From the NCBI GenBank assembly GCA_973895155.1, contig OZ316896.1:10902795-10966794 (forward strand): a stretch of DNA of 64,000 bases, written 5' to 3'. How positions within the stretch are numbered: position 1 is the stretch's first letter; the number at the start of each line of letters is the position of its first letter. The translations under genes and the position numbers were made by a program. The notes beneath the pieces are model-generated. The model saw only the letters and a list, made by a program, of their open reading frames with translations, was not told the origin of the DNA and searched no databases. The stretch comes from Marsupella aquatica. Taxonomy: Eukaryota; Plantae; Marchantiophyta. Positions 1 to 64,000 of this stretch are shown in pieces.

Positions 1-933
1 CGGATAACTTGGCATTGTTGGAAGAATGTTGGTGTGTATGTGAGTCAGAAAGTTCTAGAAGTAAATAGTTGCTTTGAGCTACTGAATATATTTCGTTCTT
101 GATAATTGTGCAATTTAATATGTAATGTTCATGATGCCTGCACGCAATTCATGCAACGCTTTTGCAGGATGCTAACAGCTAACTGGGTGTATTTCCTCGG
201 GATTTGGGTTGTGTGTTGGGCGGAGCAGACGAAATGCAGGATAAGAAGACAGTTGACATGATTATCGGAGATGTTTCCGGTTTCGATGGGCTCAGAAAGA
301 CTCCCGAGGAGTATGTACCTGGAAAAGTCGTAGCGCTGGCTCAAGCTTGAGATGGAGCGGTTCTGTTCTTCGGGTAAACTTTTCTCAATAACTCCTCTGT
401 TTGAACTAGAAATAACAAGTAGGTAAGTAGATCTCTGTCGTGGCCCGATTTGTTCTTTGTTTAATTCTCAATTTCAAGTTAAACAGTCTGTCTACCACAT
501 TCCGTCACCTCAAGAGCCCCTGTTCCCTCTCCCCGTCAGCCAAGTTCTTTTTTCCCTTCGATAACCTGGCTTGGAAGACTACTCCGTTGCCAAAATGGGG
601 GAGATTGATCTGCTCTTCAGGTGTCACATGTTTCGCACTCTTTCAATAACCCGCGATATTTCATTATTTTATCATTTGTTTTTACCATACTAGTTGTTCT
701 GTAGAAATGCAATTTTGAAACAAACCCATAGGAAATAAATATATCTCTGCCAGCCCGACAAACTTGAATTGAAAGCAACAAGGAAGGGAGTGCTGGAGTA
801 AATTTTGTAGGTAGTCAACAATGGGTCCAATGTAAGTAAAATACCTTGACGTCATTATTATGAGCATTGACTTCGTTATCAAAATGTAAATCCATGTTTG
901 GACGCAAGGAATTTTCACAAATCCTTTTTCTAA

Positions 934-1560
934 CATGGATTATTCGTCGATGAATTTAGGGTGGATGGCTTTGAACTTCCTCTGCAGCTTGTCTTGGGGC
1001 AGACTGAGGCTATGGCTGTCCTTACTGTTGCCCAGAACGGAAAAGCAGAAGGCCTTTGCCTAAGCTTGGGGTTTGTCCCTTGCTGCAGTCGGATGGAAGG
1101 TAAGATTGAGACAGAGGTTAGGAATATCGTTGCCGTTCCCTCCCTTTTCTTTTGTTTCAGCAAGTTCTGCATGTAGGAAGAAAGTGAAGATGAAGGCCAC
1201 CCTTCTGGATGGATGCTGAGCATTTTAAGGGTCGCCCAACTTGCCCACTGCATGTAGCTACCGTAGCCTTCTCTGCACTCTCGTTACCTTCTCTGCACTC
1301 TCGTTACGACTTAGGGCTGATGGCATTGGATATTCAACTTGTTCCAGGTGGATCGGGTGGTCATCATTGCAAATGAAAACGATATCTTCTACAGCAGTTT
1401 GGTCCTTACAATTTATTCTCGGCTGCTCTCAAATGCGGCTATTTTAAAGGAAGTGCTGACATGCGACCAACAGATGGAACAGCATTGGCTTTTAGATGCA
1501 GAGCACCACTTTCTGTCCACAGAAAAGTTGCAGAGGACCTACTGGGCCAGAAAGATGAAT
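934..1560 (+). pseudogene. Bifunctional nuclease (BFN/DUF151) family gene fragment, apparently disrupted
   Basis: Three colinear DUF151-like blocks: VDGFELPLQLVLGQTEAMAVL (961 ff.), VDRVVIIANENDIFYSSLVL after a ttccag acceptor (~1348), and DMRPTDGTALAFRCRAPLSV (~1458 ff., cf. DxRPSDAIALALRxxAPI). A frameshift near 1457 separates the last two blocks. Boundaries approximate. Confidence 0.6.
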
Positions 1561-3065
1561 TATCGAAAAAGACTCAGGTTGATCCTTTGAACCAACCTGG
1601 TTTGCAAGCCAACGCTGGAACCCTCCCGGTGGTTGTTGGGAGCCTGGTAGCTAGTATTGAATGTTAGCCTGATTGTACAGTAGATTCCTCTTCGATGAGT
1701 AGACTTCAAAGTGTTTAAGAACTCCCCTCTGGAAAGAGTGTGTAGGCAATTGCTGTCTCTGTAGACCAATGTAACTTCTTCATAGGAATTCGGAACTATT
1801 GTATGGTTTGTATGGATAGTACTATGTTGGTAGGAATAGGGGATTTGTAGATTTGACATCACCTTTATCAGACAATCAATACATGAAACCTCACTCGTTG
1901 AGATGCCTCCACTTTTCTTCAGAAATAGTTCATGATGCAGCCTTGTACCAAGCGACGTATTACAAACGCTTTGAAAGACTGAAATTCTGGGTTTGTCTTC
2001 CTGATTGGGGTGGTAATATTTGTCCGACCATCATATTTCATATTCTCAGCGGGACAGCACCTTTCGTATATGGGATTGTATAATTCAAAGTAACTGACTC
2101 TTGCTTGAAAGTAAATGGTATTGAGAACACGAGATTCCATTTTCAGTCTTCCGACTTGACAAGGCTAAATTGTGTTTATTTGGTCCGGTGGACATAAGGT
2201 TTGTGATTCTGATTGTTGGCGCTATGAATTAAAAGCTAACTGTAATGGACTACAACACTGGTATTTTGATACCGGAGAAAATAACAACAATGCAGAGAAC
2301 AGAGCACTGAAATTTGTCCCTGCTCAAGTGAGGGAAGCAGGAAGCAAATAATTTTAGTACTCTGAAATGGATCAGTAACATTCCCTTCGAAATCATAGCA
2401 TAAATCAATATTCATAGGGCTCTGATCGCTAGACTTCCTCGTACGTATTGGTTGACTCATGCACATTTAGCCACTGTGGCAAAGAAGGAGACCCAATGGT
2501 AAAATGGGCCAGCATAAAGGTTTAACAATTGCAACTCTTGCTAATAATGAAGGAGTAGAAACCAATTCAATACCAATATGAAACCTTATTTGAACCGCAA
2601 GTTGTTTCTACACCTGTTTGTAGTCGACCACAAGATTTAGACATCAACTTCTAAAGAAATTTTGTTGCAACCACGTGCCTTCCTCTCAACAATGTGGCTC
2701 AGGCACAAGAACACACCATACAGCTAGCTGGAGGTATGCTTGTACTTATTCAATTGTTTCTGGTTGGTTTTTGTTGTTGTTGTTGTTGTTGTAATTATGC
2801 AAACTTTAAAGGTCCTTTTATAAGTCTTGGAACTGGGAAGGGCAATCTGGTCGATTTGAGCTCCAGTTTGTGTCAACCAATTACACTTCTCTCCATGCCG
2901 AGATGTGAACTCAAGTAAAACTATGAACCAAGTAGTCTTTGTTTTTTTAGATCACCAGCTGTATTCTTGCATACATTCTTTGTCTAAGATCGACCTTCGC
3001 CTTTTTGTGGTCACTGCACATCAAAACGCAAAGGGACAGATATACCTTGCTACTTGGAAGTAAGA

Positions 3066-3238
3066 ACACTCACCCCTCACTGATTAACAAGAAAAATCTG
3101 GTTTATAGTGGTCTGGAAAATCGCAGTTGCAGTGACACAGAGCTTCGAGTCTACACTCACCCCTCACTGATTACAAGAAAAATCTGGTTTATAGTGGTCT
3201 GGAAAATGGCAGTTGCAGTGACACAGAGCTTCGAGTCT
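3066..3238. repeat. Tandem duplication of an ~87-bp unit
   Basis: acactcacccctcactgatt...gacacagagcttcgagtct occurs twice back to back with only a few differences. Confidence 0.9.
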
Positions 3239-4807
3239 GCTGATTAGTGTAACAAGCTATCCCTCTGTGCCGCATCATTCTGGGGAAACCTCTCTCTCCA
3301 GATAGATTAAAATCGGCACCAGGAAAGTGATTCGTTGGGACCCCCACAGTGACATTTCTCAATTTTCACGTCGGAGAAACCCAGCATTCATGATTCCTTT
3401 CATGGGAATACCGAAGAATTGCTTCACGAACCCAATAACCGACCTATTTGAAAGCCCGTTTGAAAGAGCATGCGTTCTCGTCGCGCGTCCTACAAATTTG
3501 ATCGACTTGTGTTTGCCTTTGAGACAAGTTGACCAATTTGAGTTTACAGGTCGACTCTGACAATACGTCTCCTGAAACTAGCCGTGGAATGCGTCGCCAC
3601 GGCTTACGTAACGTTCCCCGCTGGAAACTTCAAAGCCAAGCACGTTTCGGAGCTCCTTATAGACACAGACCGCAGCGAAACTTCTTCAGTCTTGGGACCT
3701 GAAGAAGCTGGAGCTCGTCGCTTCTCACGTCTAAACACTCAGTCGATCGACCAGACGTCTAGTCTCTGCTCAAAGTAACACTTATCCAGTACTCGGTCGA
3801 GACGCTTTAATGCTCGGCAATATGTGAACTGGCTAGGGTTCGTTGATACTGCCAGTGTTAGCTAGTGATCGATTCATGCGAATTGCTCAAACATGGGGGT
3901 TTTCGGTCCTCGCACGCTATTTTGCATATTTCTGCTATGGATCGTACTCGTCTTGCAGGTCGTATTCGCACTTTCTTGGGATCTTAACCGCTTGATTATC
4001 TTGTTCTTCAGGCGGTGATAGCGGGAGTGACAAGATCTACAGAGTATTTTCTTGTTTTGCTTGAACAGTATGGAGCCCTTCGGACAATTTCTTCTGCAAT
4101 TGCTGATCTTCGAAATCGCATTAATCCAGGGCCCGCGGACAGCTACATTTTGTTTAATTCTTGGGATGGGTCTCGGATTTCTTCAATTGTTCAGAATGGT
4201 TCGCTTCGTTTTCAACGACTAGATGATCATCGAGACCGACAAACGGACAGACAGATGGACATCGCTTGATACCACTTAGATGGCTGACAAGCAAGCGCTA
4301 CTTGGGATTTCAATGCACCCAAAGCAATTGTTCCGATCGGGACTGGGCCATTTTGCCGTACTTGGCAGTGCTTGACCTACTGGAATCGATTCATAATGAA
4401 AGCCCGATGCTATCTGTCCGCCGACTTAATTCGTGTCCTCCCTCACCGACCGAAAAGCAATCCACTACTTCAGCAAGCTCGTATTATCTCCAGATTTCAG
4501 CGGAATTGGTAATGAAGTCCTGAACATCTTCGGGTTTCCGTGTCTGATTAATTACTTTTGGGCAAGTTTCCGATTACCGCTAGTAACCTAAGTTACGTGA
4601 ACATTCTGCCAAATTGTCATAGCTCAGCATATTTGGTCTGATTGTGACAGCTACTCTTCCATGCTCGTGTTTAGCTGCAAGATTGAGCCCTCCGCTGATT
4701 TCAGTGGCTGAAGCTCTGGGGCCCGGCTTCTACTCCTGTACACTGATTGGGCTTCCGTTTTCTTTGACTAACGCAGTGATTACGTTCAGGAGAACGAGAG
4801 CATTTCA

Positions 4808-5443
4808 ATGCCGCCTGGTATTCCGATAAGTGCTTCCCCCTGCCAGCCGGAACCACGCTCCAGAAGAACACTTTGGCGGATAGAAGTCTCAGACGTTATA
4901 GAACCACTGTATCTAGATTCAGCTCCTCATCAGAGTGTCATGGGTTCAAGAAGATACGTTGCTGTATTCTATTGCGGTGATTTCTGGGCTTCAAATCTCA
5001 CCTATCTGGAGTTCAAGGGTAACGAAGTGTGTCTGACTCGCTTGGGAGACATTATAACAAAGAATAAGAGACTCGAGAGCCCTCATACTAGGGGCGATGT
5101 CTATCTTCTCAATTACAACGCACCTTTACCAGAGTCAGTTGTCTCTGCTTTGCTGTCCGTCAGCGGTGAAGGTTTACGATCCCTTCTTATTGCTCATCTT
5201 GAAGCCCCTTTTCCAGATGGATGGAAAGATCGCCATCAGTGGGTTGTGCGCAACACGTCGCAAATGAAGCTAGACGGTCAACTGGCACTGCTTCCAAGTC
5301 ATCCTCCCGACGACTACCAGCTCCTTTCGTGTCTTGAGACTGGATGGGAAGACTATCCTTTTCGCTTGGTAGCTTTGTTTCTGAGGAGCTATGTCAGACC
5401 ATGGTTGCCGACTGCCATTCATAGCCCGATTCATAGTTACTAG
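4808..5443 (+). CDS. Hypothetical 211-aa ORF, possibly the last exon of a spliced lineage-specific gene
   Basis: Long ORF of normal composition preceded by an acceptor-like ttacgttcag (~4789). No recognisable domain. Confidence 0.3.
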   Translation: MPPGIPISASPCQPEPRSRRTLWRIEVSDVIEPLYLDSAPHQSVMGSRRYVAVFYCGDFWASNLTYLEFKGNEVCLTRLGDIITKNKRLESPHTRGDVYLLNYNAPLPESVVSALLSVSGEGLRSLLIAHLEAPFPDGWKDRHQWVVRNTSQMKLDGQLALLPSHPPDDYQLLSCLETGWEDYPFRLVALFLRSYVRPWLPTAIHSPIHSY

Positions 5444-7036
5444 GATAGAAAGAATATTGCCGACTAGCTCACGCATGGACTTGCTAGTGTCAAAATATTG
5501 TCTCGAATTTCCTATCAAAATCTAGGCGCATGACAGCGATAAAGTTGTAAAGACCTGGACTTGCTTTAGAAAGCAAAGGTTGTACATAGGCGGCGGCTCT
5601 CACGCCCAAAGACTGGCATCCTTGCCCAGATGTCTAGGCACAGTCCTTGTATAGAGTTCGAGTTTTTTTCCCCAGCTCATTTATACTGGGTGCTGTATCT
5701 TTTCGGAGGTGAATTAAGGAGGTTCCACAGAAGTATATGGTCTCTCTGTGCAGGATTAACTCCGCTATGCCGAAGTCAAATTCAGTATGAGAGCCTAAGA
5801 GGTTGAATGTTATTCTGTTCCCCTGCTCAAAAACAGAACTCGCATCATGACGTAGTTGTTGCGAATCCTTAATTTTACATTGACCTTTCCAGGTCGAAAC
5901 AGTCGTAGAGGCAGATGTCCCAATTAAAGGACGCGGGAGACGAGGAGACTTGGTTCTCGCTCACACAATCCTCTCCCCATTAACACATGCCTGCTTTGGA
6001 ACAGCAATTGTTGACGTTGTTAAGAGCTTGCAGAGCACTGTCTTCCTGTGTCATTATACTCTTGAAGCAAAAGAAGGACCCAAGGATCGGACATTGAGAT
6101 TGCGCTTACTTTGTCTGGCAACAAGGCTTCTAAAACTCAAACTCATAGCAGATCTATGAATGACACTAAAGTCAACTGTGCTCTTCGACTTGGGTTGGTA
6201 TGTATTTCTTAGACACGGGTACCAGCCCTACGGAGTTGCGGTTCGCTATACTGCATAAATGATCGCTGAAAATAGAGAAATTAATTTTTTTAATAAAAAT
6301 ATTGTAGCAGTAGTTTCGATCACCAAGGTCAATCCAAGGACCTCGACGTGAACAAAATTTCTCTCACAATTCATAACCATTTGTAGGATTAATACATGCT
6401 CAACTTTGCCCAAAGAACATTCCCAAAATTTAGATGTCATCCATGCCGATAATGAGCTATGATTTCTCTTCCAAAATTTGTCGCCGTTGATTGCAATAAT
6501 GTCCTTTGGCAGGTCCTCATGCCATATCGAGTGGGTTTTGTAAAGGGCTGCATTCATCTAACTTGGGCCGTTACATTTTAAAAGCCCGGTCCAATTGGAA
6601 ATTGCTACGGATTCTACTCGTTGTGCCTCAAATTTGAAATCCAGAGGTTGACGCGGCGATTGCATCTTTTGAAACCAGACCTGCCACATCGTGCACGGAA
6701 GCAGAAAATGTCAAAGTCCCCGGAAGCAGAAAATGCCGTTCCAAAGCCTCGTTATAATCTCAGACTGTTCCAAACCTTCTTCAGTCCTGGGATCTCACGC
6801 TAGCTGTAGCGCATCTGTTCTCACGACCAGTTGCTGAAGTGAATCTGTTCCCGGGACTCAGTCGATCCACCAGACGAGGCTGTGCTCATGCACAGTCGTG
6901 ACATCGACTACACAGCTCTTCAGTTCAGGCACTAGTCTGGTCGTCTTCTGCTCGGAACTGTGGAGGGTTCTGGCAGTTAAATCTGTAGGCAGTGCCCCGG
7001 GCAGTGCATGCCCTGTAGGCGGAATGGTCGAAAGCG

Positions 7037-7324
7037 ATGAATCCAGTTGACGACTTTTGCAATAGTTTCTTTGTGGTTCTGACGATCACATTCTGGGTTG
7101 GTCTGGACCTCGCAGTAGCAGGCCTAAAAGCAATTTCTCACATTTGCAGTGAAGTGGTATGGTCAATCCTTGAGAGCTGTCTTCAATGCACCCACTCATG
7201 CACTGTCATCCGCTGGGAGATACACAATTGCATAGATTTGCAATGGCGACGGCATCCGCTTTCAAATGTGTGCATTGCCCTCCGACTTCAGCATATTTGG
7301 TTTGATGTCGAATCTCGGAGTTGA
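7037..7324 (+). CDS. Small hydrophobic (TM-like) protein, paralog of 8363-8560
   Basis: MNPVDDFCNSFFVVLTITFWVGLDLAVAGLKAISHIC aligns without gaps to MDPVEEFCKSLVLFVVTVVFAGLDLALAGVKVIAHIC. Both share the upstream gtaggcggaatggtcgaaagcgATG. Confidence 0.4.
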   Translation: MNPVDDFCNSFFVVLTITFWVGLDLAVAGLKAISHICSEVVWSILESCLQCTHSCTVIRWEIHNCIDLQWRRHPLSNVCIALRLQHIWFDVESRS

Positions 7325-7645
7325 GTTTCTGTGTATTTTTGGAAGTGTTTTTGAGCATAGGTAACGCTGAATTTTCAATTTGAGAGTATTGAACATCGTG
7401 CGCATTGTCTCAGAATGCACTTCAGCCACGAAATCGGCGTTGACGCCTCCGGCCCCAACGCGGTTGCAGTCTTGGGACCTGAAGCGGTAGCACGTCGGCT
7501 GTCATCACTCCGGTGATCCACCGCACGAGATCGAGCCTGCTGAAAAGAAACGCTCGGTACAGAGCGGTCATTTGCTCAACATTGTAGACGCCGAGGTTTG
7601 TGGGCTAGCGCTGTTCGCGCGACACACGAGACTTGCTCGAGTACG

Positions 7646-7876
7646 ATGCATTCTGTTTTGGGCAATTGGTCGTGGTTCTTTGTATCCGCTTTTCTATATC
7701 TGACATGCATAACGCAAATGCACGCAGTCTCATACTCAATAGTTGAAATTCTCATTATCCTCGCTTTCATTATCCTCGGCCTGTACGCAGTAGTTGCAAC
7801 TTTCATTATCCTCGGGCATTACATTGCAGTAGAATTACGCAATCGCTTCAGGCACCTACATCGGCATTGGCGTTAG
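7646..7876 (+). CDS. Small hydrophobic ORF of the same local family
   Basis: Two hydrophobic stretches. VVATFIILGHYIAVE resembles IVETFIILFHYMIVE in the 8363 ORF. Confidence 0.3.
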   Translation: MHSVLGNWSWFFVSAFLYLTCITQMHAVSYSIVEILIILAFIILGLYAVVATFIILGHYIAVELRNRFRHLHRHWR

Positions 7877-8362
7877 ATCAGTTGATCGGAATACTGACAG
7901 GGTGTTGTTGGGAAGCGCTACTTCCGACCGGACCATTGTGTGGTACATTAGATCGTGTAGCCTCGTGAAAATCGATTTGCATGATCGAAGCCCGACGCTA
8001 TATTTGCTCTGATAGTCCACCTTGGTCACCTCTCGCAGATACCTGCAATGCGATCCACTAACTGGTTCAGGTGAGCATGTGTGCATTAATTGTCTCGGAC
8101 TGCAGCCCGACTGCTTGATCCATTATGAAGCTCAAAGTCGATCCCTACTGTGTGTTGTTGCCTAGGTTTTCAAGATCGGAGATCCCGAGTCCTGAACATT
8201 TTCCCGTCCTGTCTCAGAATTCAACATAATCAGGGAACGCGCTTGAGATCTCTTCATAATGCGATACTGCTCCAAAACTTCGTCCAGAAGAGTAACTGTG
8301 GAGAGTTCCGTCAATTAAATCTGTGTGCAGTGCGTGCCATGTAGGCGGAATGGTCGAAAGCG

Positions 8363-8560
8363 ATGGATCCAGTTGAGGAGTTTTGCAAGAGTCTCGTTCT
8401 GTTTGTGGTGACCGTAGTTTTTGCTGGTTTGGACCTCGCCCTAGCTGGCGTAAAAGTAATAGCTCACATTTGCGGTCAAGTTGCAATAGTTGAAACTTTC
8501 ATTATACTGTTTCATTACATGATAGTCGAACCATTAGATCAGTTCATCGGAATAAGCTGA
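8363..8560 (+). CDS. Small hydrophobic (TM-like) protein, paralog of 7037-7324
   Basis: Differs from the 7037 copy by synonymous and hydrophobic-for-hydrophobic codon changes. Confidence 0.4.
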   Translation: MDPVEEFCKSLVLFVVTVVFAGLDLALAGVKVIAHICGQVAIVETFIILFHYMIVEPLDQFIGIS

Positions 8561-10069
8561 CGGGGTCTTTCACAGCATTGTGGACGGCGGGGTTTGTGGG
8601 TTAGCGCAGTTCGCGCCACACACGAGAATTGCTCAAATACGATGGATCCTGTTTTGGGCGATATATTGGACGGGGCTGCTCCTATCCACGTTTCTATATT
8701 TGATAATTATGCATGATGCAGTTGAACGCAGGCCTATGCGCAATAGTTCAAACTTTCATGCTCCCTAATCGTGCAGACTTGCATTCGCATACTCTACAAG
8801 ATCAATCGCTTCAGGGCCCTACGTACATCAGCATGGGCACTAGATTATTTCATGAGAATCGGCTGAGAGTGCGTTCTTGGGAAAAGCTCTTTCCGACCGG
8901 ACCATTGCGTTGTGTAGCTGTGAGAATCGATTGCATGAGCGAAGCCCGACGCAATATTTTGCTCTCGCAGGTACCTGCAATGTGATCCACTGAATGTTTC
9001 AGGTGAGCATGTGTGCATTGTCTCGGACTGCAGCACGTCTGCTTTAATTCATTTTGAACCTCAAAGTCGATCGCTAGTGTGTTGCTTTTGGCTAGGATTT
9101 CAAGATCAGAGATCTAGTCCTGAACATTTTGCCGTACTGTCTCAGAACTCAGCATAATCAGGGAAACACGCTTTAAACCTCAGTCTTCAGAATGCGAGAC
9201 TGCTCCAAAACTTCTCCAGTCCTGGAACGTGAAAGCCTGTCCCTCGTCAGTCCTCACAGTCCTCACAATTCAGCGGCCTTCCTCAGCTCTACTGACTGAC
9301 GATTACTCCTGATCAGCTAGAGATGTCTTGCTCTGCCCCGCACGGCCATTTTCTGTCGCTGCTTCGTACTCAACGTCATCCAATGCTTCAGCATGTGAGT
9401 ATTGTTCCATATTCCAGCATGTCTAGTTTGCTTTGAAGTTAATCGTCGATTTCCAGTGTGTGTTCATTCGCGAGATTTGGATCGTAGCTTAGCTCAGACA
9501 ATCAAAAATTGGAGAGTCTTCAGCATTTAAATTGGTTTGGTTAATAAATCATTTAATTAGATACAGTCCTGAATTTTGATCTGTATTCTCTCGTACTGCA
9601 CTGTTTTTCATTCTGCAAGGTCATCCTTGTTTGCCAACGTGTGTTTGGGGGTTGGTAAAGCTCAATCCCTAAGTTGAAGGATTCGACCAGCGTTCTGTCA
9701 GTCCCAAATTGCATAACTAGGCTTGCATTGGTGGACTCCACTGCCCGCTCCATTGGTCTCAGACCAAGCAAACCGTGTTCCGACTAGAAACCCTGGTGAA
9801 TCTATCTCTAACTAACGGAGAGTACTTCAATTTATCAGCTCTGCGTGACGCAGATTGTCAACTGATTACGTCCAGGAGGTCGAGAGGACTTCAATGGCCC
9901 TTGGCATACTGATGGCTGCTTCAGAAAGCTATTCTTCAGAAAGCTGCAGAGGGCAACTCGGAGTCGCAGACGCCATGCCGCCAGTTCACGTCCCCTCGCC
10001 AACAGATAGTCGTGCACCAGTGGCAAGGACATGTGTCCTAGCATTCGATTGTGGTGATTGCGATTCGCG

Positions 10070-10290
10070 CCCATCTGGGGTCGACGGTAACTAAGAGCGT
10101 ATGGCCTTTTCGAGACGAACAAGGCACCTCACAGATCCGACACAGACTCTCAATTACGAAGTAACAGAGTGCGCTGTTTGTGATTTGCAGTTTGCCAGAG
10201 ATGAGGGATGGCGCGATCCCTTGTTGTTGCTCGTATCTCGCACCATTCCGGATGCATGGAATGATTGCAACGTGTCGCAATGAAATCGCA
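10070..10290 (+). pseudogene. Degenerate ATL-type RING-H2 E3 ligase fragment
   Basis: SGVD...*ERMAFSR (GLD-like motif), then TECAVCDLQFARDE, then after a frameshift ...PCC...ATCRNEI. Several RING ligands are missing. Confidence 0.4.
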
Positions 10291-12168
10291 ATGAAACCTA
10301 GAGGGTCAGATAGCTCGAATGTGGTCCAACGACAGTTTCATGTACTCTTCGTATGTCGACCCCGGATTGGACCGCTTGGGGACGACATCGGATCGTAGCC
10401 CCTAGTGGATGCTCTACGATAGCGCCCGTGGACGAACTCTCAGATTGGTACTAGGATCATGCAAGTGCCGGAAAACTTTGGATTGTTGGGAGAACGTGAG
10501 GCACACTTTGTGTATGTGAGTTAGAAAATTTAAAGATGTACATAGTTGCAGCAGCCGGCAAGCAACAGAGCTCCCATTTCACAACCTCTTCGACTTGTTC
10601 CTGTTGATAATCTGGCTAGATACTGCCAAGTCGGCTCTTCCTTAGCACAAGCAATTCGAAGTACTTCGTCTGTGTAAAAGTCTTTCTCTCCGAATCATTG
10701 GTAATGAACGCATGGTTTCTCTTCCCTGCTTCCCTCGATGCTCGCTGAAGTTCTGCAAAACAACTATTGTCTAACAACTATTGTCTGGACGAACAAACAT
10801 GTATACCTTGCCCATCCTTACTACGTTCATGCACGATCAAGTTCTGCATATGCTCTAGTCTTATTTTTAGAAGATTCAGGAAGTGTTCGTGATGCTTTAC
10901 CATTGAGCTCTGCAGCCAAGGTCAGAACAGCAAAAGCTCCTCACTAAGATCGATCATTTCAAGACGACCCACAGTGATGATTCGGGCCCGACGAAGGTTA
11001 TCGTAAGTAAAGAGGAACAAAATACATACAACCATGACGAACTTCATTAAAGTGTTCCCTTACTTTCGAATATACAGACCGACTCGGTTAACCCTTAATG
11101 CTCACAGCTTATATCAAGGTTTATTCACATGTACTGCTTGACATAGTCCTATGCAGTTGCTGCAATTCTCGATCTATGGATACTCTATTAAACTGTCAGG
11201 TCCTTCCATATTAAGCAACGGGAAGCACCAAGAACAACCAGCTCACCACAGATGTGAATCTCGATCAGAGACTCTTTCTAACATGTCCGCACTCATAATT
11301 CTCTTGAATGAATAGCCGTCACTGCATCTCCACTACAACCTGTCAGGGGCCTTCAGAGTATCACAGAAGATTTGCATACCTTCAATGTCCAATAACTGTG
11401 GACGACAATTGTCAGCTGAAGCAGACAAAATCATACAAGTCCCCCTGAAAATTTTCTTCACGATAAATACATCTAGCACAATCTGTAGGGTGGTAACACT
11501 TCTAGGTAAAAATCCAACCCCAGAGAAGAACATTCTAATTCAATTAACAAATTCGGTCCTCCTTAAACCCTCCAATGAACCCTATAAAGGGCGTCAAAAT
11601 TTTACTTGCATTCTGTTCATACCAAGGTTGACATTGGAACTTTCCACTGGACGGTGGTTCGAGAAATGGATTGATGGATCGAATTTCCAGTGACAATTAA
11701 TATTAGCATACCCTAACATTAATAAAACGATAGTAAAACAACAGTAAATAGAAGAGTTTGCTTTTGACCTAATTTACCACTCTTTCCCCATTTACTATGC
11801 TCAAATTCAAATCTTTCCATTATCAGAAACGAGAACTGCCAAAAACATTTGCAGTAGTCTAGTATAGAATTGCAAGGAAGATATTCAGGGGGTTGCGAAT
11901 TTCGGTTTCCAGATATCAACATTAATTTCAAATTTGGGACCAAACAAGGGAGGAGTGGCTCTCGCTTAGCTTAAAAAGACTATTGAGCCTGATCATGCTC
12001 TACAAGTTGACTCGTGATGACTGTCACCGTTACAGAAGACAGGTTGGTTTCCTCTAGATGAGCACACACCAAATGTTACGTCTCTATGCATGAAAATACA
12101 CTCAGTCGCTCGCAGGACAGTTGCAGCAAGGGACCTTGGTTACAGAATGAGAAACCACAGCGGCAAAA

Positions 12169-12741
12169 CTACGCTCCAGGTCCACCAATTCCTGGTGGCA
12201 TTCCAAGGCTTTCTGCCAAACTCTTCATCCGCTCCTTCATGGCCAATACACTCTTCGAGTGTGCGTCCTTGTAGGCTTCATTGATGAGCTCTGCGAGCTT
12301 ATCTGCACCGACCTCCATGGCCGCTTCCAAAACCTCCACTCGCACGGGCTCTTGATTTCCGGAAAGAGTCACCTTAATGAGTTCGTCCTTGCAATAACCA
12401 TCGAACTCCGCGGACGCAAGCTCTTTTTGCACGCGCACCGCCTCCACTTGCACTACCTGCTGCGCTTTCCTAACAGTGTCGTAAAGCCCTAACATATTAG
12501 GGAACATCCCCCCTTTCTTGCCGCCCTCCTCCCCGGACGCATCGCCGTTCTCCTTCTTACCTCCTCCCCACAGACTTCTAATTACCACACCCCGACCTCT
12601 TCTCGCTGTCGTCGAGGGAGCCATCTTCACTACCGTCACATCCTTCAATGGCGTCCCCCGGAGACATCCTGTTGACTGAATCCGATCCAGGCAGACTCTA
12701 CGATTCCCCGACAGCAATATCTGGTTCGTTGCTGCCGCCAT
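12169..12741 (-). CDS. Plastid-targeted YbaB/EbfC-family protein (STIC2-like), 190 aa, intronless
   Basis: Transit-peptide-like N-terminus followed by LYDTVRKAQQVVQVEAVRVQKELASAEFDGYCKDELIKVTLSGNQEP...AYKDAHSKSVLAMKERMKSLAESLGMP, typical of plant YbaB/EbfC homologs. Confidence 0.93.
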   Translation of the reverse strand: MAAATNQILLSGNRRVCLDRIQSTGCLRGTPLKDVTVVKMAPSTTARRGRGVVIRSLWGGGKKENGDASGEEGGKKGGMFPNMLGLYDTVRKAQQVVQVEAVRVQKELASAEFDGYCKDELIKVTLSGNQEPVRVEVLEAAMEVGADKLAELINEAYKDAHSKSVLAMKERMKSLAESLGMPPGIGGPGA

Positions 12742-13069
12742 AGCTCCGCTCCACGACCTTGCGTTCTTCGCGACTAATCAATCGCTTCCCTCAAAGCAAT
12801 CCTTCCGCCACAACCCGCAAACTACTGTACAATAAGCAGTCTTTGTTCGTTCGCTGGATCCCGCAAAACCCACTCAAAATCCGCTCCAGCAATCTCTTCG
12901 CGTCTCGATGTCCTCTGTAATTCCTACGAACTGAATCAGCACATCCTCAGCTTGCATTCGCCTTCTCTATCTTCCTCTGCGCGCTTGCGCAAACCTCGTT
13001 GCTATGATTGAGATCGCTTGCTGTCTGCTGTCCGTGGCGACACCTTGCTTCATCCGGAGATGGGCCTGC

Positions 13070-13732
13070 ACACTGTGCTTACAGTGTGACAGTAAGGATT
13101 GGGTACTGTAAGACTCTACTAAGGATACTTTTACAATCTACTGTACGAGCCAAGGTTGATGCACCAACGTTACAGTGTGACAGTAAGGATCGGACACTGT
13201 AAGAGCCTACTGAGCATACTATACAATGTGAGAGCCAAGGTTGATACATTATGTTTACAGTGTGACAGTAAGGATTAAGTACTGTAAGAGCACCTACTGA
13301 GCGAGCCAAGGTTGATACATTATGTTTACAGTGTGACAGTAAGGGATTGAGTATTGTAAGCGCACGTACTGATCATACTATACAATGTGAGAGCCAAGGT
13401 TGATACATTGTATTTACATTGTGACAGTAAGGATTGGGTACTCTGAGAGCCTATTGAGGCTACTTTACACTGTGAGAGCCTGGGTTGATATACTGCGTTA
13501 CAGTGTAAGAGAAACGATTGGTTACTGCAGAAGCCTACTGAGAGCCAAGGTTCATACACTGTGTGTGACAGCGTGACAGTAAGGATTCGGTACTGCAGGA
13601 CCTACTGAGGCTACTTACAATGTGAGAGCCAAGGTTGATAATAAGCTGTGCTTACAGTGTGACAGCAAGGATTGGGTAGTGTAAGAGCCTACTGACTGAG
13701 GCTATTTTACACTGTACAAGCCAAGGTTGAGG
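13070..13732. repeat. Minisatellite, ~70-90-bp unit, ~8 copies
   Basis: Recurrent ttacagtgtgacagtaaggattgggtactgtaagagcctactgag...gagccaaggttgata. Confidence 0.92.
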
Positions 13733-14490
13733 GTGCCAAATGTCATGGTGCTCATTCAAATCTGGCATCCCTTCGTACACTGTAACACTAAGGAGAGTGT
13801 CCCCGCCCCATCATGAATTGCCAGCTTTGAGTATCCATCACTCCCCTCAGTTATCTGGGTGTGGACTAAGGAGCAGTACTACTCAGCGAGGCGGTCGAGA
13901 TGACATAGAAGGGCTGCGAAGTTGAAAACATTACTCAATAAGTTTAGCCAAGTGGATTTATCCCTATATATGAAACTAAACAAGCAATTCTGTGTAATGC
14001 TTTCTTGTTCATCTTTGGTGTGATGACTTTGAACACTTCCTATGGCAACCGCTAGCAGCTCGTTATGAAGAAAGGCCCATTATCTCTCTCTTTACATCAT
14101 GACAGTAAGGATGGAGTAAACCCTGCTGAGTTCTCTCGTCTCCCCAACAAGCTGATTTGGCAGCCCTCTTGTGGTGGCAACCTATGGGTACATGGGGCGC
14201 AGCAGCCTACAGTAGTGGGATTTATTACATTGCCATCGTTTTGGTGCATCATACATACTTTGCCATCTTTTTCTTTTCTTATTATCATGTTGCCTTGGTT
14301 TTGGGTTGTGGGTTAGGAAAAATAGCCCAAAGTTGTCTCCTTGGCATCGCACGGTCATTGCTTCCTCCCAACTCGCCATCGCACCGATTGCAATTCCCTC
14401 ACCCCTGCAATTGACCACCCTCGAGCCAGGGGACCTAGGGTTGGGTGACCTGCTCCCTTCCAGTTTGGCTCTCTCAGGCGACATCGTAAA

Positions 14491-14766
14491 CTCAAGGGTC
14501 TCACTATATAGAGGGCCCTGCATCACCTGCAATGATTTGATGCCTTGGATCCCCTAGAATGTAAGAGAAAAAATGTATTTTTTGACCCCTATAAAGTTAA
14601 AATTTGATTAAAATCCCCCCTAATGTTCTTGTAAGACTCGAAATTGGATTTAAATGACCCTAAATTTCTTTCACAAAAAATTCTAAATCTTCCCTTAGAA
14701 CCAATAAAATAACCCTATTCTTCATCACACGTGATATGCCAATTTTATGGAAGTGAAACCCCCAAG
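14491..14766 (+). mobile_element. MITE copy A (CTCGGGGG..CCCCCGAG family) inserted in the left MULE TIR
   Basis: Ends ctcaagggtctcac / gtgaaacccccaag; degenerate 8-bp TSD atcgtaaa/atggttaa. Homologous to 24813-25109, and TIR homology resumes on both sides of it. Confidence 0.85.
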
Positions 14767-15385
14767 ATGGTTAACACATTATGTGTGCTCTACATTTTCT
14801 CTCCCCAATTTCTCCCTAACTTCTCCCTGGCTATGCTCTTCTATCCTGAAACAATTCCATTGTCCTTGACCCAAACGATTTGAAGCCTTACACAGGAGAA
14901 GCCTTCACAGACAACCTCCACTCGGGCCTCTACTCCACCATAGTCGCGGCCACCATGACTGAGCCAAAAACAAAGAGAGCTAGAAGGAGTTTCACTTGGG
15001 ATCCGCTGTAACACCTTTGCATTGATGTCAAAATTCTGCTGCAACTGCACTACACCTGCAAGGTGCTGCAAAGGTGAGCCCAAAGCTGCAATACCACCAG
15101 CGACTAGCTGAAATCTAGGAAATCTGTCCATGTAATTTCTTCTTTTGCATTGTTCTTGATCATTAATTGGGGCTCTAGCATGCATGAAACATAATCATGT
15201 GGTGCTAATCTTATCACTGCCTTTTCACACATTGTTGTGGTGAAGAATGCTCATGCAGGTTTGTAGAGTACACATTGTAGATTATGTTGTTGAGATCCTC
15301 ATTGACTGGTGAAGATTGTCAAAATTGAACATGTTTTGATATGGAAAATTTTGATCAAAACCAAATTATATGACTTTTTTTAATA

Positions 15386-15618
15386 CAGGGGTCTACAACC
15401 AAACTAGCCAGCTTTTGGGGATTTTTATTGAAATTCTGAAAATATTTTAATAAAAATTACAACATGTTTAGAAATATTTTTCAATTGTGTGTGGAAAAGA
15501 AAAAGAAAACCCAACCTTTCTATGACTTCAAAAAAAATTAAGTGTAAAACCCAAGTTTTTTCAGATTCTAATTTTTCTTATAGCCACTTTTTAGTCTATA
15601 TAAAAATGTAGACCCCTG
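15386..15618. mobile_element. Candidate AT-rich MITE with 12-bp perfect TIR
   Basis: caggggtctaca (15386-15397) / tgtagacccctg (15607-15618); hAT-like CAGGGG end; no TSD recognised. Confidence 0.5.
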
Positions 15619-16199
15619 CCCATTATACAAGAGTTGCTTACCTTGGCTTCAGCTTTACAATAATGTGCCTTTTGAAGATGCACAAGTGATTCAATTTTAT
15701 ACTCAATACCAATGTTTGTAAAGTGTTGAATGAACTTAGTTAACACAAATATCAAAAAGTGCAAGTGATTGATACATTGTACAAGTGAAATTCAGATGTA
15801 CCTTTACTTTGTGAGAGGAATGTTTCTCATGTTGGGCACTTCCTCTTATCATGTGAAGCTTTTCCACAATTTCCGCATCGCCTAGGCCTGTGAACTGGAT
15901 CCTCTTCTGGACACCTCATTCTGGCTTTCTCCAATTAATGACTGACCCCTTGATCTTTTGTCTAATCAAAGGTGGACCACAATCATCAAGAGTTTGGTTT
16001 TCGATCAGACAACAATATGACAAGCACACTAATGAAGTATGCCTGCTAGAACGTTGTAGTTTTGTCGTAGCGAGTGCTACAAGCAACTAGACTCTGGTAG
16101 GGGTGATTGTGGTGGCCTCAACATTAATTAACCCGCAGCGCCGTGGGCCTTGTTATTAAAAATTAAGGTTAAGACTGTATAACTCAAATTGTCGCTTTT

Positions 16200-17800
16200 G
16201 CAACCCAGTGCATGCCCTCCATGCATGAACACAGGGTTAGGAAGCATATCCTGCCAGTCATCACAACTACACTTCCACTCAGGTTTGAATATATTGTACT
16301 AAAAATTGTCTGTTGAGAAAGACAGTAACCCTACATTCAGTATCTGATGAGGCATCAGCAATAAGAAGAATAGCTATTTCCACGTCTGCTTCAAAGTTGT
16401 CATAATGTTTGGAGGGAATGGTGTCATGATGGACTGAGCGAATTCTCTCTTCTCAAAAACTTGACTAGTTCATCATGTAGTCCCACAACAAGTTGGACTA
16501 CTTGAAAGCACCTTCTTGTTGTTGTGGCTTCAACACCCTATTCAAACTTTCTACTTGCTGGCTGGTCTCATGCCCCCCACTAATTGTCCTCAGTTGTTTG
16601 TAGCAAACATGAGTGTAACCTAATTTTATGCACTCCAAATACATCCCAACCAGAAGACTTCACATACAGGTATCTCTCAATGCCTTGAGTTCTCATTGGA
16701 CAGCATGCTCTTGAGTAGTGTTTAGGATGGGCTTTTGTCTCAATGTACTATTCCATGTACTCTGCAAGTTGTGCATTCTTTTCTCTAATACAGTCCAATC
16801 TTCTGTTGAACTTAATTCTCTGAAGTGGTTGCACATACTAATGGCTCAAACTCCTTGATTGCTTGCATGTTGAGATGTGTCTTGTAATCAGTGTATGATG
16901 AGAAACTAAAACCCAGACAACATGTGAAATGACAATTAATTGTGGATGCTGCCACAACTAAATTATACACCTACATTTATTTGCAAGATGCCATGAGCAA
17001 AGCATGGAATCCACCCCGGAATCCACGTGGAAAAACTTCCTCCACACTATCAAACAACCCTATCTCTTGACAAAACATGAATACAGTGTTAGGTTGTGTT
17101 AACTCTAGAATAGCATCTCTAATCTACGACAAAAGTGTGAACCATCTGGCATGGTTCCCATTCAAGACCATACAATAAGCTAATATGACAATGGTGTTGT
17201 TGGCATCACATGCGGATGCTATATATGCAAGATCTGGGGGTAAGCAAATCTAGTGTGAGTTCCATCAAACGCCACCAAGGGTCTACAACACTTGAATGCT
17301 TCCTTGTGGCTCTAGGGCACACAAATATACTATGCAACCTTCCATTTGGTGCTCAGTACTTTGCAGTGGCTACAGGATCCCGCACCTGCAAAATGTGGTG
17401 ATATTGAGGTGGATTCAAGTAAAATGAGTATTTTTCCTGTCCATCCAGCTACTCCAACGCCTTCTTCTTTGCAGCCAACTCAATATGATACTTGATCATG
17501 TTCAGATGAAGAAGCTCTTGAGCTGTATCCCGCAATGAAGAAGCCCTTGAATGTCTATCTATGACAATCTCCATGATTTGTTGTGCCAAGCAATCAGAGT
17601 TAGTATGCATTTGCCGTTCTCAATGGTCGACTGGCTCACAAGTGTGTTCAGTCTAGGCCTTCATGATGGTTACTATTCCAATTTTCTTTTTTATTATGGC
17701 TCGGATGTGCCACTGGTATTTCTTTCCATTGTCAACACATTTGTTGTTCATTTTATAGTGTGTCAGGTATCCAGTATTATCTCTCTTGTAGGCTCTTATA
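16200..17800 (-). pseudogene. MuDR/MULE transposase remnant with SWIM zinc finger
   Basis: Minus-strand translation through stops and frameshifts gives EHTC, AFKCCRPLVAFDGTHT, ACDANNTIVILAYCMV, VEEVFP..HA.CSWHLAN and WKCSCDDWQ..PCVHA. Confidence 0.85.
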
Positions 17801-19457
17801 ATTCATTCAGTTTGCACACCATGATCTACAATTAAGTTTTTCAGGTCCTCAAAGGATTCATAAGTATGGCTTGTCTTTAGCAGTGTTGACTGGTCACTCA
17901 GAAACAATATGGCACTTCATCATTGCCATTCACAACATTAAAATGACTTCTAACTTCAAGATTAAAAACAAAGAACATGGCAGTTGCAAGAGAAATCAGA
18001 TACAGAATTAATTAATTCACCCAAGATAGGTAAAACCATGGCACTAAATTTAGTACACTGTCCATAAGCTACAACTTTTCAATATACATTTTAGTAGAGT
18101 GACAAAAACACAGTGCCATTACATTTTGGCAACAACACTACTAACATTGACCTTTAGCAGCAATAGCAGCAAGACCAAGAAAATGTCAATTAAAAAGGGC
18201 AATGGACAAACCTTACGAGTTCAGTTGGATTTGCTGTCTCTTGATCTTCTTAATGTTTGAGCTCTGTCATTTCAATGGAAAAATTGCAGCATGCCTGAGC
18301 CAAGATGTACGTCACAACTCATAATTATTGGGACTGATTGCAATTGCGTAGATCTGGGCAAAAGTTTGAGAGACAGATAAAAAACCTATTGTGCCATGAG
18401 ATTGACAAATTTAAGTCCCTTGCAGTTTGAACCTCCTTGAATTGCACCACAGTGCAGACAAAGTAAGTTGGATGACAGTACCTGAGAATGCAAGCTCTCC
18501 AAGGTATTGCTTGTAGTATTGCACTAAGGACATAAATCAACATTTAATGCCCAAAACTCGGTATTCGATCCCATGAAAGAACAAGTAAGGAATGATTTTC
18601 TATCATTTAACACTTATGAATGACTAAGGTAACAAAAGCACAGGTTTGAGCCTTTTACTATGATTGCTCAGCAAGACATAGATTTGAATGTTTGCTTAAC
18701 ATTGTAAATGCAATTAATAAAATGGAAACAAATAACAAAACACAATAAAATCTTGAGGTATGATGAGGGAGTCTGAAAAACACCAAGGTAATTTCTCAAC
18801 AACACTTCATTTGATATGATTTGGGTGGTATATCCGTAAGAACATTTTTGGAATGGTTTACTGTACTAGGATGATTACTAAAATGTCGTCAACACGTCTC
18901 AACTTTTCCTTCCAAAGGTACTCAGAAGAAACTAGTAATCAATCACTTCGATATCCAGTCGGTACTATGAGTCACGAATAATAAACACCATCATGATCAA
19001 ATTGAAGTCACAGGTAATTGGTGAGTAACAATCTTTGCATCCCATGCACAAGCAATGTCATGCCAAAAACTATGCATCAAGAACTCAAGAAGATGGGTTG
19101 TCACCACTTAAGGAATCTAATCCCTCATACTTCTGAGATTCAACTTCATACAAATAATTTTACTTCAATGATCTAAACTCTCGATCATTCAGACCAAGGA
19201 AGGGAGAAGAATTCCTTCTACATTTGTAAGCTCCATACAAAAACAACATGAAAGCTTTACTTTGCAAAGGTGATTCAATGCTGCAACACATGCCACAGGC
19301 ACTACTTTATTTCTTCACACTCGAGAATGACACAAATTCTACTTCATATATGCTAGTAGGAACCCAAGGAGTCTGAGATACTGAAAGGACATGCCCTTTC
19401 ATATCTGAAGGGTCCTGAATTAAACTTAATGACGGTCATCCTTGAAAAAAGAATCGA

Positions 19458-20215
19458 CACTGCTAAAAGTGTAAAAAATGCAGGGGACGCTCCTCAAAGC
19501 GTCAAGGTTTGAGCGGACGCTTTGCAAAGCGTCGGTGTTTTTCGGTAAAACTAATAAACAATGATCTTAATCTAGTTTTAACTTCTAAACTGAGAGTTGG
19601 AATGAGTTGAAACTTTTCTAGGATACTCTACTACATATAATCTCTATGCTAACCAAGTTTTAGACTTTTCTGAGACCTCTAAGTGTCTCAAATAAATTGG
19701 TAAAAGCAATGCAGTATTATAAAAGTGCAAAAATTGAAATTTTTTCTAAGTGTCGGGAACATAGTGGACGCTTCACAAAGCGTCCAAAAATACAAAGGAC
19801 TTTTGAGGAAGCTTCAGAAAGCATCGGCTGAATTTTGAGGTTTTGGTCGCAGCGTCTGTCTTCTGGCCTTCAGTGGGTGTCGCAATTCGGGCGGACACTT
19901 CAGTCAGCGTCGATGTCATCTTCGGGGTAGCGGACACTTCAGTCAGGCGTCGATACTTGGCGGACGCTTCGGAAAGCGTCGCTTCTCATGTGGACGCTTC
20001 TCAAAGCGTCGTGGTCTTGGGTGGACGCCTCACAAAGCGTCCAAAAATACAAGGGACGCTTTACAAAGCGTCGGCGAAGTCGCGGCTATGCAAAAAACAG
20101 CAAAACTAAATTAATTCTAATTTTCAAACCACAAGTAGGGTTGAGCTGAAACTTTCAGGGATGAGTCTACTACTTAACTAATACCTCCTGAAAACGTATG
20201 AGACTTTTTTGATCA
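19458..20215. repeat. Array of ~10 GACGCTT-N4-AAGCGTC palindromes starting just after a CACTG; probable CACTA/EnSpm terminal remnant
   Basis: Copies near 19485, 19515, 19766, 19808, 19893, 19932, 19962, 19992, 20023 and 20054, often ~30 bp apart. cactgctaaaa at 19458. Diverged direct repeat ~19550-19675 vs ~20100-20215. Confidence 0.65.
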
Positions 20216-21849
20216 TGAGAACTATTTAATTAAAATAGCAGAGATTGGTTGATCGTGATAATTGCACACAGAGCTCATTCTTGCTAAATAAGTGTTTTGG
20301 AGTCTAGTTCTTGAATCTTCTAGCCTGCATTGCTTCTCCAATGATGTCCAATCTTCTTTCTTGATAGCATGCAAAGAGCAGGGATTTATATTGGCGATCC
20401 TTGTCCAATAGAGGCAATAACCTCCGATGAAGCATAACATTAGGTAAAGTGTTCAGTTGATCTAAATTGCTACAAAAGATAACTAGACTACACCTTTGAG
20501 CTAGAAAAGTTCAAAATTTATAAATTTTCTATCATTTCCAACTAAGCTATTGTATTACATTGCTTCAAGCTCTCATTTTTCTGGCTTAGTCATGGTGGCG
20601 ACGGTCATTGCGGCAATGGTGGGGCTCACCAAGGTCATCTTGGAAGGCTTCAGGTGACAGCCCCGGTGACAGCTTAAGGCTTGAAGCGTTTGAGTTGGGG
20701 AGAGGGGTTCGTTGTTGCAGGACAGAAGCACATAGCCAGGGAGAAGTCAGGGAGGAAAATTGTAGGGTACACCAATATGTTTACAGTGTTGCTTGAAGAG
20801 CCAAAATGAAAGGGAGCTTGCAGGTGACCCAGCCCGGGGTCCCCTAGCCCTAGGGTGGTCAAATGCAGGGGTGAGGGAATCATGAGCGGTGCAAGTGTGA
20901 GTTGGGATCATGAAACAATGGCCATTCACTGCCAAGGAGACAACCCGGGGTTAACTTTCCTAACCCACGACCCAAAACCATGGCTTGCAACATTTGTGAT
21001 AATAAGAAAAAATAGGAAGGTGTTATCCTGGTGTTATTATGCACCAAAAAGATGGAAATGTAGTAAATCCCAGGGCGACCTATAGTCTGGTACATTGCAG
21101 TACAGTAGATAGGCAACATCTTACATTGTAACTTAGGTCAAACAGTGCAAACATGCAGAATTCTCCTCCCGCGTGCATGTCCTGCTCATACCATGATAGG
21201 CCGGGTTCCTTGGGCATGTAAATCTTGGTCCTCTTGGGGCTAAGTATAGAAAACTTCCCACTCCAACGAAAGAAAGGAAAAGAAATTGAGAATATTAAGA
21301 TGAAGGAACTTATCGATGTAAATAGCATTGCAAAATGACACCTATCACCCCTACATATATCACTTGTAGGGCAATGCAAAAATCTAGAGCAAATTGTAGA
21401 CCTAGTCTTGGGCTTGACCAAATTGCATTTTCTTTGGAGAGTGAGTGATGTACCAATATATATACTACTCCAACAGAACAAAAAGCGCTTTAATTAATGG
21501 GAGACAAGCTAGGAGACAAGATCCTAAAGGCCAAAGAGCCAATAAAGGGGGTTCGAAAAAGAAACAAAAACTAGGAAAATCAAAGAGCCTAAAAGCCCAA
21601 AAGTTCAAAAAGCAAAAGAACTAAAGCCCTGAAGTCAAGCGCCAAACTGAGAGCCTACAGGTAGAACTCAGGGAAATAGCATAGGAGAATTACTAAGATG
21701 GATTTGATTAGATGCCCTTAAACCAACCACCTCAGACCAAAGAAGGATAATGAATGCCTATTCTCATTGTAGAGAAACACACACTAGCTGTTGAAAGAAG
21801 CCAATGAGAACCAAAATAGGGGGTAAGCCAGGCCATTGCTTGGCACAAA

Positions 21850-23071
21850 AAACTGTCAAAATTAGGTTTGTAGGAACTCCCAAAGTAGCCTCCAAAGCCA
21901 ATGGGTAGCAACTATCCCCAGCCTAAGTTCCAACATAATTAAGCCTCCTCCTCTCACTCCTCCTTCAGTTCCGTTGCCTTGGCAGCAACATGGAGTTGCT
22001 TTATTGTGACATGCATGGTATGTCGAGTCCCAAACAATAGAAACCACCACATCATGAATGTCATGGTATGTCGAGGTCCTTTCAGTCCCATGACCACACC
22101 CAAGGATATGGACGTCCTATGGGGCCAACGACACCCCACAAACACAAGTGGCATGGATTGGCCTCGGGGGCAAGAATGTGAGAGACCAAGCCAAGGGGCA
22201 AGGAGGTGAAGATGAAAGAGCTCATTTAGAGGTGGCCAAAGAGGATTTAGACAATTTCAAGGCTCCCAAATCCACACCAAAACAGGATAAAAGATGGGCC
22301 TATATTGTGTCCAGTGGTGAATCAAAGAGCATGCTAGAGAAAGGCTAGGAGAGACTGGGGGTCCACTGTGAAGCAAGAAGCTAGAAAAGTTGTCACCTAC
22401 ACCCAACAACCAAGAGAAAGACTCGGGGGTTTCACTTTTACAAAAATGACACATCACGTGCGACAAAGTATAGGGTCATTTTATTGGTTCAAAGGGAAGA
22501 CTTAAGAATTTTATGAGAAGAACAATAGGGTCTCTTAAATCAAATTTTGAGACTTATATAGGACATTAGGGTTGACATTAGGGTCCTAATTTTGAGACTT
22601 ATATAGGACATTAGGGTCCTTATAAGGACATTAGGGTTGAAAAATAATTTTGTTTCTTACATTTTAGGTGGTCTGAGGTTGCAGGTGATGGGGACTGAGG
22701 CATCCATATAATGAGACCCCCAGGAGAAAGGGCAAGAAACCAAAGCAATAGTCTATGAAATGCCAAGGCAGCTAGCAGTGGAAGGACTGAGGCAAAGATG
22801 CCTGTTGAGCTGCAAATGAATCATCCTCTCCATCAAGGGCTCCCAGATCAATAAGATGGCCCAAAGTACTAACGTAATGGTATCACATGAAGAAAGTAGA
22901 GACAAAAACCTGGGAATGAGGGGAGGTCGACAATCCGAAGAAGGTATGTTGGGTGCTGGGCTAAGCACTATACCACAATCATGAAAGCAATCAGGACATC
23001 CCCAAAGACACTAGTTGGTTGATCTGCAAAACATCTTAAGAAGGTATAGCCTGCAGAAAAATGAGCACAAA
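21850..23071 (-). pseudogene. CRE-like (RLE-type) non-LTR retrotransposon remnant, 3' part
   Basis: Minus strand reads FLQAIPS*DVLQINQLVSLG..CLAQHPTYLLR, AHLLSCFGVDLGA, TCVCGVSLAP*DVHILGCGHGTERTSTYHDIHDVVVSIV (CxC..H..C..G..R...HD zinc-knuckle/RLE region) and AAKATELKEE. Confidence 0.7.
22422..22723 (-). mobile_element. MITE copy B, inverted, in the CRE remnant
   Basis: Ends ctcgggggtttcac / tgagacccccag; TSD gagaaaga/gagaaagg (7/8); internal short duplications. Confidence 0.88.
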
Positions 23072-23338
23072 AACCCCAATTTAAGGAAAACCGAACTTTG
23101 GAAATTCCGAAAATCACTAAATATTATTATTTTAATAAAAAGGGGGCGACATGACGCGTGGCTGCGCGTGAAACCCTGAAAATGACTGCAACATCACATT
23201 TTTACCAATCCAACTTGACGGGATCAAGAGACATGCTCACGCGAATAATAATAATAGAGAAATAAATCTTTGAGATCCTTTATATATGATAACCAGTATA
23301 TAAGGAGTTTACAAATAGTTTCTAGAACGACATACAAA

Positions 23339-24067
23339 TTAATCTGATCTCATGCCGACTATTATTTTGGAAGCGTCCAAAATTGGGCGTCTATTAAATT
23401 GCTCTACTAGATATCTATCTCCATGCCTCTGAATCACAGGGTCTTCCCATAGAGTATGATTATAATCACAATCTCTTAAAATAGATTTAACTGACCAATC
23501 TGGATAATCTCTTCCATTGGCAATGACAAGCGGCTCACAAGAGTTTGCTAGCTTGCTAAGATACAAAATCAGCAAGTTAATCAGGAAACTATCGTCGACC
23601 GATCCAAAATATTTGGGCAGAAATAATGATCCAACAACAGGATCTAAACAAGCATGAAATGCATCGGATTCGATAAGCATTATATTTTGCTGCAGATACG
23701 CCTTCGTATAAATTCCAACCTTCTCAAAACACTTCAAAAATATCCGCTTATTTGATGTCACCCCATCGCATAAGTAATAATGAGACTGATCCCAAATATA
23801 CTTAAATGAGGCCATTTCCATCGCAATAAACATAGATGCTAAAATCTGATCTAAAAGGTTCTTCCCAAGAGAGGATCAGATCCCTACATCGAAATTCTCA
23901 AAATAGAATCTCAAGAGTTCGTGAAGATGAGGCCTTGGAAAAACGTATATATTCCCAATCCGAATTCCAGTTGAGACCGCCATCAGTCGGGAATGCGGTG
24001 CAGTGTAACAGAGTAGATGCTCCACGTCTAAAACTATGAGTCCATTTTCTCTGCTGCAATGAATCTC
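23339..24067 (-). pseudogene. Cargo gene exon: FCP1/NIF-like HAD domain 3
   Basis: After acceptor ctctacag: EIHCSRENGLIVLDVEHLL..FPRPHLHELLRFYFENFDVGI*SS..FKYIWDQ..IMLIESD. One premature TGA at the conserved W (23876-23878). Confidence 0.8.
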
Positions 24068-24138
24068 CTGTAGAGAAACACAAGAAGATGCATGAGCCCG
24101 TATGGATGTAGTCACGCGAATGGTCGCGTCACATATTA

Positions 24139-25166
24139 CAGAGAAAACATCCTCTACACTCTGGCCATTGATAAGTGACGTCTGTTGAAGTGCTTGATAA
24201 GAACTTGATCTGCATGTCTCTGCACGTACAGATGCTCCCATATATCCTCGTTCAGATCCCAATCTCGATGTAGATTTCTAATCGACCAGATGGGATAATC
24301 GAACTTGTTAGCGAACGCAAGACAAAGCCTTGAATTTGATAGCTTTCGTAAATATGGAATGAGGTCATCCCTCAAAAAGACATCATCCAACGATCCTTGA
24401 AACGACTTAGCGAACAATAATCCGCATACAACTGTCTGGCATGTATGGGAAGGACAGGCATCAATCTGGATTATATTCTCTGGTCGATAATCTTGAAACA
24501 TATCACGTAGTCTCTTGATAGATTTGAAGACAACAGTCTTATAATTTTTCTTCACATAACCAAGATTCCAGCAATGATCCCGCGTGAACACATATATCAG
24601 CTGCGATAGGTCGGTGCTCGACAACACTTTTGAAAGTATCTGATAAACCAGTTTATCGTCGAGAATAGACCAGACCATCACATCAAAATGATCATAACAG
24701 AATTTTATAAGATCATGAAGATGCGGCCTCGGAACGACACATAGAGATCCGATACGAATTCCGGGTGTCGACTTGAGCTGAGGAGTATATTTTGAAACAG
24801 AGCACAGGAAGTCTCGGGGGTCTCACTGTATGGATGTCTCCCCATCACCTGCGACGTTTTTAGGCCTCGGACCCCCTAAAATGTAAGAAAAAAAATTATT
24901 TTTTTGACCCCTATAAAGTTGGAATATTCTCAGAATATTCTCAAATTTTGGTTATAAAGACGCTAACGTTCTTAGAAGTCCCAAAATTGGATTTAAAAGA
25001 CCCTATTGTTCTTCTCAGAAAATTCTTAAGTCTTCCCTTCGAACCAATAAAATGACCCTATACTTCGTCGCACGTGATATGTCATTTTTGTGGAAGTGAA
25101 ACCCCCGAGCAGGAAGTTTTCCAGTCCTAAAACTAGAAGTTGACGCGACCTGCTCCACTTAGACAC
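24139..25166 (-). pseudogene. Cargo gene exon: FCP1/NIF-like HAD domain 2, interrupted by a MITE
   Basis: After acceptor tttacag: VSKWSRSRQLLVLGLENFL[MITE]CSVSK..VPRPHLHDLIKFCYDHFDVMVWS..NIIQIDACP. Removing the MITE and one TSD restores the frame. A 1-nt frameshift lies near 24175. Confidence 0.82.
24813..25109 (+). mobile_element. MITE copy C (297 bp) with perfect 8-bp TSD
   Basis: TIR ctcgggggtctcac / gtgaaacccccgag (13/14); TSD caggaagt at 24805-24812 and 25110-25117. Confidence 0.95.
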
Positions 25167-25183
25167 CTGTAAATGAACAATTC

Positions 25184-25658
25184 TGTTGGGTATTTACTCT
25201 TACGTCTAGGTTAGGTATGACGTGGTTGGTACAACAACGTGGGTTGGTATAACTACGTGGTTAGGTACAACTACGTGATTAGGTACAACTATGTGGTTAG
25301 GTACAACTACGTGATTAGGTACAACTATGTGGTTAGGTACAACTACGTGATTAGGTACAACTATGTGGTTAGGTACAACTATGTGGTTAGGTACAACTAA
25401 GTTGCACACTATATCATAAGAGGCATGTGTGCTTGGAGAGGTAGAACCAAGGCTCATTGTTATGGAGCCACTTGAGAGATAGGGAGAGCTTACACTGTGG
25501 AGACTCGGTATAGTCGACGGGCTTAGAGTTCAGTAAAGCTCTCTTGTGTGTTCCCGTGGACGTAGCCTCAAGGAGGTGAACCACGTATCTCTTGTGTCGA
25601 CTATTGTGCGTTGGATGGTTCATGGGCTTGCCGTTGCGATCATCGTCTATGCTCAACA
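25184..25658 (+). repeat. Copia 5' LTR with internal 18-bp tandem array (ggttaggtacaactaYgt x ~9)
   Basis: tgttggg...gctcaaca; near-identical to 31313-31787 (one T/C difference seen, at 25250). Confidence 0.97.
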
Positions 25659-25660
25659 AT

Positions 25661-25672
25661 TGGTATCAGAGC
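25661..25672 (+). promoter_or_regulatory. Primer-binding site (tRNA-iMet)
   Basis: tggtatcagagc 2 nt after the 5' LTR. Confidence 0.95.
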
Positions 25673-26812
25673 ATGCTTGGGAGGTGACGTGTGTTCGTGA
25701 CGGGATTTCATGATGGTTTTTCCAGCGTTGAGTGTTGGTGGATTTTCCAGAGTTCCATCGCATGGAACTTGGAGTTTATGGGCTCAACGGATAGATCAGG
25801 GCAAGAGCTTTCTAACGATGTGAAGAAATCATTGAACGGAGCTCGTGGTGCAGAGAGATCTAAGTTTTCGTCGTTCTGGATTTTGTGAAGAAAGTTGGCA
25901 ATCGACTCGGAGGGAGAAGCGTCAAGTGTTTTGACTCAACGGAGAGATTGAGGCAAGACGATTGTTTTTGAGTCCGGGATTGGCTCTTTGATGCAAAGAG
26001 GAAGGCTAAGCAAAATCAATTACCTTGTTGGACTTGGTGACGGCACCAAGTGCAATTGATCAACATTCGTTGTTGACAAGGTACCATTTTTTTCTCTTTG
26101 AAAAACTGATTCGAAATTGGCTATGGCAATTGAGAGAAATCTGTCATCTTTACCAATTTTTTTCTCCCTCGTTCTTTCCTTGTTTTGGGTGCTTCTTATA
26201 TCGATCTTCATCGCCTCGGAGTCTAGTTTCCAAATCTGAAATCGGATCTTGATTTAGTCAAAACCCGAGTGAGATATCTTGCGTTTGGTGTCGAGGGGTA
26301 CATTCTGCCGTGTGTATTTTCTGCGCGCGCGACCAGATTTCGACGACGAAGGGTGGTAGGGGGTTTTGGGGGTTCGAGGACACATGTCAGCCCCTCGATT
26401 GTTCTTCCAAAATTCCCACAGGGCCTGTACAAGGGTCATAGAATATTCCAAAAAACCAGAGAGCTATTTTTTGACCGTCCGACAAAGATTTCATCCGCCG
26501 AACGGTAACTTTTTTGGTTATTTTTCGGCGAGGTCGTAGCCATTGAAGTTGGCAATGCAGCGCACCAATCACATCGCAATTCCGACAACGGGTTGTACTT
26601 GGTATTTCGGTTATTCCCTGAGGTGGTCAAAACGGGGGAGTTTCCCAAGGTTTTACCCACCTCGACCGAAATTTGAATAACTTTTCCGTCAAATTTCGAT
26701 TTTGATTTCGGTTTTCAGTATTGGACTCCTAGCTTTGTGGGCTACGCGGCGGTGTTGAGTTTCGAGTTTTTTGAGAAGTTGTGAAAAACAACATTTTTTG
26801 TGACTTTCTCAT

Positions 26813-27847
26813 ATGAGTGATTCGGAGGAGTTTTTCGAAGACGTGGAACTTGAAGCACGAGGGTCACCGCGGAGGTTTCAGGGGCAGAGAGAGGAGCAGG
26901 AGGAAGAGCACGTGACACCGATACCATCACCGGTGCGGCATGTGGTGGAGGAAGCAGTACTACTACCGGAGCTCACGGTAAAGAAGAAGATGGGGACTTT
27001 CAAGCTTGGGGGACCCAAGTATGAAGTGACAAAGTATGATGGGCGCTCTGACTACTTGCTATGGGAGAAGCAGGTGAAGGGAGTGCTTTATGCGTCAGGG
27101 ATGGGCCAACTGCTGAGCCCTCGTGAAGACGATGTTGATGAGAAACAATGGGACCGCATGCAGGAGCAGGGAGTGTGGTGTGTTACACTCTATCTCATGC
27201 CTCCCATCATCAAGCAGTTGGGTGCACATAAGGATTGCATGTCCTTATTTGCGGAATTGCAGAGCAAGTATCACCGCAAGGAGTTGTCGAACCGGCTCTA
27301 CACTTCCTATAAACTGATGAGTTTCAGGATGAAGGAATCTGGTACGAAGTTGCAAGACCATGTGGATGCTTTCAACGACATGGTCGTTGACTTGGAAAAC
27401 CTTGGGGAGACTTTGAATGATGAGACGAAGGCTCTGCAGCTTCTTAGTTCATTGCCTCCATCTTACCAGTCCCTATCACGAGTGTTGTTGCATCGTGATA
27501 GGGATACCATTTCATACAATGACGTGGTAAGTTCTCTGCTTAGTGATGATCTTCAGCAGAAGATGCAAATCACGTCACAGCCTTCATCATCTGGTGCTGC
27601 CCTCAATGTTAACCGTGGGAGGAGTATGCAGCGACCAACTGGGGACCGTAGAACCCAGTTTAGATCTAAATCCAGATCTAAGTCCAAGGGTAAATCCCCT
27701 CAGAGGAGGCAGGTGACATGTTGGAAGTGCAACCAAGTTGGACACTTCAAGCGAGACTGTAAGGGAAAGGCAGCGGAAACTTCATCGGCAAATGTGGCTA
27801 GGGCTGATGGAGAAGCTGATTTACTCAATGATGAGTATGTTTTATGA
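26813..27847 (+). CDS. gag: Copia Gag (UBN2-like domain, CCHC zinc knuckle)
   Basis: KYDGRSDYLLWEKQVKGVL and CWKCNQVGHFKRDC. Ends at TGA 27845-27847, in frame with pol. Confidence 0.93.
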   Translation: MSDSEEFFEDVELEARGSPRRFQGQREEQEEEHVTPIPSPVRHVVEEAVLLPELTVKKKMGTFKLGGPKYEVTKYDGRSDYLLWEKQVKGVLYASGMGQLLSPREDDVDEKQWDRMQEQGVWCVTLYLMPPIIKQLGAHKDCMSLFAELQSKYHRKELSNRLYTSYKLMSFRMKESGTKLQDHVDAFNDMVVDLENLGETLNDETKALQLLSSLPPSYQSLSRVLLHRDRDTISYNDVVSSLLSDDLQQKMQITSQPSSSGAALNVNRGRSMQRPTGDRRTQFRSKSRSKSKGKSPQRRQVTCWKCNQVGHFKRDCKGKAAETSSANVARADGEADLLNDEYVL

Positions 27848-30800
27848 AGCCGGGGGTATGCCCTATGCACGTCATCTAGGAGAGCAGATGATGTGTGGAT
27901 TCTTGATTGTGCTTGCTATTTTCATATTTGTTACATTCGTGAGTTTTTCAGTTCTTACTCTATTTCAAACGGTTCAGTTCTGATGGGAAATGATCACTCC
28001 TGTCAAATTGAGGGAATTAGGTCTGTGAAGATTCAAATGTTTGATGGCGCTGTGCGCACAGTGTCCGGAGTCAGGTATGTACCTGGCATGCATAAGAATC
28101 TGATTTCACTCGGTGTGTTGGATTCAAATGGTCATCAATGGAGCGTTATTGATGGTGAACTTCAAGTCAGGTCGGGAGAGACAGTGATTTTGAAGGGGAG
28201 TAGACAAAAGAATTTGTATGTGTTACAGGGCAATACTGTATGTGGAGAGGCCAATGTAACCAAGTCTCACGAGGAGATGACTCAACTGTGGCATTCACGG
28301 CTAGGCCACATGAGTGAGAAGGGTTTGGCTATCTTACGGAAGAATGGACTCATTTCTGATTTGCAATCTTGTAAATTAGAGTTTTGTGAGCATTGCATTC
28401 TTGGAAAGCAGCATCGTCGTGCTTTTGGTGTTGGAACTCATCGTTCCAAAGCGGTTCTTGAGTACATACATAGTGACGTGTGGGGTCCATCCCCGACTCC
28501 CTCACACTCTGGAAAGTTGTACTATGTATCATTTATTGATGATTACTCAAGATTTGTGTGGATTTATTTCATGACGCATAAGTCTGATGTCTTGTCCATT
28601 TTTAAGAAGTGGAAGGCCCAGGTGGAGAATCAGACTGGAAACACGATCAAGTGTTTGGATACAAGGGTGAAGAGTCTGAGGTCAGACAACGGCGGGGAGT
28701 ACACTTCAATGGAATTTGAAGAGTACTGTTCAGAACAGGGGATAACTCGCCATCTCACCACAGTTTATACTCCGCAGTAGAATGGTGTCGCTGAGAGGCT
28801 CAATCGGACACTGTTGGAGCGGTCACGGAGTATGTTGAGCCAATCAGGTTTACCACAAGAATTTTGGGCAGAAGCTGTCAATACCGCAGCTTATTTGGTA
28901 AATCTTTCTCCTTCTAGTGCTATCAATTTCAAAACGCCGTTTGAGATGCGCTATAAGCGGCAAGCAGACTATCATGGCTTGGTAATTTTTGGAAGTGATG
29001 CATATGCTCTCACACCAAAGCAGAATAGGACCAAGTTGGATCCTACCTCCAGGAAATGTGTTTTTCTTGGGTACCAGAGTGGTGTGAAAGCCTATAGGCT
29101 ATGGGATCCTATTGCCTGTAAGCTCGTTGTCAGTAGGGATGTTTCCTTCAATGAATCCAGATTATTGAAGGAGGGGGAGAATACTCAGGTCTCCCGTACT
29201 GACAAAGGAAAATCTCCTATCCCGGATCTCGTTGAGGGGGAGATTGGTTATGAGGTGCATGACCGGAGAGAAGGAGTTGCTCCAATTATGGAGCTGGTTC
29301 CTGTGCCAGAGGAACCAGAGGAGTTTGTTGATGCTGGTGAGCAGCAAGTGGATGCTGTTGAGCTTCAAATTGTACCAGCACACGCAGATCAACCGGAGTC
29401 ATCGGCTAGAAGAACATCTGGTCGCACTGTACGCGCTCCATCAAGGTATGGACAGTGGGTTGATTCATCTCAACTGCAAGAGGATGATTTTACAGCTGAT
29501 GATGAGGGTGATGCGTTAATTTTGGAAGAAGGAGAACCTTCTTCATTTCATGAGGCAAGTGCTTCAAAGGAGAAGCAGAAGTGGACTGCAGCAATGCAAA
29601 CGGAGATGCAGTCAGCTAAAGGACAACAAAACTTGGGAGCTTGTTAAGCTGCCTAAGGGTCAGCAAGTGGTGGACAACAAGTGGATTTACAAGCTGAAGG
29701 ATAATTCCATAGGAGGTGGATCGAAGGTCTACAAGGCTAGATTGGTAGCAAAGGGATTCACACAAGAGAAAGGTGTGGATTACAATGAGGTCTTCTCACC
29801 AGTTGCTAAGTACTCTACAATACGACTATTGTGTGTACTTGTTGTAATGTTTGGTCTGCTCCTAGATCAGATGGATGTTGTCACAGCTTTCCTCTATGGC
29901 ACATTGGAAGAGGTGATCTTCATGAGACAACCGCTAGGTTTTGTGAAGAGAGGACAGGAGGAATTGGTTTGCAGATTGCTGAAATCCTTGTATGGGTTGA
30001 AGCAGTCACCAAGACAGTGGAACAAGCGGTTTGACGATTGGATTCGGTCACAAGGTTTTCACAGAAGTGTATTTGACCCTTGTGTGTATTTGAAACCGGT
30101 GAAGAATGTTGTCTTTGGGTTCATTGTTTTAGTACTTTATGTGGATGACATGCTAATTGCAGCCAAGGATAGGTCTGAGATTGTTAAGCTCAAGGCACTG
30201 CTTAGTGCAGAGTTTAAGATGAAGGACTTAGGGCCAGCTAAGAGGATTTTGGGTATGGAGATCACTAGGGACTTGGAGGCTGGCAAGCTATGGTTGACGC
30301 AGAGCAGTTATGCGAGGAAGGTAATTGCAAGGTTCAACATGGAGAATAGCAAGCCAGTAAGTACCCCGTTGGCTCCACACTTCAAGTTATCATCAGTGTT
30401 CTGTCCTACGGATAACACAGAGAAGGGGTTGATGTCAAAGGTTCCATATGACAAGGCAGTGGGGAGTCTCATGTATTTGATGACTTGCACTAGACCTGAT
30501 CTTGCCATGGCTATGGGCAAGGTGAGCAGGTACATGTCAAATCCAGGGAAGGTACACTGGGAAGCAGTGAAGTGGATTATCAGGTACTTGAAGGGTACCG
30601 TGGATCATGGTCTTTTATTTGATGCGAATGCAAAGAATGCTAGATCATTGATTGGCTATGTAGATTCTGACTATGGACAAGATTTGGACCGAAGGAGATC
30701 AACAACAGGATACGTGTTCACACTTGGCGGTGGATGCATAAGTTGGAGGTCTACTTTGCAGAAGTGTATTGCTCAGTCTACTACAGAAGCGGAGTATGTT

Positions 30801-31121
30801 GCAGCTGCGGAAGCAGCAAAGGAAGCGATTTGGTTGGATAGACTTATCACTGAAATGGGATTGCCACAGGGGAATGTGAAGCTCCATTGTGATAGTCAAA
30901 GTGCGCTCCACCTTGCTGTGAACCAGGTGATGGACAGCAGAGTGAAGCACATTGACGTCAGGTACCATTTTATCAGGCAGGCTGTGTCTGATAATTTGTT
31001 TGAGCTAGTCAAGATTGATGGTAAACTCAACCCGGCTGACGCATTTACCAAAGTGATTCCTTTGGAGAGTTTCTCTAGACACCGTGACGTATTGCAGGTT
31101 TTGCAATTGCATCACAAGTAG
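27848..31121 (+). pseudogene. pol: Copia Pol (protease, GAG-pre-integrase, integrase, RT, RNase H) with one nonsense and one frameshift lesion
   Basis: WILDCAC, LWHSRLGH..CEHC, IHSDVWG, RSDNGGEY, PQ*NGVAER (TAG 28778-28780), +1 frameshift near 29614, YKARLVAKG, LYVDDM, DSDYG, TTEAEY, KHIDVRYHF. Confidence 0.95.
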
Positions 31122-31302
31122 AGTTTTCTTAAACATTCATTGTAATTACTGATATATGCTCTTCCTCATTCCTATGTATTAGGCTACGGCTTAGTTCTGG
31201 TTTGCTCTAGTTAGAGAGGGAAACCGGTTTGGTTTCTGTCCAGAACTTCCCGCTGAGGGATCATATACATTGGCAGTATTACTCTCCCCTAGACCAGAGT
31301 CA

Positions 31303-31312
31303 AGGGGAAGAT
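31303..31312 (+). promoter_or_regulatory. Polypurine tract
   Basis: aggggaagat immediately before the 3' LTR. Confidence 0.85.
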
Positions 31313-31787
31313 TGTTGGGTATTTACTCTTACGTCTAGGTTAGGTATGACGTGGTTGGTACAACAACGTGGGTTGGTACAACTACGTGGTTAGGTACAAC
31401 TACGTGATTAGGTACAACTATGTGGTTAGGTACAACTACGTGATTAGGTACAACTATGTGGTTAGGTACAACTACGTGATTAGGTACAACTATGTGGTTA
31501 GGTACAACTATGTGGTTAGGTACAACTAAGTTGCACACTATATCATAAGAGGCATGTGTGCTTGGAGAGGTAGAACCAAGGCTCATTGTTATGGAGCCAC
31601 TTGAGAGATAGGGAGAGCTTACACTGTGGAGACTCGGTATAGTCGACGGGCTTAGAGTTCAGTAAAGCTCTCTTGTGTGTTCCCGTGGACGTAGCCTCAA
31701 GGAGGTGAACCACGTATCTCTTGTGTCGACTATTGTGCGTTGGATGGTTCATGGGCTTGCCGTTGCGATCATCGTCTATGCTCAACA
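31313..31787 (+). repeat. Copia 3' LTR
   Basis: Direct repeat of 25184-25658. Confidence 0.97.
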
Positions 31788-31900
31788 AATTCGATTCTCA
31801 TATTATGCAATTGCAAACAACCACGCGACCGGGCGTGTCACTCCCAAAAGTTCAATTTCAATCAATTTATAAATAATAATTGATAATAAACAATAAATGT

Positions 31901-32806
31901 TTACTTATTGGACTTATCCCGGGCTTCTATAGCACGGTCTTTCTCGGCAGATAAGTATTTCATAAATTCGTCAAACTTTTCTAAATGGTCTTTATTCCCC
32001 TGATTACGAATGATCACGTTTCTCCTCCAAAGATTCGTCTTATCAATATAATCTTTCTCAAGATTTTCTTGAGAGAACGTTGGAATCCCATATCCACTAA
32101 GGAGCTCGCAGAATGTCAACTTGTCAATTGACATGTCGCATAGATATGGATATAGTTTCTTTCTAAAAAATAGGTCATCATCGAGCCCAGAATATGCATC
32201 AGGATACAACGATAAATAGAAGTCATTAAGGCTCGTCTTATATGCAGCGTCATCGATAAGAATGACATTCTCGATGTTGTAATCTTTAATATCGGCAGCA
32301 ATGTCCGAGAGACATTTGACAAATAAAGGGATGTCATTATTATTCTTCCCAATAAGTCGAGTTGATTCTTGTCCCCATATAAATTTAATACATTTCAAAA
32401 CTTTGGGTCGAAGTATCAGCCTTACACAAGATAGAATATTCCGTTTGAACAGGCACGACCAGATCGCAATGTCGTATAGATTTGCCACCTTCTCAAGAAA
32501 TTCCATTAAATCAGGCCTTGGATAGATAACCTTGTGCATCTGTCTCACACCCCTTGACCGAATGGGCATCCCAGGGCTGATCTTCTCTGACCAGATAAGT
32601 ACCCGATTCAGATCAAAAATTACAAGTCTCTTCTAAACCGGTGACTTCTTTGCCGATGGATTAGGCGCCATCTGTACCTGTGATTTTTGTGCCGCAGGGT
32701 TTGGAGAACGTACTAGAACGGTCTGTTTGATTCCCGCCTCCGGACGATCACCGGACTTCAGGATTGGTGCCTTTGATACTCGATCAGGGGGTTTCGGGAT
32801 AGGCTT
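31901..32806 (-). pseudogene. Cargo gene exon: linker plus FCP1/NIF-like HAD domain 1
   Basis: KPIPKPP..SPV*KRLVIFDLNRVL..YPRPDLMEFL..YDIAIWS..KFIWGQ..VILIDDAAYKT. In frame with the Ulp1 exon through the GT-AG intron 32807-32892. TAG at 32633-32635. Confidence 0.85.
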
Positions 32807-32892
32807 CTGTAAAACATTAAGAAATGAAAATAAGTTTATAACACAAACGGTCGCGTGACTACAAAGAGAGACACTGAAATGAAGTGTATTAC

Positions 32893-33681
32893 CTGTACAA
32901 GACGGTCGTTCAGTGCTGGAATTCCGTCGGAAATGTCAATCATAGCAACACGGATCCCGGTAACTAGGTTACTTGCGGACGTCGGCTCGCGGAAGTCCAT
33001 GTCAAATAACGACAAGACTATCTCCTTACGGAATTTCTCAATTTGATCCGCGGAAAAATTAATTCCGTGTCCTTGACACAAGCACTTGGCATATCTCAAG
33101 ATAAACACACCACAACTGTGGCCGTCACTCTGGTGAGGAATATCATTCCGATATATCCGTTCCGAACCTGAGAGATCCAAGTTGACACCAGTTCTCCAGC
33201 CAATTTTGTCGGCGTAGTACTTCCCAACAATATCTAGCACCCCAGGATTCTGTCGATTATGAACTAGAGAATCTAGGTACTCCAGCCGTTTCTCCTTCGG
33301 ATACAAGACTACCAATGACCAATGTTCTTTCACAGCATTGTGTACTGGAAAGACCAGTTTGTCATATTCACTGATTTTTAGCGGAAACTCCTTTGTCCAA
33401 GCTGTCCTCTCCTCGTCGAAAATGGTAGGATCCATGGAGAGAAGCTCAAAATGGTGTGTTTGGAAGAATTTGACAAGGTCCGACTTTCCAACTCTATCGA
33501 GAATCAGTTCGAGAAAACTCAAATAAGCGTTAATTATATCATCGGTGAGCAACTCGCGCGGTCTCAAACACATCATATGTTTCCTCTTGATCGAGTGTTG
33601 TAAGAACTTGGTCAATAGCTCTTCCATATCCTTAGAAGGATCAAGGCATTGATCTATTCGACTAGTCAAATTTTCAAAAAA
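32893..33681 (-). CDS. Cargo gene exon: Ulp1/peptidase C48 SUMO protease domain
   Basis: LLTDDIINAYL, FPVHNAVKEHWSLVV, YLDSL, HQSDGHSCGVF. The H-D-C triad and oxyanion Q are intact. Confidence 0.92.
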
Positions 33682-33833
33682 CTGCAAAAAACAGAGATTT
33701 CAGTACGCCTTCAAATAACATACTGAGGTTGTAGCCTAAGGGTTGTAGCCTCAGAAAACAGAAACAATAACAGATCAATAATAAAATAATGACGTCTATA
33801 ATAGAAACTTTAAGCTTATAGCTTGCGAATGAC

Positions 33834-35638
33834 CTTTGGATTGGGTGGATCCGGCCTTTTCGCAGCTGATCTCTTGGGTGCCTCAATCGCAACAACATCC
33901 TTCAGCCCTCCTCGAGACCGTAGTGATCGCTCCACCGAACCAGTTTGCGAAGGTTGGAGCGATGAGGCGGGAAGACCTTCAAATGGTTGTGGCATTTGAT
34001 TCAAATATTCCACAATCTGGGAATCCGATTCCAAAATATCCGGTGCCACAATTTCTGCGCGAGTCACCTCTGCAATATATCGGGGTCGAGACCACGAACC
34101 CGGTCGCGTCAAGTCAGTTGTTAGTCTCTTAACGACTTGAGCCGAGTCTGGTGCCAAAAACGTTCCCAGGTCTTGCACTCGATTCTCGGAAAAGCGCACA
34201 TTATTGATGATTGTCTCCATTCTGGATGCAGTGGCAGTCTTCTCCTCGGTAATCAAAAGACCCTTCCAATATTGCAAAGCAAGGACTGCCTGGACTCGGA
34301 GCTGCTCCGGTGAATATTTATTCCAATCATCCAACGAGACCGTACTTAAGGGTGGATCGTTAAATTCAAACTCCGGGCGAAGAAAATAGTCTAATATTTT
34401 CTTCTTAACTGCAACTGAGGGTGAAGAAGGCTTCTTCAAATTCAGCCTTATTTTCGGTAGACGTTGTGCCTCAGGAATAAGCAAAAGATCCTTGGCCCTC
34501 TCGGCCTCCTTCCTCGCTGCCTCCAGTCTTGCGGCTTTTTCTCTCTCCAGTCTTGCGGAATCGACCTTTTCGCCTCCAACTTCTCCGCCTCCACCCTCTC
34601 CGGTCTTGCGGTCTCGTCCGCCATCCTCTCGGCCAACAGCCTCTCAGCCGCCACACTCTCCGCCTTGGCCCTATTTTCCTCTATCACTAAAAGGACTCTC
34701 GCAGCCTCCGCGTTCTCGGCCTCCGCTTTCTCCGCCTGGGCTTTCTCAGCCTGGGCTTTCTCAGCCTGGGCTTTCTCAGCCTCCGCTTTCTCGGCCTGGG
34801 CTTTCTCAGCCTCCGCTTTCTCCACTTGGGCTTTCTCAGCCTGGGCTTTCTCAACCTAGGCTTTCTCGGCATCCGCTTTCTCCGCCTGGGCTTTCTCGGC
34901 ATCCGCTTTCTCCGCCTGGGCTTTCTCAGCCTGGGCTTTCTCAACCTAGGCTTTCTCAGCCTGGGCTTTCTCATCCTGGGCTTTCTCAGCCTGGGCATTC
35001 TCAGCCTCGGCTTTCTCCTTCTTCTTCGCGGCAGTTGCTTTTCTAGCTGTTGCCTATTTCTTCTTAACCTCCTTCTTTTGAAGCTCCTCTTGCCGGGCCG
35101 CCTCCTGCCGGGCCGCCTCCTTCTTTTGAAGCTCCTCTTTCCGGGCCGCCTCCTGTCGGGCCTCCTCCAGCCTGGCCTCCTCCAGCCGGGCCGCCTCCTG
35201 CCTGGCCTCCTCCTGCCGGGCCGCATCCTGCCGGGCCTCCTCCTGCCGGGCCGCCTCCTGCCGGGCCGCCTCCTCTCTGGCCTCCTCCTGCCGGGCCGCC
35301 TCCTCTCTGGCCTCCTCCTGCCGGGCCGCCTCCTCTCGGTCCACCTCATGTCGAGGCTCTTGTGTGGCCTCTTCATCAGAGTCCTCAGCATCCTCGGAAC
35401 CCTCCATCTCCTCGTCCTCTTCATCAGCATTCTCAGTGTCCTTCATCTCCTCTCCGTCACTCTCTTCATCTCCTCTATTGTCGGAATCTCCAACGTTGTT
35501 CTGCATATCGGTCATCCACTCTGGATCTTGGTCATTGACATCCCCATCCGCGTCACCTTCCGCGTCATCTTCCCCCTCACCATCCGCATCACCATTTCTC
35601 CTTGCATCCTCAACATTGAAGCCGCAGTCGACTTGATC
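33834..35638 (-). pseudogene. Cargo gene exon: acidic tract, EEAARQ and EKAQA/EKAEA repeats, basic segment
   Basis: ORFs 35054-35668, 34448-34825 and 33816-34484 join through TAG stops and one 1-nt deletion (~34571). Acceptor ttattcag at ~35639. Further upstream exons not resolved. Confidence 0.7.
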
Positions 35639-38372
35639 TGAATAAAATCTACTGGTTGTATTTGTCAATTAAAGGATTCAGTGTAATGAGATTCACATAA
35701 CATGAGAGTTTATATGATTAAATTCACAGCGTGCAAGTTTGTAATGACTTACTTAAGACGATTCAGGTTGTATTTTAATTAGTGAGTTTGTATGATTCAC
35801 ACATATTTGAGTTTACAAACAAACCGCGTTATGAAAACTGTGCTTAACAATCAACAGAAATTTTAGCAAACCACAATCAACACCAGCAGACAATGTAGAA
35901 ATTACACCTGAATTCTGAAAAATTGATGTAATCGTCTGAGAGATTGACGTCCAAGCACTTGAAGACCTTGCTGCGGCATTCCAGAAAGTAAATATAAGAT
36001 TGAAGATATTAATATGCTAAGCAACAACAACACAGCTTCTATACTTCTATACATAGAGCTTCGCTGCCACCAATTGAATAACATGTGCTTAATGCTAAGG
36101 AGCTCATTATGTCGAGTTAAAAAGACTCTTTCAGAAGTACAATCAAAGCTGTGGATAGGCAAACTGAGCATGAATAAAAGCGCACTAAACTTGAAGATTC
36201 AAAGAGGTGAAACAAACCTGAATGCTGAATGGAAGGAGCTAAAACAAGCTGCCAAAAAGTAGTTCAAGCTGTTGAAACACGTTGATCTAGCTGATATGAG
36301 CTTAAAATTGGCTGACACGAGCTGATACAAGCACTCCCAAAAAGCTAGCTGCAACGAACTAGCAAACTAGAAGTGAATATGAGCTTTAAATGCGAGCTGC
36401 AATGCGCCAACGAGCTCCTGGTCGAAATGATGGACAACTACTAAGAGCTGCAACGCGCCGACAAGCACCTGACCACAACGAACGAGCTGCAATGACAAAA
36501 ATAAAATCTAGGGCAGGAGCGAGAGCGACAAGAGCAGGCGCGCGAAAGTCTAGGGAGCGAGAAACAACAACAATGAACAATGAACTCAAGACCGTGGGCA
36601 CCGACACTAAGGAAGGACTAATTAGGGTATTGTTTTAGCATAACCCTAATAACAGCCTAGCGACAGGAAGGTTCCAGATGATCTCCGTACACTCCACCAT
36701 CGACTGAACAAACTATGCAATCGTGAAAAAAAGATTATCGGATTTTTTGATTTGCCGTACTAAAGAAGATTTCTATTTGATCGCCAATTTGAAATTTAAA
36801 CCGGTAATTATGCAACTGCGAAAGATTGTTAGTGGGGACCCCTGGATCCGGATCCGTATCTTCACTATATCTGCCAATTCAAATCCAAAATATGAACGAA
36901 CGACAACTTTCTCACGATCGTTCCATCATGTAGTGGAGGCGAACTTCAAAATCATTCTATTTTGGTAGTGGAGACCGTCGGATCCGGATCCGTACTCCAC
37001 TCTCTATCTTGCCAATTCAAACCCTTACTCTAAACAACGTAAAACGATTCTCACGGTCGGGGAGAACCGATATTCAAAATCAATCCTGTACAATGATTCT
37101 CACGACTGGAGACTCAACCAATTTTCAAAATCAAAATCGAGTCCAGATGAACACATCCTCCATGGAGTCAATAGACTGATCTCATTGCTCACGGATCATT
37201 CTTCATTTTCAGTTTCTCCTAACCAGGATACTAGCTGGGCTCTCAATGGAGGCTGATCCAAGGCACATTTGAGGTGGAGCAGATTGGATCATTCGACTAT
37301 TCCAGTCGGAGGCGAAGCTCATTCAAGCAACGCTGGCGTAGTTCTTGTTGTATCACCTTCAATCTTGGGGAGAGCACATCCGATCAAGCGGGAGAGTTGC
37401 TGGGACGAGGAGGAGGCTACGCTGGAAGGAAGAGGCTTGGCTGGGAGGAGGGTTTCCGCCAACATCGGAGGGTTGCCGCCAACAATGCTGAGACCACACG
37501 CAACTGAATAACTTGTAAGTATCAATCAACATTAATTCCGCAATAAATGAGGAGAGTAGTTGCCTTAAATCACGCATTCAATGCATGAATTGAGTCAATG
37601 AAGTTATGGTCCAATTTCTCACTCCGATTTTGATCAATCCGTGTTTCAAGTCCAATACAGAAGCAATGTATCAGAAGTACTAGTAGAGGATCCGAATGAA
37701 TTCTCTAGTCTAAGATTGTATGGCGTACGCGTATAGTTGTCCTTACGTTTTGCTATTGTTTATTGTAGTCGACGGCCTAGCAAAACGAAACGTAATCGAG
37801 GTCTATTTTTCAGATCTTCCTGATCTCAACTTGTTAGTAGGATGACCTATTTTTTGGTTACACATGTAGTTCGTCACACGCACAGTTGCGTGAACCAATT
37901 TATCTCATATTTTTTGATATTGTTATTGTAGTCGACAGCCTAGCGAATTGGCCAGCAATCTATTTTAAAACCAACGTCTTCATTTCATCACGCGCACGGT
38001 CGCATTAATGTTTTAGAGGTCAACGAAAGCTCTGCACTCTTAGACGTAATCGCCCTTTATTTCTCAGATCTTCCTGATCTCAACTTGTTAGTAGGATGAC
38101 CTATTTTTTGGTTACACATGTAGTTCGTCATGCGCACAGTCGCGTGAACCAATTTATCTCGTGTCTTGATATTGTTTATTGTAGTCGACAGCCTAGCAAA
38201 TTGGCCAGCAATCTATTTTAAAACCAACGTCTTCGTTTCATCACGCGCAAGGTCGCGTTAATGTTTTAGAGGTCAGCGAAAGCTCTGCATTCTTAGATGT
38301 AATCGCCCTTTATTTCTCAGATCTTCCTGATCTCAACTTGTTAGTAGGATGACCTATTTTTTGGTTACACAT

Positions 38373-41300
38373 TGTGATGCCTAGCCAGGAATCACTCGGC
38401 CAGTTAAGTGGGTAAAGTAGAAGTGCACCCTAGAAACACCTTAGTATAGGGACAAAACAAGGAAAATATAAACAATTAGGGGCGACTATGGAACCCTGGC
38501 CGAGGCCGGAGGTAAGGACGCTGGGGGTGAAAACAAGATTAGGGTTAGGGCGCGCTAAGCGTCGGTGGCTAGGAAGGATCAACGGAAGGAAGGACCGGAA
38601 GAGGAGAGGGGTAAGGACCGCTCGCGAGGAATAGTGGCTCATTTGCAAGAACAAACTGGGTAGACGACTACGGGAGGCCAAATGCTGTCAGCTGCTTAGA
38701 CAAGCACTCGGGGTGGGAACAGATACCAACGATCGACTCAAGGAGGGTATGAGCAACGTCAATCAAGCGGCACATTTCTGGGGATGCCTGTTCGAACGGG
38801 CAACTGAGTACATCAAGACTTACGAGGATGAAGAATTAGAAAGGGCAGCTCAAGAACGGCAGGAGCTCGCTCGATTGTGGAAGCTGCAGAAGACGGCTTT
38901 CTTAGGAGGCGAACTCATCAAGGCCGAGTTCTTGTGGACTCCTACTTCCAATCAGCTCGACGATCTTCTTTTTTGCAAAGATAGAGTCGTCGGCATCCGA
39001 GAAGCCATCAAACGCTGCAACAACATACACTTGGAGTTGAAGGGTAGCACGGAGGGGTGGACAAAGGCAGCCGTGCTAGGAGAAACCTCCACGACAGCCG
39101 AAATGAAGAGGAAGGGAGCCGTCAACGATGAAGCCACCCCGGCAAAAAGAACGAGGTCGGCGGCACCAAAGAAGCCAGCCGAGCAGCAGAGCAGGAGGCA
39201 AGGAGAAGCCGAAGAGGAGGATGATCCCATCAATGCCATTCCAACTAGGGATGACACCTGGAAAGGCTGGGCAGCAACCCTACCAGAGGAGGTGCAACTA
39301 CATTTTGCACGGGAGGAGGATGCATGCTTTACGGCCATGCAGACCAAGAAGTACCAAGGCTTCATGGCCGGATCCGGCTTAGAGGCCTTTGTAAGATTAC
39401 CATGGCTGAAGCCGGAGGTGCCGGATTCAGACCTATTTGTGGGGTCATGGGAACTCGAGACCAATTCCACGAGGATATATGGGAAGGATTTCTATCTTAC
39501 TCCCAAGGTGATTGCCGAAGTGTTTGGCTTGCCGATAGGCAATAAGACCAAAGTTGATACCAGGAAGACCTTGCCTGACAAGGAGTTCCGGTCGTTCCCC
39601 GGGCCATCAACGAAGAATGGCTTCTTCCGAAACACCTGCACCAACCCGCACATAGGAGAGATGATCGACTTCTTGCGGGTGACCATGCATTGTAACTTGC
39701 CGAGGGCAGAGATCGGCAAGGCTCAGGTCTACCTGGCAGAAAGGCCAGATCCAAGCCGGGATTACAACGGGTACCTCCTCAACCAACTGAAGAAGATCTT
39801 GAAGGAGGAACATCAGGTGATCGGCGTGGGAAGCGTGTCCCGGCTTGGCTATCACATGTCGCTATTGTGCCGGTATGCCAGAAGTCAAATCTTTGCCCCA
39901 GTACTTCCCCTATCAGCAAGAGCATCGGAGGAGGGCCCGGAGCAGACGCCGGCAACGGAGAAACCCAACCCGCCCGACAGTCCTACAATCGAGCAGGTGT
40001 TTAGGCCAAGGATGGAGGACTTGCCGATGCAGCAACCAGGCATGCAGAATCTGCTGAAATTACTGGAGAAGGAAAAGAGAATGGCAACGGCAACGACAAC
40101 GACACCAATGCAGGACACTGCTCCAGAGGTGGGCCTAAGCCGGCTTACAAGGGAAAACCCCTTTACTGGGGTCAAGGAGAGAAGGAGGCCGGAACACGAG
40201 CCGGGAGTCCGGATGTATGTCGGAACCTTAAGTCCCGAAGCCGAGGAGAAGCAGGCCGTAGCTCCCGGCCACGACAAGGAGAACAAGAGATCAACACGGA
40301 AGCCGGAGGAGGAACCAAGACCGGTGAGAGGTGAAACCGTGTTAACAACAGAACCAGGAGAACAGCGGGAGAAGCCGGTAGTCCAAGCCGAGGAGGAGGC
40401 GGTAGAGGACTACAGCAATGATGACTCCGGCTACGGGTCGGATCATCATGTTCCAGGAGTAAGGACTTGTGGCCAGTTTATCCCCACACTTCCAAGGGTA
40501 GTTCGAGGGGACCCCAACCAGCAGAGTAGCCCCGAGTCTCCCCCACCAGATGTTGCTCCCCCGAGCTTTGATGGTATAAAGCAGACGGCACAGGAATTTC
40601 AGGAGCGACTTAGGGAAGCAGAAAAGGCAGCCCTGGCTAGGGAAAAGGATTTGCCAAGAGGAGATTGGCCGGAGGACATCAGGCGGCTAGCCGAAAAAGG
40701 AAGCAAACCTCTAGCCACGATTGAAGAGATCCGCAAGACGGCTTGGGAGCAGAGGCCACGATGGTCGATGCCGATCACTTCTACTTACTCCACCTACGCT
40801 AAGAATAGAGCCGTGGAGTATGGTGAGATATGTGGAGAACTTGCGCTCGGCATCTTTGGGGAGGAGTTGGAGGTAGGACCCTTTTTCCATAGGGAGCAGT
40901 TGGAGAAGCACCAATTAGAAGAAGCGGTGGCTTTAGAGAGAAGCAAGAAGGACAAGGTCATCCGGCGGCTTAGGAGGATGGAAGCCGAGATTGAAGATCT
41001 AAGGGCGGCCAAGAAAGCCCAAGATGAACTGCGGATTAAGCGGCATGAGCTGAACATCATGCAGGGGCAGTTGGACACCGCGCAGGCTGATAATCAGATT
41101 ATCAAGGATAAACTGACTCAGACACAGGGAGAATTGGCCGACGCAATCAAGGACAGGGAGAAATGGAAGAAGGAGCTGAGAGACGCAGAGGAGGCCCATA
41201 TAGCAGTCAACAACCGGGTCACAGCGGAGATTCAGAGAAGGGAGAGGGCGCTGAAGGAAGAGCTCGAGGTCATCTGCAGAACCCTTGAGCAGAAGGAGGC

Positions 41301-43101
41301 CGAGTTAGGGAAATCCTATCAAGGGATTATTGCGCTACAGCAGGAGCTTGCGTCCCGAACGGCCAGCTTCAAGGCTGACCTGCGGGAGAAGGACGCCCAG
41401 CTCGACCAGACTTATGCCAAGATGAATAACATGGAGTCTGAGGTCGTAGCGGAGCTCGACAAGGAGCTAAGAGCAACCCAGGAGGAGAGGGCTACCACCA
41501 AGAAGGAATTGGAGGAAGCCCACAGGGAATTGGAGGAAGCCAAAAACAAGCTGGAGGAGGCACGTAAGGACCTGGATGAGACCCAGGAGGAGTTGGAGGA
41601 AATCACGACAAAGATGAAGAACCTACAACGGCGGGCCGACAACCAAACAGAGCGGCTGAAGAAACAAGCCGTAGTATTTAAATGCTTAGCTGCATCAGGT
41701 CCATCTCCCGTTGGGGCACATCATTTACCCAGGGTGGTAATTGCCGAAGGACCAGCCGTGACACACGGCCCGGTGCCGGACGTTGGCGGCAAGGGGAAGG
41801 AACCGGCTATGGAGATAGTGAAGAAGAAGAAGCGGAAACCTTCAGGGTCCGGAGGTTATTCGACCCCTCAAGCCGTACTCAAACCGGTACCAACCTCCGG
41901 CATGAACACGGCAATAGATCCCGCTAGCACCAAAGGTGGGGATGGCGCGGCCCAAGCCGAACTACTCAGTAATGAGGCCGGTATCCCAGATCCACCTCTT
42001 GAGCAGGCCAGAGAGGCCGTAGCCGTAGCCGTGAATGATTTCCGAGCCAAGGCCGAAGCCGAGGGTGGGCCCAGTCAGGCCGATGGAGAGTTGACTCAGT
42101 CAAGGACAGGTAATCTGTCAGGGAACAAACCAACGGCAGTGGTTGCGGAGGAAGCGTTGGGGGCGTCCATTGAGGATCCACCACCGGTGTCGTGACGGTG
42201 CAAGGGCGCCGTTCCTTTTAGGAAGGGCGGACGTGGAGGGAGGAGGCGTGAGTGGGCAGGGCGGGATCAGATCTCTAAGTTTAGGATTAGGATCAGGACC
42301 AGGAGGCGGCCCTGACACTTAGCTTAGTGGGATTGCGGTTCCACTGGTAAGAGCAACACTTGTACTCCTGCCTCGCTGTACATAGGTAGATCCAGTTAGG
42401 TAGATTAGGCTTACGCTGCAAAGAATTAGGCGGATCCACTACCAGGATAAGTACCTGGGCAGCGGGGAGCTCAGGGCCTCTTCTTTAGCAAGTTTTTAGT
42501 TTGCACCAGCCGGGCTAGGATCAAGTAGTAAGAGAAGCTCTCGGTTAGTCATACAATGACCCTTGTGTATATTCATGTTTCCTCATGCCTAAGAGCTGAA
42601 TAGAGTTGGCCTCACGGCTTAGTTCGTAGAGCTTGTGTATGAGATGTACTGTTTGTATGGCAAGCGCATGGTATGATTCAGTCAGAAGGAGTCATTTTGC
42701 TATTTGTGTGTCGCATTAACTTGTGTGAAGAGTGCCCACATCAACCAACAGAGGAAGGAAAGTAAGCAGGGGAGTGAGAGTTGGATGTGTCGAGCTGAGA
42801 GAGGTCTTAGCGGCTTAACCAAGCCTATTGGGGATCATTCCGGCGGCGGAATCCAAACATACCTAACCAGAAGGAGAGGAAGACAAGGGAAGGCCTAGAT
42901 TAGGCCGGCTACGTATCTCATGACCCGATGAAGGATCTGTCCAGTATATGAGTGTAAAATGTTAATAGTAGTAGTAGAAGGAGGTTAGCAGCGTCCCATG
43001 CCGCTAAGCCGCGGAAACGGCCTCGCCAAGCGTGAAATCTGCGGGAATCGGCTTGCGCTGGGGGGGTTTCTTGGGTTTAGGGAGCCATGGAACGCACCAC
43101 A
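38373..43101. mobile_element. Solo-LTR-like insertion (4729 bp) carrying a long ORF
   Basis: Starts tgtgatgc and ends gcaccaca (7/8 inverted, TG..CA). 5-bp TSD cacat at 38368-38372 and 43102-43106. The tandem unit resumes exactly across it. No internal LTR pair, gag or pol seen. Confidence 0.85.
38713..42195 (+). CDS. Intact 1160-aa protein (first ATG 38749): plant-transposon-associated domain-like N-terminal region plus long SMC-like coiled coil
   Basis: Uninterrupted 3.5-kb ORF. GLEAFVRLPW..LFVGSW..IYGKDFYLTPKVIAEVFGLP resembles domains of Gypsy extra ORFs. ~250-aa E/K/L-rich heptad region and KKKKRK NLS-like motif. Confidence 0.75.
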   Translation: MGTDTNDRLKEGMSNVNQAAHFWGCLFERATEYIKTYEDEELERAAQERQELARLWKLQKTAFLGGELIKAEFLWTPTSNQLDDLLFCKDRVVGIREAIKRCNNIHLELKGSTEGWTKAAVLGETSTTAEMKRKGAVNDEATPAKRTRSAAPKKPAEQQSRRQGEAEEEDDPINAIPTRDDTWKGWAATLPEEVQLHFAREEDACFTAMQTKKYQGFMAGSGLEAFVRLPWLKPEVPDSDLFVGSWELETNSTRIYGKDFYLTPKVIAEVFGLPIGNKTKVDTRKTLPDKEFRSFPGPSTKNGFFRNTCTNPHIGEMIDFLRVTMHCNLPRAEIGKAQVYLAERPDPSRDYNGYLLNQLKKILKEEHQVIGVGSVSRLGYHMSLLCRYARSQIFAPVLPLSARASEEGPEQTPATEKPNPPDSPTIEQVFRPRMEDLPMQQPGMQNLLKLLEKEKRMATATTTTPMQDTAPEVGLSRLTRENPFTGVKERRRPEHEPGVRMYVGTLSPEAEEKQAVAPGHDKENKRSTRKPEEEPRPVRGETVLTTEPGEQREKPVVQAEEEAVEDYSNDDSGYGSDHHVPGVRTCGQFIPTLPRVVRGDPNQQSSPESPPPDVAPPSFDGIKQTAQEFQERLREAEKAALAREKDLPRGDWPEDIRRLAEKGSKPLATIEEIRKTAWEQRPRWSMPITSTYSTYAKNRAVEYGEICGELALGIFGEELEVGPFFHREQLEKHQLEEAVALERSKKDKVIRRLRRMEAEIEDLRAAKKAQDELRIKRHELNIMQGQLDTAQADNQIIKDKLTQTQGELADAIKDREKWKKELRDAEEAHIAVNNRVTAEIQRRERALKEELEVICRTLEQKEAELGKSYQGIIALQQELASRTASFKADLREKDAQLDQTYAKMNNMESEVVAELDKELRATQEERATTKKELEEAHRELEEAKNKLEEARKDLDETQEELEEITTKMKNLQRRADNQTERLKKQAVVFKCLAASGPSPVGAHHLPRVVIAEGPAVTHGPVPDVGGKGKEPAMEIVKKKKRKPSGSGGYSTPQAVLKPVPTSGMNTAIDPASTKGGDGAAQAELLSNEAGIPDPPLEQAREAVAVAVNDFRAKAEAEGGPSQADGELTQSRTGNLSGNKPTAVVAEEALGASIEDPPPVS

Positions 43102-43891
43102 CACATGTAGTTCATCACGCGTACAGTCGCGTGAACCAATTTATCTCGTGTCTTTTGATATTGTTTATTGTAGTCGATAGCCTAGCGAATTGGCCAGAAA
43201 TCTATTTTGAAACCGAGTTCTGATTCACGCGACCGGTCGCGTTAATGTTTTAGAGGTCAGCGAAAGCTCTGCACTCTTAGACGTAATCGCCCTTTATTTC
43301 TCAGATCTTTCTGATCTCAACTTGTTAGTAGGATGACCTGTTTTTTGGGTTACACATATAGTTCATCACGCGCACAGTCGCGTGAACCAATTTATCTTGA
43401 TATTGTTTATTGTAGTCGACTGCCCAACGAATTGGCCAGAAATATATTTTAAAATCGAGGTCTTCGTTTCATCACGCGCCCGGTCGCGTTAATGTTTTAG
43501 AGGTCAGCGAAAGCTCTACACTCTTAGAAGTAATCGCCCTTTATTTCTCAGATCTGCCTGATCTCAACTTGTTAGTAGGATGACCTGTTTTGGGTTACAC
43601 ATGTAGTTCATCACGCGCACAGTCGCGTGAACCAATTTATCGCAGGTCTTTTTGATATTGTTTATTGTAGTCAACAGCCTAGCGAATTATCAGTCAGAGG
43701 AATCTCAATTTTTCCTTGATTGCAAAAATGGTTACATCAATCCCGAAGGACTTCGGATGTGGAATCCATATCCACTAGCACTATCCAGGAATTTAAGCTA
43801 CACAGTATCTATAACAAGTTCTAACTTGAACTACTCTTGAATCTGTAGTTCTAATCTTCGACTACTCAAAATATTGTTGACTTCGATCGAG

Positions 43892-44434
43892 TCAGTCATT
43901 CCAAGATGAAGGCATCCACTCATCAGTGTCTGGTGTGGATTCCCTTGAATCCAAAAATTCTTCCTTTGCCCAAGTCCTAACGTCCATAGATTTTCTCGGC
44001 TTTCTCTTTCTATAATACAAATCAGAATCTTCGTTCATCTCTAATTGCCTTTTCTTCGGTGCATCCACTTTCTTGGCCTCCTTCTTGACTGTCTTAGCGT
44101 CTGCTGCTGCTTCCCCCAAAATGGATTTGACGCATGCTCTGGCCTTCAACTTCTCCCCCCTCAAAACGGATTCCACGAGGGCTTTGCCCTTTAACTTCTC
44201 CCCTGATGCCATCTTTGTAGTCATCTCTGTCGGATTGGTCTCCATCTGATCTTCCATCGACAAATGTGGCGAACAATGTTGTCTCTCACAAAACATTTGA
44301 CCCGATTTAGTCACCGTAAACATTATATTACATCGCTGACACATTCTATAAGGAGTACCACGAATTCGATACGTCAAACCTTCTGAATCATCCATCGGAA
44401 CATCCTCATTCTTTGAGCTCAGCGGAGTAGTCAT
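43892..44434 (-). CDS. 180-aa protein with a CxxC...Cx4CxxH cluster and basic NLS-like tail; third gene of the Sola-like element
   Basis: Intact ATG-to-stop ORF, CQRC..FCERQHCSPH, YRKRKPRK; divergent from the transposase. Confidence 0.55.
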   Translation of the reverse strand: MTTPLSSKNEDVPMDDSEGLTYRIRGTPYRMCQRCNIMFTVTKSGQMFCERQHCSPHLSMEDQMETNPTEMTTKMASGEKLKGKALVESVLRGEKLKARACVKSILGEAAADAKTVKKEAKKVDAPKKRQLEMNEDSDLYYRKRKPRKSMDVRTWAKEEFLDSRESTPDTDEWMPSSWND

Positions 44435-44749
44435 CGCCCTTCAAACAAGAGATGCTGACCGAGACTAAGAATTGGAAATGAGAGAGCTGATGTGCGAATA
44501 GATTATCCAGTAGCCAGAAAGTGGAATGCATGGGGGAATGAGCAATAGGGATCATCTCAATGCTTTATACTGTTTAGTCTCCACTAGTCATTGTACATAG
44601 TGGTTTCTAGAAGAGGGTGCGCGTTTGACTGGCGCGTATTAGAATTGGCAGGAAGTTCAGTTGTCCTCTAATTATGGCTTTAATTTCACGTTTGGCGACC
44701 GCCCCGGGAATACTGATTGCTAGTGAAGTACTGAGATTTCTTATGAAGG

Positions 44750-45560
44750 TCAGTAGTTACTGACTGTCCGATGTCCACTCATTGGTAAACTGGTACTGTC
44801 CACTCATTTTTCCTGAGTGGAGTTGAAATGATTGTTCGTAATTGATTGTAGTCGTTCTCATTCACTTGAAATGACTGACGGACCATGCACTATCTTTACC
44901 GATATGTGTGATGCCTTTAGATCCGTAATTGTATCTTCCTGTCTCGCGCGCAATCGTATCTTACTTATGAAGTACCAATTACGAGCTAGAGTTTGGGCCT
45001 AGCCTTCTAGCTTCTACGTCGTAGACCCTGTACCCTCTGACTAAGGTCACGCGACATGCCTTTAGATCCATAATTGTATCTTCCTGTCTCACGCGCAATC
45101 GTATCTTACTTATGAAGTACCAAGTACGAGCTAGAGTTTGGGCCTAGCCTTCTAGCTTCTACGTCGTAGACCCTGTTATCCCTACACCCTCTGACTAAGG
45201 TCACGCGACTAGTCGCGTGCAGGGCAGTGCATTGACTACATTCTGCCTACTTATTGATGGTTGTGACAGGACAATGCAGTTCACGGATGTTTTACTAGCG
45301 CTTCTTAGCACTATTGTCCTCAGTAGTTACTGACTGTCCACTCATTTGTTTTGAGTGGATGTGAAATGATTGATCGTAATCGATTGTGGTCATTCTCATT
45401 CATTTGACATGACTGACGGACCATGCATAGTCTGTTGCCGGTATGTGTGGTACCTCTAGGGTCACGCGACCAGTTGCGTGCAGCGCAGTGCATTGACTAC
45501 ATTCTGCTTATTGACCGACGTGACAGGACAGTGCAGTGAAATTGACGGACGTGACAGGAC
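44750..45560. repeat. Nested direct duplications in the divergent promoter region
   Basis: ~44915-45055 vs ~45057-45210 (~145 bp), ~44751-44915 vs ~45321-45450, ~45198-45290 vs ~45459-45550. Confidence 0.85.
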
Positions 45561-45585
45561 TGTAAGCTTATAGTGATATTCTCTG

Positions 45586-48500
45586 ATGTGCAGGATCATA
45601 ATTATTATGGTGACATCGACAGTCTGGATCAGGGAAGGCGGACAAGTTATTATAGGCATACGTGAGAAACAGGTTGGAAAAGGTCGCGTGATAAGTCTTG
45701 ATCCTTCCAGGGTTTGTCACAATGTTCCTCTTGGGGCGGACAGAGTTCTTCTTCTATTGGAGGAAGTTTTTGACGAGACCATTCTATGCGAAGATGGCAA
45801 ACTTTTGAAGGACATGATTGGGGGTTACCTTGTATGGGAAAGGAATCAGCTTTTTCGAGCTCCCATGGAATCGGAGGATGTGTTTGGCACTGTTGGTGAT
45901 GATCAAGATCCAGTCAATCAAAATTCTGATGGGAACAACCATAATGAGAGTCGGTCTGGTGTGGAAGTAGTTTTACCAAAGGCCTTGTGGATGGGCATGC
46001 CTGTAAAGGTGGTGGATGAGAACAAGTTGATTTTTGCAGTGGCAACTATACATGTTCTAGATCCTATAGTGAAGCTTGGAGATGTCACCCTTGGGAATAC
46101 ACATGTGGGAATTCTGATCAACGATTTTGTCGAGGGAGCTACCATAGATCATCTGAAGCATAGAGATTGCTTAAAAGCTTGGTCGATGGACCAACTCATT
46201 GCCAAGGATGGCAACTTGTTGTCTTTCCACAACATCAGGCAAGCTGTGGGAGGGAACACATCTCCAACAAGTGGCAAGCGGTCCTACGTCCATAAAAGTA
46301 GGAAAAGAAAGAGTCCATCTTCCCAGACATCTAGAAGAGACACATCTTTGGCACGTCAAGATGTGTTGTTGATAAACACTAAGGACTGTTGTAGTGAACA
46401 TTGTTGCCAATATTTGGACCGCAACTTGGCTATGGCAATTAGGCAAAAGTGGTGGTCAAAATCTTTTGCGGAGCGCAAGGAGGAAGAAATCAAGGCTATT
46501 AAAAATACAATACACTTGGGTACTGGAGAAAGGATTCTAGCAGTGGAGGGCAAAGTATTGTGCTTGGAGGCATGGAGAATCATTCATTCAAGAGGAAAGA
46601 CTCAATTTTATGCCTTGAAGAAGACTGTGATGGCTGGAATGAACATAGGTACCCATGGTAATGCTGGAAAAAGGCGTATGTCCGAGAAAGTATCTCAAGC
46701 GTTCATGTCAATGAAAGAGATTATTGAGGAGGCAGCTGATCATCATCCAGCCAAGTTGAGAACCATGGCAGATAATACAAGGATGGTTTTGAGGGAATTG
46801 CCAACAAATCTTACTTGGGAGAATATTAGAAACAGGGTTAATGTTGTCAACCAGGAGGCTGGTCTTCCTCCAATTTCCCAACCCACCTTGAGTCATCTAC
46901 ATCAGATGTATTTCAGGGAGTTCTCACGTCACAAAAAGGGCAACAACTTTTCAAAGTGTACAACTTGTAGTGAGTTGCTTCAATGGAAAGCAAACCTTAC
47001 AGGAGCTAAGGAAGAGTTAGAGGGCCTAAGGCGTGACGAGGAGGAACATCACCAAGACCACACATAGCAAAGAATGTGCTATCATACCTGGAGATATGAG
47101 TCCATCCATCGTCCAAAGGAAGTGTTATGCCTTATTCATGATAAGATGGATCATTCAAAGACAGCTCTCCCAAGAATGCCCTTCAATCCTAAGCATGTGG
47201 ATGGTGCCCAAAAGTTCCCAATTACTGTCACTGGTATCCTTACTCATGGTCATGGTCCCAAGGCCATAGCCCAATATCATGTTGGAGTGTGGCCAGGTGA
47301 TGTCAACATCACTATTGGGTCAATTGATTCAATACTAAGGATGTTAGAAAACCCAAATCCAATGATCAAATCACTTGTGGAGGGGCCAGACTCGACAAGT
47401 CTTTTTAAAGACCTCCTTTTTGGGAGAGCAGATATCTTGGAGGCAAGTGTCCTTAGAGCATTTGAGGATGACATTGCCTACATCTCAAGCCTAGGTACTT
47501 TACTCACAATCCTTTAATTTATTATTATTTAATAATATAAGCTCACACACACTGACACTCTACTTTGTGTAGTTGTTGCTCCTCCTAGCCAAGGTTTCAT
47601 TAATAGGGTTTAAACCCTAAACCCTAAATTGGGGTTTAGGGTCTGACTAGGGTTTTATTTAAAAGCATTCTGAGATTGTTACATTGTGATGTAGCACCTG
47701 AGGCACCAAAGTTCAGGCCCCTTCCACGAGTATTGAAGCTACAACTGGATAATTGTGCCTCAGACAACAAGAACAGATATATGATGGCTTATTTATCATT
47801 GTTGACGACAAGGGAGGTGTTTGAAGAGGTTCATCTTGGTTTTATGGTGGTTGGGCATACTCATGAGGACGTTGACGGTATTTTCGGGCATTTTTCAGAG
47901 TCTATGATGCATAACCCCACATACTCATTGCCTGAGTTAATGTCCTTGTTCATGAGAGCAAGGACACCCAATGCAGTCCCACATTTTCTACAGGAGGTCC
48001 CAGATTTCAAAAACTACTTAGCTCCATTCATGTTGAAGGGCCCTGAGGCATTGGTGGGGCATTTAAAACCCAGGCTGTTTAGGTTCTATGTTCATCATGA
48101 TAGTATGCCATGCTTCCAATACAAAATGAAGTCAACTGATCAGGGATGGTTACCCAAGGAAGGTATTGAAATGCGGTCATGGAAAGATGACAAAAGTCCT
48201 CACATCCCAATTGGGGTGCCCAAACGGCTACCAATGATGGAGTTGAAAATGCTTCCTGAAGTGCTGACAGGGTTGAAGAAGCATGTGTCATTCTTTGAGT
48301 TTATTCTAAAGCGAACAAAAGAGGAAGAACCAAAGCGACGTTGGACAACTCTCATCAATTATTGGAATGACATTGTAGATACTCTACAGGGTGAGCAGGT
48401 GCAATATGAACCTGAAGGTGCACACAACTTGGAATACGGGTTTTGGCCTTTATCAATATGGAGAGAGCACGTTCCACCAGAATATCGAAATGTGGCATGT

Positions 48501-48983
48501 GAGTTGGAGGCAACAGTGGATTATGTGGGACCAGCAAAAGATAAACCTCCTGAGAGTTTTAACCCTAGGGTTGATGTTGTGAAGGGCTGTTATGTGTTGG
48601 TACGGCCGGACGACTCAGACCTGGATGTTTATCCCGTCCATATGGGGTTAGTTGTTACAAATGTGGTAGAAGGACCAGTGAATGAACAAAACCTTCTTAC
48701 TCATGTATGTGGCGTTGAGTGGTTTAGACCATTTATGGCAAAGAAACAACGTGGTCAATCAGACTGGCAGCCAAGAGAGCGGTGGGCAGATTCTTGGGAT
48801 AAGAAATGGGAACGTGATCCATCTCCAATATACAAGGAAGCTGAGACAATAGATGTTTCCTCTGCCTTGTGGTGTTTCAAAGCACGCAAAGGACCAGTGA
48901 CAGGGCTGGTAGGAATTCCAAAGAATGTTGCTGTCAAGGCAAGAGACTATCTCTTGACATGCATAGCAAGTGACAAATCCTAG
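45586..48983 (+). pseudogene. Sola1-like (DUF7869-type) DDE transposase, spliced, with one in-frame stop
   Basis: DCCSEHCCQ, FSKCTTC, LIHDKMD, ITVTGILTHGHG, LKLQLDNCASDNKN, GFMVVGHTHEDVDGIF. TAG at 47065-47067 is in frame with the next ORF. Intron(s) ~47495-47694. Likely start ATG 45607. Confidence 0.82.
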
Positions 48984-49064
48984 ACAGTAATGAAGCATGT
49001 AGTTTAGCATACAGTTTAAAAGGCAACTCAAAATAGTAGTAGCCAGAGAACTCAAGTTTAGACA

Positions 49065-49655
49065 AGTCTTATCGTCTAAGTTAGTTAGTTGGTTAGTTTA
49101 TTTAAGATATAATATTAGTTAGTGGGGCCTTAGTTTGGTGATATTATGGCATGATATTATTGACATTCAAATGAATGTCCAGTAGACATTGTAATATACA
49201 ACAATCCTATTAATAAATAATAATTATAGTTACACCCTCAAGTGAACTCAACTTTCAATGATTTCTGATTTTATATGGTTCCATGCCTGATTGAGTCAAA
49301 GCAATAGAAACTAACTAATTAAAGGGTGATACTATAATTGTAGGTCACGCACCCTGGTGTGTGTCAATCTTTTTTGTATTCAACCCTATAGTAATTAAAT
49401 AGACAAGTTAGTTAGTTGGTTAGTTTATTTAAGATATAATATTAGTTAGTGGGCCCTTAGTTTGGTGATATTAAGGCATGATATTATTGACATTCAAATG
49501 AATGTCCAGTAGACATTGTAATATACAACAATCCTATTAATTGTTGTAAAGAAACTAATTAATTAAAGGGTGGTACTTACTATGATTGTAGGTCACGCAC
49601 CCTGATGCGTGTCAATCTTTTTTGTATTCAACCCTATAATAATTAAATAGACAAT
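49065..49655. repeat. Subterminal direct duplication near the right end of the element
   Basis: agttagttagttggttagtttatttaagatataatattag... at ~49078 and ~49406; tgtaggtcacgcaccctg..gtcaatcttttttgtattcaacccta at ~49340 and ~49588. Confidence 0.88.
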
Positions 49656-49871
49656 TGAAACAATGAATGATAGTTTAATTAAGGATTTGTGCATGGATCA
49701 AGAGGTACTTTATGTCATTTAGTGATGCATTGTTATAAAGATCTTGCAACAAAACATTTGAAGTTTTTGACTATCCCACCAAATGTTAAAGAGGTTGATC
49801 ATTCATTAACTAATAATATTTAGATAAAATTGGAATTAATCTAATACTTCAGTATTCCTTAAATTGGGGTT

Positions 49872-49990
49872 CAAAGGCCACCTCACCAAAAGGTACCCTA
49901 AGACCCTGCAGGTACGAGTTGTTCAAATGGGTATATTCCAAAAGGGAAGGGGGGTAAAGAGTAGGGGAGTGGATGCAAGGACTAGACCTC
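49872..49990 (-). pseudogene. Continuation of the CRE-like remnant beyond the Sola-like insertion
   Basis: GLRVPFGEVAF joins VLIFLQA.. at 23067 in frame when one CAAA copy is kept. Confidence 0.65.
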
Positions 49991-52900
49991 TCTATCCATC
50001 AATGACAAGCCCTATCTTTTAACTTAAACATCCACTTAAGTTTTCCGCATGAAAACTTACATAATTAGTACTGGCTTTCTCAAACTAAAATGAAAACACT
50101 AAATGTCTACCACATATCAGTTGTTCATAATTAATGAAACATTTAAAACATATCCTATAAAAAGGGTGTGTGGTTGTATACCCAGGCCAGAGTTTTGTTG
50201 TAGCAGGTTGTGGAAGCCTGAGTTAACTTTGGAGAATACTGGATGATTAAGTTTTTACCTGAAACCCCGTACTAGCCTTGAAGTGAGAGATCCTAGTTAC
50301 ATCAAACCTCATGCAAGAACTTTAATGATCATGTAAAGTAAAGTTTTATTTTCTACATTCAACCACAATCTCCTACTATGAAGGTCGATAAACCTGGGTT
50401 AAAATGATGACACTTTCATGATTAAATTCAAAACCATGGCAAGTTAACAAAAGCTCTTTCATTCTGCCCCTGTCTCTATAAAGTACTTCCATATAAGCAA
50501 TCATTACAGGTAAGCACCCCAAATCCGTACAACTTAAAAACTCTCAATAGTAAACTTTTGTGTATGGTATAAGCAAATTTCAACTACAATTTCTTAATAT
50601 AAAAGGAAAATGTCACCAACTAGATCAGTTACTGTATATTCGAATCTTAAGAAAAACACTTGGGTCATAAGCAAATACATGATTACCTTGCTGTAATGGG
50701 GGCCTGTATAAGAACATCTCATCAGGTTTACTTCTATTGATTTAAGAAAACTCTCATCACAAGCAAATTCTTACAGTACTTACATTAGCTCTCATTAAGG
50801 TTGCTTATGCTGAGTTAGGAATTAAGCCTTCGTTGTGAGAAAACACTCAAGGTACTTTGATTAGAGAGGCAGGTCACTGTAGTCAGAAGATTTCTTCGTC
50901 TTGGACAGATTTGTTCCTCAAAATATGCAAGTCGAGAAGAGATCAATTGGATCGAAGGGTACATCCCTTTCTTGCTTCTCACTGAAGGAATCACAGTGCC
51001 TTCCTCAGCGAAATCATGCAAGCTTTTGGCTGCTCTAGAAATGTCCAAGATGATGGATGCTCCATATATGTTACATAACATGATTGTGCGTACAAGTAGA
51101 TAGAACTTGGAATTGACTAGTACAGAATACACTTGGAGGTCTAACGTGAATTTGAAGACCTGATGGTTGGAATTCCCAAAGTCACACTTCCATAAACCAT
51201 TATTTTCAGATCTACCATCAACGCTAAAAACACTTTGATGCTGGAATGTTAATTCACGTTGTTCGCAAATTACCCCTTACACGAGTGAAGAACGATTTCA
51301 CTTCAGGATAATGACCAGGAACGACTACGATACAGGATGTTGCGGACAATTTGTCCACGGAGCTCCAAATGACGTGGTTGTGGTTGATAGGAGGTTCTCA
51401 CCTTCTATTTCCTGGGTGCTCCGACGCCTTGATGCTTATAACGAGCTCTAGAGAAGGATTGCAAAATAGGGAGTTTTTCGCAATAGCACAACTCTCTGAT
51501 GAACACCTTCTCGTAAATTCTCCGGAGTTCCATAGATACTCAGACAAATATCTCAGACATATTTCAAGTGATGAAGAAATTAAAGCTCGAATGGAAGTCA
51601 TGGACAGGCAGATTACATCCTGATAGGGTGGAAAAGGTTCATCTCTCGAAGATGAGGCGAAAGTCATTGCTGGTTCTGTTGACAAATATACTCAGATTTC
51701 TGTAGAGGAACCTAAAAAACATTTCGGAGTGCACTCGCTTGCTATGATTCTGGAAAGAATAATGACACGGACGGCTTCAGCCTTATAGGACTTGCTTGAT
51801 CATAACAGGCAATTCAGAAGCTCACCATTAAAGGACGTGTAGAACAGAATGTCGAGTAAAGCAAAATCAGTAAGCCGCCAGAACGTACACCTGATTTAGT
51901 CATGTACGGTACATAACCAGACGAATGTGTGAACTACAGTTAAGAATGACCGGTCATGTGAGACGAAGGAGAAGCTTCAGAAAATTGACGTACTGGTTAA
52001 AGTGATAATTTTGATACTTGGACAAATTCCAAAAGTGGATAGTTTACATGGAAAATTGTTTTCACTATCGATCGATCCACTCAATGAGACAAATGAATGG
52101 ACAGACAGACTCATTGCAACACGGATTTTGTTGGCAGGCGGTTCACAACAGTACTTCATCTCGAGGCTTGTTCAAGCAAAGGAAGGCTTCCAATGTATCC
52201 AATTGTGAGCACTTCGGTTGAGAGGACCTGAGGGCCTGATATGAATAAAACTCTAGATTAAAATAGTTTTCTCCAAATAATTTCTTCCAGGACAATGGAC
52301 CTCAGATCAGTAAAAGAATTAGTTCATCAAAGTGACGGACAACCTACATAGCTTAGAGAGTGTGTCCAACTAATGAAACGGCAAAAGATTAACTGATTCA
52401 GTCGAAGCAAAAAGATTAAACTTCTGGTCAGCGGGCAGGAAGTCTCCGTGATGAATCTGACACTATGGATTACTTTACGAGAATATGTTGTCGCTCAAGA
52501 AAGAGCAAACTATTTCCAACAATCGTACAACACGAACTGGGTACTGGATCAAACCATCGAGTAATTTCAGACTAAAGAGTCAGACCTAAAACTACCTTGA
52601 ATTGATGTCATCGCCCTAGAAGACAACGTTGACCTTCGACAACATGCAATCTTCGATAAGCAGTACCAACCAGCAACATAAGGCAATTTTGTTGACGAAT
52701 ATGGACAGAAGTAGATCCCTTCGGTGTACTAGTACCATATTATGTACCCCGGGTTCTTCCTTTTGCACGCCTGTTACATGTAAACACTGCAAAACATAGA
52801 GGAGCATCAAAATACCTCTTATAAATATTCGCGACTTGTCTAATTGTAGTCGTTCCTATCTACACCTACTTCCAGCCAACAGGCAACGGAAGCATGATCC

Positions 52901-55900
52901 TGGAAATCGTGAGTTCTAATTTCTTTCTAGAAGACATCCAATGCCGTGAACTCATGCAAATCCCTACTCTGACGTGACAGCGTTGATCCTCGTTTGGCAA
53001 ACAGAATGCAGATAATTGCTTTCTTGAGATCGACCTTTTTGCGTGGCTGCAAGCAGCTACTGGAAATCCCTAGTAAATGTCGAATTTATTAATATCCCTG
53101 GTAAAGCACATCTGGCAATAGATGTTCATTCAATGCAACTAGAGAAAATTGCTGATCCATAGTCAGTGACCCGCAGTCCGGTCCAAGTCACAACAGTGTC
53201 CCAAGACCTTTCCCTTCACCATTGAGCCAATCCGTGAGTTCAAACTTGTAGAGAGAACAGATGTTTGCATTTGCATCACCAGAGGAAATACACACGTCGG
53301 ATTTGGAAGGAATCTTCGTCAGTTCTATAAATCTTCTTACCTTGAGCAAGAATCGTGTTGGCTAGTTACAATGGCGCTCGGGGCCTAAGAGTAAAGTCTC
53401 GTCCCTAGGCCATCAAACGAATCATCTGATGAGAGTACATAGGTAGAATGCGTCTTGGCGCGAAACATGAGCAATAGGAGACACGTAGCAAATGAGCGAT
53501 CAAATGAAGCTCCCGACGCAGGAGGCCTCAACTGGTGCGCCTACGTCATGTCCGACTTGGTTTGGGTAGATCACCCGAGGTGGAAGTTGCCTTCAGTTCT
53601 TCTCACTCGACCGGTCGCACCGTGCAACATGACAAAGCACTGATTAGACCCCAATGTTCTGCATCTTCGACCGCTGCTTCGGCTCTGACATCCAAACTAC
53701 ACGGGTCCTCGGCGATCAGATCTAACAATCAAGACAAGCAACAATGCCCCCCGTTTCTCTGGTCCGGAAGCTTCGACCATAACTTCTTTTCCACACGTAG
53801 CCAAAGACCGTAAATGCATCGAGAAAAATCGTCAGGAATCCCTCGTCCACAGCTTTCGGTTCCCTCCAATCCATGATTGATGACAGAAGCAGCTGCAAAT
53901 AGCGAACTCTCCCCGCCATCGGAGGCTGCTCTGGCTGTTTCGTTCTCCGCGTCGATACGGGAAGCATCACGCTGAAGTGTATAGTTTGCCAAAACAATTG
54001 TGTCATCGAAACAAGATAGTCCTACAGCTACTGCAGCTCACTACGCTTCATGCACTTTACTAACTACAGGGACAGTGATGGCGGAGCTTCGAATGCAATT
54101 ACTCGTTCTGGTGTTCGATGTGAGAAGCAACGAAAGAAGCATACAGCCACAGACAGGACAACACTACGTCATGCGACGACACTGTTTCCCCTTCGTCGAA
54201 ATCCACACACACGCGGCTCTTCTGCGCCACAGGATTTAACGTTCATACCGTAAGATCAGTACAGTCTTCTCTCCCGAAATGCACACTGCATAAGGGCAAA
54301 ACCTGGCTAACTGCAAAACTTTCCGTTCTTCCCCTCTTTTCTACACTGAGTTTGCACTTTTTTGCACCTATTGTAAGCACAAACAGGCCTGAAAAGTTTC
54401 CCTAAACAGCAACTTTATGAGTGGAAACCTCGATAAGTTAAGTGAGTAAGCACACACTTCCATCAAATTCTACTTATTGATATTTGCATGGCACATTTTG
54501 GTAGAGTAAATATTGTACTTCAAAGGTAGGGGCCAAATAAGGGCAGGGATGTACAATGTAGGGTGGTAGTCACGAGATAAACCGTAGGAGGATAACTGCA
54601 CATTCAACAAAGAGATGTAAACCATGTACTCCTATGATAAGTGCACTATCCAAAGGGTTTACACTATCAGGCAGTGCAAACCCCTGTCTGGTGCACAGGG
54701 CATACTTCTTCACTGAAGTGTGCACTTAGACAGAGACAGCTGTGAAATCACTGACACGTGGAGAATGAAGCCTGCCGCGGGGGGAACCAGCAGGCCGTTG
54801 CAAGAACATCAGAGCCCAGTAAGGGCCAAAGTGACCAACATAGCACAGAACGAAAAGAAAGCAAGAGAAGGAGGCACAGCAAAGAAAGACACCCGTCCAT
54901 CTCAAATCAACACGAATGGATTGAAGGCTATGGTCGCCACACCACCTTCACGGACTCTCAGACCAGAAATATCAGCATGGGTCCATTGTATGGCCTTTCT
55001 CCTCATACTCAATGTCATGGAATGTCTACTTTAGTCAAGAGGTTGGTATTTCCAGTGGGTCAAGAAGCGACAGCGTGACCTATCATACTTGCAAGCACAA
55101 GGCAAAATCATGTGATTGTCCTGGTTATATAGGAACTAAAAGGTTTTCAGCCCAGATGCGACTGCCTGCCGTAATTTGTTGCCCCCTAGCGACATAAATG
55201 ATCAAAAGCACCAATTTGGAGGGAGAGTTCGAACAGCCAAGGCCCCAGTCCAACAGCCAGGATCTTTCAGATGCTAGCGCTTCTTTGGTCCGCGGGGGAT
55301 ATGGTAATCTCGTGCGCCTATTCTCGAGGAGCGTGGCTGCTGCGACTGCAGTCAGGTGATCCTAGGCTTCAAACAAAACCAGTTGTTGATTAAAGAGTTG
55401 CCTTTGATCCGTCTGCCCATTCCTAGCCAACTCTGTATACTCCAAAGTATTTGAAAAATCAATGACAATCTGAGTATCTGGACTTTCGTTGGACATTTAG
55501 GTCTAGAGATTGCATCTGATGTCACATAACAGCATAACAAGTTAGAGCGACCACAAACAGAATAGCTCCCAAGGTGTCGACTGTCTGAAGGACGTCTGCT
55601 TACAACACCAGCTCATTTCAACCCAAAGTACAGACTGATGAAACCATAGATCACTTATACACTAGTATGAAACCATAGCTAGTAGGAGTTGCACAACCAA
55701 GATAGCGTTCAGCATGCAGGCTACGCAGGCAATGGTATGACTTGTGTACGTGTAAATAAGTAGATGCCTGCTTATATGCCTGTGGATACATGCCTCTAGA
55801 AATAAAGGTTATATATATGCGCAGCTCGTGTTTTGCGATTGGGTAAGCTGATTGTTCCTGCTTGTGTTTAATTCATTTCTTTGTTTACAGAAGAAACAAC

Positions 55901-57889
55901 GGATTTTGTCAAGAAGGTTTCCTGCAAAGATCAGGCTCTGCTGCTCTGGAGGTCATTATATTCGATGGAGTAGAATAAGAAAAAATTCGTCGCACTAGTA
56001 GAGAAAGCATTGAGTAGTACCGTAGTCAAGAGCGGGGCCGCGGTCGAGACATCAATATATAACAGCATGCATGGAGAGTGACAACAACAAGGTGTTCGAC
56101 GAACGCGGGAAGGCGAAGAGCAGCAGGAAGGCGGGGCGGGCGGAGGTGAAGAGAACATTTTCATCACGGAGCGAGTTAGGCCGTTGAGGAAGGAATTGAC
56201 AAAGGGATCTCGTTGAGGACTGGGAGTGCCGGGGTGAGTGCCCGAATGATCACACCGTCGAGTACAAAAGAATAATGTACCTGACCTAAATGGTGCACAT
56301 CGATACACCGTGCATCCTCGTGTGGGGATCCTTACCCTCAACACTAATCCTCTAGGGTGTCCTCTAGGATATCCTTGGACATCCCTTTTGTCGGTGGGGA
56401 TCCTAACGCTCAACGTCCGTACTCTACACGTATTCTGCAGAACGACGAGTCAGAGGAATTTATCCTGAAACTGTCAGCCCTGAAGATCTACGACGAGATC
56501 GTAGAAGACCGTCTGATCCTGAAAGTCGTCCGCTTCGACTAATGGATGATCACGAAGTAGCTGATACTTTGCCGGCCGTCTTTGTACTTTGGTCAGAAAG
56601 GTTGCGAAGTCTACGCGTCCGACAGGAAGCTTTTTGGACTGTTTTCTGCGATTTGGGTGTTCTTTGACAAAACTACTAACTCGCAAAGGAGAACTGTCAA
56701 TGAAATCCATTCATTGTGGCAGGACCAAATGTCGAGGAGGCAAATGACAGCTCTTTGACAAATGTCGAGGATCAACGCAAATGAAACTCTTTTGACATCC
56801 GAGGCTTTGGCTTTGTTGCAAGCGAAGGAGCTGATCAACCCGCCGATCAATTCTCTATCACTTAGTATTCTGCTCGAGGCATTTGCCAAGGTAACAGCTA
56901 TAAACTGGAGTATCGCAAATTATCCTCTGCACGCTTACTTCACCATCGCTAAGGATGAGTCTAATGGCTGGGAGCGCTACAACGTCATGCAGAAATTCTT
57001 CTTCCCTTGCGGACTTCCACCAGAGAGAGGAGAATCCATTTCGGGGTTTCTGGTTTTGGTGGAGAGACGTTTTTAGGGTCGACGAAGAGCGTGCTGATTT
57101 TGTTGCAGATGGCACTGAGGTGCTTTAAAGTTCACTGCCGGTCACTGTTTCCACTTTCCAGCATATGCCTCATATCCCTTGTCGACACTTCGGTAGCGAC
57201 AATGGCGACGAAGCAAGTTTCTGGGAACTAGTTCGAGCAGTAAAGTCTGCTCAACTAAAGTGCTATTTTGGACGTGGTGTGAGAATCTCATTGTACAAGC
57301 CGGCAAAACACATATATATTGACAGTCACAAAGTTATAATAATATTATATTTATAACACATGTACATATATATCAAGTGATAAATAAGAAAAAAAAACCA
57401 AACATAATTAAATAAATTTATTCATGATTACATAAATATCAAATTGATATGAAATCTATATTTTATAAATATTAATAGAATTTGATATTATAATAAAAAC
57501 ATATATTCTATATGAGAATTTGTAATAATTTATATATTTTTTACAGGAAAATTTATAATAATGTATTTTAATTTATTTTATTAATATCTAAGTAAAAAGA
57601 CTTGCATGGAAGATTCTTCTCAAAGTATAACAAGAACATGTTCACAAATCCAGGTTGGACCTCACAAATCCAGGTTGGACCTCGGGAAGACCAACAGTTA
57701 TAAATCTGTAGACTAGAATGGAAATATCTGCCAATACCTAGTCAGAAAAGAACAAAAAAGCTGACAAAAGAATTTGAAAAGGATGATACCATATCTCATC
57801 ATTGGGGTAGAACTCTTCTCTAGGGAAATCTTCTATTCAGCAAAAGAAGTAAACGTATTTAGGTTTAAATTGAAAACAATAAATAATAT

Positions 57890-58370
57890 AATAAACAGAT
57901 TAGGTACAAAAGTAAAATATTTATCTTATTTATAGCCAAGTGTAATAAATCTTGGACAAAAGTATTGCAATGTACCTTACTCTAACACCCTGGAAAATTA
58001 AATTTGAATTGATATAAATAATAATAATTATTTATTTATATTATGATTTATTTTTATCAGAAAATATTTTATATAAATATTTTATATAAATATTTTATAT
58101 AAATAATAATTAAATTTGAAAAATAATTTTATTATTTAAAGTATTTTTATATATATAATATTTAATAATATTATATTTATAGTTATTTTTTAAATATTTC
58201 TAATAAAAATAAATCATAATTTTAATATAATATTATTTTTATATTAAAAAAACAAATATAATTTTTTCAGTGATGTCAGAGTAAGATTTATCACTTCACT
58301 TTTGATGTCCTAAATATATGCTGATTTAGCTAAAAACAAAATAATTATTTTACATTAAACCAAATCTGAC
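57890..58370. repeat. AT-rich diverged foldback (long inverted repeat)
   Basis: cttactctaacaccctggaaaatta (~57976) vs taattttttcagtgatgtcagagtaag (~58259); attatgatttatttttatcagaaa (~58040) vs tttctaataaaaataaatcataat (~58197). Confidence 0.7.
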
Positions 58371-60672
58371 AATCATTTGATGATATCTTTATATTAGAGA
58401 TCGAATCAAAATCTAAAAATTATTTTATAACATTTTTATGAAACTCACAATTGAAAAATATATATTTCTAAAGTAAAATTTGTGATTCAAAATTAAAAAA
58501 TAATAATGAATGATTATCCTAAATGCTATTTACTTGCTATTTGGATGCTAACTACTTTGCTTACAAGATAACATTGAGAGATATATAATGTTGAAAACAC
58601 AAACATCAATTTTGAAATAGACAACATGGAAATATCAATCTTATTGTAAGATAAGCTATCATCAATGGAATCACTTTTGAAAGCTCAAAAGCTCAGAGTT
58701 TGAAATTGCCAGATTGATTGATTCCTCCCTCTTCAAAGTGGCAGGAATCGTCTCGGCCCGTCTCGGCCTCCCTGCCAGATCTTACGTACATCGGCTCTTA
58801 CTCGTTCTTTGTCTAGCTGCCATCGTCTTGCCCGATGTAACCACTCGCTTCTGTATTCGACTGATTGACGTCGTCTAACCCCGAGCAGATGCGTTGGCTT
58901 CGGTATTTCGACTGATTGAGCATGGAATTCAGAGTTTCTGTCCACGCTCCGTTGCGTATTATGCAATGTTCAACTCTAGCTGGTGTGTATAAATTCGTCC
59001 TTGTCTAATCTACGTCTTATCAGATCAGATAGCTCAAAATGTGTCAAGGATCACGTCCGGTCACCAGAGAATTCCATGCACCGGAATGGGGAGTGATTCG
59101 GAGTACTGCCACCAGAACGAGAATTTATAGATTTTTGAGCATGCTCTGCGACCCCAATTCGGGGGTCTGCTCTAAACTTTGTTACTTTTTCACTTCCATA
59201 TCTGGAGTGTCAAGCCATCAATCGATCCTTGCAAGCAGGACCGCAGGCCAAATCTGCCCGCGAAAGAGGGGGAGGTACACTATGTATTATTTGATAGCTC
59301 TGGGCCCCGCTTCGGACTGCATTGACTCGCTAAACCTGTTCTAGGATTAGCTTATTACGAACGAAAGCGGCTCTGGGAATAACGGCGATTGTCAGTTTCA
59401 TGCAGAATGAACCATGTGCACATAAAATCCCAATACAGTACTCTAAAGCATGGAAATTACACTTTACGCCCACCATACGCTACAGTACTTTATCGTGAGC
59501 GTTCAGACCTGTTCTCGTTCGGCAGTGCCGAAATCACTACAGTAGCTGCGTTCAGGCGAGACGGCAGATTGGTCGCTGGCTCGTGAACGAATGACGAGCA
59601 GCGAGCAAACAGAGCGAAGCAAGCCTCCCTCTGACCCAAGGAAAGTCGTTGCGCAGCACTTGGTATGGACGGCTCAGCTAGAGCATCAGAAAGGTGTTGT
59701 AGTCATTTTTGCTTACACTTGAGATGTTGTGTTATAATTGTCGACGACCTACTACACAAATTTAGGTTGGGGACCAGGTTGAGAAGGTATAGTTACTTTG
59801 TAAGTTTTCACAAAGTTTTACATCTCCTGAAAAGCGCGAGACTTCTAGATTTGACTCTTGAGCCTGTTGCACTTTTTGTATGCCCTCTCTTTTTCCCTTC
59901 GTTCTTTAGAATAAGATTTTTACTCTTGTCTGTTAGTGTACCCCATTCCATGCATTTGTTTATTCACTCGAGGGCTCTTTAATACTATAGAACCCTACCA
60001 GTCACGGATCATCAGGCTAAACAGGTGTGGTCCACGTAGTCCTGCGTCCATTCTCATGCGGATCTGTAGCTCTCCCGGTAGCTCTCTTGCGTCCAGATTG
60101 GTGTTTTTGGTTCATTGAGCAGTAGATGATTTGCACTAGTGACCCACGAACTTCCAGGAACAGCAGTCTTAATGTCAGCTGTTGAAACCTTAAGCGAAAA
60201 ACGATACAAACCATATTTTTCACACCAGGAATGTAAGAACTTGCTCGATTGTCAGTCATATGACCAAACGGCGGTACAAAGTGGCCAGAGATGAGAGCCG
60301 GGACGCAGGAAAAACGCAATGCTTCCGCAGACACACCAGGAGAAACATTCACCCCATTAACTGAAGGACAAGTGAATTACACGACAAACGTGCTTGCGCG
60401 AGAAACCCCGATCGATGATTGCAAATTGTTAAAAAGTTCCTTGCTACATCAAGATCAGTGCAGGAGGCGGGGCGATATAGCTTTCTACCCTCTCAGCAAC
60501 TTCGTCTCGGCATTTACTGCCAGCCTCAACCACACACACTAGATCGAAGTAATCTTAATCATTTCTGATTTGTACAAAGCTCGAAATGTTAACGACTTGG
60601 CTATCGAGAGACAACCAAAACGTCCGTCCCGCAGATTGAACCGTTTTGGGAAGCCATCGGTCTTGGGTCTTA

Positions 60673-62832
60673 TCATGAACATGTCCATGCTGTACAGCCA
60701 CGGAGCACACGATCTCTCCACCCGCTCAGGAGCCAATTTCCATCCACCGCAATTGCGTAATTTCTATTGAAATTCTGCAGAAAATCATGGACCCTCGCGG
60801 TAATGGCAGGATCTAGAGGAAGCTGCTTGAAGCCTGCGTTGATAGACCTAGATTGCCATTGTCGGTACGTCTCTGCCCTCTCTATTCTTTCGGTACCCTC
60901 GCAACTAATGATGTTGAGAATGTCTCGGCCTAGAATCTCCTTCTCTACCAGCAGCCTCAGTTCAGTATCCGGAGGCACCGTCGTGTGAACAGCGTCGAAC
61001 ATAGATGAGAAGTAGTTTATCGCTTCTCGGACGCGAGCAATAAAGAACGGGGAATTGTAGCCAGCGTTGATGACCCCCACGACGAAGACCTTAGGATTCA
61101 GACTGTGAATCCTGGATAGAACCATCTTGCGTGGGCTGGAAGCCATCACAGTCTCGTCCAAGAGGTTCTTAAGCCTAAACATACAATTGACAACAAGAGT
61201 TTCATCATCCCTAAGCTGCAGTTGAGCAGCGGTAATATTTTCCCATTTCCCAGCTATGGCATGGAACTCCAGCTCTACACCTACTTCCTTGGCCCTCGCC
61301 TGAAGCCGCCTGCCTGTTTCCTCCACCCTATCGTTCTTTCGGAACCCCGACTGAGCGAAATCTATCCCTGTGATTCTAACATGAGGAGGCCCTCCTTCCC
61401 TTGAGCCTAATTTCTTAAGCAAGCAAGGCCATTGAATCCCATACAGAATGCCATAGTCGATAATATGGATTCGATCCGAACCCTGAACGGCTTTCAAAAT
61501 GGTGGCGTTACCGAAGAAATAAGAGATCTGTGGCAAAGGATTATATTGCAGAAACACACGATGAGCCTTGAGCATCTCCGCGGCGCTCGGGCGATTACTG
61601 TTGAGAGCCGTATACAGCTGGGCACCTGTGCCAGACAACCTTGCTAGGAGCGCTTCAACGATGTAGTAGGCCATACGTTGCCCTCCGTCACCGAACGGTG
61701 AGGTCTTCAGCCAAAGATGGTTGATTAACTGATTAGCCTCCCCAACATTATCGGTAGCCACCGCCTGCGCGCATTGCAGGAGCAATGGATACAGCTCTGC
61801 TAAAGACTCTACTCCACTCCTCCCGTTCATGTAATCTCGTTTCGCATTTTCGGACCGATCATTTTCCACGTAGAGGCAATCGTAAATGTCATTAGGTTTC
61901 TCGATGACAGAAGCTGCAGTAGGAATAGGTATTGGAGCAGGTGCACGAGTAGCTTCTGGCGAAGTAGAACCAGTGGATCGAGGGTTGATCGATCCGGTCG
62001 TTATGTTGGTGATTCCGGTAGCGATGGACGAGACGTCATCAGCTACATCGGCAGAACCGCCGTGAGACTCACTAGTCTGTCCCTCGTGCAAGAAATCATC
62101 CTCATGAATGAAATCATGTGGATTCGAGTTGAGAATTTCATCGATCCAGCTGTTTGCCGCTATATCTGCGTCGTCGTTTTCAGTAGTAGGATCACTGCAG
62201 CCTGGGTCATCACACAAAATTTCGTCGGCGTAACTTCTATATCCCATTAGATCGGCGAGCCCCTTCGTTACCGCCTGGTAGGCACTACACTGCACGTACG
62301 TGCGCTTCTGATCGGCCATTTCCTCGACGTCCATCAGCGTATCCGAGAGGTACTGCAGCATCATTTCGTCCTCCATGGGATCCGACTCTCCTCCTCCGAG
62401 CTCATCCTGCCCTCCGCTGTTGACTGCGGATCCCGCCTCTGAGCTCGAGTAAGCCTCGGAAAATGCAGAAAGTGTGTATTGCGGAGAAGTATAAGAGGGG
62501 ATCGAGTTCGAAGAGTATTGCGAGAATGAAGAGCTTCGTGACAAAGCCGGGGAGTACTGCTGCGGCTGCTGGAAGGTGTCCGATGGCGAGCGTCGCTCGA
62601 ATTGGCAGTGGTAGTAGTCGGGGGAAGGGAGAGGGGAAAGAACATCTTTCCTCGTAACATTGCGCTTCGTGAGCTTCGTCTGCAGCCATGCTTTTTGGAG
62701 TTGTGTAGCCAGCGGCGACTCCAGGCAACTGCCATCCCCCTCGTTGAGACTCGATTCCAGCATGGACCCTTTCCCACTACCCCACGAATTGCGACGATTT
62801 CCGTTCCGCGCTACTTCCATTTCATCGACCAT
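60673..62832 (-). CDS. GRAS transcription factor, LISCL/SCL14-like clade, 719 aa, intronless
   Basis: LQYLSDTLM N-terminal motif, LLLQCAQAVA, PFGDGGQRMAYY, IHIIDYGILYGIQWP, RITGID, YNSPFFIARVREA, ERIERAETYRQWQ, terminal CTAW. Confidence 0.96.
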   Translation of the reverse strand: MVDEMEVARNGNRRNSWGSGKGSMLESSLNEGDGSCLESPLATQLQKAWLQTKLTKRNVTRKDVLSPLPSPDYYHCQFERRSPSDTFQQPQQYSPALSRSSSFSQYSSNSIPSYTSPQYTLSAFSEAYSSSEAGSAVNSGGQDELGGGESDPMEDEMMLQYLSDTLMDVEEMADQKRTYVQCSAYQAVTKGLADLMGYRSYADEILCDDPGCSDPTTENDDADIAANSWIDEILNSNPHDFIHEDDFLHEGQTSESHGGSADVADDVSSIATGITNITTGSINPRSTGSTSPEATRAPAPIPIPTAASVIEKPNDIYDCLYVENDRSENAKRDYMNGRSGVESLAELYPLLLQCAQAVATDNVGEANQLINHLWLKTSPFGDGGQRMAYYIVEALLARLSGTGAQLYTALNSNRPSAAEMLKAHRVFLQYNPLPQISYFFGNATILKAVQGSDRIHIIDYGILYGIQWPCLLKKLGSREGGPPHVRITGIDFAQSGFRKNDRVEETGRRLQARAKEVGVELEFHAIAGKWENITAAQLQLRDDETLVVNCMFRLKNLLDETVMASSPRKMVLSRIHSLNPKVFVVGVINAGYNSPFFIARVREAINYFSSMFDAVHTTVPPDTELRLLVEKEILGRDILNIISCEGTERIERAETYRQWQSRSINAGFKQLPLDPAITARVHDFLQNFNRNYAIAVDGNWLLSGWRDRVLRGCTAWTCS

Positions 62833-63049
62833 CTCTTTTCCGCGCTACTTCCCCTTTATCGACTCTCTCGTTTCCTTGTCACCTGCGCTTTCGGATATCT
62901 ACAGACCAGGGAACTGACGCTCGAACAAGCGCGGCCCCCATAACACGCATTACATTTCTGTCCCTAATAAAGTGACCAAAACTTTTCTTGCTGGGTCCCG
63001 CTTGACTACAAAAACATTGGTCAGGGCAAACCTTGTTGTGCAGAGTCTG

Positions 63050-63270
63050 GTAGCAAGCAGGCAAGGGTCTGATAGCAAGCAGGCAAACTTTTGCAGTACC
63101 TTCTTTGTTGGTTCGGGTGGCAAGCAGGCAAACTTTCGCAATACTTTCTTTGTTGGTTCGGGTAGCAACCAGGCACACTTTTGCAGTACTTTATTTGTTG
63201 GTTCTGGTAGCAACCAGGCAAACTTTCGCAATACTATCTTTGTTGGTTCTGGTAGCAACCGGGAAAACTT
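63050..63270. repeat. 45-bp minisatellite (~5 units) upstream of the GRAS start, probably in a 5'-UTR intron
   Basis: agcaa(c/g)caggcaaactt(t/c)gca(g/a)tac...tttgttggttc(g/t)ggt repeated. Acceptor-like aagcgcag on the minus strand at ~62883. Confidence 0.88.
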
Positions 63271-64000
63271 GGCCAGTGAAAGCTGGCAGCATAATGCATA
63301 CTCTCCCCAAGTGTTGCTTCCATTGGCTTTACCACAGGAATCAAAATCATGGTTTGGGTTTAAAAACATTATGGTCTTCCATGAGAGTCCAAATCAAAGA
63401 ATGAAGAAAGACAGGAAGGGAAAAGGACCAGAGCTTGTGCTATCCCCTGCAAAGAAGGCACGAGAAATTCAAACCTCACATCCAGTGAGATTATAGTATT
63501 TAAAAATTAGAAGTGAGAGGACCCAAGAAGCCAAAATCTCGGAAGGTAGAGGCAGCAGATGTTTGAAGAGGCTTCAAATTTGGATGGACACATGGGAGCT
63601 ATAGGACTTCACTATGCAGTTCAGACCTGTCCCTCTTCTAACTCACTCTTGCCCCCATCGCACCAAAACCACACCAGGCATAAGTGCACCTCACCAGACT
63701 GGCTTTTGTTGCATGGGTCCCACCAAGCTATTTTTTCCAAAGTGACTGTAAAGCTAGGTGCACAAACCAAAGCCAGTTTTACGTTACATTCATATTAGTT
63801 AGTTCACCAGTTGTCCATCTACAACCAGAGTTAGAGTGAGAATGTGTTGACCATGTTGGGTTAGGACAGGGTGTAAGCAAGAGAAATGCTAAGATCTTGG
63901 ATGGATAAATCCATGTTGGCTATTATGTCCTCTTGGAAGTAAATCCAAACATAAAATAAGATTTTGTCATTCTATCTTAAGGAACTTAAAGTCATGATGG

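Follow-up and report, generated by a model that had tools for sequence, protein, structure and literature searches.

Among described transposons, Sola elements have TIRs of 11–1124 bp and in some cases exceed 15 kb (PMC10741241). Sequence-specific anti-silencing by transposons has been documented in few systems, mainly VANDAL/VANC, where the short motifs recognised by VANC lie in introns as well as in intergenic and terminal repeats (PMC5735166) and where Ulp1 is present in some VANC genes (PMC13317346). Ginger1 and Mutator elements are DNA transposons with a SUMO or ubiquitin protease (PMC2836005). Sola elements above 15 kb and Ulp1 cargo in transposons are therefore both already known, and the premise of the original prediction that Solas are small and essentially transposase only was too strong with regards to size; accessory Ulp1/FCP1-like genes for Sola were not found in the literature covered, the founding Sola paper lying outside it. 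A screen of 1007 plant genomes covered elements of 2–12 kb only and would thus miss elements of about 15 kb (PMC12973397).

The window (the whole stretch of 64,000 nucleotides of Marsupella aquatica that was analysed) contains a real, repeated plant DNA transposon of about 15 kb, present as a broken copy. Like Sola (Sola1, including Physcomitrella elements), it combines a 4-bp TSD, a TIR within the above range and an acidic-triad transposase with occurrence in a non-seed plant, and its size is matched by the largest Solas. Like the VANDAL/VANC and KAONASHI (KIU) MULEs of Arabidopsis, it has a three-gene layout with an Ulp1 domain in the accessory gene and a short motif, specific to the family, that recurs in introns, in tandem repeats between genes and in terminal regions. 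Unlike VANDAL/VANC, it has a DUF7869 rather than a MULE transposase (Pfam matched DUF7869 and no MULE transposase family in the element), short TIRs, a 4-bp TSD and three FCP1-like domains, with no VANC-like domain among the Pfam matches of its proteins; its motif is a spaced palindrome whereas VANC motifs form same-orientation arrays, and its anti-silencing function is a proposed one. The pairing of a DNA transposon with a SUMO/ubiquitin protease recalls Ginger1 and Mutator elements with Ulp1/OTU, but in those elements protease and transposase form one fusion, while here the protease belongs to a separate, oppositely oriented gene. We lean towards reading the locus as a mutated Sola-like transposon whose Ulp1/FCP1-like gene and palindromes are likely to form a self-activation system.

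Ends, repetition and relatives of the element

The element spans 26.8 kb, or about 15,157 bp (~15.2 kb) without its three nested inserts (Table 1). End alignment and the flanking letters bear out the 24-bp TIRs, identical at 22 of 24 positions, and the CAAA TSD; pairing of the TIRs continues imperfectly to about 60 nt. The flanks had been described as an interrupted CRE ORF. When rejoined, their minus frame is open for 41+11 codons only, with no relevant Pfam match and no tblastx match among 80 loci, and the likeness of the flanks to a decayed CRE non-LTR retrotransposon is one of motifs only.

Table 1. Positions of the element's features within the window.
Feature	Position	Strand	Remark
Left TSD CAAA	23068..23071		directly outside left TIR
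Left TIR	23072..23095	+	starts AAC; imperfect extension to about 23132
Subterminal dyad	23154..23169		near left end
Third FCP1-like exon	23339..24067	-	one in-frame TGA; without DxDxT
Intron, predicted GT-AG, 92 nt, phase 0	24068..24159	-	contains dyad at 24114
Second FCP1-like exon	24160..25166	-	broken by MITE
Nested MITE, 297 bp, 8-bp duplication	24813..25109		missing from most other copies
Nested Copia LTR retrotransposon, 476-nt LTRs	25184..31788	+	missing from most other copies
Dyad, 1 mismatch	31823..31838		non-coding, behind first FCP1-like exon
Linker and first FCP1-like exon	31901..32806	-	DLNRV replaces DxDxT; one in-frame TAG
Ulp1/C48 SUMO-protease exon	32893..33681	-	phase-0 GT-AG introns both sides
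Large exon	33834..35637	-	acidic stretch, 5-residue charged repeats, then family-less region
Tandem array, left part, about 250-bp units	37790..38372		two dyads per unit; upstream of accessory gene
Nested 4.7-kb TG..CA unit, 5-bp CACAT duplication	38373..43101	+	1186-aa ORF
Tandem array, right part	43102..43690		five perfect dyads
179-aa open frame	43892..44431	-	four Cys near start, basic tail
Duplicated region between small ORF and transposase	44795..45537		dyads at 45203, 45464
DUF7869 DDD-type transposase	45577..48983	+	Pfam E 3.6e-36; in-frame TAG at 47065-67; predicted phase-1 intron 47495-47694
Dyad form, 2 mismatches	49595		near right end
Right TIR	49848..49871	-	pairs with left TIR
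Right TSD CAAA	49872..49875		directly outside right TIR

The whole core is about 25–60 times deeper than the flanks in sequencing runs, with core contigs at about 660–1450 against 25–36 for flank contigs in run X1 and about 400–740 against 8–14 in run X2; such depth does not give a copy number, and one of these two runs may come from the sample that yielded the window. In bins, depth drops sharply at both element ends and is level across the transposase, small ORF, Ulp1 and FCP1 parts, and the X1 and X2 contigs extend across the junctions by only 25–28 letters. Contigs also jump the Copia element at the joint 25178>31788 (depth 862, 482 and 15 in runs X1, X2 and X5, respectively) and the MITE at the joint 24804>25110. 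Since the whole core is deep and contigs skip both inserts, the accessory genes are part of the repeated family. The two Copia LTRs are identical at 475 of 476 positions. The TG..CA unit, which shows very high sequencing depth and an ORF with no Pfam family, is likely a solo LTR.

A first TIR scan of related loci gave nothing convincing, and pairs were found by a later AAC-guided scan. Five related elements have both TIRs in view, three of them with a perfect 4-bp TSD and AAC termini: L029 (11.3 kb, TSD ATAT, in plant-like DNA), L084 (13.75 kb, TTAG) and L088 (10.9 kb, ATAA), all three being complete. The remaining two are shorter relatives that lack the accessory region, L035 with a TSD matching at three of four positions and L019 with none. 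Of the 85 inverted pairs returned by a strict TIR scan, only 2 had a TSD of at least 3 bases, both 4 bp long; the scan missed L029 because the TSD of this relative is palindromic. The left TIRs of the window element and L029 are identical at 23 of the first 33 nt. No relative of the element was found in the viral contigs searched. Depth, skipping contigs and complete relatives together back the proposal of a large, repeated, multi-gene TIR family with 4-bp TSDs.

Stop codons in the transposase and in the accessory gene mark the copy in the window as mutated, a point absent from the original prediction. The accessory gene holds five stops and one frame shift, of which three TAG stops and the frame shift lie in its large exon. 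Among the C>T differences listed for this copy, 25 of 32 fall in CG/CHG context, compared with 33% of all C, and this concentration points to silencing pressure on the element.

Transposase and accessory genes

The transposase is a DUF7869 enzyme of the DDD type with a predicted RNase-H fold. A predicted model of the homolog P0003 (pLDDT 81) matches Mos1 (Z 8.4, rmsd 3.9, 178 aligned residues) as well as integrases. A Foldseek search gave no match at E≤0.001. Two Asp residues are nearly invariant across 48 aligned rows of homologs and the first Asp motif is also conserved, taking the form D(K/G)MD-x6-P in 45 of 48 motif matches among the homologs examined; each Asp has a putative catalytic role. 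Assignment to the Sola1-type DDE enzymes is tentative at most. The second motif and the third (GH) motif fit the Sola1 profile in register at the positions read by eye, 5–30 and 82–124 of 124 (PMC5751038), and the 4-bp TSD agrees, but the region of the first catalytic motif does not fit, the profile having DlqkvlslP..fyykrk in the portion read by eye (PMC5751038). The element is thus termed Sola-like rather than Sola1; a quick tree of transposases comprised 145 columns and no labelled Sola rows.

The accessory gene encodes an Ulp1 domain (Pfam E 1.2e-17) and three FCP1/NIF domains (E 4.6e-11, 1.9e-10 and 8.6e-4). Alignment to SENP1 (E 3.5e-16) demonstrates that the His-Asp-Cys triad and the oxyanion Gln of Ulp1 are intact. 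The FCP1-like domains resemble FCP1/SCP/NIF HAD phosphatases by their Pfam NIF matches, by ESM Atlas FCP1-homology clusters at 0.95 and by a weak UBLCP1 match. DxDx(T/V) is the defining catalytic motif of FCP1/SCP phosphatases. Its second Asp is missing in every readable domain, being replaced in domains 1 and 3 of the window and in L029, L050 and L061, while the motif region of domain 2 is split by the MITE; also unlike these phosphatases, the window has three tandem domains inside a transposon. It is an even call whether Ulp1 removes SUMO while the FCP1-like domains act as non-catalytic binding modules.

In the relative L029, the minus strand encodes three FCP1-like domains, adjoining a left TIR homologous to that of the window element; two are matched by a profile built from the window only (E 1e-9 and 3e-8) and the third after iteration. 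Left-end pieces in L050 and L061 also carry such domains. Among four independent loci with the left TIR at least 7 kb upstream of the transposase, FCP1-like pieces occur in L029 and not in L028, L037 or L042. Ulp1 had no match among 94 related loci, including L029, and no longer proteins resembling the FCP1-like and Ulp1 domains were found, which is weak evidence. Because L029 has the same triplet beside a homologous TIR, the FCP1-like gene looks like an old family component, and the idea that a recently captured host FCP1 gene explains everything is rejected. For the FCP1-like gene, accessory is thus a better term than captured cargo.

Three genes had been proposed for the insert-free core, and Pfam supports the transposase and the Ulp1-FCP1 gene. 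The third, the small Cys/basic ORF, is not proven and can be considered a putative gene only: it has no Pfam family, no match in the 94 related loci, Atlas leads of at most 0.80 and a poor model (pLDDT 48.5). In addition, the accessory unit may represent two genes, since joining the first FCP1-like exon to the second keeps the reading frame only if a weak acceptor is used.

The palindrome and its possible role

A newly recognised feature is the palindrome ACGCG-N6-CGCGT, 16 bp long with a spacer of strictly 6, which is restricted to the core. Its 13 matches in the window, against 0.36 expected, occupy introns and intergenic arrays as well as a site close to one end; 8 of the 13 lie within one tandem array, leaving about 5–6 independent sites. 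The exact dyad is missing from 80 of 80 metagenome loci. L088 and L081 have palindromic arrays of their own, concentrated near the ends. By analogy with VANC target motifs, the dyad is a candidate element-restricted regulatory motif, and its position in non-coding parts strengthens the proposal of a VANDAL-like layout in another superfamily.

In the proposed mechanism, the DUF7869 enzyme would cut and paste the element between its AAC-ended TIRs via a 4-bp staggered cut, a chemistry that is very likely. The palindromes would be the target of a dimeric protein that the element itself encodes, and binding by such a protein is reasonably probable. Once bound, this protein might hold the promoters of the element open in the face of silencing by methylation, so that the Ulp1/FCP1-like gene and the palindromes would constitute a self-activation system; an anti-silencing or activating purpose of the dyads is conceivable, though held with some reserve. 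A transposase is itself able to activate its own copies (10.64898/2026.08.24.746577).

It is unlikely, though worth serious consideration, that the dyads are transposase sites for transpososome assembly only, comparable to the subterminal repeats of hAT or CACTA elements, with the Ulp1/FCP1-like gene aiding transposition or repair instead of countering silencing. Dyads near the left end and, with mismatches, the right end, the end-proximal arrays of L088 and L081, which fit plain transposase binding, and a winged-helix DNA-binding region predicted in the P0003 homolog model all agree with this. Furthermore, a role in transposition or repair has been suggested for Ulp1/OTU domains (PMC2836005), and the DUF7869 homologs P0106 (Branchiostoma, C48 piece) and P0172 (OTU) have a protease fused to the enzyme. 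However, 12 of the 13 dyads lie in the interior, within introns or intergenic arrays and as much as 14 kb away from an end; such a spread is more like that of VANC targets than that of subterminal repeats.

Recruitment of a host transcription factor by the dyads, for example a CGCG-box binder, with the accessory gene as a passenger that contributes nothing to the element's regulation, is improbable. No element-encoded DNA-binding domain besides the transposase was identified, and the shorter relatives do without the accessory region, both in keeping with a host factor; against it, the dyad is missing from 37 kb of flanking host DNA, the FCP1-like triplet holds its position in a relative with an only about 41% identical transposase, and the Ulp1 triad is intact. 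The view that separate repeats came together by chance in this span, with coincidental TIRs and TSD, can be dismissed, even in a region whose three nested inserts mark it as attracting repeats and for which no empty site was seen, given depth edges that coincide with both TIRs, TIR homology to a relative that shares the gene order, and three more complete elements with AAC ends and 4-bp TSDs.

Wider meaning for DUF7869 elements

Returning to self-activation, a broader generalisation, which we put forward as speculative and doubtful, is that DUF7869 elements form an undescribed giant (11–15 kb), AAC-ended, 4-bp-TSD branch from animals to land plants that keeps an oppositely oriented second regulatory gene. 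In land plants the product of this gene would be an ancient protein with three FCP1-like domains, accompanied in the present element by a SUMO protease, and together with a family-specific palindrome it would provide sequence-specific anti-silencing that evolved independently of VANDAL/VANC. If true, palindrome and accessory system could be put to use in targeted epigenome editing. The element offers a concrete second anti-silencing candidate, from another superfamily and a non-seed plant; its motif is defined and three proteins are candidates, so that the repeated evolution of such systems becomes directly testable. The unannotated Pfam family DUF7869 gains termini, a TSD length and a gene layout, and the locus suggests that parts of transposons are among the bryophyte gene models annotated as "FCP1-homology" and Ulp1.

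Boundaries, inserts and depth

The DNA at window positions 23072–49871 is a real and precisely bounded element of Sola-like type; it is repeated, its accessory gene is conserved, and it has a private motif. Its terminal inverted repeats (TIRs) and 4-bp CAAA target site duplication (TSD) were correctly called in the original prediction, with 22 of 24 bases paired, an imperfect extension of the match to about 60 bases, and CAAA lying directly outside both ends. Removal of three nested inserts leaves a core of ca. 15,157 bp. The duplication around the MITE has a hAT-like length, and with two further copies in the left flank there are three copies of ca. 300 bp in the window. At 4.7 kb and with no LTR pair inside it, the TG..CA unit is likely a very long solo LTR, itself protein-coding; its intact ORF of 1186 aa belongs to no Pfam family, and in the sequencing runs the unit reaches about 100 times the depth of the transposon core. 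The proposed CRE frame across the rejoined flanks was not confirmed: the minus frame is open for 41 + 11 codons and gave no relevant match in Pfam or, by tblastx, in 80 related loci. By its motifs alone, the rejoined sequence would resemble a decayed CRE.

Family status was judged from public contigs of sequencing runs aligned to the window; no empty site appeared among them. Contig depth in run X1 is ca. 660–1450 for the core and 25–36 for the flanks, and in run X2 ca. 400–740 and 8–14, these values being no copy numbers and X1 or X2 possibly being the window's own source sample. Binned depth stays even from the FCP1 and Ulp1 parts through the small ORF to the transposase, falling at both TIRs. 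As the core is 25–60 times deeper than the flanks, with sharp edges, the accessory genes are carried along as part of the element, which upholds the earlier claim of a repeated multi-gene TIR family. Contigs that skip the Copia have depths of 862 (X1), 482 (X2) and 15 (X5), and those that skip the MITE 631, 481 and 15, respectively. The record of X5 gives a third organism, and its contigs include diverged pieces of the core at low depth; X6 is thin.

Features of the window and of related loci (L-numbers)
Sequence	Feature	Position	Strand	Details
Window	TIR pair	23072–23095 / 49848–49871
Window	Nested MITE	24813–25109		297 bp, 8-bp duplication
Window	Further MITE copies, left flank	22422–22721; 14496–14766
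Window	Nested Copia	25184–31788		LTRs identical at 475/476 bases
Window	Nested TG..CA unit	38373–43101		5-bp TSD, CACAT on both sides
Window	DUF7869 transposase	45577–48983	+	One in-frame TAG, predicted phase-1 intron
Window	Telomere-like motifs	47600–47645		TTTAGGG / AAACCCTAA, within predicted transposase intron
Window	Small ORF		-	179 aa, member of no known family
Window	Accessory unit		-	Long, interrupted: acidic and charged-repeat exon, Ulp1 exon, three FCP1-like domains
Window	Host gene, YbaB/EbfC-family exon	12169–12777
Window	Array of ca. 85-bp repeats	13050–13730		Roughly eight copies
Window	Spaced palindrome, GACGC...GCGTC type	19487–20070		Left flank, seven copies in small repeat
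Window	Host gene, GRAS domain	60673–62844
L029	Element, 11,273 bp			AAC start, perfect 4-bp TSD; same site as L030, L031
L084	Element, 13,750 bp	3784–17533		AAC start, perfect 4-bp TSD
L088	Element, 10,907 bp	3138–14044		AAC start, perfect 4-bp TSD
L035	Element, 4.6 kb	7782–12423		Both TIRs, TSD match 3/4
L019	Element			Both TIRs, no TSD
L081	Frame at contig end	9323–9568	-	Downstream of plant-type transposase; no Pfam match; presumably like a methyltransferase C-terminus
L008	Long perfect inverted repeat pair	22–14166		At locus edge

Genes and the ACGCG-N6-CGCGT dyad

Three introns of the accessory unit have canonical GT-AG borders and are in phase 0. Joining FCP1-like exons 1 and 2 keeps the frame only if a weak acceptor is used, and the unit may therefore be two genes. 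The Ulp1 domain aligns with SENP1 (E 3.5e-16) and retains the catalytic residues His, Asp and Cys. The FCP1-like domains are predicted to be non-catalytic, because the second Asp of DxDx(T/V) is missing wherever the motif is readable. Six stops and one frame shift disrupt this copy. Among 32 within-core A>G/T>C differences, taken from the best-supported ones (40 listed in each of two comparisons, Copia rows excluded), 25 represent C>T changes at CG or CHG sites, whereas such sites make up 33% of all cytosines, an excess that fits decay under methylation.

Both TIRs are visible around the transposase in 5 of 94 related loci. The L029 TIR is identical to that of the window at 23 of 33 bases, though the L029 transposase shares only 41% identity in the best segment; as in the window, three FCP1-like domains encoded by the minus strand adjoin the left TIR. 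A profile of the window domains only finds two of them (E 1e-9 and 3e-8), the third appearing after iteration. FCP1-like domains also occur in left-end pieces of L050 and L061, with a short piece in L054, yet L028, L037 and L042, where the left TIR lies at least 7 kb upstream, gave no such match. Ulp1 and the small ORF found no match in any of the 94 loci, those without an FCP1-like, Ulp1 or small-ORF match being mostly decayed. L035 has its left end in common with L029 over 1.1 kb and then continues into the transposase; it likely arose by an internal deletion that removed the accessory region. L084 and L088 have in common another minus-strand gene (E 1e-14) with no Pfam family found, its start presumably resembling ParB and its end a methyltransferase; their contigs are eukaryote-like, though filed in bacterial genome bins.

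The palindrome ACGCG-N6-CGCGT, with at most one mismatch, occurs 13 times in the window against 0.36 expected, all 13 inside the core; the 37 kb of flanking sequence and the 11.6 kb of insert sequence contain none, and spacers other than 6 give at most 2 matches. One dyad is subterminal, the accessory unit has two in its introns or non-coding DNA, the 250-bp array accounts for eight, and the remaining two fall in the stretch that separates the small ORF from the transposase. Since dyads within the array do not count as independent, the number of independent sites is about 5–6. A third intron and the right-end region have weaker copies. The dyad is absent from all 80 metagenome loci scanned, and L088 and L081 bear other palindromes of their own, chiefly near the ends. 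The fixed spacer and palindromic form suggest recognition by a dimeric binder, and it is rather likely that the element itself would encode this putative protein. Alternatively, the dyads may be plain transposase binding sites or be bound by a host factor.

Relation to known systems and the transposase

The dyad distribution matches that reported for the targets of VANC of Arabidopsis VANDAL transposons, namely introns, intergenic and terminal regions and tandem repeats (PMC5735166). Ulp1 is described in some VANC genes (PMC13317346), and transposases able to activate their own copies are reported (10.64898/2026.08.24.746577). By this analogy the dyad system could tentatively serve anti-silencing or self-activation of the element. 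Ulp1 itself is already known in DNA transposons, namely Ginger1 and Mutator (PMC2836005). The literature search returned no report of a Sola element with Ulp1 or FCP1-like genes, and no paper naming DUF7869; the founding Sola description and Repbase lay outside its scope, so that an earlier mention of extra ORFs in moss Sola is possible.

Sola elements are defined in PMC10741241 by a DDD transposase, a 4-bp TSD and TIRs of 11–1124 bp; they mostly span 2–9 kb and occur in Physcomitrella, and as some exceed 15 kb, size alone is not new. The Sola1-type assignment is tentative: the GH motif agrees with the Sola1 profile in PMC5751038, as does the second motif, which aligns in register, whereas the first motif of the profile is unlike the D(K/G)MD-x6-P of this transposase group. 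The element probably belongs to Sola.

Among named proteins, the closest to the transposase comes from a liverwort, Calypogeia fissa (58% identity), with other homologs in Riccia, Chara and Branchiostoma, which makes a non-seed plant the likely host. In a quick tree the window transposase groups with two proteins (support 99) within a larger clade (96). The model of homolog P0003 (pLDDT 81) matches Mos1 (Z 8.4, rmsd 3.9, 178 aligned) as well as integrases, with a winged helix ahead of the core. Given this fold, the TIRs and the TSDs, the DUF7869 enzyme would very probably move the element by cut-and-paste transposition. Residues 815–940 of the model form a beta-barrel with weak chromo and BAH matches (Z 5.7–5.8); plant-type transposases have this barrel at their end, the C-terminus of the window transposase is homologous to it, and it is a possible chromatin reader. 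Fusion of a C48 piece (P0106, Branchiostoma) or an OTU domain (P0172) to the transposase was seen in 2 of 73 homologs scanned, and the DUF7869 homolog P0167 carries fused ankyrin repeats.
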